A DNA stretch of 64,000 nucleotides from Sphingomonas sp. (GTDB lineage Bacteria > Pseudomonadota > Alphaproteobacteria > Sphingomonadales > Sphingomonadaceae), in contig JAYTAP010000080.1 of NCBI GenBank assembly GCA_043737475.1, positions 3,321 through 67,320 on the forward strand, written 5' to 3'. Every line of letters begins with the position of its first letter. Positions within the stretch are counted from its first letter, which is position 1. Both the position numbers and the translations under genes were made by a program. Under the pieces are notes generated by a model, which had not been told where the DNA came from, did not search any database, and saw only the letters and a program-made list of their open reading frames with translations. Of this stretch, positions 1 through 64,000 are shown piece by piece.

Positions 1-633
1 CTGTTCTGGGCGTCATTCCGCTATCGCCGCAAAGCCAATCCGGTCGCGTCGAAGACTTCGCACAACACGGCAATCGAAGTGGCATGGACGCTGATACCGG
101 TCCTGATCCTCGTCGTGATCTCGGTCCCGTCGATCAGTCTGCTTGCGGCGCAATACAAGCCAGCAAGCAAGGATGCGATCACGATCAAAGCGATCGGCAA
201 CCAGTGGTACTGGTCATACGAATATCAGGATAATGGCGGGTTTGAGTTGACCGCAAACATGCTGCCCGATGCCGAAGCCAAACGCCGCGGCGAACCGCGT
301 TTGCTCGCGACCGACAACCGCATGGTCATTCCGGTGAATACGCAAATCCGGCTGCTCGTCACGTCGAACGACGTCATTCACGCCTGGATGATCCCCGCGT
401 TCTGGACGCAGATGGATGGCGTTCCCGGCCGCATCAATGAAACGACATTCAAGGTCGAAAAAACGGGGGTGTATTACGGCCAGTGCAACCAGATTTGCGG
501 CGCGCGTCACGGTTACATGCCGATCACGGTCGAAGTCGTTTCGATGGATGCCTACAACGCCTGGGTGCTTTCAAAAGGCGGCACCGTTGGCGGACCCAAA
601 GCGCCGATAATTCCCGCTGCGAATAAGAGCTAA
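1..633 (+). CDS. ctaC: Cytochrome c oxidase subunit II (5'-truncated by window edge)
   Basis: Frame open from base 1 (LFWASFRY...HNTAIEVAW). Contains [16 protein letters not shown] and the CuA motif [12 protein letters not shown]. First gene of the cox operon. Confidence 0.97.
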
Positions 634-637
634 GATC

Positions 638-2323
638 ATGACCGATATTGCCCTCAATCCCGCCCACGCGTTTCAGGCCGATGCGCAGGAACATCATCAT
701 GACGCCGCCGATCACAAACCAGCGTTTTTCGCGCGCTGGTTCATGTCGACCAACCACAAAGACATCGGCACGCTGTATCTGATCTTCGCGATCGTTGCCG
801 GGATCATCGGCGGCGCGATTTCGGGCCTGATGCGGCTCGAGCTTGCTGCGCCCGGCATCCAGTATCTGCAGGGTTGGGTCGGCGAAGGTGCCAGCCTCGA
901 CGAAGCCTATCATTTGTGGAACGTCCTGATCACGGCACACGGTCTGATCATGGTTTTCTTCATGGTCATGCCCGCGATGATCGGTGGCTTTGGCAACTGG
1001 TTCGTGCCGATCATGATCGGTGCGCCCGACATGGCATTTCCGCGCATGAACAATATCTCGTTCTGGCTGCTTGTGCCGTCGTTCATTCTGTTGCTCGGGT
1101 CGAGTTTCGTCTCGGGCGGCACTGGTATGGGCGCCGGTGTCGGCTGGACAGTGTATGCACCGCTCTCGACGACCGGATCGCCAGGTCCGGCAGTCGATAT
1201 GGCGATCTTGTCGCTCCATCTAGCGGGTGCATCGTCGATCCTCGGCGCGGTTAATTTCATCACGACGATTTTCAACATGCGTGCGCCGGGCATGACGCTG
1301 CACAAGATGCCGCTGTTTGTTTGGTCGATCCTTGTCACCGCATTCCTGCTGCTCCTGTCACTTCCGGTGCTCGCAGCGGCAATCACGATGCTGCTGACTG
1401 ACCGTAATTTCGGGACGACGTTCTTCGATCCGGCAGGTGGCGGTGATCCGGTGCTGTATCAGCATCTGTTCTGGTTCTTTGGCCATCCTGAAGTTTACAT
1501 CATGATCCTCCCGGGCTTCGGCATGGTCAGCCAGATCATTTCGACTTTCTCGAAAAAGCCGGTCTTCGGCTATCTTGGCATGGCTTATGCAATGGTTGCG
1601 ATCGGTGTCGTTGGCTTCATCGTTTGGGCGCACCACATGTTTACGAGCGGCCTTGGCGTCAACGTGAAGATGTACTTCACGGCGGCAACGATGGTGATCG
1701 CTGTGCCGACCGGTATCAAGATCTTCAGCTGGATCGCAACGATGTGGGGCGGGTCTATCACGTTCAAGACGCCGATGATGTGGGCGCTGGGCTTCATCTT
1801 CATGTTCACGGTCGGCGGTGTGACAGGGGTTGTGCTCGCCAACGCAGGCATCGATACTTATATGCACAACAGCTATTATGTGGTGGCGCACTTCCACTAT
1901 GTGCTGTCGCTCGGTGCCGTGTTCTCGCTGTTTGCAGGATTTTACTACTGGCTCCCGAAAATGAGCGGGAAAATGTATAACGAAGCGTTAGGCCAGATCC
2001 ATTTCTGGACGTTCTTCGTAGGCGTCAATGTCCTGTTCTTCCCGATGCATTTCCTCGGGCTGCAGGGTATGCAGCGCCGCATTCCCGACTACACCGACGT
2101 TCTGATGTACTGGAATTACGTCGCATCGGTCGGCTATGTCTTGATGGCGGCGTCGATGGTGGTGTTTTTCGTCAATCTGTTCTGGACATTGTTCGGCGGC
2201 AAGAAGGCCGGAGATAGCCCGTGGGGCGAAGGTGCGACGACGCTCGAATGGACGCTGTCGAGCCCGCCGCCTTATCACCAGTTCGAAACGCTGCCGGTGA
2301 TCGAGGACGACAAGCGGCACTAA
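638..2323 (+). CDS. ctaD: Cytochrome c oxidase subunit I
   Basis: [36 protein letters not shown] haem/CuB ligand motifs. Confidence 0.99.
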
Positions 2324-2359
2324 GTGGCGGGTGGCACCGATGATTGATTAGGCTCGCAA

Positions 2360-3265
2360 ATGACGACGACGACATTGCAATTTCCGGCGCTTCCTGCCGA
2401 CTGGCGCGATCTTTTCGCGCTAACCAAGCCGCGCGTGATGCGGTCGGTGGTGTTTACGGCGCTGTGCGGCATGCTGGCCGCGCCGATCGCGCTGCCGCCA
2501 GCACTGGCCGTCGCTTCGATCCTTGCGATAGCGCTGGCGGCGGGTTCGGCAGGCGCGCTCAATCAATGGTATGAAGCCGACATCGATGCGATGATGAAGC
2601 GCACGGCAAACCGGCCACTGCCAGCTGGGCGGATCGATGCGCAAACGGCACTGCATTTCGGCGTCGGTCTTGGCGTTTTTTCGGTTGTGTTGATGTATCT
2701 CGCGGCGAATGTTTTTGCGGCGGCGCTGCTTGTGGTTTCGATCCTCTTTTATGTTCTCGTTTATACTGTCGGACTCAAGCGCCGGACCCCACAGAATATC
2801 GTGATCGGCGGTGCAGCGGGGGCGTTCCCGCCGCTGATCGGCTGGGTCGCGGCAACCGGCGATGTCTCGCTGCTCCCGATCCTGATGTTCGCGATCATAT
2901 TTCTGTGGACGCCCCCGCACAGCTGGGCACTCGCGCTGTTGATCCGCGACGATTATGCCAAAGGCGGCGTGCCGATGCTGCCGGTCGTGGCGGGTGGACG
3001 AGCGACGCGGGTGCAGATGCTAAGTTATTCCGTGTTGATGGCGGGAGCCGCAGTTGCGCCCTGGGCACTGGGTCTTGCGGGCACGCTTTATGGCGTGATC
3101 GCTGCTGTTAGTTCGGGGGTCTTCGTAACCCTGACCGCTTGGTGCGTCATCGTCGATGCGCCGACTCCTGCGACCATGAAACCCGAGCGCACGCTATTCA
3201 TCTATTCGATCGGTTATGTCCTGCTGATTTTTGCGGCGCTGGCGCTCGACCGGAACCTCGCATGA
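2360..3265 (+). CDS. ctaB: Protoheme IX farnesyltransferase (heme o synthase)
   Basis: [50 protein letters not shown]. Confidence 0.97.
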
Positions 3266-3381
3266 GGCCTGATGACGAATTCAATCGCCGACGCAAATCA
3301 CGCTCGATCGTGACGGCCGTGTTGCTCGTGGGCATGGTGATCCTGTTTTACTTCATCACGATTGCACGGATCAGCGGATGA
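3262..3381 (+). CDS. 39-aa single-TM small protein in the cox operon
   Basis: ATG at 3262 overlaps the ctaB stop and TGA overlaps the cta[43 protein letters not shown] has a basic patch followed by one hydrophobic helix. Confidence 0.75.
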
Positions 3382-3935
3382 AGACGGCCGCCATCGACCG
3401 GAACCGGCGCACAGGATTAATCGCGATAATCGCTGCGCTCACGATGCTCGGCCTCGGCTATGCGAGCGTTCCGCTTTACCGCCTTTTCTGCAATGTCACT
3501 GGTTACGGCGGCACGACGATGCGCGCTAAGGAAGCTGCAATCCCCGGCGGCATTGCCGGCAAGACGATGGAAGTGCGTTTCGATGCCAATCATTCGTCAT
3601 CGTTGCCCTGGTCGTTCAAAGCCGAAGCAACATCACAGACGGTTACGATCGGCGCGCGCAACATCGCGTTTTTCACTGCCACCAACCTAAGCAACAAGCC
3701 GGTCACCGGGACCGCGACCTACAACGTCACCCCGACGCAATCGGGCGCTCATTTTGCAAAAATCCAGTGCTTTTGCTTCAACAAGCAGACTTTGGCTCCC
3801 GGTCAGACGGTGCGAATGCCCGTTATTTTCTTCGTTCAGCCAGCGATCCTTGATGATCCGCTTGCCAAGGACGTGACGGCGATCACGCTGTCCTATACTT
3901 TCTATCCCGTAGACGAGGCCGCAAAGCCAAGTTAA
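3378..3935 (+). CDS. ctaG: Cytochrome c oxidase assembly protein CtaG/Cox11
   Basis: YASVPLYRLFCNVTGYGGT and the Cu-binding KIQCFCF motif. Confidence 0.97.
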   Translation: MKTAAIDRNRRTGLIAIIAALTMLGLGYASVPLYRLFCNVTGYGGTTMRAKEAAIPGGIAGKTMEVRFDANHSSSLPWSFKAEATSQTVTIGARNIAFFTATNLSNKPVTGTATYNVTPTQSGAHFAKIQCFCFNKQTLAPGQTVRMPVIFFVQPAILDDPLAKDVTAITLSYTFYPVDEAAKPS

Positions 3936-3972
3936 TCGCTTTTGAACGACAAGACCTTCGAGGAATGATCCG

Positions 3973-4815
3973 ATGGCCGGTGCCAAGAACCACGAATACC
4001 ACATCCTGCCGCCTGATCCGTGGCCGATCATCGGCGCATTTTCGTCGCTGCTCATGGCCGCGGGCGCGGTCATGTGGATGCACAAGGCGCAATTCGGTGG
4101 CTATGTCTTCTTCGCCGGTCTAGCGGCGGTGCTCTATACCATGTATGCCTGGTGGGCGAACGTGATCCGTGAAGCCAATGCGGGCGATCATACCCCTGTT
4201 GTTTCGCTCCACCTGCGATACGGGATGATCCTGTTCATTGCATCCGAAGTCATGTTTTTCGTCGGCTGGTTCTGGGCGTGGTTCGATTTTTCGCTGTTCC
4301 CGACCGCCATGTCCGTTGCGGACGGCGCTGTAACGCTTGGTGAAACCGCAGCGACCTGGCCGCCCAAAGGCATCGAAGTCATCGATCCGTTCCACTTTCC
4401 GCTGCTCAATACGCTGATCCTGTTGTGTTCAGGTACAACGGTGACATGGGCGCATCACGAGTTGATCCATGGCAACCGCGACGGGTTGAAGAAGGGGCTG
4501 TGGGCCACGGTGTTGCTCGGCGTTTTGTTCACGAGCATTCAGGCTTATGAATATCTGCATGCACCCTTCTCATTTGCGGGCACGAACTATGGTGCGGCGT
4601 TTTACATGGCGACCGGCTTTCACGGCTTTCACGTCCTTGTCGGCACCATCTTTCTCGCGGTCTGCCTGAAGCGCACTTACAATGGCGATTTCACACCACG
4701 TCAGCATTTCGGGTTCGAAGCTGCCGCCTGGTATTGGCACTTCGTCGACGTCGTGTGGCTTTTCCTGTTCGTGGCAATTTACGTCTGGGGTGGCTGGGGT
4801 GCACCGATCAGCTGA
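3973..4815 (+). CDS. ctaE: Cytochrome c oxidase subunit III
   Basis: HEYHILPPDPWP, LFIASEVMFF, ATGFHGFHV, AAAWYWHFVDVVW. Confidence 0.98.
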   Translation: MAGAKNHEYHILPPDPWPIIGAFSSLLMAAGAVMWMHKAQFGGYVFFAGLAAVLYTMYAWWANVIREANAGDHTPVVSLHLRYGMILFIASEVMFFVGWFWAWFDFSLFPTAMSVADGAVTLGETAATWPPKGIEVIDPFHFPLLNTLILLCSGTTVTWAHHELIHGNRDGLKKGLWATVLLGVLFTSIQAYEYLHAPFSFAGTNYGAAFYMATGFHGFHVLVGTIFLAVCLKRTYNGDFTPRQHFGFEAAAWYWHFVDVVWLFLFVAIYVWGGWGAPIS

Positions 4816-4833
4816 CGGCAGTAAGGCGCATTG

Positions 4834-5454
4834 ATGAAGCGCCTGCCGATCATTCCGACGATCCTCGTGTTGGTTGCCGTTGCCGTGATGATCGCACTTG
4901 GCGTCTGGCAACTGGATCGGCGTGGCGAGAAGGAAGTGCTTATCGCACGGCTGTCGGCCAATCGCGATTTGCCGCCGATGGCCTATCCTGCGCAGGCGCC
5001 AGTCGCGAACGGAGCCATGTTTCGCAAAAGCCGAGTCACTTGCCTGCGTGTGACCGGCTGGCGTGTCACGGGTGGCGCGACACCTACAGGGCAGGGCGGA
5101 TACCGCCACATTGCCGAATGTGCGACAGGTGCCGAAGGGCCAGGTGCGCTGATCGATATGGGCGTTGCGGCAAACCCCGCGTTCAAGCCCGATTGGCGTG
5201 GTGGGACAATCGACGGGCTGATCACGACCGAGCCCAATCAGTCGAGCATTATCGGCAAAGCGTTTGGAAGCGCGACGCCGCTGCGCCCGATGCTTGTTGC
5301 CGATGTGCCTGCCAAAGGCCTCGCTGCGAGCGCTCCGCCAAGCACAGCGGGAATTTCAAACAATCACCTGGCCTATGCAGTGCAGTGGTTTCTGTTCGCT
5401 GGTGTGGCACTGGTAATTTACGTGATTGCACTGCAGCGGCGGGCAAAAAATTAG
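4834..5454 (+). CDS. SURF1/Shy1 family oxidase assembly protein
   Basis: LGVWQLDRR near the N-terminus and NNHLAYAVQWF near the C-terminus. Last gene of the cox operon; ATG at 4834 preferred over TTG at 4831. Confidence 0.92.
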   Translation: MKRLPIIPTILVLVAVAVMIALGVWQLDRRGEKEVLIARLSANRDLPPMAYPAQAPVANGAMFRKSRVTCLRVTGWRVTGGATPTGQGGYRHIAECATGAEGPGALIDMGVAANPAFKPDWRGGTIDGLITTEPNQSSIIGKAFGSATPLRPMLVADVPAKGLAASAPPSTAGISNNHLAYAVQWFLFAGVALVIYVIALQRRAKN

Positions 5455-6059
5455 CGTGTCAGCCGCGACCGCATCCGCGCGAGATAGCGTGCGAGGATGT
5501 CGATTTCGAGATTCACGGCAGTGCCAGCCTTTAACCCGCCCAGCGTCGTCATCGCGGCGGTATGCGGAATGATGTTCAGCATGAAATGTGCCGTATTATC
5601 CGGCTGATCAGTGACTTCATTGACCGTCAGCGACACGCCATCGACCGTGATCGATCCCTTGGTGGCGACATAAGGCGCGACGGCATCGGGCGCTGCAATC
5701 ACAACACGCCACGAATCGCCGACTTTGTCGAAGGAAACGACATGCCCGATGCCATCGACATGCCCGGTGACGATATGCCCACCAAGTTCGTCACCGATTT
5801 TCATCGCGCGCTCCAGATTCAATTTACCGCCAGCAACCCACAGGCCCGGCGCAGTGCAGGAAATGCTTTCGCCCGACATATCGACCGCAAACCATCCCGG
5901 TCCTTTTTCGACAACGGTCATGCAGGCGCCCGAACACGCAATCGACGCGCCGATTGCGACCGTCGCGGTGTCGTAGGTCGTCTCGATTACGATCCGCAGG
6001 TCGCCCCGCTGTTCGGTGCTGCTGATTGTGCCGATGTCGGTGATGATACCTGTGAACAT
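5451..6059 (-). CDS. ribE: Riboflavin synthase (alpha chain)
   Basis: N-terminal MFTGII, GASIACSG, LNLERA, GGHIVTGHVDG, GSITVDGVSLTVN, VNLEIDIL. Confidence 0.97.
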   Translation of the reverse strand: MFTGIITDIGTISSTEQRGDLRIVIETTYDTATVAIGASIACSGACMTVVEKGPGWFAVDMSGESISCTAPGLWVAGGKLNLERAMKIGDELGGHIVTGHVDGIGHVVSFDKVGDSWRVVIAAPDAVAPYVATKGSITVDGVSLTVNEVTDQPDNTAHFMLNIIPHTAAMTTLGGLKAGTAVNLEIDILARYLARMRSRLTR

Positions 6060-6065
6060 GCGCTA

Positions 6066-7034
6066 CTAATCCCTCACGCGTTCGTAAATGTCGAGCCGGT
6101 CGACCCCGAGCATTCGCGTATCGACCGCGTGCCAGCGGCCATGCGCGTCCGACAGCGCGTCAAGGCCGATATCTTGCAAAGCTGACGTGCCGCCACCAAT
6201 CAAGACTGGCGCTCGGTAGATAAGCAGGCAATCGACGAGATCGGCAGCAAGGAAAGCCGAAGCAGTCCTCGCACCGCCTTCGATCAAGACATCGTCGGCG
6301 GGGATAAGGCCGATCGCTTGGGGGTTAGAGATTGCGCTCCATCCGTCGGGCGCGGCACCCGAAGTCAGAACATATCGTTTCGGACTTCGCGCTTCGAGGC
6401 CGGCCAGTCGTACGTCCAGTCGCGGCGCGTCGGCCGCGAGCGTACCGCGCCCCACGAGGATCGCATCGGCCCGTGACCGTTCGAGATGGCCATGCGCACG
6501 GGCTTCGGGACCGGTGATCCACTGGCTTTCGCCGCTTGCGTGCGCAATGCAGCCGTCCAGCGACAGTGCGAGCTTCAGAGTAACATGCGGCCGCGCGTAG
6601 CGTTGGCGGGTCAGAAATCCGGCCATGGCGCGCGACGCTGCAGCAGTTTCGATACCCTCAGCCACCTCGAGCCCGGCACTGCGCAATCGTGTAACACCTT
6701 GCCCATCCGTCCGGTGATCGGGGTCGCCGACTGCAATCACGACACGCGCGATCCCGCTATGGGCAATCAGATCGCTGCACGTTGGACCCCGTGTGCTGAC
6801 GTGCGCGCAAGGTTCCAGCGTCGTATAAAGCATTGCGCCATTTGCGGCATCGCCCGCCTGTGCCAGCGCAACGGCTTCGGCATGCGGCCGCCCGCCGTCT
6901 GCCGTGGCGCCGCGCCCGATCACGCGCCCGTTCCTTAAAATGACACATCCGACATTGGGATTGGGCCGGGTCCGTCCCCGCCCTCGCGTGGCCAATGCAA
7001 TTGCCGCGCCCATCCAGCGCGCGTCGTCATTCAT
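6066..7034 (-). CDS. ribD: Bifunctional riboflavin deaminase/reductase RibD
   Basis: PNPNVGCV, HAE, TLEPC...C deaminase motifs; KLALSLDG and WIT reductase motifs. Confidence 0.97.
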   Translation of the reverse strand: MNDDARWMGAAIALATRGRGRTRPNPNVGCVILRNGRVIGRGATADGGRPHAEAVALAQAGDAANGAMLYTTLEPCAHVSTRGPTCSDLIAHSGIARVVIAVGDPDHRTDGQGVTRLRSAGLEVAEGIETAAASRAMAGFLTRQRYARPHVTLKLALSLDGCIAHASGESQWITGPEARAHGHLERSRADAILVGRGTLAADAPRLDVRLAGLEARSPKRYVLTSGAAPDGWSAISNPQAIGLIPADDVLIEGGARTASAFLAADLVDCLLIYRAPVLIGGGTSALQDIGLDALSDAHGRWHAVDTRMLGVDRLDIYERVRD

Positions 7035-7396
7035 TTGCGCTGCTTGTCGACGTCGATGCCCATCTTATCGGCAAGGCGACGATACGCCTGACGTCGTGCT
7101 TCGGCCGCATCCTCACTTTCCTTTCTGGCCGCCAGTTCGGCAGGCAAATCCTTCGCCTGTTGCGCGCGCGCCTCGGCAGCGGTGCGGCTGGCAGGCCATT
7201 GCTTGACGTAAACAATAGTGGGCGGGATCCATTCCTCATCGACTTTGGCATCGTGGACCATGGCCCAGAGCAGAAAGGCAGGAAACACGCAGGCAAGCGC
7301 TGCAAACACGATCTTGTGCTTTCGCGGTGTGCGCGCAAAGTCGCGGAAATCGCGCCAGGCGGCAAGCGGCGACGTCGGGCGGGGGAGAATGGCCAT
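7031..7396 (-). CDS. Hypothetical single-TM membrane protein coupled to ribD
   Basis: ATG at 7396 (MAILPRPTSPLAAWRDF), one TM (IVFAALACVFPAFLLWAMV), charged helical tail. Stop overlaps the ribD ATG. Confidence 0.75.
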   Translation of the reverse strand: MAILPRPTSPLAAWRDFRDFARTPRKHKIVFAALACVFPAFLLWAMVHDAKVDEEWIPPTIVYVKQWPASRTAAEARAQQAKDLPAELAARKESEDAAEARRQAYRRLADKMGIDVDKQRK

Positions 7397-7474
7397 CGCA
7401 AATAGATAGAGCGCTTTGGGACACATTCAAAGATGCGTCTTGACCCTGTCATCGGCTTGCGCTTTGGCGGTGGC

Positions 7475-7942
7475 ATGACCGAAGCCATCACTGACGCCCT
7501 TGCGGCACTGAACCTGACGCTGCCAACCGCTGCAGCGCCGGTCGCCGATTATGTCCCGACAGTCGAGGTCAACGGCATGCTGTTCATATCAGGCCAATTA
7601 CCGTTCAAAGGCGGCGAGGTCATGGTTGGTCGTCTGGGTGATGATCGCGATGTTGCAGCCGGGCAGGAAGCAGCACAGGCTTGCGCGCTGATGATTGTGG
7701 CGCAGCTGAAAGCGGCACTTGGCGATCTGGGCCGCGTGGAGCGCATCGTGCGCTTGGGTGTCTTCGTCGCAAGCGATGATCGCTTTACCGATCAGCCCAA
7801 AGTTGCCGATGGCGCGTCGTCGCTGATGGTCGCGCTGTTTGGTGACGCCGGAAAACATGCGCGTGCTGCCGTCGGTGTGCCGGTATTGCCCCGCGGCGCC
7901 ATGGTGGAGGTCGATGCGATTGTCGCTGTTCGCCCCGCTTGA
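7475..7942 (+). CDS. RidA/YjgF family protein (Rid-like subfamily)
   Basis: PVADYVP, LFISGQLP, GKHARAAVGVPVLPRGAMVEVDAI. Start taken at ATG 7475. Confidence 0.92.
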   Translation: MTEAITDALAALNLTLPTAAAPVADYVPTVEVNGMLFISGQLPFKGGEVMVGRLGDDRDVAAGQEAAQACALMIVAQLKAALGDLGRVERIVRLGVFVASDDRFTDQPKVADGASSLMVALFGDAGKHARAAVGVPVLPRGAMVEVDAIVAVRPA

Positions 7943-8678
7943 GCGGCTGATTGCGCCTGCGCCATCGCACAACCGTGTGGCATTTTTAAAAGCCCAACCT
8001 TACGCGCACCGCGGGTTGCACGGTGGTGCTGTTATCGAAAATACGCGCGCTGCATTTCGCGCAGCAATGGCGCTGGGCCACGGGATCGAACTCGATGTGC
8101 AGAGCGCACGCGATGGCGAGGCCATGGTATTTCATGACGCTATGCTTGACCGTTTGACGGACGCGACCGGTGCGATCGCTGCGTACACCCCGACCGAATT
8201 GGGGTGTATCGCTTTGCGCGGGACGACCGAGGCAATCGCGCAACTCCCCGAAATTCTGACCCTGATTGGGGGCAGCGTTCCCGTCCTTATCGAGATCAAG
8301 GCGACGGGCCCCCGCGTCGCCGCGCTGTGCCTGTCAGTCCGCCGCGCGCTCGAGGGGTATCGCGGCGACGCGGCAATCATGTCGTTCAACCCGCTGGTCG
8401 GCGCGTGGTTTGCACAAAACGCCCCGAGGATCGTGCGCGGGTTGGTGGTAAGCGAAGAAAACAAGCGCAACGCGAAAGGTTGGGTCGAACGCTGGGCATC
8501 GATGGCGAAAGCCAAGCCCGATTTCCTAGCTTACGATGTGCGCGACCTGCCGTCGTCGTTTGCGGCGGCTGCGCGGGCGCGCGGGATCCCGGTGCTGACA
8601 TGGACGGTGCGCGATGCCGATGCCGAGCGCCGCGCTTTTGCCCATGCCGACGAAGCGATTTACGAAAAACCGGCATGA
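7914..8678 (+). CDS. Glycerophosphodiester phosphodiesterase family protein
   Basis: AHRGLH, ENT, GIELDV, VFHD, LIEIK, TWTVR. Start uncertain; ATG 7914 overlaps the upstream gene. Confidence 0.9.
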   Translation: MRLSLFAPLERLIAPAPSHNRVAFLKAQPYAHRGLHGGAVIENTRAAFRAAMALGHGIELDVQSARDGEAMVFHDAMLDRLTDATGAIAAYTPTELGCIALRGTTEAIAQLPEILTLIGGSVPVLIEIKATGPRVAALCLSVRRALEGYRGDAAIMSFNPLVGAWFAQNAPRIVRGLVVSEENKRNAKGWVERWASMAKAKPDFLAYDVRDLPSSFAAAARARGIPVLTWTVRDADAERRAFAHADEAIYEKPA

Positions 8679-9808
8679 AAGAAATATTGGCGCGGGTTGG
8701 CGACGGTGTGGCGAGCTTTGACGCTGCTGCTTGGGATCGCTGCGCCGGTGCAGCCAATCCGTTTGTCAGCCACGCCTTCCTGACCGCGCTCGAAACATCG
8801 GGAAGCGCGACAACGCGCGCGGGCTGGCAACCAGTGCCGCTGGCGATCGATGGTGCGGATGGCGCGCTGCTCGGCGTGATGCCGGCTTATGTAAAAAGCC
8901 ACAGCCAAGGCGAATATGTGTTCGATCATAGTTGGGCCGATGCCTATGAGAGTGCAGGCGGGCGCTATTACCCCAAGCTTGTTATTGCTGTTCCGTTCAG
9001 CCCGGTGCCGGGGCCGCGCGTGCTGACGCAGGATTTCGATATCGCACGCGGGCTGATTGCGGCGGCCGAAGTGCTGGCGACGCAAAACGGCCTATCGTCG
9101 GTCCACGCAAATTTCGTCGCGCCCGATCAGGTCGATCTTTTCGAAAAGGGCGACTGGCTGATCCGCGAGGGAACGCAGTTTCACTGGGCCAATGACGGCT
9201 ATGCCTGCTTCGATGATTTCCTCGCCGCGCTCGCTTCGCGGAAGCGCAAGGCGATCCGCAAGGAACGCGCTGCCGCCGTCGCGGGGCTTGAGATCATCCA
9301 CATCAGCGGTGCCGACATCACCGAAGCGCACTGGAGCGTTTTCTGGCGATTTTATCAGGATACGGGCCGCCGCAAATGGGGGCAACCCTATCTGACGCGA
9401 CAGTTCTTTTCGGAAATCGGGCGCACGATGCCCGACAAGATTTTACTCATTCTTGCGCTTCGTAACGGCGTCCCGATTGCAGGCGCATTGAATTTCATCG
9501 GCACCGAGACGCTCTATGGGCGGTACTGGGGCTGCACCGAAGACGTGCCGTTCCTGCATTTCGAACTGTGCTATTATCAGGCCATCGACGCGGCAATTGC
9601 GCGCGGGCTGAAAACAGTCGAAGCGGGCGCGCAGGGCGAACATAAGCTTGCACGCGGTTATGTGCCGGTGCCGACATGGTCAGCGCATTATATTCCCGAT
9701 CCGAATTTCCGGCGCGCAATCGCCGATTTCCTGATCCGTGAACGGCGCGCGGTCGAACGGCAGATCGAATTTCTAGGCGCAATGGCGCCGTTCAAAAAAG
9801 GCGATTAG
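8675..9808 (+). CDS. FemAB-like GNAT protein (DUF482 family)
   Basis: NPFVSHAFL, KSHSQGEYVFDHSWADA, YYPKL, PFSPVPG, LYGRYWG, LHFELCYYQ, EAGAQGEHKLARG. ATG 8675 overlaps the upstream stop. Confidence 0.92.
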   Translation: MKEILARVGDGVASFDAAAWDRCAGAANPFVSHAFLTALETSGSATTRAGWQPVPLAIDGADGALLGVMPAYVKSHSQGEYVFDHSWADAYESAGGRYYPKLVIAVPFSPVPGPRVLTQDFDIARGLIAAAEVLATQNGLSSVHANFVAPDQVDLFEKGDWLIREGTQFHWANDGYACFDDFLAALASRKRKAIRKERAAAVAGLEIIHISGADITEAHWSVFWRFYQDTGRRKWGQPYLTRQFFSEIGRTMPDKILLILALRNGVPIAGALNFIGTETLYGRYWGCTEDVPFLHFELCYYQAIDAAIARGLKTVEAGAQGEHKLARGYVPVPTWSAHYIPDPNFRRAIADFLIRERRAVERQIEFLGAMAPFKKGD

Positions 9809-10119
9809 GCCGCGCGGCGCATTTGGGTTGCACCCAGCCATGCCCGTGCTTGGCGCTGCGCTTCCGCAATTTCGCGCGCGCTCATTTCATCGGCGACTTC
9901 GGCGCGGCATTGCTGTGCGCGTTCGGCACCGGAAACAGCCGCAAGATTGAACCATTTATGTGCCTGGATCAGATCGACATCGATCCCGCCTGAACCACTC
10001 GAATAGGCAATACCCAGGTCGTAACACGCATTCGCATCGCCCGATGCGGCGTCCGTTATCCGGCTTTCGATCAGAAATGCCGCGCTCTTGAAACTCGATG
10101 CCATAACCCAAACCCCCAT
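9805..10119 (-). CDS. Small Sel1-like repeat protein
   Basis: ACYDLGIAYSSG...DLIQAHKWFNLAA is a Sel1 repeat. Alternative start at 10104. Confidence 0.85.
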   Translation of the reverse strand: MGVWVMASSFKSAAFLIESRITDAASGDANACYDLGIAYSSGSGGIDVDLIQAHKWFNLAAVSGAERAQQCRAEVADEMSAREIAEAQRQARAWLGATQMRRAA

Positions 10120-10155
10120 TATGCTTTGTCAACCCAAACTGTCGCCGAAATGGTT

Positions 10156-10171
10156 TCAACAAATGGTTAAC
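10156..10171 (-). promoter_or_regulatory. Candidate CtrA binding site upstream of the Sel1 gene
   Basis: Minus strand reads GTTAACCATTTGTTGA, i.e. TTAA-N7-TTGA, one mismatch to TTAA-N7-TTAA, and contains TTAACCAT. Confidence 0.55.
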
Positions 10172-10224
10172 GACGCGAAAGCATATTTCGAATTGCATCA
10201 GGAACGGCAGATTTAGGGGAAAGT

Positions 10225-11019
10225 TTAACGCGACATGATTGGGAAATTATCGATCAGACGAGTCGATCCGATTCGCGCGGCGGCCAGAATGCGATCACCG
10301 CGGCGTTCGACATAGTCGATCGAAAAGCCCGCAGCAGTGATATCGGCGCGGGCGCGATCCAGTGTCTCGGCTTCGTTTGCACCACGTTCCAGCGCCAATG
10401 CGGCGGCCTGAAGCGAATGCGGCAGGGCAACAGCGGATGCGCGCTCGCTGGGCAACAGATAGGCATTGCGCGACGACAGGGCCAGACCATCGGCCTCGCG
10501 CTCGATCGGAACACCGACAATCGTAATCCCCATGTCGAGATCGGCAACCATCCGGCGGATCACTTGCAGTTGTTGCCAGTCTTTCTCGCCGAACAACGCT
10601 ATGTCGGGTCGAACCTGCGCAAACAACTTGTTGACCACCGTCGCGACACCGACAAAATGTCCGGGGCGCGATGCGCCGCACAGACCTTCGCTCACCCCTG
10701 CGACTGCGATGCTTGTTGCAAATCCATCCGGATACATGGTCGTCACGGTTGGTGCCCACAAGATTGCAACGCCCGCTTGCGCGAGCAGTGCCGCGTCATC
10801 CGCCTCGCGCCGGGGATAGCGCGACAGGTCTTCGGTGGGTGCAAATTGCGTCGGGTTGACAAATATCGTGGCAATAACATGATCGGCGTGGTGCTTTGCC
10901 GTCTCCACCAGCTTCATGTGCCCCGCGTGAAGCGCACCCATCGTCGGCACCACGGCCACCGTCCCGCCAAGAGACGCGCGCGCCATTCGCAAGGCAGCGA
11001 TGTCACGGATTATTTGCAC
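10225..11019 (-). CDS. panC: Pantoate--beta-alanine ligase
   Basis: VPTMGALHAGH, IFVNPTQF, RPGHFVGVATVV, FGEKDWQQL, READGLALSSRN, RLIDN. GTG start at 11019. Confidence 0.97.
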   Translation of the reverse strand: MQIIRDIAALRMARASLGGTVAVVPTMGALHAGHMKLVETAKHHADHVIATIFVNPTQFAPTEDLSRYPRREADDAALLAQAGVAILWAPTVTTMYPDGFATSIAVAGVSEGLCGASRPGHFVGVATVVNKLFAQVRPDIALFGEKDWQQLQVIRRMVADLDMGITIVGVPIEREADGLALSSRNAYLLPSERASAVALPHSLQAAALALERGANEAETLDRARADITAAGFSIDYVERRGDRILAAARIGSTRLIDNFPIMSR

Positions 11020-11109
11020 GGAAAATATGCCTCCCTTATGGCGGTCGGATGTGCGCCGACTGGCGCGCATGGATTGCTAACCAAATGGCGGGGGCCGATC
11101 AACATAGTG

Positions 11110-11910
11110 ATGAATGCGATGCACATGCACAAAATCGTTTTTGCCAATGAAAAAGGCGGTACGGGCAAGTCGACGACGGCGGTCCACACAGCCGTTGCGC
11201 TATGTGCGGCAGGCTTTCGTGTCGCTGTTCTCGACATGGATGTGCGACAAAAGACGACAGTGCGTTACCTCGACAATCGTGCTGCGACCGTGCGGCGGCG
11301 CGGGCTCGACCTGCCGATGCCGGTTTATGGCGTGCTGTCGCTGATGACGCCTGCAGGTGTCGAGCAGGATGCGGCACGGCTGGGGCATGGTTGCGATTAT
11401 ATCATCATCGATACGCCGGGGCGCGATGATCCGCTTGCGCGCGCAGCGATTGCGCTGGCCGATACGCTGGTGACACCGATCAACGACAGTTTCGTCGATC
11501 TCGACCTGATCGGACAAGTCGATGCTGAGACGTTCAAGGTCAAAAAGCCGAGTTTTTATGCCGAACTGATCTGGGATTTGCGTAAGGTCCGCGCGAAAAC
11601 CGATGGCGGCACGGTCGACTGGGTCGTGCTGCGCAACCGGCTCCAGCATCTCGAGGCACATAACATGCGGCGCGTCGGTGCTGCACTGGCGGAACTTTCG
11701 AAGCGCGTCGGTTTCCGCGTCATACCGGGGCTCGGCGAGCGGGTTATCTATCGCGAGTTGTTTCCCAAAGGGCTGACCTTGCTCGACGTCGGTGCGATCG
11801 AGTCAGTCGGGCTTAGCCACATCGCAGCGCGGCAGGAATTGCGCGAGATGATTTCCGCTTTTGCGCTGCCTGCCCGCGAAGAAGCGCTTCCACAACTGGA
11901 ATTTTCATGA
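11110..11910 (+). CDS. mipZ: Division plane positioning ATPase MipZ
   Basis: NEKGGTGKSTT, DTPGRD, ADTLVTPINDSFVDLD, WVVLRNRL, GLGERVIYRELFPKGLT. True start ~11110-11125. Confidence 0.93.
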   Translation: MNAMHMHKIVFANEKGGTGKSTTAVHTAVALCAAGFRVAVLDMDVRQKTTVRYLDNRAATVRRRGLDLPMPVYGVLSLMTPAGVEQDAARLGHGCDYIIIDTPGRDDPLARAAIALADTLVTPINDSFVDLDLIGQVDAETFKVKKPSFYAELIWDLRKVRAKTDGGTVDWVVLRNRLQHLEAHNMRRVGAALAELSKRVGFRVIPGLGERVIYRELFPKGLTLLDVGAIESVGLSHIAARQELREMISAFALPAREEALPQLEFS

Positions 11911-12155
11911 AGATTATCCTGATTATCGTGGTACTTGTCGCGCTTTATTTCGTGGGCAAGCGCTTCCTTGCCACGCCGTTAGGCATGGGCAAGGTCGAGG
12001 CAGCCAAATTGCTCGGTGTCGCCACCGACGCGGACAACGAGGCTATTCTCGATGCGCACCGCCGTCTGATTGCAAAGGTTCATCCCGATGCCGGTGGCAA
12101 TGCCGAGCTGGCCGCGCGCATCAACCGGGCGCGTGACACGATGCTGAAACCTTAG
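11907..12155 (+). CDS. Small membrane-anchored J-domain protein
   Basis: N-terminal TM followed by a minimal J domain with HPD (KVHPDAGGN...RINRARD). ATG overlaps the mipZ stop. Confidence 0.88.
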   Translation: MKIILIIVVLVALYFVGKRFLATPLGMGKVEAAKLLGVATDADNEAILDAHRRLIAKVHPDAGGNAELAARINRARDTMLKP

Positions 12156-12197
12156 GGCCGCTAAGCGGGTTTACGCATTCCACGACAAGGAAAATTC

Positions 12198-13604
12198 ATG
12201 ACGCATCGCTTCAATCCGTCCTCGCTGCGCGAATATGATATCCGCGGCATTGTCGGCGAAACTCTGGGCGAGGCGGATGCCTACGCAATCGGGCGCGGCT
12301 TTGGAACGCGCGTACGACGCAATGGCGGAACGCGCGTGGCGGTCGGCTATGATGGGCGTGTCAGTTCGATAAGTCTTGAGGGCGAACTGGTTCGTGGCCT
12401 GCGCGAAACCGGGATCGATGTCGTTCGTGTCGGCTTAGGGCCAACGCCAATGCTCTATTATGCCGAAGCGACGCTCGAGGTCGACGGCGGCGTTCAGGTA
12501 ACCGGCAGCCACAACCCCGGCGAGTATAATGGCTTCAAGATGGTGCTTGCGCATGCGCCGTTTTACGGGGCGGACATCCGCGATCTCGATCGGCTCGGCG
12601 AGGCTGCCGACTGGGAGACCGGTGACGGCGCGGTCAGCGACTATGTCATCATCGACGATTACGTCGCGCGATTGGTCGAGGGGTATGACGCCAAGAAACC
12701 CGATGGCGCCCCTTTCCGCATCGGCTGGGACGCCGGCAACGGTGCGGCGGGCGAGGTTATCGAGAAACTCGTTGCGTTGTTGCCCGGTGAACATTTTACG
12801 CTCTTCACAGATATTGATGGCAACTTCCCCAATCATCATCCGGACCCAACCGAGGAAAAAAATCTAAGCGACCTGAAAAAGCTCGTCGCTGACAACAAGC
12901 TCGATTTCGGACTGGCTTTCGATGGCGATGGGGATCGCATAGGCGCGGTTGATGGCATGGGCCGGGTCGTTTGGGGGGACCAGATTTTGAGCATTTTGGC
13001 AGAACCTGTGTTGAAGGCGTTGCCGGGAGCTACGATCATTGCCGATGTAAAAGCTTCACAAGCGCTTTATGATCGCGTGTCCGAACTCGGTGGCGAACCG
13101 CTCATGTGGAAAACCGGGCACAGCCTGATCAAGACCAAGATGAAGGAAACCGGCGCGCCGCTTGCCGGCGAAATGTCGGGCCATGTGTTCTTCGCCAAAG
13201 ATTATTACGACTTTTACGGATTCGACGATGCGCAATTTGCGGCCATCCAGCTAATCCGTGCTGTCGCGTCGCAGGGCGGCTCGTTGACAGCGTTGAAGGA
13301 TGCGATGCCGCCAATGGTTAATACGCCCGAAATGCGGTTTCAGGTTTCCGAAGAGCGCAAGTTTGCGGTAATTGATGAAGTGCTCGACCGGCTTGAAGAC
13401 GAAGGCGCCGATGTGAACCGCACGGACGGCGCGCGCGTCAACACGGCGGACGGCTGGTGGCTGCTGCGCGCATCGAACACGCAGGATGTGCTGGTCGCCC
13501 GCGCCGAAGCGCAGGACGAAGCAGGCCTCGAACGCCTGATGGCGATGATTGATGCCCAGCTCGCGGCATCGGGGCTTGAGCGGGGACCTCAGGCGGGGCA
13601 CTAG
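12198..13604 (+). CDS. pgmG: Phosphoglucomutase/phosphomannomutase
   Basis: REYDIRG, TGSHNP phosphoserine loop, FDGDGDR metal loop, GEMSGH, RASNTQ. Confidence 0.93.
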   Translation: MTHRFNPSSLREYDIRGIVGETLGEADAYAIGRGFGTRVRRNGGTRVAVGYDGRVSSISLEGELVRGLRETGIDVVRVGLGPTPMLYYAEATLEVDGGVQVTGSHNPGEYNGFKMVLAHAPFYGADIRDLDRLGEAADWETGDGAVSDYVIIDDYVARLVEGYDAKKPDGAPFRIGWDAGNGAAGEVIEKLVALLPGEHFTLFTDIDGNFPNHHPDPTEEKNLSDLKKLVADNKLDFGLAFDGDGDRIGAVDGMGRVVWGDQILSILAEPVLKALPGATIIADVKASQALYDRVSELGGEPLMWKTGHSLIKTKMKETGAPLAGEMSGHVFFAKDYYDFYGFDDAQFAAIQLIRAVASQGGSLTALKDAMPPMVNTPEMRFQVSEERKFAVIDEVLDRLEDEGADVNRTDGARVNTADGWWLLRASNTQDVLVARAEAQDEAGLERLMAMIDAQLAASGLERGPQAGH

Positions 13605-13682
13605 GACCTTCTTGTTGGGGAGCAGGGCGTTATTAATATTGCCGCCACCCATAATCCGGGCGCATAAACTATCTGTAAAGCA

Positions 13683-14147
13683 TCAACGCCGACTTGCCCG
13701 CTCGAGCAACTCCTCGCGAATGCGGATGCCGCGGACGGCAACACGCGTTTCGACGAGGAACAGCGCCAGCCCTGCCGCCAGCAGGGCCATCGACAGGACA
13801 AACAGGATCGATACGCTGGTGCCGTAGTTGAGGTTCGCCATTTCGGCGACGAACAGCAGTGTCACGACGACACAGACCGTAATCGCGCTCGCCACGCACA
13901 GGAATATTGCATTGCTCGCCAGCGTGATCCGCCGGTCGAGCAGACGCAACTCCCAGACATGGCGGTCATGCTCGGCGCCGCTTGAATCGGGATGCAACCG
14001 TTCGAGCACGCGCGCGCGATCCACCACGCGGTTCAGGCGTCCGGCGATCACATTCATGAACGCTCCGATCCCCGCGAGCAGGAAAACGGGCGCAACGGCA
14101 AGCTGGATCGTGCGCGCAATATCGGTCAGCGCGATGACTTCATTCAT
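13683..14147 (-). CDS. DUF2721-type membrane protein
   Basis: IQLAVAPVFLLAGIG...RLNRVVDRAR with three TM helices. Confidence 0.8.
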   Translation of the reverse strand: MNEVIALTDIARTIQLAVAPVFLLAGIGAFMNVIAGRLNRVVDRARVLERLHPDSSGAEHDRHVWELRLLDRRITLASNAIFLCVASAITVCVVVTLLFVAEMANLNYGTSVSILFVLSMALLAAGLALFLVETRVAVRGIRIREELLERASRR

Positions 14148-14890
14148 TTGGGTTTGCGGAAGCGGAAGGCAAACCGATCGGTCTTGCCGCGAATGGCAGG
14201 GTCGAAGACATTTTTGCTGAGATCGTCGCTCGCGATGCGCAGCAGCGGGCTTTCGGCGTCGAGGACAAAGCCGCCGCGCACAAAATCGGCTTTTACGGTT
14301 TCGGGGTCGATACGGTGAACCTTGTCGACAATTGCGCGCGTGTCTCCGGCGGAACCGACGTGATCGATGACAGCAATGATGCCGCCTGGCCTCGTCGCAT
14401 GAAACAGGCCCGCGATGACCATGTTCGGGTCGGTACGCGGCACCTTATATTGGACGCTTTCGAAGTAGAAGTCATGATAGTTCAGATGCAGCATGACGAA
14501 ATCGAGAGTCGCGGGTTTGGTCATCAACGCCACGAGGTCACCCGTATAGATCAAATTTTTGTGCCGTAAGGCGAGCGCTTCGAGGGCCGTTTTGCTTTTG
14601 CCTGCCATGTAAGTGGCCGGCGAAAATGCGATGACGCTGCCCTTGGGGCCGACAGCACGCGCTATAATCTCGGCATAATAGCCGTTGCCCGCCAGCAGAT
14701 CGAGCGCCGTCATGCCCGGTTTCAATTGCATGAAGCGCAATATTTCGGTCGGTTTGCGACTGGCGTCGAGCGCGACATGATCGGCGGCCCGGTCTTTTGC
14801 AGCGACGGCAGCGGCGATCGAGGGTGCCTTCGCCGAAGCAAACGGGGCCGCCGTGGTTGCAAGGAGCAGAGCAAAGGCAAAAGCACGCAT
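14144..14890 (-). CDS. Exported class I SAM-dependent methyltransferase-like protein
   Basis: Signal peptide; DASRKP, LDLLAGNGYY (motif I), LNYHD, RPGGIIAVIDH, GKTDRF. Confidence 0.85.
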   Translation of the reverse strand: MRAFAFALLLATTAAPFASAKAPSIAAAVAAKDRAADHVALDASRKPTEILRFMQLKPGMTALDLLAGNGYYAEIIARAVGPKGSVIAFSPATYMAGKSKTALEALALRHKNLIYTGDLVALMTKPATLDFVMLHLNYHDFYFESVQYKVPRTDPNMVIAGLFHATRPGGIIAVIDHVGSAGDTRAIVDKVHRIDPETVKADFVRGGFVLDAESPLLRIASDDLSKNVFDPAIRGKTDRFAFRFRKPK

Positions 14891-15025
14891 CGGGCATCTC
14901 CTACGATTGATTACGGGCCGAGTTTGGACCGCGAACGCGCGTCGATCAAGCGTCAGTATTTCTGTCGCAACGTTGAACAGATTGGCGCGACCGTAGTTTC
15001 GCCTTGCCTATAAACGGAGATTATC

Positions 15026-15238
15026 ATGGCCCTGTCACTCGCCCGCTTCACGATCAAACGGACGCTCGACGACAGCTTTATGCTGCATATAGAAGATGAC
15101 TCAGGAACAACGCTCGAGCTCGAGGCAACCTATGACCAGCTCGACCTTATCACCGAAGCGATCGAGGAAGCGCTCGAAATCGAGGCAGACGATCAGGAAG
15201 CGGCAGATGACGACGTCGAAGAAAGCAATGACGACTGA
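15026..15238 (+). CDS. Small, very acidic hypothetical protein
   Basis: 70 aa, SD-like GGAG upstream of the ATG, 24 Asp/Glu versus 3 Lys/Arg. Confidence 0.7.
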   Translation: MALSLARFTIKRTLDDSFMLHIEDDSGTTLELEATYDQLDLITEAIEEALEIEADDQEAADDDVEESNDD

Positions 15239-15532
15239 TCAGGCCTTGCCGCGCCATTGCAGCGAGCGGCGATTGAGCTCGTCGAGATCGGCGTCGCCCG
15301 TCACGACCGCCTCGCCCAACGCGATCGCGCGTTCGAGGGTTGCGGCGTCGGCGCGGCGGTAGGCTGGGCGCTTCGATATATAGGCATACCACGTCCCGCC
15401 GCAGGCGTTGTCGAGGAGGACGCGTTGAAAGCAGTGGTCGTTGCGGATCGGCCAGCAACGCTCCGCCGCAAGCTCGGGCATGATTTCGCGCGTCAGTTCC
15501 AGCCATCTTGCTTCGAGGTCGGCACGCGTCAC
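15239..15532 (-). CDS. 97-aa conserved hypothetical protein
   Basis: GTG at 15532 overlaps the aminotransferase TGA (GTGA). WPIRNDHCFQRVLLDNACGGTWY...PAYR looks like a conserved family motif. Confidence 0.75.
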   Translation of the reverse strand: MTRADLEARWLELTREIMPELAAERCWPIRNDHCFQRVLLDNACGGTWYAYISKRPAYRRADAATLERAIALGEAVVTGDADLDELNRRSLQWRGKA

Positions 15533-16734
15533 CCGGTTTTCGCGCCGGCGTTCACGCCCATGCTCAGGAGATATTTCTTCACATTGCGCGCGGCCTGACG
15601 GATGCGTTGTTCGTTTTCGACCATCGCGATACGGACGAAGCCTTCGCCGTCTTCGCCGTAGCCGACGCCGGGGGCAACCGCGACGCCGGCATGAGTGAGC
15701 AACTGCTTGGTGAATTCGAGCGAGCCCAGATGCGCAAGCGCGGGCGGCACCGGCGCCCAGCAAAACATGCTGGCGCGCGGGGGCGGAATTTCCCAACCGG
15801 CGCGGCCGAAGCTTTCGACAAGCACGTCGCGTCGCTTGTGGTAAAGTTCGCGGTTGCTCTGAACGATGTCCTGCGGGCCGTTCAGCGCTGCGCAGGCGGC
15901 CGCCTGAATGGGTGTAAACGCGCCATAATCGAGATATGATTTAACGCGCGTCAGGGCCGCAATCAAATGCGCATTGCCGACCGCAAAGCCGACGCGCCAG
16001 CCCGCCATCGAAAACGTTTTGGACATCGAAGTAAACTCGACGGCAATGTCCTTTGCACCGGGAACCTGCAGGATCGAGGGCGTCGGATTGCCGTCGAAAT
16101 AAAGCTCCGAATAGGCAAGGTCGGAGAGCACCCAGACTTTGTTTTCTTTGGCCCAGGCGACCAGCCGCGTGTAAAATGCCAGATCGACTGTTTCCGCCGT
16201 CGGGTTGGACGGATAGTTGACGATCAACACTGAAGGCCGCGGCACCGTAAATGCCATTGCCCGATCGAGCGACCGCCAGTAATTCTCGTCGGGCGTGGTC
16301 GGCACGCTGCGGATCGTTGCCCCTGCGATGATGAAGCCGAAGGTGTGGATCGGATAACTTGGGTTTGGGGCAAGCACCACGTCGCCTGGTGCCGTGATGG
16401 CCGTGGCAAGGCTCGCCAGCCCCTCTTTCGATCCCATCGTCATGACGACTTCGGTTTCGGGGTTCAGGTCCACACCGAAGCGGCGGGCATAATAATTGGC
16501 CTGCGCCTTGCGAACGCCGGGAATGCCCTTCGAGGCCGAATATCCGTGTGAATCGGGCTTCATTGCGACTTCGCAAAGCTTGTCGATGACATGCTGCGGC
16601 GGTGGCAAATCGGGATTGCCCATGCCAAGATCAATGATGTCCTCGCCCCCCGCCCGCGCGGCAGCCCTCATCGCATTGACTTCGGCGATCACATAGGGCG
16701 GCAGGCGCTTCATACGGTAGAATTCGTCGGACAT
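15529..16734 (-). CDS. PLP-dependent class I/II aminotransferase (AlaC/YfdZ- or DapL-like)
   Basis: RLPPYV, DLGMGNPD, NYPSNPT, DLAYSE, SMSKTFSMAGWRVGF. Confidence 0.93.
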   Translation of the reverse strand: MSDEFYRMKRLPPYVIAEVNAMRAAARAGGEDIIDLGMGNPDLPPPQHVIDKLCEVAMKPDSHGYSASKGIPGVRKAQANYYARRFGVDLNPETEVVMTMGSKEGLASLATAITAPGDVVLAPNPSYPIHTFGFIIAGATIRSVPTTPDENYWRSLDRAMAFTVPRPSVLIVNYPSNPTAETVDLAFYTRLVAWAKENKVWVLSDLAYSELYFDGNPTPSILQVPGAKDIAVEFTSMSKTFSMAGWRVGFAVGNAHLIAALTRVKSYLDYGAFTPIQAAACAALNGPQDIVQSNRELYHKRRDVLVESFGRAGWEIPPPRASMFCWAPVPPALAHLGSLEFTKQLLTHAGVAVAPGVGYGEDGEGFVRIAMVENEQRIRQAARNVKKYLLSMGVNAGAKTG

Positions 16735-16825
16735 TTCAATCCTTTTGAGCTAGTCGATTTGTCATAACCGTTCGGGCCGGGCTTGTCGAAGTCCTGTCGT
16801 TCTTTTTGGGCAGCGGAGTTGGCGC

Positions 16826-18394
16826 ATGACATCGGACCCGACACCCGACCCCGCAGCAGGCATTCGCGCGATCCTCGACGGTTGGGGCGCGTTGCTGAAA
16901 CCGATTGCCGCGGCAAACCGCGACAAGGTCGATCCGCGCGACAAGCGCTTTGCAGGTCCGGAATGGGAGCATCCCGTTTTCGACCTGATGCGGCAGGGCT
17001 ATGCGATCATGTCCGATGCGATGATGGCATCGGTCGACGCGATGCCGGGCGAGCCGCACCAGAAAACGCAGATGGCGTTTGCGATGCGTACGCTCATCGA
17101 AGCGATGTCGCCTGCCAATTCGCCGCTGACCAATCCGGTTGCGTTCAACAAGGCACTGGAAACCAACGGTGCGAGTCTGGCCAGCGGTTTCCAGCATCTG
17201 ATGGCCGATATCCAGCGCGGACAATTGACGCACACAGCGTCTGACGCGTTCGAAGTGGGGCGCAACATTGCGACCACGCCGGGCAAGGTCATTCACGAAA
17301 CGCCGCTGTATCAGCTAATCCACTATGCGCCGACGACACCGACGGTTGGTAAGACGCCGCTGGTGATCTTTCCGCCGTGGATCAATCGCTTTTACATCCT
17401 CGATCTCAGCCCCGAAAAGAGTTTCATCCGCTGGGCCGTCGCCGAGGGGTTGAGCGTTTTCATGGTCAGCTGGAAATCGGCCGATGGGTCGATGGCCGAG
17501 ATTATCTGGGACGATTACATCGCGGCACAGATCGACGCGATCGATACGATCCGCGCGTTGCTCGATGTAAAGTCCGTGCATACGATCGGCTATTGCGTGG
17601 CGGGCACGACGCTGGCGGCGACGCTGGCCGTGCTCGCGGCAAAGGGCAAGGCAAAGACGGTCGCGTCCGCAACCTTTTTCACAGCGCAAGTCGATTTCAG
17701 CGAAGCGGGCGAACTGCTGAACTTCGTCGACGACGCCAATCTCGCGATGATCGACCAGCTGTCGAGCCAGGGTTTCCTCGATGGCCGCTATCTTGCGCTG
17801 ACGTTCAATCTGCTTCGCGGCAAGGACCTGATCTGGAACACCGTGGTCAGCAATTACTTGCTCGGCAAGGACTATCCTGCCTTCGATCTGCTGCACTGGA
17901 ATGGCGATACGACCAACCTGCCCGCAAAATGGCACAAATCATATCTATGCGATCTGTATCGCGACAATAAGCTCGTGGTGCCCGGCGCGCTGCACGCGCT
18001 GGGCGAACCGATCGATCTGACCCGGATCGAAACACCGGCCTATATTCAGGCGGGACGCGAAGACCATATCGCACCGATGGCAAGCGTCTGGAAATTAACC
18101 GATCATCTGAAAGGCCCGATCCGGTTCGTGCTCGCAGGGTCGGGCCATATCGCTGGCGTCGTCAATCCACCGGCGGCATCGAAATATCAGCACTGGGTTG
18201 ATGGGCCGATGACGTCGGTCGACGATTTCATGGCCGGCGCGACCGAGCATAAAGGCAGCTGGTGGCCCGACTGGATACGCTGGATCCGCGTCATCGATAG
18301 GCACGAGGTCGAGGCTAGCGGTGCCCGTCTGCCGGGAGAGGGCGCACTGAAAACTATCGAAGATGCACCGGGACGCTACGTAAAATCGCGCTGA
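16826..18394 (+). CDS. phaC: Class I poly(3-hydroxyalkanoate) synthase
   Basis: DKRF...W, PPWINRFYILDL, lipase-like box GYCVAGT, EDHIAP (Asp), SGHIAG (His), GSWWPDW. Confidence 0.96.
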   Translation: MTSDPTPDPAAGIRAILDGWGALLKPIAAANRDKVDPRDKRFAGPEWEHPVFDLMRQGYAIMSDAMMASVDAMPGEPHQKTQMAFAMRTLIEAMSPANSPLTNPVAFNKALETNGASLASGFQHLMADIQRGQLTHTASDAFEVGRNIATTPGKVIHETPLYQLIHYAPTTPTVGKTPLVIFPPWINRFYILDLSPEKSFIRWAVAEGLSVFMVSWKSADGSMAEIIWDDYIAAQIDAIDTIRALLDVKSVHTIGYCVAGTTLAATLAVLAAKGKAKTVASATFFTAQVDFSEAGELLNFVDDANLAMIDQLSSQGFLDGRYLALTFNLLRGKDLIWNTVVSNYLLGKDYPAFDLLHWNGDTTNLPAKWHKSYLCDLYRDNKLVVPGALHALGEPIDLTRIETPAYIQAGREDHIAPMASVWKLTDHLKGPIRFVLAGSGHIAGVVNPPAASKYQHWVDGPMTSVDDFMAGATEHKGSWWPDWIRWIRVIDRHEVEASGARLPGEGALKTIEDAPGRYVKSR

Positions 18395-18425
18395 TTCAAA
18401 TCTCTGATGTAAGCATTCGTGATTA

Positions 18426-18484
18426 TGTTGCACTGCAACAAAAACAGTTGCAATCTTTCTCCACGCGATTATATTGCATTGCAG
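18426..18484. promoter_or_regulatory. Candidate PhaR operators upstream of the phasin gene
   Basis: 7-1-7 palindrome TGTTGCA-C-TGCAACA (18426-18440) and a second TTGCATTGCAG (18474-18484). Both fit the TGC-N3-GCA core reported for alphaproteobacterial PhaR. Confidence 0.65.
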
Positions 18485-18507
18485 CATAAACATTATGGAG
18501 GCCGCTC

Positions 18508-19245
18508 GTGGTCGATAAGCCTGATCTAGACAAAGTTGATGCCAAGCCAGTCGCACCCATTGCTCAGTCGGCACCCGCGTCGGCGCCTGTCGCAGCTGCC
18601 AAAGTCGAAGCACCCACGTCGGTTGTGGCAAAGGCGCCAGCTGCCAAGCCAGTGGCGCGCAAAAAGGCTGCGGTCGCAAAGCGCGCTGCTGCCGCACCTT
18701 CTAAGACTGCACCGTCCAAAACCGTCAGCGCAGCCAAAACATCCATCAAGCCAAAAGGAAACACACGCATGAACGATACCGTCAACAAGGTTCAGGAAAC
18801 CGCCCAGAAAATGACTGCCGATGCCACCGCACGTGCCACCGAAGTATTCGGCGACGTGTCGGCACGCGCAAAGACGGCCATGGAAAAGGGCTCGAAGGGT
18901 CTTGAAGAAATGGTCGAATTCTCGAAGGGCAACCTCGAAGCCGTCGTGGCGTCGGGCCGCGTTGCAGCCAAGGGCGTTCAGGACATTGCGAAATATTCGG
19001 CTGAATATGGTCGCAAGTCGATCGAAGATGCCAACGCAACAGCCAAGAAGTTTGCCGCTGTGAAATCGCCGACCGAATTCTTCGCGCTTCAGTCGGAAGT
19101 CGCCAAGAGCAATCTCGACGCGTTTGTCGGCGAAGCTTCGAAGTTCACCGAAGGCTATATGAAGCTGATGGGCGAAATCATGCAGCCGATGCAGAACCGT
19201 TATGCGGTTGCGGTCGACAAGGTGAAGACAGCCGTCGCTGCCTAA
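18508..19245 (+). CDS. phaP: Phasin with Ala/Lys/Pro-rich N-terminal extension
   Basis: Phasin-like amphipathic helices from M88 ([22 protein letters not shown]). Adjacent to phaC; SD GGAGG before GTG 18508. Confidence 0.88.
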
Positions 19246-19266
19246 GCTTGTTGCAATCGAAATCGG

Positions 19267-19303
19267 AAAAGGCCGCTGCGGGAAACCGGGGCGGCCTTTT
19301 TTT
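19267..19303 (+). terminator. Rho-independent terminator after the phasin gene
   Basis: AAAAGGCCGC...GAAA...GCGGCC followed by a T-tract. Confidence 0.85.
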
Positions 19304-19351
19304 GTCGGCAAACTCTTGCCCCGTGGCCCCGCCTTGCCATATCGTGATGCT

Positions 19352-19693
19352 ATGCAGATTCTCAGCGCGAACGAACGAAAGAACGATGAAGGCGGCGGCA
19401 CGGGCGTCGGCGTTGCGACACGGACGCGGACGCGGACGAAGCAGCCCGCGCCGTACAAAGTGCTGATGCTCAACGATGATTACACGCCGATGGAATTCGT
19501 CGTCCTGTGCCTACAGCGATTTTTCCGCATGAGTATGGAGGACGCGACGCGCGTCATGCTTCATGTCCATCAAAAGGGCGTCGGCGTCTGCGGCATTTTC
19601 AGTTATGAAGTTGCCGAAACCAAAGTCACGCAAGTGATGGATTTTGCCCAGGCGCAACAGCATCCGCTCCAATGCACGCTCGAAAAAGCGTGA
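19352..19693 (+). CDS. clpS: ATP-dependent Clp protease adaptor ClpS
   Basis: [40 protein letters not shown]. Confidence 0.97.
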
Positions 19694-19708
19694 CTTGAGC
19701 GCGCGCGG

Positions 19709-20563
19709 TCAACGTCGGGCGCGGGGGCAGGGGCCCAGATCCTCGATAACGAATTTATAATCCTGCCGCGCCGTATCGGCATCGTTCGGCGCAAGATCAC
19801 TGGTTGCTGAGTTGGGAATGGCGCGCGGCAAGAAGCATGCAAGCCGATACCATGCGAGCGTGTCCGGGACTGGCGGGGCCGCTGCTTCGTCGACGATTTC
19901 GCCCAGTGCAAAAGCCCAGCGTTTCGGCTGGCCGGGTCGCGTCAATACTGTGATCGAGATCGGCGCTTTCGTGGATGTCGACAGGAATATCTGCGTTTCG
20001 CCCTCTCCTGTGACGGTGCCAGCGGTATGGAACGCGCTGGCAATCCCCGTGATGGCTGGCGGGGCGTCGGGGGCGTTCGCGTCCGAAACGACGCTGCGGA
20101 TGCGCGTTTCCATTGCCGGACTCCAGAGCAACTGCGCGTCGGGCGCAGCGAGGCGTATCTCGCCGGGGCGGGCCGCCACGGGCAGCGCAGCGACCAGCAC
20201 GTCAGCCTTCTTCAATCGGGGGAGCCTCCCGCGCGAATCACGTTGCAAATCCACCAGCCAAGCCAGCCGCGGTGGCATCGGCCGCGCGCTGCGAATCAGC
20301 GCAATAACATCGGCCTCGACGTAAAACCGGACGGTTCCGGAGGGGTCGGGCGGGCCTTTCAATGGCGTTGCCGTAACAATTCGGGCGCGCAAAACGATGG
20401 GTGCCCCGGCGAACAAATCGGCGACGTCAGCATAATACCACTGATCGGCAGTGCTCGGCAAACTGTTCGGGATTGTAGCAAATCCGCCATTTACCATCAT
20501 GAGCGCGGCCAACAACGCAACGGACTTCAGGACATTTTGCCTCAATTTGGGGCGCTTGATCAT
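19709..20563 (-). CDS. Exported hypothetical protein
   Basis: 284-aa ORF with a basic-then-hydrophobic N-terminus; fills the gap between clpS and tonB; no recognisable motif. Confidence 0.75.
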   Translation of the reverse strand: MIKRPKLRQNVLKSVALLAALMMVNGGFATIPNSLPSTADQWYYADVADLFAGAPIVLRARIVTATPLKGPPDPSGTVRFYVEADVIALIRSARPMPPRLAWLVDLQRDSRGRLPRLKKADVLVAALPVAARPGEIRLAAPDAQLLWSPAMETRIRSVVSDANAPDAPPAITGIASAFHTAGTVTGEGETQIFLSTSTKAPISITVLTRPGQPKRWAFALGEIVDEAAAPPVPDTLAWYRLACFLPRAIPNSATSDLAPNDADTARQDYKFVIEDLGPCPRARR

Positions 20564-20801
20564 TCGGTTTCGACTTTCGTGCTGTTGCTTTTTGTAACGG
20601 TCCTGCCAGCTTAGGGTTGCACGATCGAAGATGAACAGGGATTAAGCGATTGCGCGCCGTTGGCGGGAACGATAGTATTTCGATCCTGTCGACAACATAG
20701 CAAGAGTGCGGGCAGGACAGGATAGCATGATCAGCCGGAACGTTTTCGGCGGTTGATTGGTTTCCCGTTCACGGTCTGTTTGGAGGGAGTAAAAGCGCCG
20801 G

Positions 20802-21458
20802 ATGTCCTATACAGACAATAAAGAAATGACACCTGCACGAATGTGGTCGATCTTCGTGGTCGTTCTCATTCACGCCATCATCGGTTACGCACTGGTAAAG
20901 GGCGGCTACAATGTCGTGAAAAAAGTCGCTGCTGATCTGAACACGTTCGATGTGAAAGATGAGCCGCCACCACCGGTCGAGCCGCCGCCACCGCCGCCAC
21001 CGGAACAGAATGTTCCGCCGCCGCCGGTTGTTTCGCCGCCGCCGATCGTGAACACGAACCAGGCACCGCCGACAGTTATCACGCAGGCAACACCGCCGCC
21101 GGTATTCGTGCCGACGCCAGAGCCACCGCGCCCTGCGCCGCCGCCGCCGCCGCCAGCGCCGGTTGCCAAGCTCGCACCGAAGGGTAACCCCGGCACATGG
21201 ACGTCGAACGACGATTATCCACCGTCTGCAGTGCGCAACGAGGAATCCGGAACGACGGGATTCCGTCTCGACATCGGCGCCGATGGCAGGGTGACGAATT
21301 GCACGATAACTTCGTCCAGCGGATCCAGTACGCTCGATAACACGACGTGCACATTGCTGAAACGGCGTGCCAAGTTCACGCCCGGGCGTGACTCGGACGG
21401 CAGTTCGATCGGCGGCGTCTACAGCAGCCGGATCAAATGGGTGTTGCCGACCAACTGA
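20802..21458 (+). CDS. tonB: Energy transducer TonB
   Basis: TM with His (VVLIHAII), Pro-rich spacer, C-terminal DYPPSA...SSG...LD...C TonB_C domain. Confidence 0.93.
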   Translation: MSYTDNKEMTPARMWSIFVVVLIHAIIGYALVKGGYNVVKKVAADLNTFDVKDEPPPPVEPPPPPPPEQNVPPPPVVSPPPIVNTNQAPPTVITQATPPPVFVPTPEPPRPAPPPPPPAPVAKLAPKGNPGTWTSNDDYPPSAVRNEESGTTGFRLDIGADGRVTNCTITSSSGSSTLDNTTCTLLKRRAKFTPGRDSDGSSIGGVYSSRIKWVLPTN

Positions 21459-21513
21459 CGGCAGAAATGATTGCGCAGAACTTCAAGTTTATATTTAGAG
21501 GGAAGAGTCGAAT

Positions 21514-22278
21514 ATGTTGATCACACTTGCAGCCGCAGCAGCGGCAGGAGCCCCGAAGACCGCACAATATGGTCTGATGGCATCGCTCGAAGAAGGCGGC
21601 GTCGTTACCTGGATGACGCTCGGCATTCTTGTCATCATGTCAGTTGGAACGCTTTACATTCTGTTTTCGAAATGGTGGGACCAGCAAAAGATCATGGGTC
21701 AGGCGCGCAAGGTTCGCGCCAGCTTCTGGAACCACGCTTCGCTCAAGGAAGCCGCGGCCAAGCTCGACAAGGATACGCCCTACAAGCAGATCATCGACGA
21801 CGGGCTGCGCGCTCAGGAACAGCATACGCTGCTGACCGATCCGGTCGACCAGCACGACTGGGCCCTGTCGACGATGGCGCGTTCACGCGCGGCGATCGAA
21901 TCGAAGTTGAAAGGCGGCCTTTCGTTCCTTGCGACCGTCGGTTCGACGGCGCCGTTTGTCGGCTTGTTCGGGACGGTCATGGGGATTTTGACTGCGCTTG
22001 TGAAAATCGGCGCGTCGGGTCAGGCCTCGATCGATACCGTGGCCGGCCCCGTCGGCGAAGCGCTGTATATGACGGCGATCGGTCTCGCGGTCGCAGTTCC
22101 CGCCGTGCTTGCCTACAACTGGCTGCAAGGTCGGAATAAGGCAATCATCGAAGAAATGGGCACGTTCACAAACGATGTCCACGGTTGGATGGCTTCAAAT
22201 GGTGCGGTCCGTCCGGCCCGCTTCGGCGCAGCAAAAGCAGCCGTTGCCAAGCCGGTCGCGGCACCAGTCAAGGCCTAA
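21514..22278 (+). CDS. exbB: ExbB (MotA/TolQ/ExbB) proton channel
   Basis: LATVGSTAPFVGLFGTVMGI and VGEALYMTAIGLAVAVPAV. Confidence 0.95.
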   Translation: MLITLAAAAAAGAPKTAQYGLMASLEEGGVVTWMTLGILVIMSVGTLYILFSKWWDQQKIMGQARKVRASFWNHASLKEAAAKLDKDTPYKQIIDDGLRAQEQHTLLTDPVDQHDWALSTMARSRAAIESKLKGGLSFLATVGSTAPFVGLFGTVMGILTALVKIGASGQASIDTVAGPVGEALYMTAIGLAVAVPAVLAYNWLQGRNKAIIEEMGTFTNDVHGWMASNGAVRPARFGAAKAAVAKPVAAPVKA

Positions 22279-22296
22279 TTCGAGGCAGGAATATAT

Positions 22297-22330
22297 GGGG
22301 AGGCGGGTCCGCGTTGAACCGCCTCACCCC
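22297..22330 (+). other. Intercistronic stem-loop between exbB and exbD
   Basis: GGGGAGGCGG...CCGCCTC(A)CCCC, ~10-bp stem with one bulge, no U-tract. Confidence 0.55.
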
Positions 22331-22354
22331 CGTAAAACGACAGGATAATATTCT

Positions 22355-22837
22355 ATGTCAATGGCTGTAGGCGGCGATGACGAAGGCGAAGAAAAGCCAT
22401 TGTCGGAAATCAACACGACGCCGCTCGTGGACGTCATGCTGGTGCTCCTCATCATCTTTCTGATCACGATCCCGGTCGTGGTGCAGAATGTCGGTGTGAA
22501 GCTTCCCAAGGTCCGGTTCGACCCCACGGTCACGAAACCGGAAAACGTATCGCTCTCGATCAAAGCGCCGACCGGTGCCTGTGAGATTTACTGGAACCAG
22601 ACACGCGTCGATTCCACAGAATTGCTTGATCGCGCAGTATCGAAACTGAAGCTGGAAATCGAAAAGCAGGGCGGCGTCAATGCACCCGGGCTCGAGCTTC
22701 CCGAAGTGCACATCCGCGGCGACATCAACACGCCGTATCGCTGTATCGGCGGGGCGATTTACGTGATGCAACGCGCCGGATTTGCCAAAGTCGGGTTCAT
22801 TTCCGAACCACCGCCGGGCGGCAACGCGCGCGCTTGA
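22355..22837 (+). CDS. exbD: ExbD
   Basis: SEINTTPLVDVMLVLLIIF and VHIRGD. Confidence 0.95.
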   Translation: MSMAVGGDDEGEEKPLSEINTTPLVDVMLVLLIIFLITIPVVVQNVGVKLPKVRFDPTVTKPENVSLSIKAPTGACEIYWNQTRVDSTELLDRAVSKLKLEIEKQGGVNAPGLELPEVHIRGDINTPYRCIGGAIYVMQRAGFAKVGFISEPPPGGNARA

Positions 22838-22870
22838 GCTAGTCACGCTAGAATTTAAGGAGTTTGCCTG

Positions 22871-23305
22871 ATGTCAATGAGTATGGGCGGCACTGCCGAC
22901 GACGAACCGATCGGCGAAATGAACACGACGCCGCTGATCGACGTCATGCTCGTTTTGCTGATCATGTTCATCATCACGATCCCGATCCAGACGCACGCCG
23001 TTAAAATCGATTTGCCAGCTAACTCACAAACACCGCCGGAAAATCCGATCAAGCCCGACATCAACAAGGTCTCGATCGATCCTGCCGGGACGGTGACGTG
23101 GAACGGATCGGCAATCGATCTGGTTACGTTGCGCCAGTATCTCGATTCGACGAAGGTCATGGTCCCCGAACCGGAATTGCACGTACAGCCCGATGCAAAC
23201 TCGCGTTATGACGTTGTCGATCAAGTCCTCGCGGTCATCAAGAAATCGGAAGTCACGAAACTCGGTTTTGTCGGTAACGAGCAATATTCCGTTTTCGGGA
23301 AATAA
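22871..23305 (+). CDS. exbD: ExbD (second paralogue)
   Basis: GEMNTTPLIDVMLVLLIMF and LHVQPD. Confidence 0.95.
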   Translation: MSMSMGGTADDEPIGEMNTTPLIDVMLVLLIMFIITIPIQTHAVKIDLPANSQTPPENPIKPDINKVSIDPAGTVTWNGSAIDLVTLRQYLDSTKVMVPEPELHVQPDANSRYDVVDQVLAVIKKSEVTKLGFVGNEQYSVFGK

Positions 23306-23329
23306 GGTTGCATGTTGTCGGTTTATTGA

Positions 23330-23359
23330 GGGGCGCGCCTTTGCGGGTGCGCCCTTTTT
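23330..23359 (+). terminator. Rho-independent terminator of the tonB-exb operon
   Basis: GGGCGCGCC-TTTGC-GGGTGCGCCC followed by TTTTT. Confidence 0.8.
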
Positions 23360-23428
23360 CCGTGGTCGTGTCGCCACGGCCCTAGCGCTAGGCTGTAGGT
23401 GAACGGGAGAGTTTTCTTGACCAGCAGC

Positions 23429-24430
23429 ATGACCACTATTCCCGAAACGATGACGGCTATCGACCCTGACGCACCAGGCGGTCCCGACGTTTTGGTCGCC
23501 GTGCAACGTCCTGTGCCAAAGCCCGGGCTCGGCGAAGTGCTGGTCCGCGTTGCCGCTGCGGGCGTGAACCGGCCTGACGTGTTGCAGCGCAAAGGCGGTT
23601 ACCCTCCACCGCCAGGTGCGCCGTCGATCATCGGCCTCGAGATCGCGGGGGACGTTGTCGCGATCGGTGAGGGTGTCGATGCAGCGCTGCTCGGGCAGCC
23701 GATGTGCGCGCTGGTCCCGGGCGGCGGCTATGCTGAATATTGCGTTGCTTCAGCGAGCATCTGCCTGCCCGTGCCGCCGGTGCTCTCGATGATCGAAGCC
23801 GCAGCGATGCCCGAAACGCTGTTTACCGTGTGGACCAATTTGTTCGAGCGTGCCTACGCCGTCGAAGGTGACACTGTCCTCGTTCACGGCGGCACGAGCG
23901 GCATCGGCACGATGGCCATCGCGCTCGGCAAATTGTTCGGACTGACCGTCATCGTCACGTGCGGATCGGACGAGAAATGCGCGCACGCCGTCGAAATCGG
24001 CGCAGATCATGCGATCAACTATAAATCTGCAGACTTCGTCGCCGAGGTTTGGCGGATCACCGGTGGTGCTGGCGTCAATGCTGTGCTCGATATGGTCGGT
24101 GGCGATTATCTGCCGCGAAATTTGCAATGTCTTGCCGAGGACGGTCGGCATGTGTCGATCGCGGTTTTGAACGGACCGAAAACGGAGTTGTTCATTCCCC
24201 TGGTCATGATGCGCCGGCTGACGCTGACGGGTTCGACCCTGCGCCCGCGATCGGTGATGTTCAAAAGCCTCGTTGCCGAAGAGCTCGCGCGCACTGTCTG
24301 GCCGCATGTCGAGGCGGGGCGCTTGAAACCGGTGATCGATAGCGTTTTTCCGCTGGCCGATGCCGCAAGCGCGCACAGGCGGATGGATACAGGTGCGCAT
24401 GTGGGAAAAATCGTGCTCGCGTGTTCGTGA
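23429..24430 (+). CDS. NAD(P)H-quinone oxidoreductase (PIG3/zeta-crystallin family)
   Basis: AAGVNRPD, GLEIAG, GGGYAEY, VHGGTSGIG, LTGSTLRPR, GKIVL. Confidence 0.93.
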   Translation: MTTIPETMTAIDPDAPGGPDVLVAVQRPVPKPGLGEVLVRVAAAGVNRPDVLQRKGGYPPPPGAPSIIGLEIAGDVVAIGEGVDAALLGQPMCALVPGGGYAEYCVASASICLPVPPVLSMIEAAAMPETLFTVWTNLFERAYAVEGDTVLVHGGTSGIGTMAIALGKLFGLTVIVTCGSDEKCAHAVEIGADHAINYKSADFVAEVWRITGGAGVNAVLDMVGGDYLPRNLQCLAEDGRHVSIAVLNGPKTELFIPLVMMRRLTLTGSTLRPRSVMFKSLVAEELARTVWPHVEAGRLKPVIDSVFPLADAASAHRRMDTGAHVGKIVLACS

Positions 24431-24532
24431 GATGAAACCCGGCAGCCCGAACGGATGCGGCGCTAAATCCAGTCCTGATAGGTCCATCGACGGAATGAAC
24501 ACGCCGACCTGAACCGGGATAAAGTCCAAATC

Positions 24533-24561
24533 ATGTAAGGCAGTTGTCACAATTGTCTCAT
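24533..24561 (+). promoter_or_regulatory. Candidate Pho box (PhoB site)
   Basis: Three 7-nt units at 11-nt period: ATGTAAG-GCAG-TTGTCAC-AATT-GTCTCAT. A fourth in-phase unit TCGTCAC lies at 24577-24583. Confidence 0.55.
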
Positions 24562-24635
24562 CAAAATAGAAAGCGCTCGTCACAATCGGGACTCATAGGA
24601 CAGTCGAAAGACGATACGTCCAGCAGGGAGCTTAT

Positions 24636-25496
24636 ATGGACGCGATCACCCGGATGCCGTTTGAAGGCGATTTCAGTGAGTTTGCTGACCAGTCGCCATC
24701 GATTCCCGAGGGGCGTCGCAAGCGGCTGCGCTATCGCACGATCTGGATAAGCGACATTCATTTGGGCACTCGCGGGTGCAATGCGGAAATGCTGATCGAT
24801 TTCCTCGATTCAACCGATAGCGAAACAATGTATCTTGTCGGGGATATCATCGATGGCTGGCGCATGAAGAAGAAATTCTATTGGCCCGCCGCGCATAACG
24901 ATATCGTTTGGCGCGTCATGAAGCGTGCCAAGCGCGGCACGCGCGTCGTGTATATTCCCGGCAACCACGACGAGATGTTCCGCCAGTTTGCCGGCATGAA
25001 TTTCGGCGGCGTTGAAATCGTTCGTGAAGCGATCCACGAAACCGCGGACGGTCGAAAGCTGCTGGTCCTGCATGGTGACGAATTCGATGCGGTCATGATC
25101 GCGCATCGCTGGCTCGCGGTGATCGGCGACCAAGCATATCATTTGCTGATGCGGTTTAATTATGTCGTGAACCGTATCCGGGCGTCGATGGGCAAACCTT
25201 ACTGGTCGCTCTCGAAACACGCCAAGCATAAGGTCAAGAACGCAGTCGAGTTCATCGGCCAATTCGAACAGGTCGTGGCGCACGAAGCCGCCGAACGCAA
25301 AGTCGATGGCGTTGTCTGCGGTCATATCCACACCGCCGAAATGCGCGACATTGCGGGCGTCAGCTATTATAACGACGGCGATTGGGTCGAAGGGTGCACC
25401 GCGCTCGTCGAACATTTCGATGGCCGGATGGAAATTCTCCACTGGGCCGATGTGCAGCAGGCGCGGCTTGGGGCGGGACTGAAGCTCGCAGCATAG
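24636..25496 (+). CDS. plcP: PlcP-like (LpxH-annotated) metallophosphoesterase
   Basis: ISDIHLG, LVGDIIDGW, IPGNHDE, LHGDEFD, VCGHIH, YNDGDWVE. Directly upstream of a GT4 glycosyltransferase. Confidence 0.8.
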   Translation: MDAITRMPFEGDFSEFADQSPSIPEGRRKRLRYRTIWISDIHLGTRGCNAEMLIDFLDSTDSETMYLVGDIIDGWRMKKKFYWPAAHNDIVWRVMKRAKRGTRVVYIPGNHDEMFRQFAGMNFGGVEIVREAIHETADGRKLLVLHGDEFDAVMIAHRWLAVIGDQAYHLLMRFNYVVNRIRASMGKPYWSLSKHAKHKVKNAVEFIGQFEQVVAHEAAERKVDGVVCGHIHTAEMRDIAGVSYYNDGDWVEGCTALVEHFDGRMEILHWADVQQARLGAGLKLAA

Positions 25497-25509
25497 GGAC
25501 AGCGTCGGA

Positions 25510-26532
25510 ATGCGGATTGCGATCATTACCGACGCATGGAGCCCGCAGGTCAATGGCGTGGTCCGCACTTTGGTTGCGACGAGGACCGAACTCGAAAAGC
25601 GCGGGCATGTCGTCGAAGTCATTTCGCCCGATCTTTATCCGTCGATCCCGTGTCCGACCTATCCGGAAATCCGGCTCGCCGTCACGCGCGCCGCGTGGGT
25701 GGGCGATCGGATTGCGAAATTCGCGCCCGATGCCGTGCACCTTTCGACCGAAGGGCCATTGTGCCTGGCGGCGCGGCGCTGGTGCCTGCGCCAGGGGTTT
25801 CCTTTCACCACGGCGTATCACACGCAATTTCCCGACTATTTCGAAGCGCGCACCGGTATTTCAGCCGAATGGATCTGGATGTACATGCGCTGGTTTCATG
25901 GCGCATCGCAGGCGGTTCTGGTGTCGACGCCGTCAGTGCGCCAGATGCTCAGCGCCCATGGAATCCCGCATCATCGCCATTGGTCGCGGGGCGTCGACCT
26001 TGCCAATTTTTCGCCGGACGCACCGCCGCCCGAGCTGTTTGCGAACCTTCCCCGCCCGATCCAGCTGTATGTCGGTCGGATTGCTGTCGAAAAGAATATT
26101 GAGGCATTCCTCGCGAGCGACCATCCCGGCAGTAAAGTCGTCGTCGGCGACGGACCCGCGCGTGCCATGCTCGCCGCGCAATTTCCCGGTGTGCATTTTC
26201 TGGGCTCGTTGAGCGGACGCGCTCTTGCTGGCGTATACGCTGGGGCCGACGTCTTCGTGTTCCCCAGCCGCACGGACACGTTCGGCCTCGTCATGATCGA
26301 GGCGCTTGCGTGCGGCACGCCCGTTGCAGCCTATCCGGTCAGCGGTCCGATCGACGTCGTGACGCAAACGACGGGTGCGCTTGACGAGGATTTAACCGCA
26401 GCCATCGCCCGTGCAATCACGCGCGATCGCGATCATTGCGCGCGTTATGGTGCTTCGTTCACCTGGGCGGCCAGCGCGGCGCAATTTCTGTCGGGCCTCG
26501 TGCCAATGTGCGATCGCGCAGTGGCTGCCTGA
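25510..26532 (+). CDS. agt: GT4 glycosyltransferase, Agt-like glycolipid synthase
   Basis: MRIAIITDAWSPQVNGVVRTL, TEGPL, TAYHTQFPDY, VGRIAVEKN, FPSRTDTFGLVMIEALACG. Confidence 0.8.
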   Translation: MRIAIITDAWSPQVNGVVRTLVATRTELEKRGHVVEVISPDLYPSIPCPTYPEIRLAVTRAAWVGDRIAKFAPDAVHLSTEGPLCLAARRWCLRQGFPFTTAYHTQFPDYFEARTGISAEWIWMYMRWFHGASQAVLVSTPSVRQMLSAHGIPHHRHWSRGVDLANFSPDAPPPELFANLPRPIQLYVGRIAVEKNIEAFLASDHPGSKVVVGDGPARAMLAAQFPGVHFLGSLSGRALAGVYAGADVFVFPSRTDTFGLVMIEALACGTPVAAYPVSGPIDVVTQTTGALDEDLTAAIARAITRDRDHCARYGASFTWAASAAQFLSGLVPMCDRAVAA

Positions 26533-26578
26533 CGCCTTGCCCTTTGGCAGCAAGCCGATTAGACGACCGCTGATACCA

Positions 26579-26608
26579 GGCCGCTCCGAAAGGGGCGGCC
26601 CTTATTTT
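26579..26608 (+). terminator. GNRA-capped stem-loop between agt and trcR (terminator or leader hairpin)
   Basis: GGCCGCTCC-GAAA-GGGGCGGCC followed by CTTATTTT. Confidence 0.55.
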
Positions 26609-26624
26609 ATGTAGAGGATTTCTG

Positions 26625-27311
26625 ATGGCCCAGCCGCTCATGCCCCATGCCACTGCGTCATGGCTGGTTGACAACACCTCGCTGAGCTTTGTCCAGATCG
26701 CGACATTCTGCGGCCTTCATATCCTCGAAGTACAAGCCATTGCCGACGATACGGCTGCCACCAAGCTGACCGGTCGCGACCCGATGCGCGCACACGAATT
26801 GACGATGGCAGAAATCGAAAAGGGTCAGAACAACCCCGATTATGTTCTGAAAATGGAGCGTGAGCCCGAAGCCGTTTCGCGGACGAAGGGTCCGCGCTAT
26901 ACACCGGTATCGAAGCGTGCCGACAAGCCCGACGGCATCGCCTGGATTATCCGCAATCACCCCGAAGTCAGTGATGGCCAGATCGGCAAGCTGATCGGCA
27001 CGACGCGCACGACCATCGGTGCGATCCGCGATCGTTCGCACTGGAACATGGCCAACATCACGCCAAAAGATCCTGTGACACTCGGGCTGACGTCGCAGCG
27101 TGAACTCGATGCAGCCGTTGCCAAGGCTGCCAAGGCGGCAGGCATCGAAGCCCCTGTCGATGATCGGATCGAAGGCGATCGCGCCGCGCTCATCCAGGAG
27201 TTGCGTGACCAGCGCACCGAAGCCGCGCGCGTTGCCGATGCGGCCCTTGCCGAAGAAGCTGGCGAAGGTCCGGGCATGATCGGGAATTTCGTCGACCCGT
27301 TCAAAAAATAA
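26625..27311 (+). CDS. trcR: DUF1013 family cell-cycle transcription regulator TrcR
   Basis: PLMPHATASWLVDNTSLSF, HILEV, KGPRYTPVSKR, DKPDGIAW, SHWN, PKDPVTLGL. Confidence 0.88.
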   Translation: MAQPLMPHATASWLVDNTSLSFVQIATFCGLHILEVQAIADDTAATKLTGRDPMRAHELTMAEIEKGQNNPDYVLKMEREPEAVSRTKGPRYTPVSKRADKPDGIAWIIRNHPEVSDGQIGKLIGTTRTTIGAIRDRSHWNMANITPKDPVTLGLTSQRELDAAVAKAAKAAGIEAPVDDRIEGDRAALIQELRDQRTEAARVADAALAEEAGEGPGMIGNFVDPFKK

Positions 27312-28388
27312 GTGGCCGAAGCGCCCGCCTTTGACGCGAGTCTGGCCGATCATGGGTTCGAACCGCTCGTCGCAAAAGGGCTGACGTATCCGCTTGGCGA
27401 ATTTGCGCCGGGTTATGGCGATGTGTTCCCGATTTCCGAGGGTGTCGGATGGACTAGGCTCCCGGTGCCGGGCCTGCTGAAACACATCAATGTGTGGGTG
27501 CTCGACGACGATGATGGCGTTGCGATTGTCGATACCGGGCTGAACATCCCGGCAAGCAAAGAAGCGTGGGAACGCGCACTTGGCGGGCGGCAGGTCACAC
27601 GCGTATTCGCAACGCATTTTCACCCCGATCACATCGGCTGTGCGGGTTGGCTGTGCGAAACGCACGGTGTGCCGCTGTGGATGAACCGGACCGAATATCT
27701 GCTGACGCGAATGCTGTTGGCCGATGTGCGCGACGAACCGCCGATCGAGGCTGTCGATCAGTTGATCGGTGCCGGCTGGAACGATGACCAGATCGCGGCG
27801 ATGAAAGCACGTGGCTGGGGCAATTTCGGCAAGATCGTTTCCCCGCTCCCCGTCGGCCATACGCGCATGACCGAAGGTGACATTATTCGCATCGGCAAGC
27901 GTGACTGGACCGTGTGGGTAGGCAGTGGCCACACGCCCGAACATGTCTGCCTTGTCGATTTCGAAGGCGACCTGATGATTGCAGGGGATCAGGTGTTGCC
28001 GCGGATCACGTCGAATGTTTCTGTTACGATTACCGAGCCGACTGCCGATCCGCTCGGCGAATGGCTCGCATCGATTACCAAATTCCGCGCCCTGCCCGAC
28101 CGCTTGCTTGTCCTCCCGGCGCATGGCGAGCCGTTCAGGGGGCTTCACGCGCGGCTCGACCGGCTTGAAGAGGGCCACCACGTCAGCCTCGATCGGCTGC
28201 ATTCCAGGCTAACCGAGGAACCCCGCCGCGCGGTCGACTGTTTCGGCGTGCTGTTTGCGCGCGCGATCGACGACAGTATCCTGGGCCTCGCCACGGGTGA
28301 AGCGCTGGCGCATTTGCGTCATCTGGAAGTGACCGACCGCGCGGTGAAGGAAGACCGCAACGGGGTCTATTTTTATTCGGCGGCCTAG
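27312..28388 (+). CDS. MBL-fold metallo-hydrolase
   Basis: THFHPDHIG, GSGHTPEH, GDQVLPRITSNV, LPAHG. Confidence 0.92.
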   Translation: MAEAPAFDASLADHGFEPLVAKGLTYPLGEFAPGYGDVFPISEGVGWTRLPVPGLLKHINVWVLDDDDGVAIVDTGLNIPASKEAWERALGGRQVTRVFATHFHPDHIGCAGWLCETHGVPLWMNRTEYLLTRMLLADVRDEPPIEAVDQLIGAGWNDDQIAAMKARGWGNFGKIVSPLPVGHTRMTEGDIIRIGKRDWTVWVGSGHTPEHVCLVDFEGDLMIAGDQVLPRITSNVSVTITEPTADPLGEWLASITKFRALPDRLLVLPAHGEPFRGLHARLDRLEEGHHVSLDRLHSRLTEEPRRAVDCFGVLFARAIDDSILGLATGEALAHLRHLEVTDRAVKEDRNGVYFYSAA

Positions 28389-28403
28389 CTTAGACTTTTG
28401 TCG

Positions 28404-30065
28404 ATGAGTGATCGGTCGAGCGTCTGGCGAGAGCATTATGTTCATCCGTCGGCTTGGGATCGTTCTTTCCCTCCAATGACAATCCCGGCGATGCTTTTCA
28501 CGAGCGCTGCAAAAACGCCGACGGCCATTCTGACAGACTTCATGGGTGCGCAATCGACCTATGCGGACGTTGCGACACGCGCGCGCGATTTTGCCGGTGG
28601 TCTTCAGGCGCAGGGCATGGCCAAAGGTGACCGGATCGGATTGTTTCTGCCCAACGTTCCCGATTATCTCGTTGCTTATTATGGCGGCCTGATAGCGGGC
28701 GGTATCGTCGTCAACTTGTCGCCACTTTATTCGATGGCCGAACTGGCGCATCAGGTATCGGACAGTGGCGCGCGGGTCATCGTGACGTGCGATGTGCCGC
28801 AACTGATGGCGACCGCGACGGCGTTGCTCGATCAGGGATTGATCGACCGGATTGTTGTCGGCGCGATTGCCGACGCGCTGCCGCCAGTGAAGCGGACTTT
28901 GTATAAATTGTTCAAGCGCGCCGATATTGCGCCGTTGCCTGCTGATACGCGCATTATGCGGCTCGCGTCCGTGACTGGTTCATTCAAAGCGGTCGATATC
29001 CGGCCCGACGATATTGCGTTGATTCAATACACCGGCGGAACGACGGGGGTGCCGAAGGGTGCCATTTTGTCGCATCAAAACATGACCGCGAACGCGCGGC
29101 AGGTCCATTCGCTTGATCCACGTGCCGGGGAGCCCGACCGCATAGTCGGCGTGCTGCCATTTTTTCATGTTTTTGCAAACACGTGCGTCCTCAACCGCAC
29201 GGTGCTGGCCGGTGGGATGATTGCAATGCTGCCGCGTTTCGATGCGAAAGCCACGCTGGCAACGATTGCGCGGATCAAGGCGACGGCACTGCCCGGCGTG
29301 CCCACAATGTACCAGGCACTGATCGACCATCCCGATATGGCCAAAACCTCCTTCAAGTCGCTGCGCGTCTGCATCTCGGGCGGCGCACCGCTTGCGCCCG
29401 CGCTTAAAACCAAGTTCGAACGCGCGACCGGTGCGCGCGTCGTCGAAGGCTATGGCCTCACCGAAAGTTCGGGTGTGGTCGCGTGCAATCCCTATGACGG
29501 CATCAACAAGACGGGCACGATCGGCCAGCCGGTGCCCGGGACCATCGTCAAATTGATCGATCGCGAAGACCCGACCAATGCTGCGCCGGATGACGAACCG
29601 GGTGAACTGGTCTTTTCTGGCCCACAGATGATGCACGGCTATTGGGGCTGCACCGAAACGGATGTGGACACGTACGTCGATGGTTTTCTGCGCACCGGCG
29701 ACGTCGCCACGATCGACGACGACGGTTACATCCGCATCGTCGATCGCTTGAAGGATATGATTGCGGTGGGTGGCTTCAAGGTGTTCCCGAGCCAGATAGA
29801 GGCCGTGCTTTACCGCCACCCCGACGTGAAGGAAGCACTCGTGATCGGCATTCCGGATCAATATCACGGCGAAATGCCCAAGGCTTTCGTCACGCTCAAT
29901 GAAGGGGCGGACACGACCGACTTGAAAGCCTGGCTAAACCCGCAACTGGGCAAGCACGAGCGCGTGACAGATGTCGAAGTCCGTCTCAATCTGCCAAAGA
30001 CATTGGTTGGCAAGCTCAGTCGCAAGGAACTTGTTGCCGAGGAGCGGGCGAAAGCGGCGGGTTGA
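28404..30065 (+). CDS. Long-chain fatty acid--CoA ligase
   Basis: [15 protein letters not shown]-binding motif, [27 protein letters not shown]. Confidence 0.93.
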
Positions 30066-30096
30066 CCCCCGCCTTTGCGCCCGCCACTACGAGCAC

Positions 30097-30336
30097 ATGG
30101 CCGAAGACCTGACTGCTCTGTCGTTCGAAGACGCATTGAAGCGCCTTGAAACGATCGTCCAGCGCCTCGAAAGCGGGGACGAAAGTCTGGATTCGTCGAT
30201 CAAGCTCTACACCGAAGGCGATGCGCTCAAGGCACAATGCGAACGGCGGCTTAAAGATGCCCATGCGCGGATCGAAAAGATCAGCCTTGGCAATGACGGC
30301 ACCGTGGTTGGCACAGTGCCGTTTGATGGGAGTTAA
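30097..30336 (+). CDS. xseB: Exodeoxyribonuclease VII small subunit
   Basis: [20 protein letters not shown]...[11 protein letters not shown]. Confidence 0.95.
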
Positions 30337-30342
30337 AGGCGG

Positions 30343-31242
30343 ATGGGGGTCGTTGCGCCGATTTTGGGCGATGCGCTGGCGGACATTGCCCGTGATGTAG
30401 ATCGTTTGTTCGACACACTGCTGCCGGTGCCCGATGACCAGCGCGCGCCGCTTTTTCACGCGATGCGCCATGCCAGCATCGGCGGCGGGAAGCGTCTGCG
30501 CCCGTTGCTCGTTGTGGCATCATGTGCACTGTTCAATGTCGATCGGGCGGCGGCGCTGCGGGTGGGCTGCGCCGTCGAGGCAATTCATGTCTATTCGCTG
30601 ATCCACGATGATCTGCCGTGCATGGACGATGACGACATGCGACGGGGCAAGCCGACGGTGCACAAGGCATTCGACGAAGCGATTGCGGTACTGGCCGGCG
30701 ACTCGCTGCATGCACTCGCATTCGAACTGGTGGTCGATGAGGCCGTCAGTCACGACCCTTTTCTGCGCATCGAGCTTGCCGAAGGGCTGGCGCGGGCGAG
30801 CGGTCCGTCGGGCATGGCAGGTGGACAGATGATGGATATCGCTGCCGAAACGCAGACATTCGACCTGAACGGGGTCACGCGCTTGCAACAGATGAAAACG
30901 GGGGCGCTGATTGCGTTTAGCGTCGAAGCTGGCGCGATCATGGGTCGTGTGCCGCCCGAAGGTCGCGGATCACTGCGTGGCTATGCTCGCGACGTTGGCC
31001 TAGCTTTCCAGATAGCCGACGATCTTCTCGACGAAGAAGGTGACGAAGCGGTGGCGGGCAAGGCGCTTCACAAGGATGCAGCCGCGGGCAAAGCGACGTT
31101 CCTGTCGCTGCTCGGCGTCGATCGCGCACGCGCGCAAGCGCAGATGCTGGTCGATCAAGCCATTTCGCATCTGAACAGTTTTGGGCCTGAAGCCGATCTC
31201 CTCCGCGCCATTGCCCGCTATTCGATCGAAAGGGACCGTTGA
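30343..31242 (+). CDS. ispA: Farnesyl/geranyl diphosphate synthase
   Basis: GGKRLRP, SLIHDDLPCMDDDDMRRGKPT, KTGALI, FQIADDLLD. Confidence 0.95.
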   Translation: MGVVAPILGDALADIARDVDRLFDTLLPVPDDQRAPLFHAMRHASIGGGKRLRPLLVVASCALFNVDRAAALRVGCAVEAIHVYSLIHDDLPCMDDDDMRRGKPTVHKAFDEAIAVLAGDSLHALAFELVVDEAVSHDPFLRIELAEGLARASGPSGMAGGQMMDIAAETQTFDLNGVTRLQQMKTGALIAFSVEAGAIMGRVPPEGRGSLRGYARDVGLAFQIADDLLDEEGDEAVAGKALHKDAAAGKATFLSLLGVDRARAQAQMLVDQAISHLNSFGPEADLLRAIARYSIERDR

Positions 31243-31742
31243 TGATCCGCATCGGCGTTTACCCCGGCACGTTCGATCCGCTAACGCGCGGGCACATGGA
31301 CATCATCCGGCGCGGCGCAAAGCTCGTTGACAAGCTGGTGATCGGCGTCACGACCAATCCGTCGAAGTCGCCGATGTTCAGGATCGAGGAGCGGCTGGCG
31401 ACGGTGGTTCGCGAAACGGCAGATATCGAGGGCGTTCGTGTCGTTCCGTTCGATCTGCTGCTGATGGATTTTGCCGAGCAGGAGCACGCAAGTATCATTA
31501 TCCGCGGCCTGCGCGCCGTCGCCGATTTCGAATATGAGTATCAGATGGCGGGCATGAACCAGCAGCTTAACAATAAAATAGAAACGGTTTTCCTGATGGC
31601 AGACGTGGCGCTGCAGCCGATTGCATCGCGTCTCGTCAAGGAGATCGCAATCTACGGCGGCGCGATCGGCAAATTCGTCATGCCGAGCGTCGAAGCCGAA
31701 GTGGTGGCACGCGTCGAAACCATTGGACGAAAAGGCCGTTGA
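31242..31742 (+). CDS. coaD: Phosphopantetheine adenylyltransferase
   Basis: YPGTFDPLTRGH, IRGLRAVADFEYE, ETVFL. Confidence 0.97.
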   Translation: MIRIGVYPGTFDPLTRGHMDIIRRGAKLVDKLVIGVTTNPSKSPMFRIEERLATVVRETADIEGVRVVPFDLLLMDFAEQEHASIIIRGLRAVADFEYEYQMAGMNQQLNNKIETVFLMADVALQPIASRLVKEIAIYGGAIGKFVMPSVEAEVVARVETIGRKGR

Positions 31743-31803
31743 CGTTCAGGCAGCGGACAGTTGACCGCCGTATTGGTCGCGTAAAATTTGCGGAGTTGAA
31801 CCT

Positions 31804-32468
31804 TTGAAGACCATTTTGACTGCGTTCGTGGCTGTCCTTGCGCTGGCCAGCCCGGCTTTGGCGAAGAAAAAGCCGAAGCTCGCGCCGCGCACAATCGTGA
31901 CGATGACGGTCGTCGAACCAGCGGCAACGCCGGACAATCTTTGGCATTTACAACTTTCGACCGGGGGCACTGTCGTGGTGCAGCTGCGGCCTGACAAGAC
32001 GCCCGCGCACATTGACCGGATTAAGGCACTGACACGCTCGGGCTTTTACGACGGCCTGCTGTTTCACCGCGTGATCGATGGCTTCATGGCACAGACCGGC
32101 GATCCGAAGGGCACGGGTGAGGGCGGCTCGGCGCTTCCCGATCTGAAGGCAGAATTCAACGACATGCCTCATTTGCGTGGCACGGTGTCGATGGCGCGTT
32201 CGGAGAGCGTCGATAGTGCCAACAGCCAGTTTTTTATCGTCTTCCTGCCTGTCCTGCGGCTCGACGGGAAATATACGCCGTTCGGGCGTGTGGTTTCGGG
32301 CATGCAATATGTCGATCTGATCGAACGCGGCGAGCCACCAACGACTCCGGCGAAAGTCGTGAAAGCCTGGATCGAAGCTGACGGCCCGAATGCAGCGCGA
32401 GTGCCTTTGCCTGCGACTGTCGCTGTTGCGCCGCCTGCGGCATTGCCCGTGGATGCCGTGCCGAAATA

Positions 32469-32469
<1 letters not shown>
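31804..32469 (+). CDS. Exported cyclophilin-type peptidyl-prolyl isomerase
   Basis: Signal peptide; [38 protein letters not shown]. Confidence 0.93.
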
Positions 32470-34588
<2,119 letters not shown>

Positions 34589-34621
34589 CCCGCTCCGGAT
34601 CATAGCTGGCATGTATCCCGT

Positions 34622-35239
34622 TCAGCTAAATGAAACCGACGTCCGACGGCGTGCCCGCAGCGAATATCCGGCAATTCCGAAGCCGACCAGCATGAGCGCC
34701 CAAGTCGATGCTTCGGGCACTGCTGCTGCAGCGCTTACGCCCGTGATATCAAGCGCCCAGTTGCCCATGCGCTTCGAGCCGTAAAAATCGACGAACCCGC
34801 TGCGAAATAAGGGCTGTCCTTCAAAGTTGAAGGGCAATGCCAGATTGGCCGGACCGAAATTGTCATATTGCGTCAGGAACAGCTTATAGCTTCCGGCAGC
34901 GAGCGCGATCGTCAGCAGCGGATCACCCGCAGCGCCTGTGATTGGATCGACCGTGACGCCGTCATCGCCGTATGCGATGTTCTGGCTTGCGGAGTCGTAA
35001 AGCGACACGACGCCATCGAATCCACCGGAACCGACTGTCTGCCCTGCGGCATTGACACCGCCCGCATAACCGAAGCTCCTGATTGTCACAGTCGCTGCTG
35101 CGGTAAGGTTGAACGTAAACGCTGCTTTGGCATCATCGGTCAGAAAGCTGCCGGTGAACGAAAAGTCGGCCGCGGAGGCTGTGGTCGGTATCGATGCTGC
35201 GGCGATGCCCGCCAATGCAGCGATTGCAAGGGTCTTCAT
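34622..35239 (-). CDS. PEP-CTERM (PEPxxWA-type) surface protein
   Basis: Sec signal; C-terminal VPEASTWALMLVGFGIAGYSLRARRR sorting signal; N-domain with YAGG.NAAG...GGFDG resembles known PEP-CTERM ectodomains. Confidence 0.88.
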   Translation of the reverse strand: MKTLAIAALAGIAAASIPTTASAADFSFTGSFLTDDAKAAFTFNLTAAATVTIRSFGYAGGVNAAGQTVGSGGFDGVVSLYDSASQNIAYGDDGVTVDPITGAAGDPLLTIALAAGSYKLFLTQYDNFGPANLALPFNFEGQPLFRSGFVDFYGSKRMGNWALDITGVSAAAAVPEASTWALMLVGFGIAGYSLRARRRTSVSFS

Positions 35240-35275
35240 GCTAAATTCCTATCTGAAATCGTTAAAGGCGCGCGA

Positions 35276-36880
35276 TCAGTTTGCCTGACCGAGCGTATCC
35301 TTGAGTATTTTGCCGAGCGCGGTCTGCTCGGTGTAGGCACCCACGCCGTAGGTCGTTCCACCGGCGTCGGTGTAGGTATCGTTCATCGTTGCAAGCGCGG
35401 CGATCGCATCCGAGCCCTTGCCGTAGGCAAAAAGCGGGACGAGGCCGGTCCCGTGATTTGAACCGAACCAGCGATTGCCGGGAACTTTGCCGGGCCCTTT
35501 GTCCACCAGCGGCTGATGCGGGATTGTCGCAGCGTCCGGACCAAGAAGCAGGTGGTCATGATCGGCCGTCACGATCAGCAGCGTATTATCCCATGTCGCC
35601 GCCGTGTCAGCGCGGTTGACCCAGTCGATCACGGCCTGGACCGTGTTATCCGAATCGATCTGCTCTTCGATCATGCGGCCGGTGCTGTTGCCATGTTCGG
35701 CGCGATCGACGGCACCGGCTTCGGACATCAGGTAAAAGCCCTTGCCTTGCGATCCGAGGACATTGAGCGCGGCCACCGTCAACTTGACCTGCGTCGGCAC
35801 GTTGGTTTTGAGCGGTTGCGCACAAGGAACGGGCGTTGCTGGTGCCGGAAAGCATGCAGGCAGCGTCGTGCCTGGGACGAAAGGCTCATGCAGCGTTGGG
35901 TTGGTCGAAGCGCCGCTGCGATTATATTGCGTGCTCTGGTCCCCCTTCATTATCATCGCCACGCGGACCGGCGGCTTTACTTTTTTATCGGCGAGTGCAT
36001 CGATTGCCGCCTTGTCCTGCAACAACGGCCACTTGGCTGCGTTGGTCCCGGTTGTGTTCGTACCGTTCTTCAGATCGGCCCATTGCGCTGCGCTGATCCA
36101 GCTATAACTCGGCGTGCGCGGGTTTCCGTTGTCGTCGAAATCGGGGTTGCCCGTGCCGCCGATGACGTCAAGCTTGCCACTGGCAAACATTTCGGCAGCG
36201 ATCGCATTGCGGTTCGCACGTGCGACATTGTGCGCGCCGCCAAGTGCCGCCGGGGTTGCGTCGGCGAATTGAACGGTTGCCACGACGCCGGTCGTCTTGC
36301 CGACTGCCTTTGCTGCATCGATGATGTCTGTGATTGTTACCTGTGGAACGCCCGCACCGTCGACATTGATCGAGTTGTTGTACGACCGGTTGCCGCTGGC
36401 GATCGACGATGCCGTGTTTCCCGAATCAGGGTGCGCAAAGCGGCTCCATTCATAACCGGCAAAGCCAGCAGGATAAGCGCCATAGCCTGTGGCGAGCGAC
36501 GGACCTGCGACTGGCCGGGTGTCCCAGAAGCGTGCCGAACTGTAAACGACGGCTTCCTGCTGCCGCGTGGTCAACGGCTGGTTATTGTCCTGAAGAACGC
36601 CACCGACAAATGTCGGCTCGGTGCTATACACGCTATTGGGCAAGCGATCCTCGCGAAGCGGATAAGTCGATACGTGGATTTTTTTGAACGCCGCACTGTC
36701 CGTGACGAGCGGCTTGCCGAGATACATGCGCGTGGCATCATATACCGTCGGGCCGGCACCATCATTGATGATGACAATCACGTTCTTCACGCCGGGGATC
36801 GCTTGTGCGGCGGCTGACGTCGCGAGAGCCAGTGGTGAAACCATCAACGTTGCCGAAAGAAGGATCGTCTTCAATTGCAT
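35276..36880 (-). CDS. Secreted PhoA-family alkaline phosphatase
   Basis: Signal peptide; KNVIVIINDGAG, PDSG (Ser nucleophile), DATPA, EAGAVDRAEH, TADHDH, NHG all match PhoA metal/catalytic positions. Confidence 0.88.
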   Translation of the reverse strand: MQLKTILLSATLMVSPLALATSAAAQAIPGVKNVIVIINDGAGPTVYDATRMYLGKPLVTDSAAFKKIHVSTYPLREDRLPNSVYSTEPTFVGGVLQDNNQPLTTRQQEAVVYSSARFWDTRPVAGPSLATGYGAYPAGFAGYEWSRFAHPDSGNTASSIASGNRSYNNSINVDGAGVPQVTITDIIDAAKAVGKTTGVVATVQFADATPAALGGAHNVARANRNAIAAEMFASGKLDVIGGTGNPDFDDNGNPRTPSYSWISAAQWADLKNGTNTTGTNAAKWPLLQDKAAIDALADKKVKPPVRVAMIMKGDQSTQYNRSGASTNPTLHEPFVPGTTLPACFPAPATPVPCAQPLKTNVPTQVKLTVAALNVLGSQGKGFYLMSEAGAVDRAEHGNSTGRMIEEQIDSDNTVQAVIDWVNRADTAATWDNTLLIVTADHDHLLLGPDAATIPHQPLVDKGPGKVPGNRWFGSNHGTGLVPLFAYGKGSDAIAALATMNDTYTDAGGTTYGVGAYTEQTALGKILKDTLGQAN

Positions 36881-37022
36881 GATAGAACCTTAACTTCACG
36901 CAGGCCCAATCGCCGTCGTCAACAAAACGTTAACGAGCAAAAATGTCGGTCGCGTGAAGGTTATCTTGCGGATCAGCGTAATGTGACGAAACGCGGGGAT
37001 AATATTGATATGTAATGGTATC

Positions 37023-38408
37023 TCATTCCGTGAAGGCAGTAAGGCCAAGCGCATCACGCCGCATCCAGCGCCATACCATAAGCACTGCGACGACGGCGAG
37101 ACCGCTTGCGAGGCCGATCCAAACGCCAAGACCTTTCAATTCGAACGGAAACGCGAGCGCGATGCCGACCCCGATTCCGACGATCCAATAGCCAAAAGCG
37201 GCAAAGATCATCGGCCAGCGCGTATCCTGCAGACCGCGCAAGACGCCTGCACCGACGCTTTGCGCCCCATCGACGATCTGGAATAGCGCCGCGATACCCA
37301 TGAATTGCACTGCAAGCGCAACAACTGCTGCGTTGCGCGCATCGGCGATGTCGATGAAAATGCCGACCAGGGGCCGGGGAAACAGGATGAGCGTTAGTGC
37401 CATGACGGCCATGAACCCAATGCCCAAAGCCAACGCTACCCAACCTGCGCGGGCAATCCCGGCCCGGTCGCGCGCACCGTAAGCGAAGCCCACGCGGACG
37501 GTCGCCGCTTGTGCGAGCCCCAGCGGGACCATGAAGGTGAAAGCGGCAATCTGGAGCGCGATCGCGTGCGCAGCAATCTCGTCGCGACCGATCAGCCCCA
37601 TGATAAAGACGGCGGCGGCGAAAACGGCGACTTCAAAGAGTAAGGTAATGGCGATCGGCAAACCGATCGCTGCAACTTGGCGGTAGCGCGGCCAGTCCGC
37701 CCGCCACCAGCGCCCAAAAATGCAATAGCGTTTGAATGGCTTTACGAATGCAACAACCGCAGCAAGCGCCAGAAACACGAATAGATTGGCAAGCGCACTC
37801 GCAATCGCCGAGCCTTCGAGCCCCATCGCGGGCGCCCCGAGCCGCCCGAAAATCAACGCCCAGCCAAGCAAAGCGTTGATTGCGACCTGAGCAAACAGCA
37901 CTGCTGCAGCCCAGTTCGGTCGTTCAATGGCCGAGATAAAATTGCGCAGCACAAAAAACCAGAAAATGGGGAGCAAGCTCCACATAATGATCCGTACGAA
38001 GCGGCCCGCTGCAGCTGCAAGATCGGGCGCCTGGCCCAGCATCAGCAGCAGGTCCGGCGCGTGCCAAAGGATAAGCCAACAGGGGATCGCAAGTGTCACC
38101 GCATGCCACAGTCCCTGTCGAACAGTGCGACGCACTTCGCGGACCGAATGACGCCGCGCCCCGCGCTCGGCAGCAACGAGCGGTGACACCGCAGCAAGCA
38201 GTCCGATGCCGAAAACGAGCAACGGAATGTAGAGATTGAACGCTAGCGATCCCGCAGCCAGCGCGTCTGCATTGAGGCGACCAAGCAACACCAGATCGGT
38301 TGCGTTGATTGTGGATTGCGCGACATTGGCAAGGATGATCGGTAGCGCCAGCGAAAGCATGGCGCGGGTCTCGGTCGTCCATAATGATCGTGGCGCGGTG
38401 GTTTCCAT
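37023..38408 (-). CDS. MATE family efflux transporter
   Basis: ~12 TM; LALPII, ATDLVLLGRL, GLPIAI..LFE, IAAHAIA, QIVDGAQSV...GVLRG. Confidence 0.93.
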   Translation of the reverse strand: METTAPRSLWTTETRAMLSLALPIILANVAQSTINATDLVLLGRLNADALAAGSLAFNLYIPLLVFGIGLLAAVSPLVAAERGARRHSVREVRRTVRQGLWHAVTLAIPCWLILWHAPDLLLMLGQAPDLAAAAGRFVRIIMWSLLPIFWFFVLRNFISAIERPNWAAAVLFAQVAINALLGWALIFGRLGAPAMGLEGSAIASALANLFVFLALAAVVAFVKPFKRYCIFGRWWRADWPRYRQVAAIGLPIAITLLFEVAVFAAAVFIMGLIGRDEIAAHAIALQIAAFTFMVPLGLAQAATVRVGFAYGARDRAGIARAGWVALALGIGFMAVMALTLILFPRPLVGIFIDIADARNAAVVALAVQFMGIAALFQIVDGAQSVGAGVLRGLQDTRWPMIFAAFGYWIVGIGVGIALAFPFELKGLGVWIGLASGLAVVAVLMVWRWMRRDALGLTAFTE

Positions 38409-38453
38409 CGGTGCGCCCTATCACTGCGTTGATCGCGATGCGATAAGCGACCG

Positions 38454-39326
38454 ATGCCCAGCTCCAGATTCGCGCTTTCTGAAATTCTGCGCCGCCGCGT
38501 GGTCGGCGATGTCCGCGCCTTGTTCAATGACCGGGCAAAAGGCGAAACGCCGACGCCGATGTCAGACAATGCGCTGTTTCCGCGCGGGTCGGTGATCTGG
38601 CGCGTGCACGGTGACGTTACGACGATGATGGTCGGCGGCATATCGGCGTTGCTCACACAGATGCTCCACCCCCTTGCGCTAGCCGGGGTGTGGGATCATT
38701 CGCGATTTCGCGACGACATGATCGGACGGCTGCGGCGGACAGCGCGGTTCATTGCCGTGACGACCTATGCCGATCGCAGCGATGTCGAACGGCTTATCGG
38801 CCAGGTGCGGCGTGCGCATGACGCCGTCAAAGGTGCGCGGCCCGACGGCACGACATATGCCGCAAGTGATCCGCATTTGTTGGCCTGGGTCCACGTCTGC
38901 GAAGCGATTTGCTTTCTCGACGGCTGGATTCGTTATGGCGAACCCGGCATGTCGCGCACGGATCAGGACCGCTATTTTTTGGAAAGTGCGGTTGTTGCAC
39001 GGATGCTCGGCGCTGATCCCGTTCCCGAGACGCGGGCCGCGGCGAACGAAATCCTGCGGTCGATGCGACCAGAACTGCTGATCGATGCACGGACGCGCGA
39101 AGTCTGCGACCTTATCCTCAGCCAGCGACCCGACGATGCGCGCGGCGCAATCGCACAAAGTGTGATATGCGATGCAGCGGTCTCACTCTTGCCACCTTGG
39201 GCGCGCACGATGCACGGGTTCCGACCATCAGCACTCAAGGCCCCTCTGGTTCACCTGGGGACATTCGGCATGGCGCAAACCCTGCGCTGGGCTTTCGCCG
39301 GCGAGTATCGCCAGCCGCAGAATTAG
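38454..39326 (+). CDS. Oxygenase MpaB-like (DUF2236) protein
   Basis: SVIWRVHGD, GGISALLTQMLHP, GVWDHS.FR.D..GRLRRT, LLAWVH. Confidence 0.87.
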   Translation: MPSSRFALSEILRRRVVGDVRALFNDRAKGETPTPMSDNALFPRGSVIWRVHGDVTTMMVGGISALLTQMLHPLALAGVWDHSRFRDDMIGRLRRTARFIAVTTYADRSDVERLIGQVRRAHDAVKGARPDGTTYAASDPHLLAWVHVCEAICFLDGWIRYGEPGMSRTDQDRYFLESAVVARMLGADPVPETRAAANEILRSMRPELLIDARTREVCDLILSQRPDDARGAIAQSVICDAAVSLLPPWARTMHGFRPSALKAPLVHLGTFGMAQTLRWAFAGEYRQPQN

Positions 39327-40666
39327 CCGAGTTTTACGCCAAGGAAACCGGGCATCGGACCGTTCCAGCCATCGTCGTCGGCATCGTCGTCCTTCGGCAC
39401 CGGCGACGGCGCGCGTGACACCGCTTTGCGCTCGACTTGAACTGGGCGCGTTGTCGGCACGGACTTATCAGCGCGCGGTGCTGCAGCTTTGCGCCCACGA
39501 CGGGCTGGTTTTTCGGTGGCGGGTGCTTCGTCATCGACACGCAGCGGCGCTGGTGCCGTGCCGACACGCTCGATTTTTGTGCTCGTCAGCTTTTCGATCT
39601 GCGCGACGGCTTCGGCATCTTCGGGCGTCATCAGCGTAAACGCCTTGCCGGTCGCTCCGGCACGGCCGGTCCGACCGATGCGGTGGACATAATCGTCGGG
39701 ATGCCACGGCACATCGTAATTCACGACATGGCTGACCCCTTTGACGTCAAGCCCACGCGCAGCAACGTCGGACGCGACTAGCACCATGATATCGCCATTC
39801 TTGAAACGGTCGAGTTCTTTAATCCGTTCGGACTGGTCCATATCGCCCTGGATTTGCCCCGCCTTGAACCCGGCGCGTGACAAGCTCTGCGAAAGTTCAC
39901 GCACCGTCGTCTTGCGGTTCGAAAAGACGATGGCGGTCGTGACGTCGCCGGCGCGCAATATCTCGATCAGCGCATCCTTTTTGCCGCGTGATGACACTTC
40001 GACGATGCGTTGCTCGATCTGAAGATTGGCACTGGCAGGGCGAGAAACTTCGATCTGCTTGGGATTGCTCAAGAATTTGTCAGCAAGTTTCTTGATCGGC
40101 CCGGGCATGGTCGCCGAAAACAGCAAGGTCTGGCGATTGGTCGGCAGCTTGGTGCAGATTTCCTCGATATCGGGAATGAAGCCCATGTCGAGCATCCGGT
40201 CAGCTTCGTCGATTACGAGCAGCGTGCAATCATTGAGCATGATCTTTCCGCGGCTGAACAAGTCCATCAGGCGACCGGGCGTCGCGATGAGGACATCGAC
40301 GCCTTTTTCAAGCGCTTTGACCTGATCACCCATCTGAACGCCACCAATCAGCAACGCCATCGAGAGCTTGTGGTATTTGCCGTATTTCTCGAAATTTTCG
40401 GCTACCTGCGCGGCAAGCTCGCGCGTCGGCTCGAGGATCAGCGAACGTGGCATCCGCGCCCGGCTGCGTCCTTCGGCAAGGATGTCGATCATCGGAAGAA
40501 CGAAACTGGCGGTCTTGCCCGTGCCCGTCTGCGCAATGCCGATCAGATCGCGCATCATGAGCACGCTCGGGATTGCCTGAGCCTGAATCGGGGTGGCTTC
40601 GCTGTAACCCGAATCAGTAATAGCACGGAGCAATTGATCGGAGAGGCCGAGGTCGGCGAAATTCAT
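39323..40666 (-). CDS. DEAD-box RNA helicase (RhlE-like)
   Basis: AQTGTGKT, PTRELA, TPGRL, DEAD, SAT, ARGLD, HRIGRTGRAG. Confidence 0.97.
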   Translation of the reverse strand: MNFADLGLSDQLLRAITDSGYSEATPIQAQAIPSVLMMRDLIGIAQTGTGKTASFVLPMIDILAEGRSRARMPRSLILEPTRELAAQVAENFEKYGKYHKLSMALLIGGVQMGDQVKALEKGVDVLIATPGRLMDLFSRGKIMLNDCTLLVIDEADRMLDMGFIPDIEEICTKLPTNRQTLLFSATMPGPIKKLADKFLSNPKQIEVSRPASANLQIEQRIVEVSSRGKKDALIEILRAGDVTTAIVFSNRKTTVRELSQSLSRAGFKAGQIQGDMDQSERIKELDRFKNGDIMVLVASDVAARGLDVKGVSHVVNYDVPWHPDDYVHRIGRTGRAGATGKAFTLMTPEDAEAVAQIEKLTSTKIERVGTAPAPLRVDDEAPATEKPARRGRKAAAPRADKSVPTTRPVQVERKAVSRAPSPVPKDDDADDDGWNGPMPGFLGVKLG

Positions 40667-40723
40667 GAAAATGTCCGTTGGAAAGTCGTCGATGCGGTGC
40701 GCACAAGGCGTCCCAAAGTCAAG

Positions 40724-41155
40724 TCAGCGTTCGGGCACGAGACTGGAAAAGCGTTTGACTTCGCACTGACCGCCGGTCCGCGCATGCACAGTGTCCCGGT
40801 CGCGACACAACTGACCGTCACTCGTCGGCTTGACGTAAAAGCCATAGCCCAGATCGACACCTGCGCATTGTTTTTCGAGGCGCGTACGAATGCGTGCACC
40901 GTTGCGCAGAAAAAGATCGACTACCTGCGGTCCGCGGACAACAAATCCCGCAAGATTGTTAAGACTAACGCATTTCGGGCCTTTTGTCTCGACCCAGCGA
41001 GTCGGCACTTGCGGTGCCGTCTGAACTGGCGCCAGCGGCACGCGCACGACCACGCGTTGCTGAATGGTCAGCTGTGCGAATTCGGCACCATCGACCTTTG
41101 GCGCGGGAACAACACTACTCGTTGCCGCCATCAGCGCGTAAATCAGCGAATGCAC
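40724..41155 (-). CDS. Small exported Cys-containing hypothetical protein
   Basis: Likely GTG start at 41155 (HSLIYALMAA). Four Cys in the folded C-terminal half. Confidence 0.7.
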   Translation of the reverse strand: MHSLIYALMAATSSVVPAPKVDGAEFAQLTIQQRVVVRVPLAPVQTAPQVPTRWVETKGPKCVSLNNLAGFVVRGPQVVDLFLRNGARIRTRLEKQCAGVDLGYGFYVKPTSDGQLCRDRDTVHARTGGQCEVKRFSSLVPER

Positions 41156-41337
41156 GGTATATTTTCCATAACGATCAGCCGATGCGGGCCCGAGGTTGAA
41201 TGCGTGATTAACTTGGTAGCACCACAATACTGCTGAAACATGTTGCTTGCGTGAATTGTCTCGTGCTTGCGTCTGCCGCGCTTGCGCCATAGGGCAACGC
41301 GCGACATCAACCCCAATTCAAATCCGGAGAGTCCTCG

Positions 41338-42111
41338 ATGGCCAGCACGGCCCCCCAGAACCCAAGCCTGCCGCTGCTCTACAAGGACCTCGTTCCGATT
41401 TCTCAGCAGGAGCATGGCACCTGGCGCTACAAGACGAATGATGCCGCACCATTCCTCCACACCGAGCACGCCGTGCCAGTGACGGTTGAAGAGTTTTCGA
41501 TCGCCCAGCGCTTCTATCCGATAATTTTTACTGTCGGTGATCAGCCGGTTCCGCTGGCGCTCATGGGGCTAAATGAAGGCATCAACACGTTCATCGGCGA
41601 GGACGGAAAGATGGTGCAGGAAGCGTATGTGCCGGCTTATGTCCGTCGTTATCCGTTCCTTCTTGCCAAGCTGCGTCCCGATGCCGACGAATTGTCGCTG
41701 TGCGTCGACCCGACAAATGAAACGATGGGTGCGTATGATGAAGGCGATCTCGTGTTCGACGGCGATCAGCCTTCGGAAGCTACCAAGAACATCCTCGCGT
41801 TCTGCGAACAGTTCGAACAGGCTGGCCAGCGTACCGGCGCTTTCATGGAAGAATTGAAAGCGCTCGACATCCTGATGGACGGCGAAGTGTCGATCCAGAC
41901 CGACGAAGCAACGCCGCCTTTCATCTATCGCGGTTTCCAGATGGTCAACGAAGAAAAGCTGCGCGACCTGCGCGGCGACCAGTTACGCAAGATGTCGCAG
42001 TCGGGAATGCTGCCACTTATTCACGCGCACCTTTTTTCACTTGGCATCATGCGCGAGCTTTTCGGTCGTCAGATTGCGCAGGGCAGGATGCCTGAACCGC
42101 AGGCTGCGTAA
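41338..42111 (+). CDS. SapC family protein
   Basis: PLLYK, AVPVTVEEF...QRFYPIIF, YVPAYVRRYPF, LPLIHAHLFSL. Confidence 0.88.
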   Translation: MASTAPQNPSLPLLYKDLVPISQQEHGTWRYKTNDAAPFLHTEHAVPVTVEEFSIAQRFYPIIFTVGDQPVPLALMGLNEGINTFIGEDGKMVQEAYVPAYVRRYPFLLAKLRPDADELSLCVDPTNETMGAYDEGDLVFDGDQPSEATKNILAFCEQFEQAGQRTGAFMEELKALDILMDGEVSIQTDEATPPFIYRGFQMVNEEKLRDLRGDQLRKMSQSGMLPLIHAHLFSLGIMRELFGRQIAQGRMPEPQAA

Positions 42112-42149
42112 ATCACGCGTCCAACCGTTGTGCCGTTGCATGATGGTGC

Positions 42150-42178
42150 TTGAAACCGCTGCGGCCCTCACATACATT
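42150..42178 (+). promoter_or_regulatory. Sigma70-type promoter of the candidate sRNA
   Basis: TTGAAA (42150-42155), 17-nt spacer, TACATT (42173-42178). Confidence 0.7.
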
Positions 42179-42182
42179 AAAG

Positions 42183-42287
42183 AGGTCCGGATGCGCGTCC
42201 CCCCTTTCGCGCTCTGGACGACACGCCTGCGGGTGTGTCCCTCCCTGAACCTGGCCACCTCGTGCGAAAGCACGGGGTGGTTTTTTT
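42183..42287 (+). ncRNA. Candidate ~105-nt small RNA with C-rich loops, SuhB/MmgR-like 3' module
   Basis: Hairpin 1 GTCCGGA(T)GCGCG/CGCGC-TCTGGAC with loop TCCCCCCTTT; hairpin 2 GACACGCC/GGGTGTGTC; unpaired CCTCCCTGAAC; terminator CCACCTCGTGC-GAAA-GCACGGGGTGG-T7. Confidence 0.7.
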
Positions 42288-42291
42288 ATGC

Positions 42292-43137
42292 CTATTCTGC
42301 GGCAGCGGCGAATCGGCCCGGTAATGCGTCGCCGAGCCGTTCAGCCAATGAACGCACTGCATATTGCACCCGCGCAAGTCCCTTGGTGGGCTCATCGAAC
42401 GCCGCATCAAGATAGAGCCGCCGATCAATCTCAATTTGTAAAGCGTGCACCCCGATAAGTGGCGCGGCATGACGCGTAACGATGTAACCGCCGGCATAAG
42501 GGGCATTAAGCGCGACTCGGAAGCCGAGTTCTTTGAAAATTGCTTCGGCCGTTGCGGTTACTTGTGCAGCCGCAGTTTTGCCAAATCGATCGCCGATCAC
42601 AATGTCTGGCGCGTAGTCGCCATGGACTGGTGGCATCGAATGAATGTCGAGGAGCAGCACCGACCCGTGGTTTTGTCGCGCCGCTTGAACCGCCGCCGCA
42701 AGCGCAGCATGGTAAGGGGTATGGATTGTGCGCACGCGCTCGGAAACGATTGCCGGATCGAGCGCTGTCTTCCACAACGCACCAACGCCCCACAGCCGTG
42801 TCGGTATCAAGCCCAGCCCGGCCCGTGCTTTCGCCGATACCGGAACACCCCCGCTGATCCCGCCGCGAACTGACACGGGATCGATGTCATCAGGGGCGCG
42901 GTTGAGGTCGATGACAAGACGGGGGATGTTCGCGATAATTGTTGGGACGCGCGCGGTAATCGCTGCGTCCGTTAAACGATCGGCGTAGCGGTCCTCAAGA
43001 GGCAAAACGCTCGAAACCGGAACGCGCAGCTCGTCAAGAACTGTCGGGTTATAGGCGCGACCGGCATGCGGCAGCGAAATCACAACTGGTCCCGTCATCG
43101 GATCGAAATGGTGCGTGTGGAACGGTTGGGTCGTCAT
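42292..43137 (-). CDS. N-formylglutamate amidohydrolase
   Basis: SLPHAG, EDRYADRL, IDLNR, YHAAL, LLDIHSM, NAPYAGG, HALQIEIDRRLY. Confidence 0.92.
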   Translation of the reverse strand: MTTQPFHTHHFDPMTGPVVISLPHAGRAYNPTVLDELRVPVSSVLPLEDRYADRLTDAAITARVPTIIANIPRLVIDLNRAPDDIDPVSVRGGISGGVPVSAKARAGLGLIPTRLWGVGALWKTALDPAIVSERVRTIHTPYHAALAAAVQAARQNHGSVLLLDIHSMPPVHGDYAPDIVIGDRFGKTAAAQVTATAEAIFKELGFRVALNAPYAGGYIVTRHAAPLIGVHALQIEIDRRLYLDAAFDEPTKGLARVQYAVRSLAERLGDALPGRFAAAAE

Positions 43138-43271
43138 GGCCTGCTGCCGTAACGACGCACTGGTTAGATTCCAGCATTTTTAATAAGGCCAGTGCTGGAA
43201 AATCTTAAGGGTCGCAGGCATAGATGCGAACGAACGTCGCAAGGCAGACGCTTTGCCCAAGGGATCGACTT

Positions 43272-43649
43272 ATGCCGCGCATATTGCTTGCCGAAGATGA
43301 CGACGCGATGCGCACTTATCTGGTCCGTGCACTCGAACGCTCGGGCTATGCGGTCGTTGCCGTCGATCGCGGCACGGCAGCGCTGCCTTTGATCGAAAGC
43401 GGCGGGAACTTTGATTTGCTTCTGACCGACATCGTCATGCCCGAGATGGATGGTATCGAGCTCGCGCAAAAAGCAGCTGTTATCGCACCACAGATGCGGG
43501 TGATGTTTATCACGGGTTTTTCGGCGGTGTCACTGCGGGCGGGACAAGCATTGCCGCAAGCAAAAGTGCTGTCGAAACCGTTTCACCTTCGCGACCTTGT
43601 CATGGAGGTTGACCGGATGTTCGCCACGCCGAATGCCAGTGAGCTTTAG
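43272..43649 (+). CDS. cpdR: Single-domain response regulator CpdR
   Basis: RILLAEDD, LLTDIVMPEMDGIELA, MFITGFSAV, LSKPFHLRDLV. Followed by tRNA-Val, as expected for cpdR loci. Confidence 0.9.
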   Translation: MPRILLAEDDDAMRTYLVRALERSGYAVVAVDRGTAALPLIESGGNFDLLLTDIVMPEMDGIELAQKAAVIAPQMRVMFITGFSAVSLRAGQALPQAKVLSKPFHLRDLVMEVDRMFATPNASEL

Positions 43650-43697
43650 CCAGCGGGTTGCCAGCGCCAAAGGCTGGCGCTAGGGCGTGCGGAGCGT

Positions 43698-43772
43698 GGG
43701 CGTGTAGCTCAGTGGTAGAGCACTGTGTTGACATCGCAGGGGTCGCAAGTTCAATCCTTGCCACGCCCACCA
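43698..43772 (+). tRNA. tRNA-Val(GAC)
   Basis: GGGCGTG acceptor stem, AGCTCAGTGGTAGAGC D-arm, anticodon arm CTGTG-TTGACAT-CGCAG, GTTCAAT T-loop, encoded CCA. Confidence 0.98.
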
Positions 43773-43782
43773 TAAAACGTGA

Positions 43783-44466
43783 TTATCTTCCCGGCGACAA
43801 ACCCCAAGGCGCAAAAACGACAGAGGATCGGGTCGAGGCGGTCGCCGCAGGATCGGGCTTCGCCATTTCCCCAATCTTTGCGGCCAAGGGAGCGGCGCCG
43901 TCCATCCCGAGCATAAGGGGTTCTGAAAACGGCGAATAAGCACGCGCCGGCGTTTTCACGTCACGTGCGCCCGCGCCACGGTAAAAAATATGGGCACCGA
44001 TTTTGGCAATTCGAATCAAGCTGGGTGCCCAATAGGGGGACACATAATCGGCATGGTAGTGCGTTGCACCGGGCACCCGTGATGGGATTAGTCCGTCAAG
44101 CGCCGCCGCTGCGATCAGATGCGTGTTGGTTAACACCGCTTCTGATAGGCGACGCTTCAAAGACCCGTCGCACGTAAAGCTGAACTGGCAGCCCGTCCGG
44201 CGATGCGATCCGCTGAACACGACGCCACAAATCGATTTGGGATAGCCGGCGTGGCGCACGCGGTTCAGAATTACTTCGGCAACCGCCTGCTGTCCTTCGG
44301 TCGGTTCGTATCCAGCTTCATAAGCAATCGCATTTGCCAGGCATCCGATCGCGCGTTGTCGATCGCCTGCCTCGCCGATCGAAATCATCGGCGCGATTTC
44401 CGCACGAACGGCGCCCGGTGTGATCGAAAAAATCACAGACGCCAGAAAGGCTGCAATTCGTATCAT
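43783..44466 (-). CDS. SleB-like cell wall hydrolase (Hydrolase_2 family)
   Basis: Signal peptide; CLANAIAYEA, AVAEVILNRV, ICGVVF...CQFSFTCDG, GATHYHADYV.PYW, IGAHIFY. Confidence 0.92.
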   Translation of the reverse strand: MIRIAAFLASVIFSITPGAVRAEIAPMISIGEAGDRQRAIGCLANAIAYEAGYEPTEGQQAVAEVILNRVRHAGYPKSICGVVFSGSHRRTGCQFSFTCDGSLKRRLSEAVLTNTHLIAAAALDGLIPSRVPGATHYHADYVSPYWAPSLIRIAKIGAHIFYRGAGARDVKTPARAYSPFSEPLMLGMDGAAPLAAKIGEMAKPDPAATASTRSSVVFAPWGLSPGR

Positions 44467-44590
44467 TGCAGTGCAACCCTTCCCAAACCTTTGTCCCGCA
44501 GCATCTCGATGTGCGCGTCATTGGTTGCACTAATCTGACATCTGGCGCTAAAAGTTGCCGGGCGCGCACATACACAGGCAGTAATTTACC

Positions 44591-45136
44591 ATGATCCGGA
44601 TCATTTCACTTCTTCTTGTGTTGCTAGGCGCTGGCTGCGCGCCAACCGTTCTTCAACCTGTCGACTCATCGGCGTCCTTTGTGTACCGCCTCGGAACCGG
44701 GGATCGGTTGCGGATATCGGTTTTCGACGAGCCGCGCCTCAGCGGCGATTTTGCTGTGGATGGCACGGGCGTGATTGCCTATCCGTTGTTGGGATCGATC
44801 AATGTGTCGGACAAAACGACAGCCGAAGTGCGTGACCAGGTCGCGCTGCGGTTAGGCGCAGAGTTTGTTCGCAATCCTAGAGTTTTGGTCGAAGTAATCA
44901 ATTATAGGCCCGTTTATGTTCTGGGCGAAGTTACGCGCCCCGGCGAGTTTGTGTATTCCGAGGGCCTGACCGCTTTTGCACTCGTGGCCAAAGCGGGGGG
45001 TTTCACCTATCGTGCAAACCAGAAGATCGTGTTTATCCTTCGCGAAAAGGGCGAGTCCGAACAAGCTTATCCGCTCGACGCGAAACTTTTGATTCGACCC
45101 GGGGACACAGTCAGGATCGGCGAACGCTATTTTTGA
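44591..45136 (+). CDS. Short Wza/OPX-like polysaccharide export lipoprotein
   Basis: Lipobox LGAGC; YRLGTGDRLRISVF, G.IAYPLLG, VYVLGEV.RPG, AGGFTYRAN, PGDTV. Confidence 0.9.
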   Translation: MIRIISLLLVLLGAGCAPTVLQPVDSSASFVYRLGTGDRLRISVFDEPRLSGDFAVDGTGVIAYPLLGSINVSDKTTAEVRDQVALRLGAEFVRNPRVLVEVINYRPVYVLGEVTRPGEFVYSEGLTAFALVAKAGGFTYRANQKIVFILREKGESEQAYPLDAKLLIRPGDTVRIGERYF

Positions 45137-45375
45137 TCGATAAGCTTGTTGCGCCGCAGCATTATTTTCCTGTCAAAAATGCGCGTGCATAGCAGGCGCG
45201 ACTTTTGAGCAGTCATCAAGTAATTGTCAGGACATGATTTTTGCATGTCTTCAAATTAAGATGACGCTTGATGCACTGTCTTTCGCGCCGCGGCCGTCTT
45301 TGTAACGCAGGCGACATAGAGCCCACATAAAGACTTTGTTAATGGTTCCCGCACGGGGGATCGCTCACTTGGAAT

Positions 45376-46155
45376 TTGGGGACTTTGATGACACTCGTCA
45401 GTCAATCGGTTTGCGATACCCCGGACATCGAAGGCGATGTCGGTTCCAATCCCGGACCGGCACGCGATCATAGTCACGGGCAATCGCTCGATCGCTGGAT
45501 GAACAATTTCCGCAGCAGCCTATGGCGATCAGAACCGTCTATATCGATGTCGCGTCTTTCGCGGGCGATCGATATTGTTGGCGCGTCGCTGATCCTTTTA
45601 ATCGCTCTGCCGTTCCTGTGCCTTCTGGCATGCCTTCTTGCGTTTGATAGTCCGGGGCCTTTGTTCTTCATACAGCGCCGGATCGGTCGGGGTGGGCGTG
45701 AATTCTCGTGCATCAAGTTCCGCACGATGTGCAAGAATGCCGACGCGGCGCTTCAGCAGCATTTGTCCAATTCCAGCGCGGCACGCCTCGAATGGGCGCG
45801 TGACCAAAAGCTTCGCGCCGACCCCCGGATCACGAGGTTGGGTGCGCTCGTCCGCAAGTTCAGCCTCGATGAATTTCCCCAGCTCATCAACATCATCAAG
45901 GGCGAGATGAGCCTTGTCGGGCCGCGCCCGATCGTATCGTCAGAGATTTCGCGCTATGGCGGCTATTTCAGCGCTTATTGCGCGGTGCGACCGGGATTGA
46001 CCGGCCTGTGGCAGGTCAGTGGACGGAACAATGTTTCTTATCGCCGACGCGTCAGCATCGATTGCTATTACGTCCGGAACAAATCTGTATTGCTGGACAT
46101 GGCCATCTTGCTGCGCACTGGCCCAGCTGTCCTTTGGGCCAAAGGCTCATACTGA
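45376..46155 (+). CDS. Priming sugar transferase (Bac_transf; ExoY/WbaP C-domain type)
   Basis: RAIDIVG + one TM, KFRTM, DPRITRLG, SLDEFPQL, GEMSLVGPRP, RPGLTGLWQV. Start uncertain (45376-45547). Confidence 0.92.
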   Translation: MGTLMTLVSQSVCDTPDIEGDVGSNPGPARDHSHGQSLDRWMNNFRSSLWRSEPSISMSRLSRAIDIVGASLILLIALPFLCLLACLLAFDSPGPLFFIQRRIGRGGREFSCIKFRTMCKNADAALQQHLSNSSAARLEWARDQKLRADPRITRLGALVRKFSLDEFPQLINIIKGEMSLVGPRPIVSSEISRYGGYFSAYCAVRPGLTGLWQVSGRNNVSYRRRVSIDCYYVRNKSVLLDMAILLRTGPAVLWAKGSY

Positions 46156-46186
46156 AACACGCGGCCCCGGATAAACGGCAAAGCGA

Positions 46187-46411
46187 TCAAAAAGCGTATA
46201 TAAAAAACGCGATCCAAAAAGCAGCGCCTAGCGAGGCTCCTGCCACCCATCCTCTAAGTGAAATGGGGCGCTGGTCAGCTGCAATTCCGGCGTGCTGTAA
46301 TTGCAACATTTCGAAATCCTCTCCGGCATCATTATCAATCAACGACACGTCGACGATGCCGCCGTCACGCACTATTTTACGATCGTGCAAATCCCTCAAC
46401 CTGATACTCAT
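46187..46411 (-). CDS. Possible small protein with C-terminal TM
   Basis: 74-aa ORF from ATG 46411 ending GWVAGASLGAAFWIAFFIYAF; lies in an AT-richer gap. Confidence 0.45.
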   Translation of the reverse strand: MSIRLRDLHDRKIVRDGGIVDVSLIDNDAGEDFEMLQLQHAGIAADQRPISLRGWVAGASLGAAFWIAFFIYAF

Positions 46412-46562
46412 CACCAAATTTGCCCAAACGTGACACAAGAGTCATCGAATTGCAACATCATAGCATATCGCCCGATGCATAGTTCAAATTACCTTGTGAA
46501 TACGTGAACAGGGATGAAGGCAGTAATTTGATATGCGATTTCGGTCGCAAAAATCGACGATC

Positions 46563-47438
46563 CTACGCGCAATGCCGGATCAAATAGGGGCGACTTACAG
46601 CGCCGGTTAATTCGACCACGCAGCTCCGGCTGGCGACGGCGCCTGACGGATATGATGCCGTGACCGAAATCGTGAAAGGACGCGCCACGCGGCTCGTTTT
46701 ATCCACAAAATCAAGTGCGGTTACCTGTCCCTGACTTTGGCGGCCGCGTATGATTTGATCGACGGCGGCGTCGCCTGCCGGATACATGACAGCAATGGCG
46801 GCCGGTGTTGCCGTCTGCAGATCGAAAGTGCCGTTACCGAAGTCAGTCGTCGCGATCAAAGCAATTTTTGTGAAAACGTCCGGCGGAAACCCGCGGACAC
46901 GGCCGAGTTCGCGCAATGTCTGCAACGGCGCATTGCGTGGGGCTAGGCCTTCCTTACGGTAAAACGCGCGTTCGGCACCACTCGGTCGTGCTTCATCATC
47001 TTCATCGATCCAGTCAAGGAACGAATCGCGTGCAACCTGAAGTGGCTCGCCGGACAATCCGGCGTATTCGAGCAGCGCCGCAAGTTGCGTTTCGTCGATA
47101 AGATTAAGCGGCACCTTTCCGCGCTCGTCGCGCACAATGATTTCAAGGCTGCCGTCATCGAAAACAAGCCGGCGTGGCGTGCCGTCGACCGGAAATGCGT
47201 TCGCCGCTTCGTTCGCCAAAAGTCCGCGCAGCGCGAGCGCGATACCTGCTTCGGCAGCAGCGCTAGCGCGTGCCGCTTCGACTTCGGCGCTGCCGGTGAC
47301 GATGACACGCCGCGTCAGGGTCAGCGCCGCCAGTGCAACAATTGCAAAAAACAATATGGCAGCAACGGCTGCAACGAGGGCGTACCCTTCTTGGGCCGCA
47401 GGACGAATGCCGACGGTCAATCTGCCGTAAAAATTCAT
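46563..47438 (-). CDS. gspK: T2SS minor pseudopilin GspK
   Basis: Prepilin-like G|YALVAAV without Glu5, RDERGKVPLN, DWID.DD, LQTLRELGRVRGF. Confidence 0.9.
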   Translation of the reverse strand: MNFYGRLTVGIRPAAQEGYALVAAVAAILFFAIVALAALTLTRRVIVTGSAEVEAARASAAAEAGIALALRGLLANEAANAFPVDGTPRRLVFDDGSLEIIVRDERGKVPLNLIDETQLAALLEYAGLSGEPLQVARDSFLDWIDEDDEARPSGAERAFYRKEGLAPRNAPLQTLRELGRVRGFPPDVFTKIALIATTDFGNGTFDLQTATPAAIAVMYPAGDAAVDQIIRGRQSQGQVTALDFVDKTSRVARPFTISVTASYPSGAVASRSCVVELTGAVSRPYLIRHCA

Positions 47439-47950
47439 TCGGCGGGCGCGTCTTGTTCGACCGCCACCATTGGCGTTGCCCCGTAAGCGATCTGGTGGCG
47501 GACGTTGTTCTTGACGAAAACCGCACCCTCGGGGCGCAGCGCGATCAGGCGCCAGCCATCGACTGCGCCGCCGATCGCGATGTTCGACACCCTACCGTTG
47601 GCGCGCCGGACAACCGCGAAGGCGCGTCCGCGAATTGTGACCGTCCCGGCGACTGAAGCCCCGCCGAGCGGCAGTGTCTGAACGCTCGGCCGCGTAGCCA
47701 ACGACTGGCGCGGCGCGAACAATGGCCGGTCGAATATCACCCGCGCGGCGCTTACGGGCGAAACGGCAGGCATGGCGAAATCGAACCGACTTGCGCCGAT
47801 GGCAAGCACCGGCGGCAAGTCGGGCTCGCGATCGGCCGAAACGAGCTGGATCGCCAGCGCGATAGCAAGCAAGCTGGCCAAGACGCCCGGCAGATACGTG
47901 CCCTCAACGCGACTGGGAAAGGATAACGGGAACTGAAATGTCAAAGCCAA
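47435..47950 (-). CDS. T2SS accessory protein, GspN/GspC-like
   Basis: One TM, RPLFAPR motif, C-terminal beta domain (GTV...AVV...GGAVDGWRL). Position between gspM and gspK. Confidence 0.65.
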   Translation of the reverse strand: MALTFQFPLSFPSRVEGTYLPGVLASLLAIALAIQLVSADREPDLPPVLAIGASRFDFAMPAVSPVSAARVIFDRPLFAPRQSLATRPSVQTLPLGGASVAGTVTIRGRAFAVVRRANGRVSNIAIGGAVDGWRLIALRPEGAVFVKNNVRHQIAYGATPMVAVEQDAPAE

Positions 47951-48470
47951 CCTCCATCAAGTCCGGGCGGCCGCTGATCACCGCCTGATCCGCAGAAATA
48001 TCGAGCGACTCGATGGCAAGATAGGGCGGTTCGTTTTCGAGGCGTGTCAGCACCGTTGTCAATTGTCCGAGGGTCATGCGCGCAGAAACCCGCGCACGAA
48101 CCGCCGCCTCGTCATCCGTCGCGTCATCGACTGCGCGGACTTCACCGCCGACGTCTTCGATCGTTTTCTGCACACGGTCCAGCAGACTGGTGAGCGCTGC
48201 TGCCTTGGTGGGAGCGGTCATAACGACGTTGCGAAGCTGCTCACGCTGTCGCTCGGCTTGCCGCCGCAGCCGCGGGATCGAGCCGATGATACGCTGGTGC
48301 TGCTGATATTGTCGGGTCAACAATGTGCGCTTTGCGGCACGGTCGCTGAAACCGGACAGGATCGGGCCAACGACGGCCAGCCAGATCAACCCAATGACCG
48401 CGACCAGAATAAGGATCGCAACGAGGCCGCGCTCGCGTGGCGAAAGGCTGCGGGTGGGTAGAAGCGCCAT
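47904..48470 (-). CDS. gspM: T2SS inner-membrane platform protein GspM
   Basis: LSPRERGL + TM + coiled coil + ferredoxin-like domain (LTRLENEPPYLAIESLDI). ATG overlaps the gspL stop. Confidence 0.85.
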   Translation of the reverse strand: MALLPTRSLSPRERGLVAILILVAVIGLIWLAVVGPILSGFSDRAAKRTLLTRQYQQHQRIIGSIPRLRRQAERQREQLRNVVMTAPTKAAALTSLLDRVQKTIEDVGGEVRAVDDATDDEAAVRARVSARMTLGQLTTVLTRLENEPPYLAIESLDISADQAVISGRPDLMEVGFDISVPVILSQSR

Positions 48471-49486
48471 CAGCGTTGCGCAATTTCGGCGACGAGGTCG
48501 AATGGCTGCCCCGTTGCGGTTTCGGCGATCGAGTCGGTCTGCGCGCTCTTGACGTTGGCAAATCCTGGAAGCTTGCGAAGCGCGCTTGCAACATCGGTAT
48601 CGCGCGAACGGTAACCGGTCAGCCGGAGCGTTGCGCCGTCCCACGCGTAGCGCTGGACCCACGCGCCGTCCGGAACGGCCTGCGTGATCGCGGCCAGAGT
48701 CGACAACGGTTCACGTTGCTGACGCTGCAGCGCAGCGCGTTGCGCGTGCGCGTTCATCGCCCGCATCCGCGCCGTAATACGCTGCGCCACAGTGACAGCC
48801 GGTCGCTGGCCATCGACAAGCGCCTGCAGCCGCTCGATATCTGCCGTGTCGCGCCAGGAAAGCATCGCAATGTTGAGAAGCGCGAGCGCGGCAACCACGG
48901 CCCACCAATTTGCGCGACCGGGTCGATGCGAACCGAGTAGCCCGCTACGCTGCATCTGCGGAAGGAAATCGAAGCGCGGATCCACGTGCTCGTCGCGCAA
49001 GACGCGCACTGCGGCGGGTATCAGGCCGGTCGCCGAGATGGCTACGGCAATTGCCGTCGCCCGCGTGATCGGCAGCGCCGCGACATCCACTGTCATCAAG
49101 CCTTCATCAGTCCGCGTGCGACGGGGGGTGGCTGAAAGCAATATCGATTCGGTCGGCATCGGGAAATAACGACCGGCGTTGAGCGCAAGCATCCGGTTCA
49201 CCTCGCTGGCCGACATCGGTGGTACCGTGACCTCGCGCACAAGAAGCTGATTTTCGTTGATGACGATGATCGCACCGTCGCTTGGCGCGCGACCAAGCGC
49301 GTCGCCTGTTGCGGCATCATGCCACACGCCATCGTCGAGGGTCAGCATTTGCCGGTTGCGCTGGCCGAAGCGCTGGAGCGACGACGGCACCAGTGCAGCA
49401 AGTTCATCGATCCACCAGTCAAACCCCCGCCGCGCTTCATGTCGCAGCGTCGTGAGATCACTGTTCAGCAGGTCGTTGAGCGTCAT
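48470..49486 (-). CDS. gspL: T2SS inner-membrane platform protein GspL (PilN-like C-terminus)
   Basis: FDWWIDELAALVP N-terminus, TM, coiled coil, VPDGAWV...LRLTGY...LPGFANV. Confidence 0.85.
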   Translation of the reverse strand: MTLNDLLNSDLTTLRHEARRGFDWWIDELAALVPSSLQRFGQRNRQMLTLDDGVWHDAATGDALGRAPSDGAIIVINENQLLVREVTVPPMSASEVNRMLALNAGRYFPMPTESILLSATPRRTRTDEGLMTVDVAALPITRATAIAVAISATGLIPAAVRVLRDEHVDPRFDFLPQMQRSGLLGSHRPGRANWWAVVAALALLNIAMLSWRDTADIERLQALVDGQRPAVTVAQRITARMRAMNAHAQRAALQRQQREPLSTLAAITQAVPDGAWVQRYAWDGATLRLTGYRSRDTDVASALRKLPGFANVKSAQTDSIAETATGQPFDLVAEIAQR

Positions 49487-50166
49487 GACGATGCTCCGCA
49501 CCGGCCGGTCAGCACATCGATCCTGCACGCGGTGTTGTCCGTCGCGCGCGGCCGGACGATCAAATCAGGCCAGACGCGTCGGTCGCCGGACCTCAGGGCG
49601 ACACGAATGCGCACAAGTGCGGGCGGCTGCGGGCGTTGGAACCAGTTGATTTGCCACGACGTGCCCGACCCGGTCTGGCGCGCGCCAAAATAATTGATCT
49701 GGAACGACTGGACGTTTTTGAGGAGTATAATTGGCTGCCACCCCTTTGAACCGGGCATCATGAAATCGTGACGGTCGTCAAGGCTGTTTGCCGTGAGCAG
49801 CGTAAGATCACCAGCGGGCGTAAGGATTATCCGGTAACGCCAGAGGCTGTCGGGCTCGTTGCGCGCGAGCGGAACGGATTGGAAAGTGAACGCACTTTGA
49901 TCGCCAACAGCATCCACGATCGCGACTGCGCTGTCGGGATCGACGACCGGCCGCAATTGTTCGATCCGGTCGCGCAACACGCGCTGTGCCGCGATGACGC
50001 TTTCGTCGGCTTCGAATTGCCCTGCACTGCGCTGACCGAACAGGCTGGTGGTGCGAAGGCCATTGAGCAACATAGCGGCAACCATGCCAAGTAATGCGAG
50101 GCTGACCAGCATTTCGACGAGCGTGAAGCCGCGATCGCGGCGGCAAGCGGCCGGGGGGGTGATCAC
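49483..50166 (-). CDS. gspJ: T2SS minor pseudopilin GspJ
   Basis: RG|FTLVEMLVSL; C-terminal W...PALVRIRV...WPDL. Confidence 0.88.
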   Translation of the reverse strand: MITPPAACRRDRGFTLVEMLVSLALLGMVAAMLLNGLRTTSLFGQRSAGQFEADESVIAAQRVLRDRIEQLRPVVDPDSAVAIVDAVGDQSAFTFQSVPLARNEPDSLWRYRIILTPAGDLTLLTANSLDDRHDFMMPGSKGWQPIILLKNVQSFQINYFGARQTGSGTSWQINWFQRPQPPALVRIRVALRSGDRRVWPDLIVRPRATDNTACRIDVLTGRCGASS

Positions 50167-50168
50167 AA

Positions 50169-50546
50169 TCAGCGCCCGAGTCTGAGCGAGCGCAGTCGCA
50201 GCACGGGGCGGTTGGTGTCAGCGCGTTCGACCGTGACGGTGATAAGGTTGAGCGCCGGTGCCGTTCCGCTGCGCGATAAATACGGTTGCACGCTGACTCG
50301 CCAGCGTAGCGACCCGGCAATGCCTGCCTGCCGCTCGTTGCCCGTCGCATTTGCACCGATTGCGCCGTCGAGTGCCGATTTCGCAACCAGGACTGCCATC
50401 CGGCGATCGATCATCGTCTGGGTCGTGCGCGCGTTGCTTGCCAACGTCTGAAAGGTGACGCCCATGATCGTGGCAATGATTGCCAGCGCGATCAACGTTT
50501 CGATCAGGCCGAAACCGGCCTCATAATGGCGACGGTCACGGGTCAT
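50169..50546 (-). CDS. gspI: T2SS minor pseudopilin GspI
   Basis: AG|FGLIETLIALAI; 125 aa from ATG 50546. Confidence 0.85.
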   Translation of the reverse strand: MTRDRRHYEAGFGLIETLIALAIIATIMGVTFQTLASNARTTQTMIDRRMAVLVAKSALDGAIGANATGNERQAGIAGSLRWRVSVQPYLSRSGTAPALNLITVTVERADTNRPVLRLRSLRLGR

Positions 50547-50956
50547 GCCCAGCGCGACGTGACGACGCCGGTTTGCGGATCGATTGTCACGCTGAAACGA
50601 CGCGAGCGCGACTTCATCGCAAAGATACCGCCGCTCGATGTTCCGTCGCGAAAGAAGCGAAGCGCGGCCGGTTGTTCGATATCGATATCCACGGGCAAAG
50701 CACTGCGCGTCAATGCCAACCCGGTGCGCGGATCGGCTTTCACGAATGGTGCCAGCCTGACGGTCCGGTTCTCGCGGATTGCTGTCGCCTGCGCCTGGCG
50801 TATTGCCAGCTCGACTTGCACCGCTGCCGTGTTGAATGCGCGAGAGCTGATGGACTTGTCGATTGCAGGAAAGCCGATGGCCGCAATCAATCCCGCCGCC
50901 GCGATAACGACAAGCATTTCGAGAAGGGTAAACCCGTTGGCGAATGGCTTTTTCAC
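50543..50956 (-). CDS. gspH: T2SS minor pseudopilin GspH
   Basis: NG|FTLLEMLVVI; FFRDGTSSGG...DPQTGVV typical of GspH/FimT. Confidence 0.85.
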   Translation of the reverse strand: MKKPFANGFTLLEMLVVIAAAGLIAAIGFPAIDKSISSRAFNTAAVQVELAIRQAQATAIRENRTVRLAPFVKADPRTGLALTRSALPVDIDIEQPAALRFFRDGTSSGGIFAMKSRSRRFSVTIDPQTGVVTSRWA

Positions 50957-52164
50957 TGCGCGATCGCCAGGTCATTAAAGCCGAGAATGGCAGACATGAT
51001 CGCCGCGATAATTCCCGCGACGGCGGCGCCGAGGATGACCGTGATCAGCGGCGTCAGGATGGCAACAACGCGCGTCAGCCGAACCTTCACGTCGCGATCG
51101 AGGACATCGCCGAGTCGGCTGAGCATCATGCCAAGCTGCGACGATTCCTCGCCGGTGCGCACGAAGCCGATCGCAATATCGGGCATGATCCGGGCCGCAG
51201 CAAGCGGCGCTGCAAGTCCATCACCTTCACGGATGCCGTCGGCGATCTTCGACATCGCGGCGTTGATATGGCTATTGCGGATCGTGCGCTGCGCCAGTGT
51301 GACGGCCACGGGCAGCGAGACCTGCCCTTCGACAAGCGCACCGAGGGTGCGCGCAAACCGCGCCGTATCGAGACGCTGGACGAGGGCCCCGAGCTGCGGA
51401 ACGCGAAGAACGAACTGGTCAAGGCCCAAGCGCACGGCGGGTCGCATAAGCATGAAGCGCGCCGCAATGCCCGTGACGATCAACCCGAAAAACACGAGTA
51501 GGCCATTCGCGCGCAATGCGCTGCTTGCCCAGAGCACCCATTGCGACGCAGCGGGCAGCTGCGCGGCGTTCTTTCCCATCAGTGATTCGAATTGCGGCAC
51601 GACGACGAGAAGCATCAGCAAGATCACGCCGACAGCAATGACAAGCAGCGCGATCGGATAAATCAGCGACGTGATGACGAGCCGCCGAAGCTCGGCCGCA
51701 CGCTCGAGCATTTCGGCAAGGCGCGTCAAGGCATCGGGCAACGTGCCGCTTGCTTCGCCGGCTTCGGTCATGGCGACCGCCGTCGGACTGACGAGATCGG
51801 TTGCCTGCGCAAACGCGCCAGACAAAGGCTGCCCTTCGCGCACCGCGAGCAGCAGCGGGGCAAAGCGCTCGGCGAGTTTCTGGGGCTCGATATTGCCGAT
51901 TGCCAGCCCCAGCGCGCGGTCGAGCGGGAGTCCGGCTTTCAAAAGCACCGCAAGTTCGCCGATCAGGAGCGCGACGGCGGCATTCGCGGCACCGCTCGGC
52001 TGCGTCCTGCGTGTCTTTGCTGTCTCACGCACGGGCTGGACATCGACGAGTATACCACCCGTCGAACGGACCTGATCGACCGCCTGAGCCAGGTTATTGG
52101 CGGTGATCGATCCGCGCCGCGACGAACCATCCGGCATTATGGTTCGGTATTGAAATGCGGTCAC
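50953..52164 (-). CDS. gspF: T2SS platform protein GspF
   Basis: FQYR start after SD GAGGA; LLKAGLPLDRAL, GEASGTL, LIYP, GEESSQL, LTPLIT. Confidence 0.93.
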   Translation of the reverse strand: MTAFQYRTIMPDGSSRRGSITANNLAQAVDQVRSTGGILVDVQPVRETAKTRRTQPSGAANAAVALLIGELAVLLKAGLPLDRALGLAIGNIEPQKLAERFAPLLLAVREGQPLSGAFAQATDLVSPTAVAMTEAGEASGTLPDALTRLAEMLERAAELRRLVITSLIYPIALLVIAVGVILLMLLVVVPQFESLMGKNAAQLPAASQWVLWASSALRANGLLVFFGLIVTGIAARFMLMRPAVRLGLDQFVLRVPQLGALVQRLDTARFARTLGALVEGQVSLPVAVTLAQRTIRNSHINAAMSKIADGIREGDGLAAPLAAARIMPDIAIGFVRTGEESSQLGMMLSRLGDVLDRDVKVRLTRVVAILTPLITVILGAAVAGIIAAIMSAILGFNDLAIAQ

Positions 52165-52169
52165 GACCG

Positions 52170-53903
52170 TCAATCCTCGCTCACGACGCGGAGCACTTCC
52201 TCGACGGCGGTAACGCCTTCGACCGCGCGGCGCAGGCCGTCGTGGAGCAGCGAACGCATCGCCTTCCGGCCCGCCGCCGCTGCGATCGCGCGCGTGTCCT
52301 GCCGCGCAAGGATCAACGCCGCAATCTCTTGATCGACAATCAGAAGCTCGAAAATCGCCATGCGTCCGGCATAGCCGGTGTTGCTGCACTGCGGACAGCC
52401 GACCGGATGCCAGACATGCTCGGGCACAGCGATCCCCGCCTTCACAAATATTGGAACAAGCGCGTCCTCGGTCGGCCGTTCTTCGCGGCATGCCGGGCAC
52501 AAGCGGCGGACGAGCCGTTGCGCGACCACGGCAGTGAGGACCGAGCTCAGCAGCAACGGCTCGATCCCCATGTCGAGCAGGCGCGTTACTGCGCCGGGCG
52601 CCGTATTGGTGTGCAGCGTCGACAGGATCATGTGGCCGGTCAGCGCCGCCTGCACTGCAATCTCGGCGGTTTCGGTGTCGCGAATTTCGCCGACCATCAT
52701 GACGTCCGGATCCTGGCGCAGGAACGAGCGCAGCGCTGCGCCGAACGTGAAGCCGATGCCCGGATTGACTTGCGTCTGGACAACGCCTGGCAAGCGGTAC
52801 TCGATCGGGTCCTCGACCGTCAGTAATTTGCGCTGGCGCTGGTTGAGTTCGGCAAGTGCTGCGTAAAGTGTCGTCGTTTTGCCGCTGCCGGTCGGGCCGG
52901 TCACGAGGACAATACCATGGGGCGTGTGTATTGCGGTGCGCAGCTGCGCTGTGAGTGCGTCGGAGAATCCGAGTGTCGCAAAATCGAGCGCAAGCTTCGA
53001 GCGATCGAGGATGCGCATGACGACGCTTTCGCCGTGGATCGACGGCGCGGTCGCCACGCGCAGATCGATTTCATGTCCGCGCACCGCGAGGCGTAACCGC
53101 CCATCTTGCGGCAAGCGGCGTTCGGCGATGTTCAGCGCGGCCATGATTTTGATGCGAGAAACGATCGATGCGCGCATCGCGGCCGGAAGCGGTGGCATGT
53201 CGCGCAGAACGCCGTCAACGCGGAAGCGGATTGCCAAGCTGTCATCGGTCGGCTCGACATGAATGTCCGACGCGCGCGCGTCGGTCGCCATCGCAATCAT
53301 TCGATTGACCGCACGGATTACGGGCGCATCGCTGAGAAGGTCCTTCAAACGCTCGAGGTCTTCGCCTTCGACGTCGGGTTCGCTTTCGGCCTCGGGCACG
53401 TCACTGCGGTAAAGCCGGTCGATGGCCGCATCAATGTCGCTGCCGCGGCCGATGACGAACGCAATCGGTCTGTCGAACAGGAAGGCCATCGATTTTTCGA
53501 GGAATGGATCGAACGGGTTGACGACGGCGACCCGAGCGAACGCGCCGTCGAACGCGACCGGAACACAGCGATTGTCGCGCAGGAACGCAAGCGAGGGCTC
53601 GACCCCGCCGACTGCGGTGAGCGGATACTGATCCTGCGGACAAAACGGCAGGCCGGTGGCAGCAATAATTGCCTCGGCGAGGCACTGTTCGGTGATAAGA
53701 CCAAGCCGTGTGAGGACGGCGTCAAGGCGCTCGCCGCTGCCGTGTTGGACAACGAGGGCGCGCTTGAATGCTTCGTCGGTCAGGATTGCCCGCGCGCGGA
53801 ACAGCGCTTCAAGCGACGCATAATGTGCGCGCAACTCGGGTCCGGCGTTCAGGCCGTCACTGCTTTCATCGCGCGCTCGACCAAAGCCGTCGAAACTATC
53901 CAC
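52170..53903 (-). CDS. gspE: T2SS traffic ATPase GspE with N-terminal N1 domain
   Basis: ASDIHVEP, AERRLPQDGR, GPTGSGKTT, TVEDPIE, LRQDPDVMMVGEIRD, STLHTN, CPAC/CPQC. Confidence 0.97.
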   Translation of the reverse strand: MDSFDGFGRARDESSDGLNAGPELRAHYASLEALFRARAILTDEAFKRALVVQHGSGERLDAVLTRLGLITEQCLAEAIIAATGLPFCPQDQYPLTAVGGVEPSLAFLRDNRCVPVAFDGAFARVAVVNPFDPFLEKSMAFLFDRPIAFVIGRGSDIDAAIDRLYRSDVPEAESEPDVEGEDLERLKDLLSDAPVIRAVNRMIAMATDARASDIHVEPTDDSLAIRFRVDGVLRDMPPLPAAMRASIVSRIKIMAALNIAERRLPQDGRLRLAVRGHEIDLRVATAPSIHGESVVMRILDRSKLALDFATLGFSDALTAQLRTAIHTPHGIVLVTGPTGSGKTTTLYAALAELNQRQRKLLTVEDPIEYRLPGVVQTQVNPGIGFTFGAALRSFLRQDPDVMMVGEIRDTETAEIAVQAALTGHMILSTLHTNTAPGAVTRLLDMGIEPLLLSSVLTAVVAQRLVRRLCPACREERPTEDALVPIFVKAGIAVPEHVWHPVGCPQCSNTGYAGRMAIFELLIVDQEIAALILARQDTRAIAAAAGRKAMRSLLHDGLRRAVEGVTAVEEVLRVVSED

Positions 53904-54003
53904 TGATCAGTCCTTTATCGGCGACGGTGTATGGCAACGGGTCGAACTTTACAGTGGTCGTCGCGCGAAGCCAGCACGCCCGTCCTTCGATGCAAAACGA
54001 CGA

Positions 54004-54537
54004 TCATCGCGTACCGAGCGCATAGCTGCATGGACCCTGATAGACGGTTTTCAGGTTCATTGCGGCGACGTCTGTCGCGGTCGTCATGAATAGATTGGCC
54101 GTCCGCGTCGTTTCGTCGATTTGATTGATTACCATGAAATGGGCCAGCGGGCGCTTGATCGTCTGCGTCAGTTCGACACGTTCCGGCCATAAATCGACCA
54201 CGCGTTCAAAACCCGCCGGAACGCCGCGGCGCAGCCCGGAGGGATCGGAAAGCACCTGTGTCGTCGGGTTGGCCGCCGTCGTCGGATCGGCGGCGTCGGG
54301 TGCCGGTGCGCCGCGCGAAATTGCCGCCGGGACGAACACCGTAAAGTTGTGCGACCCCTCATATTTGATTTCGTCCATCCGCTGCTCTTTCGTTGGATCG
54401 AGATTGAGCGCGAGACCGAGTTTGCAGCGGAATGTTCGTGACGGGATCGTCATGCCCGCATCAGGCACCGCAGCCGTTCCACAACCAGCGATGCCAATTC
54501 CTAATGCCAAAATGATCGCCAAAATCTTAGATGACAT
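54004..54537 (-). CDS. Hypothetical lipoprotein heading the gsp operon
   Basis: MSSKILAIILALGIGIAGC lipobox; two further Cys; same strand as and upstream of gspE. Confidence 0.75.
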   Translation of the reverse strand: MSSKILAIILALGIGIAGCGTAAVPDAGMTIPSRTFRCKLGLALNLDPTKEQRMDEIKYEGSHNFTVFVPAAISRGAPAPDAADPTTAANPTTQVLSDPSGLRRGVPAGFERVVDLWPERVELTQTIKRPLAHFMVINQIDETTRTANLFMTTATDVAAMNLKTVYQGPCSYALGTR

Positions 54538-54752
54538 AAAAGTAACCAATGAGTCCCGATCGATTTTTGGCCGCTAAGGCACCTGTGTGACTCTGGCATG
54601 ACCAGCAACCGCCACCATCATGTCACCGTGACGTAAAGAGTCGCAAAAACTAAACAATTGGGATGCACATGTCGGCGTCTGGCAGTCGCGCACATCCAGA
54701 AACTCTCAGGGGCTCCGCACTTTAGATGCTTAATGTTTCTCGCCCCTCGGCC

Positions 54753-56474
54753 ATGCCTTCGTTGCGTGCCGTGCTCCCCATCGCACTGATGGTCGGTGGC
54801 GCTCCGGTGCTGGCGCAGCAGGGCGATGTCCCGGTTCCGGGAGCGTCTGCCGTTCCGCAACCCGTGGAACCGATGCCGGGAACGATCCCGCGGGAAATTT
54901 CCCCCAGCCCGCCCGTACAGCCCGCTGCTGTCGTTGCCCCTCAGTCTTTCCCGATTCGGGCGATCGATGTCGTCGGCGTTACGCAATTGACAGCAAGCGA
55001 CATCGAAAAAGCCATCTATCCGTTCGTCGGCCCCGACAAATCTTCGGCCGACGTGGAAAGCGCGCGCAAAGCCATCCAGGACGTTTATGCCGCGCGGGGT
55101 TACGAGGCGGTGATTGTCGAAACGCCGCCGCAGCTCGATACGGTCTTCGCGCAAGGCCTTGTCCAGCTTAAGGTCAACGAAGTCCCCGTGGGCACAATTA
55201 CGGTATCCAACGCCAAATTCCATTCGGAAAAAGCAGTGGTAAGGAGCCTTCCCTCGCTCGCGCCGGGCAAGCCGGTCGATTTCAAGGCGCTCCAGGCCGA
55301 CATCAACACGGCCAATCGTTATCCCGATCGCTCACTCACCCCGCGTTTCAAGGCGGGTGTCATTCCGGGCACGATCGACGCCGAAGTCAGAGTCCGCGAC
55401 CAGTTTCCGCTGCATGCCACGTTCGAGCTTAACAACGACAACAGCCCCAATACCAAGCCGCTGCGCCTTTCGGGCACGGCGCGCTACACCGATTTGTGGC
55501 GTGCGGGGCATACACTGACAACAGGCTTCGTTCTTTCGCCGCAACGCCAGCGCGACACTTCGGTTGTGTCGGCATCATATTCGGTGCCGTTATTCAACAC
55601 GCCATGGACGCTGGTCACTTATGGCTACAGATCGAACAGCGATGTTGCGGCGCTTGGGGGCACGAACGTGCTCGGCAACGGCTATCAGATCGGCGGCCGC
55701 GCAATCTACAGGCTGCCGACAACCAAGGCCTATCACGGGTTCAGCGTCGGGCTGGATTACAAGAATTTCAAACAGGACATCATCGTCAAGGGCACCTTGG
55801 TCAGCAAATCGCCGATCGAGTATGTCCCGCTCGTGCTCGGCTACAGCTTTTCGCAAGCGACTGAATCGGAGCAGCTCGAAGTCAACCTCAATAGCACGCT
55901 GGGTCTGCGGATCCTGAAGCGCGAGCGCTGCCGCAACCCGAACATCATCCAGGAATGCGATGTCATCGAGGGCTTTCGTGCCAAGGACGTCGATAGCATC
56001 GAGAATTTCGGGCACATCAATCTCGACCTGACCTACACCGCTGCATTCAAGGGTGACTGGGTCGCCTTGACGCGATTTTCCGGGCAATATGCCGACGCGC
56101 ATCTCGTCACCAACGAGCAATTTGCGCTTGGTGGTGTCTCGACTGTTCGCGGCTATTTCCAGTCGGAAATCGTCGGTGATAACGGCTTTGTCGGATCGGT
56201 CGAATTCCGAACGCCTTCGTTTGCGACATATCTGGGTTCGTTCGTCGACGAGTTGCGCTTTTTCAGTTTCGCGGAATCAGGGTTCACCCGGGTGATCAGC
56301 CCGCTGCTCGACCAGCGGGCCGAGTTCAAGATCGGCAGTGTCGGCGGCGGCGCGCGACTGAAGCTGTTCAACCGGGTGTCGGGCGAGATTGTCGTCGGCG
56401 TGCCGGTCGTTTCGACCACCAATGTGCGCAAGGGCGATCCGCGGATCACTTTCAGCGCCAAAAGCGAATTCTAG
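54753..56474 (+). CDS. TpsB (ShlB/FhaC/HecB family) transporter
   Basis: Signal peptide; POTRA (FPIRAIDVVG...YAARGY), LNNDNS, VRGY..SEIVGDNG (VRGY motif), C-terminal Phe. Alternative start 54726. Confidence 0.9.
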   Translation: MPSLRAVLPIALMVGGAPVLAQQGDVPVPGASAVPQPVEPMPGTIPREISPSPPVQPAAVVAPQSFPIRAIDVVGVTQLTASDIEKAIYPFVGPDKSSADVESARKAIQDVYAARGYEAVIVETPPQLDTVFAQGLVQLKVNEVPVGTITVSNAKFHSEKAVVRSLPSLAPGKPVDFKALQADINTANRYPDRSLTPRFKAGVIPGTIDAEVRVRDQFPLHATFELNNDNSPNTKPLRLSGTARYTDLWRAGHTLTTGFVLSPQRQRDTSVVSASYSVPLFNTPWTLVTYGYRSNSDVAALGGTNVLGNGYQIGGRAIYRLPTTKAYHGFSVGLDYKNFKQDIIVKGTLVSKSPIEYVPLVLGYSFSQATESEQLEVNLNSTLGLRILKRERCRNPNIIQECDVIEGFRAKDVDSIENFGHINLDLTYTAAFKGDWVALTRFSGQYADAHLVTNEQFALGGVSTVRGYFQSEIVGDNGFVGSVEFRTPSFATYLGSFVDELRFFSFAESGFTRVISPLLDQRAEFKIGSVGGGARLKLFNRVSGEIVVGVPVVSTTNVRKGDPRITFSAKSEF

Positions 56475-56501
56475 AATATGCGCATGATCAGGGGACAAGC
56501 C

Positions 56502-58262
56502 ATGACCAAGTTCTTCGTTTCACTGTTGCTATCGTTGATCGCGATAACGACCCCGGCGCATGCGTGGTGGAACGATGACTGGACCTATCGCAAGGCAGTG
56601 ACCGTCGACACGTCGCCGTCGGGCGTGAGCATGAGTGGCACGGTCGGGCGCACGGTCGTCCTGATAAGACTGACCGACGGCAACTTCTCCTTCGCTCAGG
56701 CAGCAAAAAACGGTGCCGACCTGCGCATTGTCGACAGCGACGACAAGACCCCCTTGCCCTATCATATCGAGAGCTATGCCGAAGGCATGGCGAGCGTCTG
56801 GGTCTCGCTTCCTGCACTCAACGGTGGTGAGAAAAAGCAGCTCTGGCTTTATTTCGGCAATGCAAATGCCCCCGTCGGCGACGATATGAAGGGCAGTTTC
56901 GACCCCGACTATCTCGCGGTTTATCACTTCAGTAGCGCGGCGGGGCAACCTGCCGGCGACGCGACAGCGAACGCCAACAATTCGGCAAGTCCGGTGGTCA
57001 GCGTCAACGACGCATCGGTGATCGGACGCGGGGCGCGTTTCCCCGGGCAGGGCGCACTGACGATCAGTGATTCGCCATCGCTGGCGATGCCTGCGGGTGC
57101 GCAATTCACATTCTCGACCTGGGTAAAGCCTGACCAGCTGGCGGGTGAGGCAGCACTTTTCGCACGTGGCCCGATGATCATCGGGATGAATAACGGCGCG
57201 CCGTTCGTGGCGCTCGGCGGCGCACGGACGCAAGCGGCGACTGCGCTCAAGCAGGGGCAGTGGAGTCATCTTGCGGCTGTCGCCGACGGCGAGACAGTCC
57301 GCCTTTATGTCAATGGCATCGAAGCCGCTGCCGCATCAGTCGCGCTGCCTGCCCTGACGGGTCCGATCAACATCGGTGGCGCAGAAGGTCGGCCCTTTAC
57401 GGGCGAAATGGACGAAGTGCGCCTGTCGAAGGTTGCGCGGCCCGCCAACATGCTGCTGGCAATGGCAAATGCCGAAGGCCCGGGCACGAAGTTGGTCGGC
57501 GTCGCCGAGAGTGCCGAGGAAGCGGGCGGCGACGGCGGCGTGCTTTGGTTCATCATCAGCAAAATCCATACCCTCGACATCGGTATCATCGCGCTTTGCA
57601 TGTTGCTGCTCGCGGGCGCGATCGGGGTGATGGTTTCCAAGATCACCTATCTGAACGCTGCCGATCGCGGCAACAAAGTGTTCATGAAGCGCTTTCGCGA
57701 GATGCATGAGGAGCTTGTACCGGTTGACCAGATCGCGGGCATCACACCGCAGGAAGTGACCTATATCAACAAGTCGCCGCTCGGTCGTCTTTACAAGGAA
57801 GGCATCGATGAACTGGCGATTCGTAAGCGCACGCATGGTGAACGGGCATTGTCGGGTGAGGCCGTCGAAGCGATGCGCGCTGCAGTCGATGCCGTTGCGG
57901 TGACCGAAAACCAGAAACTCGACAGCTTGATGGTCGTCCTGACGATCGCGATTTCGGGCGGGCCGTTCATCGGACTGCTCGGCACCGTTATCGGCGTGAT
58001 GAGCACATTTGGCGGCGTGGCGATGGCAGGCGACGTGAACGTCAACGCGATCGCACCGGGCATCGCGGCGGCGCTGCTCGCGACGATTGCCGGACTCGCC
58101 GCAGCTATCCCGGCGCTGTTTGGGTACAACTACTTGAATGGCCGGATCAGCAAGCTCGCCGACGACATGCGCGTGTTCGTAGACCGGCTGATCACGCGCC
58201 TTGCGGAGGTTCAGGCCGACGCCGCGCATACCCCGCCCCCCTTCAAGATAGCTGCAGAATAA
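56502..58262 (+). CDS. DUF2341-LamG-ExbB fusion protein
   Basis: Signal peptide; WWNDDWTYRK and DLRIVD..DKTPLPYHIE (DUF2341); STWVKP, WSHLA, LYVNG, GEMDEVRLS (LamG); GPFIGLLGTVIGVM...GIAAALLAT (ExbB). Confidence 0.9.
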   Translation: MTKFFVSLLLSLIAITTPAHAWWNDDWTYRKAVTVDTSPSGVSMSGTVGRTVVLIRLTDGNFSFAQAAKNGADLRIVDSDDKTPLPYHIESYAEGMASVWVSLPALNGGEKKQLWLYFGNANAPVGDDMKGSFDPDYLAVYHFSSAAGQPAGDATANANNSASPVVSVNDASVIGRGARFPGQGALTISDSPSLAMPAGAQFTFSTWVKPDQLAGEAALFARGPMIIGMNNGAPFVALGGARTQAATALKQGQWSHLAAVADGETVRLYVNGIEAAAASVALPALTGPINIGGAEGRPFTGEMDEVRLSKVARPANMLLAMANAEGPGTKLVGVAESAEEAGGDGGVLWFIISKIHTLDIGIIALCMLLLAGAIGVMVSKITYLNAADRGNKVFMKRFREMHEELVPVDQIAGITPQEVTYINKSPLGRLYKEGIDELAIRKRTHGERALSGEAVEAMRAAVDAVAVTENQKLDSLMVVLTIAISGGPFIGLLGTVIGVMSTFGGVAMAGDVNVNAIAPGIAAALLATIAGLAAAIPALFGYNYLNGRISKLADDMRVFVDRLITRLAEVQADAAHTPPPFKIAAE

Positions 58263-58287
58263 TGGCCAAGAACGAGGAGCGCATGAC

Positions 58288-58695
58288 ATGAAAGCCGGTG
58301 GTGGCCGCAAGGCCTATGACGACATCAACATCACGCCGATGCTCGATCTTGCCTATGTGTTGCTGGTCATCTTCATCCTGATGGCGACGGCAAGCGTCCA
58401 GGGCATCAAGGTCGATCTGCCCAAGGCGTCGGCTGCGCAGAGCCTGGTCCAGCCCAAGACAGTCGCGATTACGGTCAACAGCGAAGGGCAGATCTTCATG
58501 GATGCCTTTCCCGTGACGCTTCCCGAACTCGAAGCGCAACTTCGCAGCAAGAAGGCCTCGAACCCCGATCTGCCGATCGTGCTCAAGGGCGACCAGACGG
58601 CGCAATACGGCAAGATCACCGAAGTGCTTGACCTGTGCCGCCGTCTCGACCTGAGCAAGGTCGGGCTGGTCACCGGCAAGCCGACTGCGGCCTAG
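58288..58695 (+). CDS. exbD: ExbD of the secretion island
   Basis: DINITPMLDLAYVLLVIF, VDLPKA, IVLKGD. Confidence 0.92.
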   Translation: MKAGGGRKAYDDINITPMLDLAYVLLVIFILMATASVQGIKVDLPKASAAQSLVQPKTVAITVNSEGQIFMDAFPVTLPELEAQLRSKKASNPDLPIVLKGDQTAQYGKITEVLDLCRRLDLSKVGLVTGKPTAA

Positions 58696-58717
58696 CGCAA
58701 AGAGCGGGGACCGACAC

Positions 58718-59434
58718 GTGGCCGACCAAGCAGCCTTCAAGGCCCCGGGCGAAAGCGACGCAAAGCGCTGGGTAACCTATGTCATCGGCGGCTTGCTCAT
58801 CCTGGGGATCCTTTGGTTTGTTTATCGCCAGTTGACGGTGCCCGTGACGATCAAGGCAAAAGACGAGCGGACGATTACGGCCGCGCCTGATTTGCTGCCA
58901 CCGCCACCGCCACCGCCACCCCCGCCGCCGCCACCCGAGCCGCAGGAAAAGCCGCCCGAGCCAACCGAAACGCCGACGCCGTCGCCCGAGCCTGCCGCCA
59001 AGCCCGATACCCCTGCACCGATGCAGATGGATGCGGCACCCTCGGCCGGGAGTGACAGTTTCGGATTGTCGGCGGGCAAAGGCGGCGGGATGGGCGGCAC
59101 GGGCTCTGCCGGCACATGCCTCAAACCGCCCTGCGGCGGCGGTGGTGGCGGCGGGTTCAGCGATGCAATGTATCGCGGCAATCTGGGGCGCGAGCTTCAG
59201 GATCGCATTCTCGACAACGAGAAAGTCAACCGGCTCGCTTTCAAAGCCGTCTTTGCCATTTCGGTTGGCAGCGCAGGGCAAGTGACGAGTGCCGAACTGC
59301 TGAGCTCGACCGGCGACGCCAAACGTGACCAGATCTTGCTGGCGATCTTGAAAAGCACGCGTGGCCTCGAAGCACCACCGTCGCAAGTGAGATTTCCCCA
59401 GCGCGTGACCGTGACCGGTCGCCGATCCTTCTAA
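58718..59434 (+). CDS. Atypical TonB-like protein
   Basis: N-terminal TM, 13-Pro run, Gly-rich linker, C-terminal TonB_C-like domain (LLSSTGD..RD). Confidence 0.8.
   Translation: MADQAAFKAPGESDAKRWVTYVIGGLLILGILWFVYRQLTVPVTIKAKDERTITAAPDLLPPPPPPPPPPPPPEPQEKPPEPTETPTPSPEPAAKPDTPAPMQMDAAPSAGSDSFGLSAGKGGGMGGTGSAGTCLKPPCGGGGGGGFSDAMYRGNLGRELQDRILDNEKVNRLAFKAVFAISVGSAGQVTSAELLSSTGDAKRDQILLAILKSTRGLEAPPSQVRFPQRVTVTGRRSF
58898..58936 (+). repeat. Poly-proline codon tract
   Basis: cca ccg cca ccg cca ccg cca ccc ccg ccg ccg cca ccc = 13 consecutive Pro codons. Confidence 0.85.
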
Positions 59435-59487
59435 ATGCAAAGATGAACACAGGCGCCATGGCGCGGAAAAGCAAAGAGGAATTGATC

Positions 59488-61254
59488 ATGACTGCCGCAA
59501 CAACAATGCAAAGGATGCGCCTTCTGACGTGCAGTATGCTCATCAGCGTGGCTTCACTGAGCGTTGCACACGCACAGGATGCAGCGCCTGCCGCGGCACC
59601 GTCGGAAAGCTCCATGGTCAATCTTGTCCGCCAGCTCGTGAAGCAGGGGGTGTTAAAGAAGGATGCTGGCGATGCACTCATGGCGCAGGCCGAGGCCGAA
59701 GCTGTGCAGGCGCGCGCGGCTGCTCCGACCCAGACTGCAAATGCTGCGTTGCCCGATGCTGCCCCTGGCGCGATCCGCGTGCCCTATATCCCCGAAACCG
59801 TGCGCAACCAGATCCGCGACGAAATCCGCACCGAAGTTCTGGCGCAGGCCAAGACCGAGGGCTGGGCAAGCCCGGGTCAGACCGCACCAGAATGGACAAA
59901 ACGCATCAGCCTGTTCGGTGATTTCCGCTTCCGCTCGCAATCCGACCTCTATTCGAAAGCGAATTCGCCGTTCATCTTCGATTTCGCGCGCATCAATGCG
60001 GCCGGACCTTTCCCGATCACCACCGCGCTTTCGATTCCCTATGTCAATTCGACCGTCGATCGGGTCAACCGCTTGCGGATCCGCGGCCGGATTGGACTGA
60101 AGGCTGAACTCGGCGGTGGTGTCAGTGTCGTAACGGCTGTCGCGACAGGAAACGACAACAGTCCGATTTCTTTCAACCAGACGCTTGGTGGCGGATTGGC
60201 CAAACGCAATATCTGGCTCGACCAAGCCTATCTGAGACTTGCACCAAGTGATCTCTTCAAAGCGAGCTTCGGGCGCTTTCCCAACCCGTTTGTGTCGACC
60301 GACCTCTTGTTCGACGACGATGTCCGATTCGACGGCGTGGCAGCGGAATTCAACGGTGGCCAGTTTATCAGTGACGACTTCAAGCTCGCAATTCGCGGCG
60401 GTGCTTTCCCGCTCGATTTCAATTCGGGCGATTTCCCGAATACCCAGCAGGTCAAGCGCAAGGCGCCGGTGAAGTATCTTTATTCGGGACAGATTACGGT
60501 CGGTGCAGCAATCATGGATAATGTCGAGGTGAGCGCCAGCGCAGCCTATCATAGTTTCCAGGGTGTACAGGGTCAGTTTTCAGAACCTTGTGTGCTATAC
60601 CTTGGCGCGACCGAATGTTCGACCGACTCCTTCCGGGCTTTTTCACTGCGTAAGGGCAACACGGTATTCGGCCTGCGGAACATTGTCATCAATCCAGATG
60701 CGACCCGTGCACTCCCCGCCGACCAGAATCAATTGCTCGGACTTGCTTTCGATTATGACATTTTAGACATCAATGCATCGGTACGTGTTCCGATCAGCGA
60801 GAAAACTTTCGTGAAAGTGAGCGGCAATTATCTGCGCAATCTTTCTTTCAAACGAACTGACATTTGTCGCTACGGCGTCGCGGGCGAACCATTCAACAAC
60901 GGCGGCGCAGGGGGCACAACGCTATGTGCAACAGTAAATCCGCGCGCATTTGCCGGCGGTCCATCAGGCTACCAAGCAAAAGCGTCGATCGGCTATGACG
61001 ATGTCGCCGCCCGCGGGCAATGGAACGCTCAGCTTGGCTATCGCTATGTCGAGTCGGACGCGGTGCTGGACAGCCTGACTGACAGTAATTTCCATCTGGG
61101 CGGCACCAACGCCAAAGGGTATTTCGTCGGCGGCAAATATGGCATTTTCGACAAGGTCACAATTGGCGGTCGCTGGTTGAGTGCAAACCAGATCTCCGGA
61201 CTTGAGCCGTTGGCAATCGACGTTCTGCAGATCGACCTCGAAGCGAAATTCTGA
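59488..61254 (+). CDS. Putative porin-type outer-membrane beta-barrel with N-terminal helical extension
   Basis: SD GAGGA; signal peptide; GDFRFR, RLRIRGR, DDDVRFDG, DSNFHLGGTNAKG; ends LQIDLEAKF. Confidence 0.85.
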   Translation: MTAATTMQRMRLLTCSMLISVASLSVAHAQDAAPAAAPSESSMVNLVRQLVKQGVLKKDAGDALMAQAEAEAVQARAAAPTQTANAALPDAAPGAIRVPYIPETVRNQIRDEIRTEVLAQAKTEGWASPGQTAPEWTKRISLFGDFRFRSQSDLYSKANSPFIFDFARINAAGPFPITTALSIPYVNSTVDRVNRLRIRGRIGLKAELGGGVSVVTAVATGNDNSPISFNQTLGGGLAKRNIWLDQAYLRLAPSDLFKASFGRFPNPFVSTDLLFDDDVRFDGVAAEFNGGQFISDDFKLAIRGGAFPLDFNSGDFPNTQQVKRKAPVKYLYSGQITVGAAIMDNVEVSASAAYHSFQGVQGQFSEPCVLYLGATECSTDSFRAFSLRKGNTVFGLRNIVINPDATRALPADQNQLLGLAFDYDILDINASVRVPISEKTFVKVSGNYLRNLSFKRTDICRYGVAGEPFNNGGAGGTTLCATVNPRAFAGGPSGYQAKASIGYDDVAARGQWNAQLGYRYVESDAVLDSLTDSNFHLGGTNAKGYFVGGKYGIFDKVTIGGRWLSANQISGLEPLAIDVLQIDLEAKF

Positions 61255-61403
61255 AGGGTCGGCAGCGTCCCGTTTCCGGACGCGCTAAGGAGAACATTGG
61301 CCAGTGACCAATTAGTTTCAAAAGACTGCAACATAACGCTCCTACCCCAAGAATTAACCGAATCGTCATGTTTCGGATCCTCAAATTCTGGGCGGGCGAC
61401 CGT

Positions 61404-64000
61404 ATGCAAGGCACTCAGGCAGTTCGAACGGTGCATAGCAAGCGCGCGGGGTACAGGCTGCTTCAAACGACGAGCCTTGTGGCACTTGCATTGACGATGA
61501 ACGCGACCCCCGCCCGCGCGCAGCTTGCCGCCTTGCGCGCATCGCTGGGTGTCGCGCCGGTGGTGGTGACGCCTGCGAATGCGGTGCCGATGCGCCCTGT
61601 GGGGATGCGCGAAGTGCTCGCTCGCTCGGTCGAGCATCAAGCGCTGGCAAACAATATGCGCGGGGCGATCCTCGAGGCGCAGAAAGCTGCGATTGCCGCG
61701 ATCCGCAATCCGACGCTGGCTGCCGTGAGGGACGGGCTTACGGGTGCCGATGGCAGCAATGCCGGTGCAGGGCTCGATCCCGTTCGGACCGGCACGGTCA
61801 CCGCGCTTGACCCGACGGGCGTGAACACATGGCAGGGCGCACGTTTGCCGACGCAGGTCGACAAGGACGGCAAGCCGCTCGTCACGATCGTCCAGAGCGA
61901 CAGCCGTGCGATCCTTTCTTGGAATCGCTTTGACGTCGGCGCAAACACGACCCTGAATTTCGAGCAGAAGCTGAACGGCGTTGCCCAGCCCGGCTGGGTT
62001 GCGCTGAACCGCGTCGCCAATTCGGTTGCGCCAAGCCGCGTCCTGGGATCAATCACGGCCGATGGCACGGTGGCGGTCATCAATTCACGCGGTGTCGTTT
62101 TCGAAAAAGGTTCGCAGGTCAATCTGCACTCGTTGTTGGTGAGTTCGCTCGACATCGGTGGTTTCACCACCCGGAAGTTGATCGATCCGACAGACGTCAA
62201 TTCAAGTTTGGCAGATGCTGTTGCCACGATCGCCGACCGAAATCTGACGTTTCTCGCGTCAGGGCTGCAGAGCTCGGTCGCCGTGGACGGCAAACCGATT
62301 TACCTTGTTTCCAGCGTGCTTAACGCAGTCGACAACTTCACGAATATCCCGTCGGAGGGCGGGATAACAATCGATCGCGGTGCAACGGTAAATGCGATTG
62401 GTGGCGGGTTCATCATTGCGACGGCTCCGAGCGTGAGCAATGCCGGGATCCTTTCTGCACCCGAGGGGCAGGTTAGTCTTCAGGCCGGGCGTGCCATAGC
62501 CTACGCGGTTTCTACAGGGGCGGCGACGACAACCGACATTGTCACGGGGATCGGTCCGGACGTCCGAGGCCTGGTTTTGCGCTCATGGTTCGGTTTGGAC
62601 GGTGCTGTCGCGAATTCCGGACTCGTCCATGTTCCACGCGGATACATATCGCTTGGCACTGGCGAGGGCGGAACGGTTACAAACCTGGGGCTGCTGGCCT
62701 CGACGACGAGTGTTGCCCGCAATGCAAAGATTTCGCTGACAGGCGAGACGATTTTATTGGGCGACAAGACGAATGCGAGCGGTATCGTGGTCACACCCGA
62801 TACCAATGGCGAGACCGTGCCGATCGGCACCTCCCTTGCACCGCCTGCGTTCAAATCCACCAAAATCGAGATCGGTAATATCTACCTTTCGCGGGGCCGA
62901 TTCGATGAAAGTAATCCCAGCCAGTTAGCCGCATCGTTCTTCGGGCCTGCTGCGGTTAAATTCGACGAAAAATCGCTGTTGCTTGCGCCGAATGCCGATC
63001 TGGTCGTGGGCGGCAAGGGGTTCATCGAACCTAATCTGACGCAGCCGATTTATCAGCCGCTTTCGCTCGGTAACATCGACGTCCTTGCCGGCGCCGTCAT
63101 CGACGTCGGCGGCGTGAAAGACCTTCAGATCGATCCGTCGCGCAACAGCCTGATGATCGATCCGTTGAAGCGCAACGAACTTCGTGACTCGCCCACTTAT
63201 CGCGAAGTGACGACCAATGGCGATTTCACGCTGAACGGGGCAACGGTCTACGTCGATCCGCGGCTTTCGGGCGTGCGCAATGACGGGGTGGCGTGGGTCG
63301 GTTCGCCGCTGATCGAAGCGGGCAGCGCTGCGAGCCAGATACCCGTCACGGCGGCCGAACTGATGACGCGCGGCGGCACAGTCAGTTTGACGGTTGCCAC
63401 GGCGACAACACAATTGACGAACGCGTCGCTTGGGAACGTCACGCCGGTTCAAGCGCCAACGATCAATATTTCAAAGGGTTCGGTCATCGATTTTTCGGGG
63501 GGCTGGCTCCGTTTTGGCGACGGTTTCGTGCGGTCCAGCAAGCTGTTGACCTCTGACGGGCGGATTGTGGAAATCGGCAGGGCCGACCCGAACGACAATT
63601 ATATCGCGGTGGGCGACGGCTTTACCGAAATTCAGGCGAAATTCGGCGTATCGCGCACGTTTGCCAATTCGCTGTTACAGGGCGGGCGCCTGGAAGTTGG
63701 CTATGACGAGGGCCGCGATGCCGGTTCGCTGAGCCTGACGGCAACGACGATGAATATCGAAGGCCTGCTGGACGGTCGCGCGTTTGCAGGCGTGCGCCAA
63801 TCGGCGGGCGGCATGCGCGGTACGCGGGACTCTGCCATCGCAGGCGACCCGCGCAAACTTCAGGCAACGGCTTCACAATTGTCCTCAAGCGGCGCTTTGA
63901 TCGTGTCGGCTGGAAGGCGCGACGCGACTGCGAACGAAGCGTCATATGGGGCTGATATAATCGTTTACCACGGTGATCGATCAGCGGTTGCACGGCCGTT
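61404..64000 (+). CDS. Large filamentous-haemagglutinin-like TpsA exoprotein (3'-truncated; not in the ORF track)
   Basis: Frame read open wherever translated by hand from 61404 (alternative ATG 61368) to the window end. Signal LLQTTSLVALAL..ARAQ; TPS domain (AILSWNRFDVG, ALNRV, VINSRGVVF..GSQVN); beta-helix-like repeats. Confidence 0.9.
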   Translation, partial: MQGTQAVRTVHSKRAGYRLLQTTSLVALALTMNATPARAQLAALRASLGVAPVVVTPANAVPMRPVGMREVLARSVEHQALANNMRGAILEAQKAAIAAIRNPTLAAVRDGLTGADGSNAGAGLDPVRTGTVTALDPTGVNTWQGARLPTQVDKDGKPLVTIVQSDSRAILSWNRFDVGANTTLNFEQKLNGVAQPGWVALNRVANSVAPSRVLGSITADGTVAVINSRGVVFEKGSQVNLHSLLVSSLDIGGFTTRKLIDPTDVNSSLADAVATIADRNLTFLASGLQSSVAVDGKPIYLVSSVLNAVDNFTNIPSEGGITIDRGATVNAIGGGFIIATAPSVSNAGILSAPEGQVSLQAGRAIAYAVSTGAATTTDIVTGIGPDVRGLVLRSWFGLDGAVANSGLVHVPRGYISLGTGEGGTVTNLGLLASTTSVARNAKISLTGETILLGDKTNASGIVVTPDTNGETVPIGTSLAPPAFKSTKIEIGNIYLSRGRFDESNPSQLAASFFGPAAVKFDEKSLLLAPNADLVVGGKGFIEPNLTQPIYQPLSLGNIDVLAGAVIDVGGVKDLQIDPSRNSLMIDPLKRNELRDSPTYREVTTNGDFTLNGATVYVDPRLSGVRNDGVAWVGSPLIEAGSAASQIPVTAAELMTRGGTVSLTVATATTQLTNASLGNVTPVQAPTINISKGSVIDFSGGWLRFGDGFVRSSKLLTSDGRIVEIGRADPNDNYIAVGDGFTEIQAKFGVSRTFANSLLQGGRLEVGYDEGRDAGSLSLTATTMNIEGLLDGRAFAGVRQSAGGMRGTRDSAIAGDPRKLQATASQLSSSGALIVSAGRRDATANEASYGADIIVYHGDRSAVARP

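Follow-up and report, generated by a model that had tools for sequence, protein, structure and literature searches.

The region from 46563 to the end of the window (the whole 64,000-nucleotide stretch analysed here) is best explained as two separable modules. From 54726 to the window end it carries a 'motorised' two-partner secretion (TPS) cassette of the same kind as pdtB-exbB2-exbD2-tonB4-PA0696 plus pdtA of P. aeruginosa. The divergent genes at 46563-54537 form a type II secretion system (T2SS) cluster of the Xps-like E-F-G-H-I-J-L-M-N-D-K subtype, from which gspG and gspD have been lost. We put the probability of this explanation as a whole at about 0.6. A preliminary description had taken all these parts for one integrated system. 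The TPS, stator, TonB-like and Porin_5 genes are indeed inherited like one unit, but the T2SS is not supported as an integral part of it.

Genes of the two modules

All genes that had been named beforehand were recovered in place, with family matches far above chance. The minus-strand set consists of a lipoprotein gene followed by gspE-F-H-I-J-L-M-N-K, the plus-strand set of tpsB, a DUF2341-LamG-ExbB fusion, exbD, a TonB-like gene, a Porin_5 barrel and a giant tpsA:

46563-47438, minus: gspK-like minor pseudopilin, last T2SS gene (PF21687, E=8e-12; NF037980, 63 bits; 67% identity to the orthologue in locus L087)
47435-47950, minus: 171-aa bitopic protein at the XpsN/GspC position (no Pfam match; homologue of the XpsN-position protein of relatives)
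47904-48473, minus: gspM, XpsM type (NF040576, 96.3 bits, cut-off 60; PF10741); the ORF is open to 48662, and the Met at 48473 is the likely start
48470-49486, minus: gspL-like (PilN domain PF05137, E=4e-7; 33-55% identity to GspL of loci L002 and L087)
49483-50166, minus: gspJ-like minor pseudopilin (N_methyl PF07963, E=8e-10; PRK08808 GspJ)
50169-50546, minus: gspI-like minor pseudopilin (XpsI, E=1.5e-10; TIGR01707)
50543-50956, minus: gspH-like minor pseudopilin, 137-aa prepilin (XpsH/GspH matches; GspG match confined to the N-terminal helix)
50953-52167, minus: gspF (PF00482, E=1e-43; TIGR02120, 286 bits)
52170-53903, minus: gspE ATPase with MshEN N-domain (PF00437, E=5e-138; PF05157; TIGR02533, 590 bits)
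54004-54537, minus: 177-aa lipoprotein with lipobox IAGC, first gene of the minus-strand operon (no family match)
54538-54725, no strand: divergent intergenic region, 188 bp, with the conserved motif GAGTCGCAAAAACTAAACAATTGG at 54638-54661, upstream of tpsB
54726-56474, plus: tpsB, Omp85-family TPS transporter (ShlB PF03865, E=1e-18; POTRA_2 PF08479, E=9e-13)
56478-58262, plus: stator A subunit, likely start at 56502 (DUF2341 PF10102, Laminin_G_3 PF13385, MotA_ExbB PF01618)
58288-58695, plus: exbD/tolR-like stator B subunit (PF02472, E=8e-31)
58718-59434, plus: TonB/TolA-like protein, 238 aa (TIGR01352, 25.1 bits, just below the cut-off of 27.1; family alignment)
59443-61254, plus: Porin_5 outer-membrane barrel (PF16930, E=1.6e-154)
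61368-64000, plus: giant tpsA, first 877 codons, continuing past the window (TPS domain PF05860, E=6e-14; TIGR01901)

The divergent intergenic region is somewhat shorter than the ~215 bp reported before, and no match to the sigma-70 consensus was found in its 188 bp. The motif upstream of tpsB is kept in six Sphingomonad loci irrespective of the upstream neighbour. Hence the supposed shared control region is a mere divergent spacer.

In the T2SS cluster the gspH-like gene directly abuts gspF, so there is no gspG between them. A homology search of the whole 64 kb gave no homologue of gspG or of the secretin gene gspD; among the ORFs of the cluster there is no gspG, gspD or gspO, and no gspO-type ORF was met. 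The 171-aa bitopic protein shares 38% identity with the C-terminus of a Novosphingobium protein encoded between gspM and gspD, and 58% with its L087 orthologue. It is doubtful that the lipoprotein belongs to the T2SS. It is 66% identical in L087, and a 37% identical homologue occurs in locus L088, where no T2SS adjoins.

The window tpsA lies directly downstream of the porin gene. Its orthologues encode proteins of 4367-4574 aa which carry DUF3739; this domain is present in every orthologous TpsA with domains on record or scanned, and in the two giants scanned it lies ~70 residues from the C-terminus. Homology shows TpsB to be the exporter of a giant TpsA of about 4,400-4,600 aa with DUF3739.

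The stator A subunit combines a signal peptide, two periplasmic lectin-like beta-sandwich domains (DUF2341 and LamG) and a TolQ/ExbB-type channel domain. Foldseek searches with its AlphaFold model (pLDDT 79) returned TolQ/ExbB and carbohydrate-binding domains; for the channel domain the match to the TolQ/ExbB fold reaches TM-scores of 0.80-0.85. The stator is nearer to TolQ/TolR than to ExbB/ExbD (tolQ 118 bits, exbB 66 bits), and its best structural matches are TolQ. The TonB-like protein has a transmembrane anchor, a poly-Pro spacer, a Gly-rich stretch and a C-terminal domain of ~90 aa; orthologues elsewhere match PF13103. The motor had rightly been called private, as a separate housekeeping tonB-exbB-exbD-exbD operon is located at 20802-23272 of the window.

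The barrel is plug-less, as had been described. Neither a TonB box nor a Plug domain was found in the Porin_5 protein, and its AlphaFold model (pLDDT 81) is a ~16-stranded porin whose N-terminus forms a helical extension into the periplasm. The best Foldseek matches are OmpM1, MOMP, PorB, OprB and DcaP. In the family alignment the N-terminal periplasmic segment, with the motif VRVPYVPE and helices, is strongly conserved.

Inheritance of the cassette

In one-genome-per-species data at least 594 cassette loci were confirmed, which range over Alpha-, Beta- and Gammaproteobacteria, Verrucomicrobia and Myxococcota. From these, 80 diverse loci were fetched, a sample that includes Verrucomicrobia, Anaeromyxobacter and Thermodesulfobacteriota. 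The ExbB fusion, ExbD, the TonB-like protein and Porin_5 occur together almost without exception. Of 81 loci, 80 have ExbD; Porin_5 was found in at least 61 of the 66 that extend far enough downstream, and two of the five loci scored as lacking it gave 430 bits for Porin_5 in another scan. Among the 47 loci whose two flanks each reach at least 9 kb, 46 have an adjoining TpsB or giant DUF3739-type TpsA, and loci without an adjacent tpsB have the alternative order tpsB-tpsA-exbB. Pairwise divergences, uncorrected for species phylogeny, are correlated across the cassette proteins (r = 0.61-0.93; Porin5-TpsB 0.93, ExbB-TpsB 0.89, Porin5-TonB 0.81). These genome comparisons show that across phyla the TPS pair is co-inherited, as one unit, with the DUF2341-LamG-ExbB/ExbD stator, the TonB/TolA-like connector and the plug-less porin. 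In some other taxa the cassette also holds a PpiC chaperone and a coiled-coil protein.

Possible function of the motor and the place of the T2SS

The interpretation we favour is that motor and porin act on TpsA. The TolQ/TolR-like stator would tap the proton-motive force, and the TonB-like protein would transmit this force by pulling on the conserved periplasmic extension of the porin (VRVPYVPE and helices). The pull would control some step of the giant TpsA at the outer membrane, most likely the handling of its C-terminal DUF3739 end (passage, anchoring or regulated release). Within the periplasm TpsA would be attended by the lectin domains and, in other taxa, by the PpiC chaperone and the coiled-coil protein.

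Alternatively, extracellular TpsA could capture or free a nutrient, which the porin and its private motor would import, by analogy with HxuA/HxuB and HxuC (PMC5422565). Phosphate starvation induces the P. aeruginosa operon (PMC4971064, PMC7035377), an alkaline phosphatase gene is divergent from tpsB in one Sphingomonad and another lies 9.7 kb off in the window, and in its fold the barrel resembles diffusion porins, e. g. OprB, DcaP and chitoporin. Yet we know of no energy requirement for a 16-strand plug-less porin, and this one has neither TonB box nor Plug domain. Moreover, exopolysaccharide/biofilm genes are commoner around the cassette than nutrient-use genes, and the conserved DUF3739 end of TpsA and the PpiC chaperone favour substrate handling over import. 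We regard uptake as unlikely. Motor, TonB-like protein and porin could also serve signalling without any transport, by passing an outside cue, e. g. surface contact of TpsA, on to an ECF sigma/anti-sigma pair. Classical cell-surface signalling requires TonB. ECF sigma genes flank 13 of 81 loci and FecR-type genes 10 of 81, and the P. aeruginosa cassette adjoins its regulator VreAIR (PUMA3; PMC2729926, PMC4971064). However, the majority of loci, among them the window and every Sphingomonad seen, have no ECF/FecR pair nearby, and where present it fits a lineage-specific regulator of the cassette better. We regard signalling as quite improbable. Finally, the affinity of the stator to TolQ/TolR and the best structural match of the porin, to the outer-membrane attachment porin OmpM1, would suit a Tol-like device for envelope tethering or maintenance, with T2SS, TPS and motor merely clustered. 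But the association of TPS genes with motor and porin across phyla and in two gene orders is hard to explain without a common function, and such independence is very improbable indeed.

The T2SS could still be included in a wider machine, in which a GspG-less, secretin-less T2SS platform works together with TPS pair, motor and porin, for example with the inner-membrane platform and the tip pseudopilins using TpsB or Porin_5 as the outer-membrane exit. In the window cluster and a 71-75% identical relative, all nine ORFs are intact and translationally coupled despite the loss of gspG and gspD. T2SS or type-IV-filament genes stand beside the cassette in at least five lineages, in varied arrangements and more commonly than chance predicts. 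Published work places Hxc-like T2SS genes next to the cassette in P. aeruginosa, P. fluorescens and B. vietnamiensis (PMC2729926). A T2SS operon without gspG surrounds the cassette in Micropepsaceae, with a prepilin peptidase upstream and E-F-H-I-J-L-M-C-D downstream. Two Micropepsaceae loci have no Porin_5 at all and a T2SS with secretin directly downstream; thus the porin is dispensable in places and the T2SS link is real in some lineages. Cassette-adjacent T2SS clusters lack gspG in two alphaproteobacterial families, and this absence, along with the recurrent adjacency, hints at a residual link. Against the wider machine, T2SS genes within 10 kb are the exception, seen in 6 of 81 loci and, where the two flanks each reach at least 9 kb, in 2 of 47; these are counts of adjacency to the cassette and not of presence genome-wide. 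A T2SS adjoins in 3 of 7 Sphingomonad loci; in the two closest relatives (87-88% identity) exopolysaccharide genes occupy its position, and the adjoining Novosphingobium T2SS has both gspG and gspD. No T2SS lies within 10 kb of the cassette in P. protegens or Serratia. Conversely, in none of seven same-subtype T2SS clusters elsewhere does the cassette show up in the DNA upstream of gspE, of which 2.5-5 kb was visible; this is the side on which the window has tpsB. A single machine of this extent is decidedly unlikely. Under the preferred reading of two modules, the T2SS is probably a facultative neighbour, acting separately or co-regulated, and no obligatory part of the cassette.

Comparison with known systems

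With classical TPS systems (FhaB/FhaC, ShlA/ShlB, CdiA/CdiB) the cassette shares an Omp85-type TpsB (POTRA_2 and ShlB domains) and a TpsA whose N-terminus bears a TPS domain. It differs in the four additional genes separating tpsB and tpsA, in the conserved DUF3739 of its TpsA family and in a divergent TPS domain, which by our reading has 'NRV' and 'INSRG' at the sites of the canonical motifs NPNL and NPNGI. Classical systems need no motor to export a TpsA of comparable size, a point against the motor function proposed above.

With the Tol-Pal and TonB-ExbB-ExbD motors the cassette shares the channel-subunit fold of the pentameric type, a TolR/ExbD subunit whose essential transmembrane Asp is kept in the alignment to solved ExbD, and a proline-rich connector ending in a small domain. 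In contrast to them, its stator has periplasmic DUF2341-LamG domains added at the N-terminus, the whole fusion family has Ala where TolQ/ExbB have a conserved TM3 Glu, the family alignment shows a connector anchor without the His of canonical TonB, and the cassette contains no TolB, Pal, YbgF or plugged receptor. OmpM1 of Veillonella and DcaP of Acinetobacter likewise have a 16-strand barrel from which N-terminal helices extend into the periplasm, but at only 9-14% identity; the window porin has no SLH domain, its extension has a conserved motif of its own and its gene is tied to a motor. The complete gene order of the related Xps/Gsp-type T2SSs with XpsM-type GspM is E-F-G-H-I-J-L-M-N-D-K. 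In the window cluster E, F, H, I, J, K, L, M and the XpsN-position protein are recognisable, whereas the cluster has no major pseudopilin, secretin or prepilin peptidase. HxuABC of Haemophilus influenzae is a further TPS pair genetically tied to a TonB-energised outer-membrane protein (PMC5422565). HxuC, however, is a plugged 22-strand receptor served by the housekeeping TonB, unlike the ~16-strand plug-less porin and the private lectin-domain motor of the window.

The kind of cassette is already known from P. aeruginosa. Shared with pdtB-exbB2-exbD2-tonB4-PA0696-PA0699 and pdtA are the order tpsB, exbB, exbD, tonB-like and putative porin gene, the giant tpsA, and a T2SS cluster (Hxc) near the PUMA3/Pho-regulon cassette. 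The Hxc T2SS has gspG and gspD, whereas that of the window is divergent and lacks both. The window also differs by the absence of an ECF sigma/anti-sigma pair and of phdA, and its porin and tpsA genes are not separated by coiled-coil, YbjN or PpiC genes. The motor of the P. aeruginosa cassette was described as 'still uncharacterized'. Transposon mutants in tpsA, tpsB, PA0695 and PA0696 were unchanged in one virulence assay (PMC2729926), an assay that is uninformative on secretion. The parallel drawn in the preliminary description is real (PMC7035377, PMC2729926; P. protegens locus), and rests on published annotations for P. aeruginosa and on sequence for P. protegens. The P. protegens order, TpsB, DUF2341-LamG-ExbB, ExbD, TonB_2, Porin_5, a 215-aa protein, YbjN, PpiC and LysR, matches the published annotations of PA0692-PA0701 gene for gene, with YbjN, PpiC and LysR after Porin_5 corresponding to those of PA0698-PA0701 (PMC7035377).

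Composition and distribution of the cassette

The ORF listing and the family scans confirmed the gene inventory of the preliminary description. The cassette on the plus strand is composed as follows.

Genes of the cassette
54726–56474, plus strand: tpsB (PF08479, E=9e-13; PF03865, E=1e-18)
after tpsB, plus strand: fusion of DUF2341, LamG and MotA/ExbB, 594 aa (family scan)
after the exbB fusion, plus strand: exbD (family scan)
after exbD, plus strand: TonB-like protein, 238 aa (TonB-type C-domain, 25.1 bits)
after the TonB-like gene, plus strand: Porin_5 barrel (E=1.6e-154)
from 61368, open at the window end, plus strand: tpsA (PF05860, TIGR01901)

Elsewhere the window is ordinary chromosome, with a housekeeping tonB-exbB-exbD-exbD operon (20802–23272), the layout of which agrees with that of the essential tonB1 operon of Sphingobium SYK-6 (PMC8599685). 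Thus the motor of the cassette is an extra one, and its designation as private was justified by this second operon. Matches at 63–91% identity belonged to named Sphingomonas, Novosphingobium or Sphingorhabdus and so assign the window to Sphingomonadaceae; near-identical DNA was present in metagenomes from sediment, glacier and soil. Exopolysaccharide genes recur beside the cassette, both in the window (44591–46155) and at other cassette loci (L085, L086, L088, L083 and many of L003–L082). The recurring neighbours comprise Poly_export, sugar transferase, glycosyl- and acyltransferases, a tyrosine-kinase-like ParA, a large TPR protein, exosortase and PEP-CTERM-type export genes; such neighbours fit a biofilm-matrix adhesin as TpsA.

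A pattern scan with one genome per species yielded 594 confirmed loci. The best 80 of the 594 were taken with 10-kb flanks and searched with the window's proteins, and all ORFs were clustered (81 loci in total in the counts). The fetched loci span Alpha-, Beta- and Gammaproteobacteria, Verrucomicrobia, Anaeromyxobacter and Thermodesulfobacteriota. An exhaustive search with the ExbB fusion gave 933 representatives at E<1e-30 and more than 120 full-length 50%-identity clusters, and a profile of the porin family retrieved many proteins from Pseudomonas, Burkholderia, Serratia, Xanthomonas and Bradyrhizobium. ExbD follows the fusion in 80 of the 81 loci, the TonB-like gene comes next in nearly all loci with enough DNA, and at least 61 of 66 such loci have Porin_5. 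Of the 47 loci whose flanks both reach at least 9 kb, 46 contain TpsB or a giant FHA-family protein. Pairwise divergences, uncorrected for phylogeny, were correlated between the components (Porin5–TpsB 0.93, ExbB–TpsB 0.89, Porin5–TonB 0.81), which indicates that the parts of the cassette were not shuffled among lineages. We consider the cassette to be one functional unit, with a probability of about 0.85.

The order tpsB, exbB, exbD, tonB-like, porin is shared by the window, P. protegens, Serratia and 33 of the 81 fetched loci. It belongs to a first layout, [ECF sigma-FecR]-tpsB-exbB-exbD-tonB-porin-[coiled coil-PpiC]-tpsA, which occurs in Sphingomonads, Bradyrhizobium, Rhizomicrobium, Burkholderia, Lysobacter, Steroidobacter, Verrucomicrobia and Anaeromyxobacter. 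In a second layout the giant gene lies immediately upstream of exbB. A longer contig of this kind, the neighbourhood of one TpsA fragment, had tpsB upstream of the giant gene, which carried a TPS domain and DUF3739. A periplasmic coiled-coil protein (~240 aa, at the position of PA0697) follows the porin in 63 of the 81 loci; before overlapping ORFs had been resolved, the count stood at 66. In the window and its Sphingomonad relatives the porin gene is directly followed by tpsA, leaving no place between them for the coiled-coil protein, YbjN or PpiC; in the window's organism these genes could lie beyond tpsA. A small secreted protein (~120–150 aa, 'c9') was seen in 18 tpsB-first loci, e.g. L034 (2491–2859) and L073 (5584–6021). 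It has the conserved motifs 'CVDV...C(L/I)N' and 'PQRP' and no family match. With a signal peptide, conserved Cys residues and no prepilin motif, it is not a pseudopilin.

Motor, barrel and secretion pair

Every family member seen, that of the window included, has DUF2341 and LamG on the ExbB subunit and a Porin_5 barrel. In the AlphaFold model of the fusion (pLDDT 79) a signal peptide is followed by beta-sandwich domains (37–150 and 175–317) and then by a three-helix channel domain. By structural comparison the channel part resembles TolQ and ExbB (TM-score 0.80–0.85 on target), the N-terminal part carbohydrate-binding modules and lectin domains. In sequence the stator resembles TolQ/TolR more than ExbB/ExbD, and its ExbD-type B subunit retains the essential transmembrane Asp. 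In the channel domain (57543–58259) the TM3 Glu of TolQ/ExbB is Ala ('APGIAAALLA' in the window versus 'APGIAEALIA' in TolQ); Ala is the consensus residue at this position when diverse family members are aligned, and it does not vary between the Sphingomonad sequences. The cassette motor looks proton-competent. The DUF2341-LamG module was also seen in up to 23 tandem copies in giant proteins of up to 7,867 aa (proteins P0121, P0123–P0125, P0127 and P0130).

The TonB-like protein has an anchor and a poly-proline spacer; its C-domain scored 25.1 bits against a cut-off of 27.1, and its orthologues match PF13103. According to the family alignment the anchor is devoid of the canonical TonB His. The motif 'DAxGxAGSDxFGL' is conserved; further features are a glycine-rich stretch and, at the C-terminus, a domain of ~90 aa whose pattern is TonB-like.

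The porin was modelled as a ~16-stranded barrel with three periplasmic helices ahead of it (AlphaFold, pLDDT 81). Its top structural matches were OmpM1, MOMP, PorB, OprB, OmpF, DcaP and AlgE. By sequence, the porin profile had no match among solved structures, so that fold comparison alone is informative here. The family scan gave no PF07715 or PF00593 match in the porin, and the barrel had rightly been called plug-less; judged by the model, it is a stalked porin. Two strongly conserved periplasmic segments precede the barrel in the family alignment ('NLIxxLVxQGVL...' and 'VRVPYVPExVKxEIRxQV...W'), and this periplasmic extension is a candidate docking site for the TonB-like arm.

TpsB was assigned to the Omp85-family barrels with POTRA domains by the family scan of the window ORFs. 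In TpsA the same approach located the TPS domain at residues 162–310 (PF05860, E=6e-14); TIGR01901 scored 50 bits (cut-off 29), and a hydrophobic leader is visible at the N-terminus. The C-terminus of this TpsA falls outside the window. DUF3739 was present in 6/6 Sphingomonad orthologues and is common to every orthologous TpsA with recorded or scanned domains; in the two giants scanned it lies ~70 residues before the C-terminus. The TpsA family has a C-terminal domain of its own. A protein search for a full-length giant TpsA at a locus that lacks an adjacent tpsB gave fragments only, of up to 2,146 aa. In four Burkholderiales loci (L005, L007, L009, L013) a gene for a family-4 glycosyltransferase separates giant tpsA from the exbB fusion, a hint that TpsA may be glycosylated, which would fit the lectin-like domains of the stator.

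The divergent type II secretion cluster

Upstream of tpsB and divergent from it lies a T2SS cluster with the following genes.

Genes of the T2SS cluster
54004–54537, minus strand: lipoprotein, 177 aa, heading the operon
52170–53903, minus strand: gspE (PF00437, E=5e-138; MshEN N-domain)
after gspE, in this order, minus strand: gspF, GspH-like prepilin, gspI, gspJ, GspL-like, XpsM-type gspM (family scans)
between gspM and gspK, minus strand: 171-aa bitopic protein in the XpsN position
46563–47438, minus strand: gspK, the last gene of the cluster

The T2SS parts recognised in the window are the ATPase GspE, the platform proteins GspF/L/M and the minor pseudopilins H/I/J/K. For gspG no homologue was found in the 64 kb, where only N-terminal-helix matches occurred; gspF abuts gspH (50953/50956), and relatives have a 148-bit GspG at that spot. 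Likewise, a relative's secretin gave no tblastn match for gspD anywhere in the 64 kb. The N and K genes overlap by 4 bases, and in relatives gspD sits between them. Both junctions are clean and translationally coupled. Since a relative at 53–75% protein identity shares this T2SS layout with every ORF intact, the layout is maintained and not decaying. The 137-aa prepilin is not a degenerate GspG, as it is GspH-like over its whole length. The MshEN N-domain of GspE scored 47.6 bits, and a cyclic-di-GMP-binding motif was sub-threshold (26 bits versus a cut-off of 38). The lipoprotein has a 37%-identical homologue at L088 (1904–2359), a Sphingomonad locus without adjacent T2SS, and therefore may not be a T2SS component.

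The preliminary description regarded T2SS, secretion pair, motor and barrel as one integrated machine. T2SS or type-IV-filament genes occur within 10 kb of only 6 of the 81 loci, and of 2 of the 47 with both flanks of at least 9 kb; the cassettes of P. protegens and Serratia have no T2SS nearby. A divergent T2SS is found in three of seven Sphingomonad loci, namely the window, a 71%-identical relative with the same layout and Novosphingobium fuchskuhlense. At the T2SS position the two closest relatives (87–88% identity) and one more Sphingomonad have glycosyl- and acyltransferase genes, the remaining locus an alkaline phosphatase gene. A metagenome scan anchored on GspL of the window's T2SS subtype gave 19 loci, among which E-F-G-H-I-J-L-M-N-D-K is the usual operon; in none of the seven with 2.5–5 kb visible upstream of gspE, in the place of tpsB, was the cassette found. 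Weak GspK/GspJ-like matches in Bradyrhizobium loci (23–37 bits, no prepilin motif) were rejected as T2SS. From these counts the T2SS is, with good confidence, not an obligatory part of the cassette. The observations of the preliminary description stand and its interpretation stands in part: secretion pair, motor and porin are inherited together, and the T2SS, absent beside most loci, is probably not integral to them.

The best remaining argument for a composite machine that includes the T2SS is provided by the clusters without gspG or gspD beside the cassette. In Micropepsaceae the cassette is located inside a T2SS operon, with prepilin peptidase upstream and E-F-H-I-J-L-M-C-D downstream; these loci lack gspG and also Porin_5. 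Relatives of the T2SS subtype without the cassette have both gspG and gspD. However, the gspG-less pattern comes from two lineages only, and Novosphingobium is an exception in that its cassette-adjacent T2SS has both genes. Adjacency of T2SS and cassette, seen in several lineages and arrangements, is commoner than chance (P about 2e-5 to 5e-2, depending on the assumption). A looser functional or regulatory tie between them is plausible.

The spacer between the two operons measures 188 bp and not ~215 bp, and the idea that it is a shared control region was not upheld. A conserved motif ~65–90 bp upstream of tpsB (54638–54661) is kept with a T2SS or a transferase neighbour alike, hence the tpsB operon has its own control element. 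This tpsB-proximal, T2SS-independent motif is the sole conserved element. A Pho box or shared operator in the spacer was rejected: by eye no convincing Pho box was seen, only weak half-site resemblances, and the sigma-70 consensus had no match there. Two 20-nt direct repeats (54579–54598 and 54665–54684) are 75% alike and 86 bp apart, each ending in CTGGCA. An alkaline phosphatase gene (PF00245) lies at 35276–36880 on the minus strand, 9.7 kb from the T2SS, and another is divergent from tpsB in another Sphingomonad (the locus of protein P0098). These neighbours recall the phosphate-starvation control of the P. aeruginosa locus.

Possible role and relation to known systems

Two-partner secretion is usually presented as the simplest of secretion routes, with a single pore, a single substrate and no outer-membrane energy source. 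Here, in hundreds of species, the pair is tied firmly to a proton-driven motor of its own and to a porin. The leading interpretation is that the stator, via the TonB-like arm, would perform mechanical work on the periplasmic extension of the porin and in this way act on the giant TpsA; the most plausible target is the C-terminal end of TpsA while it is passed, anchored or released. The substrate would be attended by the lectin domains and, in other taxa, by the chaperone PpiC and the coiled-coil protein as well. Any such specific mechanism of secretion, anchoring or release is tentative, and we would sooner bet against it. Slightly less probable still, the cassette may represent an energised branch of type V secretion in its own right, one that recruited a T2SS platform in some Alphaproteobacteria. 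In that case a Tol/Ton-like proton motor bearing periplasmic lectin domains would act through the arm on the stalked porin; the DUF3739 end of the adhesin would be threaded, anchored, tensioned or released by it; proton-motive force would govern surface display of the TPS substrate; and the recruited platform would have shed its own pseudopilin and/or secretin.

Four other readings compete with this one: an uptake role like that of HxuABC, signalling at the cell surface, the full composite machine with the T2SS, and a coincidental clustering of the genes. Among the 50 best structural matches listed for the porin there was no TonB-dependent receptor. An ECF/FecR pair belongs to the first layout at some loci, and none was detected among the window ORFs scanned.

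If the motor acts on the adhesin, an energised step would be added to type V secretion, and Tol/Ton-type motors would have a new client, testable with existing mutants. The hosts include tractable and clinically studied Pseudomonas, Burkholderia and Serratia; since 2009 their motor has carried the label 'uncharacterized'. Our search of the literature on the cassette domains and on TPS with ExbB found no paper on the role of motor or porin. The linkage is far broader than the located literature suggests, and poses a testable question on the energy use of type V secretion. That an otherwise conserved T2SS cluster has cleanly lost gspG and gspD is a further puzzle of lesser weight.

A TonB-dependent transporter has a 22-strand barrel with an N-terminal Plug and a TonB box, whereas the porin of the window has ~16 strands and no Plug. 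As in Tol-Pal, the stator is TolQ/TolR-like, but the cassette has no TolB or Pal genes. The cassette is a further member of a known, mechanistically unsolved kind, the PdtAB type. Llamas et al. described homologues of TPS, ExbBD and PA0696 travelling with PUMA3 clusters in several genera and, for P. fluorescens and B. vietnamiensis, Hxc-like T2SS genes close by (PMC2729926). The published order in P. aeruginosa is PA0692 (pdtB)-exbB2-exbD2-tonB4-PA0696 ('putative outer membrane porin'), with PA0697, PA0698 (YbjN family), PA0699 (PpiC) and PA0701 (LysR) downstream (PMC7035377). The P. protegens locus encodes TpsB, DUF2341-LamG-ExbB, ExbD, TonB_2, Porin_5, a 215-aa protein, YbjN, PpiC and LysR; matched to annotations, it agrees gene for gene with PA0692–PA0701, and the parallel to P. 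aeruginosa drawn in the preliminary description is correct.

What the first reader, a model, noticed from the sequence alone, without database searches (positions are those of the whole stretch)
46563..53903. T2SS operon without secretin or major pseudopilin
Seen: nine overlapping gsp genes; gspF runs straight into gspH, where gspG normally sits. None of the four pilins shows the GspG P.DPWG motif, and no secretin, PDZ-type GspC or prepilin peptidase is in the window. Known: GspD and GspG are essential in canonical T2SS. Inference: either they lie beyond tpsA or elsewhere, or the outer-membrane exit is provided by TpsB or the porin.
Basis: partly seen in the sequence, partly recalled or inferred. 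Interest (0 to 1): 0.65.

Follow-up and report, generated by a model that had tools for sequence, protein, structure and literature searches.

The report
Split but canonical type II secretion system
The operon really lacks the secretin and major pseudopilin genes, but they sit together as a two-gene unit about 40 kb further along the chromosome, so this is an ordinary type II secretion system encoded in two pieces.

Summary
Window 53903..46563 (minus strand) carries nine tightly packed genes, gspE-F-H-I-J-L-M-X-K. There is no gspG, secretin or prepilin peptidase anywhere in the 64 kb.

The genes are relocated, not lost.
- Distant relatives (Sphingomonadales, Caulobacterales) have E-F-G-H-I-J-L-M-X-D-K.
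- One monophyletic Sphingomonadaceae clade, including the window, lacks exactly G and D. Start/stop overlaps at both junctions are intact.
- In basal clade members a gspG-gspD pair lies 3 kb beyond gspK.
- In three MAGs closest to the window it lies on another contig, in the order lectin, RTX protein, gspG, gspD.
- On a 102.6 kb scaffold 95.5% identical to the window, gspG-gspD lie about 51 kb from gspE. That is about 41 kb past the window end, on the tpsA side.
- In the four metagenomes holding the window, one gspGD contig matches the operon's depth in every run: 84.9/58.7/81.7/12.9 against 84/57/81/13.

That GspG and GspD pass NCBI's equivalog cut-offs. All nine operon genes are under purifying selection. 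The unnamed 171-aa protein X folds as a PDZ-less GspC HR domain, the secretin-binding part.

The idea that TpsB or the porin provides the exit is unnecessary. Split T2SS loci are already known. Interest is low.

The parts
52170..53903 (-). gspE, the secretion ATPase (577 aa), with an N-terminal MshEN-type domain
   Evidence: Pfam T2SSE 460 bits and MshEN 47.6 bits. TIGR02533 GspE is the top hit at 590 bits, E 2.9e-177, below the 630-bit equivalog cut-off. dN/dS against L003 is 0.06.
50953..52164 (-). gspF, the inner-membrane platform (403 aa)
   Evidence: Pfam T2SSF, two stretches. TIGR02120 GspF is the top hit at 287 bits. The start follows the gene call on L001. dN/dS 0.07.
50543..50956 (-). 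gspH-like minor pseudopilin (137 aa). It occupies the position that gspG holds in relatives.
   Evidence: GFTLLE prepilin motif. Pfam N_methyl 21.7 bits passes its 21.2 cut-off; GspH 20.1 bits falls just below its 21 cut-off. Weak XpsH/GspH hits. 33% identity to the GspH of L002, which follows gspG there. GTGA overlap with the gspF stop.
50169..50546 (-). gspI-like minor pseudopilin (125 aa)
   Evidence: N_methyl. XpsI E 2.9e-11 and TIGR01707 gspI E 1.1e-7.
49483..50166 (-). gspJ-like minor pseudopilin (227 aa)
   Evidence: GFTLVE motif. N_methyl 38 bits. PRK08808 GspJ E 3.5e-10 over residues 9-213.
48470..49486 (-). gspL (338 aa): cytoplasmic PilM/EpsL-like domain, transmembrane helix, periplasmic PilN/EpsL-like domain
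   Evidence: Pfam PilN at residues 265-325. AF2 model pLDDT 78.5. Foldseek matches PilM, cyto-EpsL 1yf5, GspL in complex with GspE 4pht and PulL 5tkw at E 7e-6 to 2e-4. The C-terminus matches periplasmic EpsL 2w7v with TMt 0.62.
47904..48470 (-). gspM (188 aa)
   Evidence: NF040576 T2SS_GspM_XpsM 98 bits, above the 60-bit cut-off. Pfam T2SSM_b and T2SSM.
47435..47950 (-). Minimal gspC (169-171 aa): N-terminal transmembrane helix, linker and a C-terminal HR/PilP-type beta domain, with no PDZ domain. In relatives it sits directly before gspD.
   Evidence: No Pfam or NCBIfam hit. AF2 pLDDT is above 90 for residues about 100-155. The top 11 Foldseek PDB hits are all PilP or GspC HR domains. They include 3oss_C (GspC in complex with GspD, TMt 0.75, rmsd 2.3), 6hcg_e (PulC HR, TMt 0.69) and 7oio LspC. 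The gene is followed by gspD in L002 and other canonical loci.
46563..47438 (-). gspK, minor pseudopilin (291 aa). Its start overlaps the stop of gspC by ATGA, where gspD sits in relatives.
   Evidence: Pfam T2SSK_1st 46.3 bits, above the 26.2 cut-off. NF037980 GspK E 2.8e-17. Junction sequence.

Best explanation
This is a canonical type II secretion system encoded in two transcription units.

The window holds gspE-F-H-I-J-L-M-C-K. These are the ATPase, the platform, the four tip pseudopilins, the L/M assembly proteins, and a PDZ-less GspC. The major pseudopilin gspG and the secretin gspD were removed together from this operon in the common ancestor of one Sphingomonadaceae clade. They now form a separate gspG-gspD pair next to an RTX-repeat protein gene. 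In the window's lineage the pair lies about 50 kb from gspE, beyond the TpsB-TpsA cluster and outside the 64-kb window.

The machine is expected to work as usual; this part is inferred from family knowledge:
- GspE, F, L and M drive assembly of a GspG pseudopilus primed by the H-I-J-K tip.
- The GspC HR domain docks the inner-membrane platform to the N0 domain of GspD.
- GspD carries a lipobox, so it is probably a self-piloting liposecretin, and it forms the outer-membrane exit.
- The prepilin peptidase is encoded elsewhere.

Shown here: gene content, relocation, linkage, orthology, purifying selection and the folds of GspC and GspL.
Inferred: the protein interactions, secretion activity, and any benefit of expressing G and D separately.
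For: (1) Ancestral order. Canonical relatives have E-F-G-H-I-J-L-M-X-D-K. The window clade lacks exactly G and D and keeps the 4-nt start/stop overlaps. The clade is monophyletic on a tree of E+F+J+L+K.

(2) Relocated pair nearby. L004 and L007 carry gspG-gspD 3 kb beyond gspK on the opposite strand.

(3) Same-MAG contigs. JANODH010000390 goes with L003, JBGSMP010000175 with L010, and JANPIQ010000349 with L006. Each carries lectin, RTX, gspG, gspD.

(4) Same scaffold. ERZ28573671 scaffold_142 carries the operon at about 29.2-36.5 kb (L001, 95.5% DNA identity to the window) and gspG-gspD at 87,968-90,437.

(5) Co-abundance in runs X1-X4. The gspGD contig has depth 84.9/58.7/81.7/12.9. The window operon has 78-84/57-59/75-81/12.7-13.4. 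Other gspGD contigs in the same runs have 23.7/17.1/22.7/0 and 15/10.9/14.4/0. The exact window protein and this GspD share the samples ERZ27280993, SRR22198321 and DRR331401.

(6) Congruent divergence. GspD is 92.7% identical to the L003-MAG copy and 93.9% to the L010-MAG copy. GspE and GspF are 93% and 91% identical between the window and L003.

(7) Identity of G and D. GspG scores 142 bits against the 88.85 cut-off of TIGR01710. GspD scores 397 bits against the 351 cut-off of TIGR02517. GspG has the GFTLLE, DPWKNPY and SLGSDN..GG..DIGNW motifs.

(8) Function retained. dN/dS is 0.06-0.26 for all nine genes. A GspC HR fold is retained.
Against: - The window's own genome is not closed. Linkage for the window strain rests on co-abundance, shared samples and a 95.5%-identical scaffold, not on a contig that joins both loci.
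- MAG membership of the separate contigs depends on binning.
- No prepilin peptidase was located.
- E, F, H, I, J and K score below NCBI's equivalog cut-offs, so the system is divergent.
- No expression or secretion data exist.
Confidence: 0.9

Rival explanations
1. A secretin-less and major-pseudopilin-less T2SS-like machine that uses the neighbouring TpsB channel or the Porin_5 protein as its outer-membrane exit.
For: TpsB, a DUF2341-LamG-ExbB fusion, ExbD, Porin_5 and TpsA lie directly upstream of gspE. A TPS cluster is found next to this T2SS family in several arrangements across Sphingomonadales and in one Caulobacterales MAG.
Against: gspG and gspD exist in the same lineage and on the same scaffold. 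They co-vary in depth with the operon. The operon keeps a GspC HR domain, which in solved complexes binds the secretin. Canonical relatives that have G and D inside the operon also have the TPS neighbours, so the association does not depend on loss of the secretin.
Confidence: 0.02
2. A decaying remnant of a T2SS operon that lost two essential genes and is on its way to pseudogenisation.
For: Two essential genes are missing from the operon.
Against: All nine ORFs are intact in the window, L001, L003, L005 and L006, down to about 50% protein identity. dN/dS is 0.06-0.34. The junctions keep translational-coupling overlaps. G and D persist elsewhere and diverge in step with the operon.
Confidence: 0.02
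3. The operon borrows GspG and GspD from a second, complete T2SS or from a type IV pilus system in the same genome, rather than from a dedicated relocated pair.
For: The rest of the genome could not be read. Cross-use of parts is known for prepilin peptidases (PMC4713064).
Against: Every gspG-gspD pair found in this clade stands alone, flanked by RTX, lectin, CoA-transferase and cys genes, with no other gsp genes nearby. In L004 and L007 the pair sits 3 kb from gspK. The identity of its GspD to in-operon GspD of canonical relatives (56-58%) is in line with the other components.
Confidence: 0.04

Closest known systems
Canonical alphaproteobacterial T2SS operon of the same family (for example Novosphingobium sp. 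OZ245852, loci L002/L013; Sphingorhabdus profundilacus, L014)
   Same: It has the same eleven components and the same order for the nine shared genes (E-F-[G]-H-I-J-L-M-C-[D]-K). Protein identity is 33-65%. The PDZ-less GspC and the lipobox secretin are the same. The neighbours are the same: TpsA/Asp-protease/PBP_like_2 upstream and Hydrolase_2/Poly_export/Bac_transf downstream.
   Different: G and D sit inside the operon there. In the window clade they are excised and joined as a separate pair.
Acinetobacter T2SS encoded in five separate loci (Harding et al. 2016, PMC4713064). Legionella lsp loci are a second example, from my own knowledge.
   Same: It is a functional T2SS whose genes are dispersed over the chromosome and which has no dedicated prepilin peptidase in the gsp clusters.
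   Different: The genes are partitioned differently, and the organisms are gammaproteobacteria. Here there are only two pieces, one of which is exactly the major pseudopilin plus the secretin.
Xanthomonas Xps-type T2SS (xpsE-F-G-H-I-J-K-L-M-N-D; the order is from my own knowledge)
   Same: The best NCBIfam matches of I and M are the Xps models, and XpsH is the best T2SS model for H (XpsH, XpsI, GspM_XpsM). The GspC-like gene sits just before gspD near the 3' end of the operon in canonical relatives.
   Different: Here K follows D, the GspC-like protein is much shorter, and all scores are below the equivalog cut-offs.
Liposecretins such as Pseudomonas aeruginosa HxcQ (from my own knowledge)
   Same: GspD of this family has a signal peptide ending in a lipobox: LLGAGC, SIAGC or VTGC. 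This suggests self-piloting without a pilotin.
   Different: Lipidation was not tested. The relation to HxcQ was not examined.

Membership tests
Type II secretion system (Gsp) | GspE-type secretion ATPase | tested here: met
   Pfam T2SSE 460 bits. TIGR02533 is the top hit, E 2.9e-177, at 590 bits, just below the 630-bit equivalog cut-off.
Type II secretion system (Gsp) | GspF polytopic platform protein | tested here: met
   Pfam T2SSF, two stretches, 149.7 bits. TIGR02120 is the top hit at 287 bits, below the 424-bit cut-off.
Type II secretion system (Gsp) | Four minor pseudopilins, GspH, I, J and K | tested here: met
   Prepilin motifs in H, I and J. GspK T2SSK_1st scores 46 bits against a 26.2 cut-off. 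The best NCBIfam hits are T2SS models: I to XpsI, J to PRK08808 GspJ, K to GspK; for H, XpsH/GspH rank third and fourth. All are below the equivalog cut-offs. Orthology to H, I, J and K of canonical operons rests on position and tblastn.
Type II secretion system (Gsp) | GspL and GspM assembly-platform proteins | tested here: met
   GspM: NF040576 scores 98 bits against a 60-bit cut-off. GspL: the AF2 model matches the cytoplasmic EpsL/GspL/PulL and PilM domains and the periplasmic EpsL domain.
Type II secretion system (Gsp) | GspC with an HR domain that couples the inner-membrane platform to the secretin | tested here: met
   This is met by fold only. The top 11 Foldseek PDB hits are PilP or GspC-HR domains, including 3oss_C, 6hcg_e and 7oio. 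E-values are modest (8e-3 to 5e-2) with probability 1.0. There is no sequence-family hit. No PDZ domain is present.
Type II secretion system (Gsp) | Major pseudopilin GspG | tested here: met
   Absent from the window. Present on the linked contigs L028-L031 and on scaffold_142 (L041). TIGR01710 scores 142 bits against an 88.85 cut-off.
Type II secretion system (Gsp) | Outer-membrane secretin GspD | tested here: met
   Absent from the window. Present next to gspG on the linked contigs. TIGR02517 scores 397 bits against a 351 cut-off. Pfam finds Secretin, Secretin_N and the N0 domain.
Type II secretion system (Gsp) | Prepilin peptidase (GspO/PilD, Peptidase_A24) | not testable with these tools
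   None was found in the window (plus ORFs recognised by eye). The rest of the genome could not be read. Other T2SS share the type IV pilus peptidase (PMC4713064).
   gspG-gspD were found in the same MAGs, on the same scaffold and in the same samples at matching depth.

The most novel reading that the evidence does not exclude
This T2SS family may be functionally coupled to its conserved neighbours. Those neighbours are a two-partner secretion cluster (TpsB, a DUF2341-LamG-ExbB fusion, ExbD, Porin_5, TpsA, an Asp protease and a PBP_like_2 protein), an RTX protein and polysaccharide-export genes.

The set is found together in at least three different arrangements across Sphingomonadales and in one Caulobacterales MAG. 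It may form one surface-adhesion or biofilm module. Moving gspG-gspD next to the RTX, lectin and polysaccharide genes might place the two high-copy parts of the machine under that module's regulation.
Probability: 0.12. Interest if true: 0.45.

Novelty: new member of a known kind. Interest (0 to 1): 0.15.

Why it matters
It mostly removes a false lead. An operon that seems to lack the two most conspicuous T2SS parts is not a new secretin-free machine.

The practical lesson is for automated detection of secretion systems. Detectors that require co-localised G and D would miss or mis-score this Sphingomonadaceae clade.

There is a small evolutionary curiosity. Two non-adjacent genes left an operon cleanly and ended up as a pair, and other members of the family show other modular splits. 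The PDZ-less 170-aa GspC is a compact example of the secretin coupler and has no sequence-family model yet.

Tried and rejected
- An exact look-up of the window's Porin_5 protein, meant to extend past the window end, found nothing on record.
I used the more distant L004 gspD-gspG at 80% likeness instead and identified the contigs by length and depth.
- A profile search of the 171-aa protein family against PDB sequences gave only a chance hit. Pfam and NCBIfam gave none. Only the fold comparison identified it.
- The promoter and terminator scan of 46200-54800 found no more sites than shuffled sequence, so transcription-unit boundaries remain inferred.
- Literature searches for a described Sphingomonas T2SS layout and for the DUF2341-ExbB fusion found nothing specific.
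- I considered whether the 137-aa pilin after gspF could be a divergent major pseudopilin. I rejected this. It is orthologous to the GspH that follows GspG in canonical relatives, lacks the DPW and calcium-site motifs, and a true GspG exists elsewhere.
- I considered an inverted duplication of the operon followed by complementary gene loss as the origin of the G-D pair. No remnants are left to test it; the G-D spacer is 37-80 nt.
Full report
**Observation.** The minus strand of window 53903..46563 carries nine tightly packed genes:

| Gene | Coordinates | Main evidence |
|---|---|---|
| gspE | 52170-53903 | Pfam T2SSE 460 bits; TIGR02533 top hit |
| gspF | 50953-52164 | Pfam T2SSF |
| gspH-like | 50543-50956 | prepilin motif GFTLLE |
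| gspI-like | 50169-50546 | prepilin motif GFGLIE |
| gspJ-like | 49483-50166 | prepilin motif GFTLVE |
| 338-aa PilN-domain protein | 48470-49486 | Pfam PilN |
| gspM | 47904-48470 | NF040576, 98 bits against a 60-bit cut-off |
| 169-171 aa protein, no family hit | 47435-47950 | none at sequence level |
| gspK | 46563-47438 | T2SSK_1st, above cut-off |

gspF ends in the start codon of gspH (GTGA). The unnamed gene ends in the start codon of gspK (ATGA).

tblastn with GspG and GspD of a relative finds nothing in the 64 kb beyond the shared pilin N-terminus. A six-frame scan finds no DPW motif. Pfam scans of the remaining ORFs show no secretin or Peptidase_A24.

**What the relatives show.** The PilN-domain protein has only 55 relatives in the large protein collection, all Sphingomonadaceae-like. 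A scan of species-representative genomes gave 24 loci. I mapped them by tblastn.

The distant members are Novosphingobium, Sphingobium, Sphingorhabdus, Caulobacterales and Rhizomicrobium. They share the order E-F-G-H-I-J-L-M-X-D-K (also, with Pfam labels). The window, L001, L003, L004, L005, L006, L007 and L010 have E-F-H-I-J-L-M-X-K. Exactly G and D are missing. On a neighbour-joining tree of E+F+J+L+K this group is monophyletic, with L004 basal. This points to one event in a common ancestor.

**The two genes were moved, not lost.**
- In L004 and L007 a gspG-gspD pair lies about 3 kb beyond gspK on the other strand. It comes after Bac_transf, Poly_export and a cell-wall hydrolase and is followed by an RTX-repeat gene.
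- A search with the L004 secretin, followed by contig look-ups, found the module L-type lectin, RTX protein, gspG, gspD, CoA-transferase, cysQ, cysNC on separate contigs of the same MAGs that hold the window-type operon:
  - JANODH010000390 with L003
  - JBGSMP010000175 with L010
  - JANPIQ010000349 with L006
- The 90% cluster of one such GspD (P0065) has a second member, P0199, on a 102,584-nt contig. That contig is ERZ28573671 scaffold_142, the same scaffold as L001.
- On that scaffold the operon spans about 29.2-36.5 kb on the minus strand. TpsB to TpsA run from 37.4 kb onward. gspG-gspD lie at 87,968-90,437 on the plus strand.
- L001 is 95.5% identical to the window over 20.5 kb. With the offset record = window - 17,361, the window end corresponds to about 46.6 kb. 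The pair therefore sits about 41 kb past the window end, on the tpsA side. This assumes the window strain stays collinear with scaffold_142 beyond the window end, which is untested.

**Link to the window strain itself.** The operon is held at 97-100% of sampled words by five metagenome runs. I laid the contigs of four runs on the L004 gspD-gspG region. The matching contigs have lengths 5741/7400/5744/4091 and depths 84.9/58.7/81.7/12.9. Three of these lengths equal those of L029, L030 and L031, which carry P0065.

The window operon in the same runs has depths 78-84/57-59/75-81/12.7-13.4. Other gspGD contigs in those runs have quite different depths (23.7/17.1/22.7/0 and 15/10.9/14.4/0).

The window's exact 169-aa protein and P0065 occur in the same samples: ERZ27280993, SRR22198321 and DRR331401. 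L029 is 94.0% identical to the scaffold_142 copy, which parallels the 95.5% for the operon. GspD is 92.7% and 93.9% identical to the copies in the L003 and L010 MAGs, in step with GspE and GspF.

**Identity of the relocated genes.** The GspG has the motifs GFTLLE, LVDPWKNPYQ and SLGSDNAAGGSGDAKDIGNW. It scores 142 bits on TIGR01710 against a cut-off of 88.85. The GspD scores 397 bits on TIGR02517 against a cut-off of 351, and has N0, Secretin_N and Secretin domains. Its signal peptide ends in a lipobox in every family member examined. This suggests a self-piloting liposecretin.

**State of the operon.** All nine genes are intact across the clade. dN/dS is 0.06-0.26 against L003 and 0.12-0.34 against L005.

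- The 338-aa protein is GspL. Its model (pLDDT 78.5) matches PilM, cyto-EpsL, GspL bound to GspE, PulL, and the periplasmic EpsL domain.
- The 171-aa protein has a transmembrane helix, a linker, and a confident C-terminal beta domain. Its top 11 PDB matches are all PilP or GspC HR domains, including GspC bound to GspD (3oss_C, TMt 0.75) and PulC HR in the PulD complex. It is therefore a PDZ-less GspC. An operon that keeps the secretin coupler fits a machine that still uses a secretin.

**Mechanism.** The best reading is an ordinary T2SS expressed from two units, plus an unlinked prepilin peptidase. The protein interactions and secretion activity are inferred from what is known of the family, not shown here. 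Why G and D were separated is unknown. They are the two high-copy components, so separate expression is a reasonable guess.

The route of relocation is also unknown. An inverted duplication followed by complementary loss would fit the opposite orientation in L004, but it leaves no testable trace.

**Comparison with what is known.** Dispersed T2SS genes are established. Acinetobacter encodes a functional T2SS in five loci and uses the type IV pilus peptidase (PMC4713064). Legionella is similar, from my own knowledge. I found no paper on this Sphingomonadaceae layout. I rate the finding as a new member of a known kind, of low interest.

**The TpsB/porin idea.** The TPS cluster is a conserved neighbour of this T2SS family whether or not G and D are in the operon. 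It therefore cannot be a replacement for the secretin. The repeated co-location is worth a note but was not pursued to a conclusion.

Noticed in passing
window 54726-64000 (+); also L004 1-5155, L011, L014, L017, L021, L026 16098-21035: A cluster lies next to gspE: TpsB (ShlB/POTRA_2), a DUF2341-LamG-MotA/ExbB fusion (594 aa), ExbD (58288-58695), Porin_5 and TpsA (which runs off the window). Relatives with canonical operons have TpsA C-terminus, Asp protease and PBP_like_2 upstream of gspE. One Caulobacterales MAG has PBP_like_2, TpsB and ExbB-LamG downstream of gspK. The co-location is conserved in at least three arrangements, and its meaning is unknown. I found no literature on the fusion protein in this context.
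   Followed up: partly
window 54004-54549 (-): A lipoprotein gene (lipobox IAGC; 124-181 aa depending on the start) lies 100 nt upstream of gspE on the same strand. It has no Pfam or NCBIfam hit. It is present only in the loci where TpsB abuts gspE (L001, L003, L005, L006; 57-99% identity). Its role is unknown. A pilotin-like function is conceivable but untested.
   Followed up: partly
window 53400-53800 (-), GspE residues about 34-170: GspE has an N-terminal MshEN-type domain (Pfam 47.6 bits). It also has a sub-threshold match to the MshE c-di-GMP-binding motif at residues 39-79 (26 bits against a 38-bit cut-off). This hints at c-di-GMP control of the ATPase.
   Followed up: no
L029 104-2188; L041 5919-9223; L004 18690-20687; L007 10085-12145: A 692-697 aa RTX-repeat (HemolysinCabind) protein with no N-terminal signal peptide always precedes gspG-gspD in the split clade. 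An L-type lectin with a PEP-CTERM tail and polysaccharide synthesis/export genes (Wzz, Polysacc_synt, sulfotransferase) lie upstream of it. In some canonical relatives (L011, L015) the RTX gene directly follows gspK.
   Followed up: partly
L019 6668-14106; L020 6662-14103; L023 738-15133: The same T2SS family shows other modular splits. Two Caulobacteraceae MAGs have E-F-G-L-M-X-D with only about 60 nt between G and L, and no H, I, J or K hit within the 10-kb flanks. L023 has about 4.9 kb inserted between G and I.
   Followed up: no
window 20802-23272 (+): A separate, ordinary TonB, ExbB, ExbD, ExbD set is present (TonB_C, MotA_ExbB; tblastn ExbD hits at 22385-22813 and 22877-23272). It is unrelated to the ExbB-LamG fusion beside TpsB.
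   Followed up: no
window 34622-36880 (-): A PEP-CTERM-tailed protein (205 aa) lies next to a secreted alkaline phosphatase (534 aa). The PEP-CTERM tail implies an exosortase system in this genome, in line with the PEP-CTERM lectin beside gspG-gspD.
   Followed up: no
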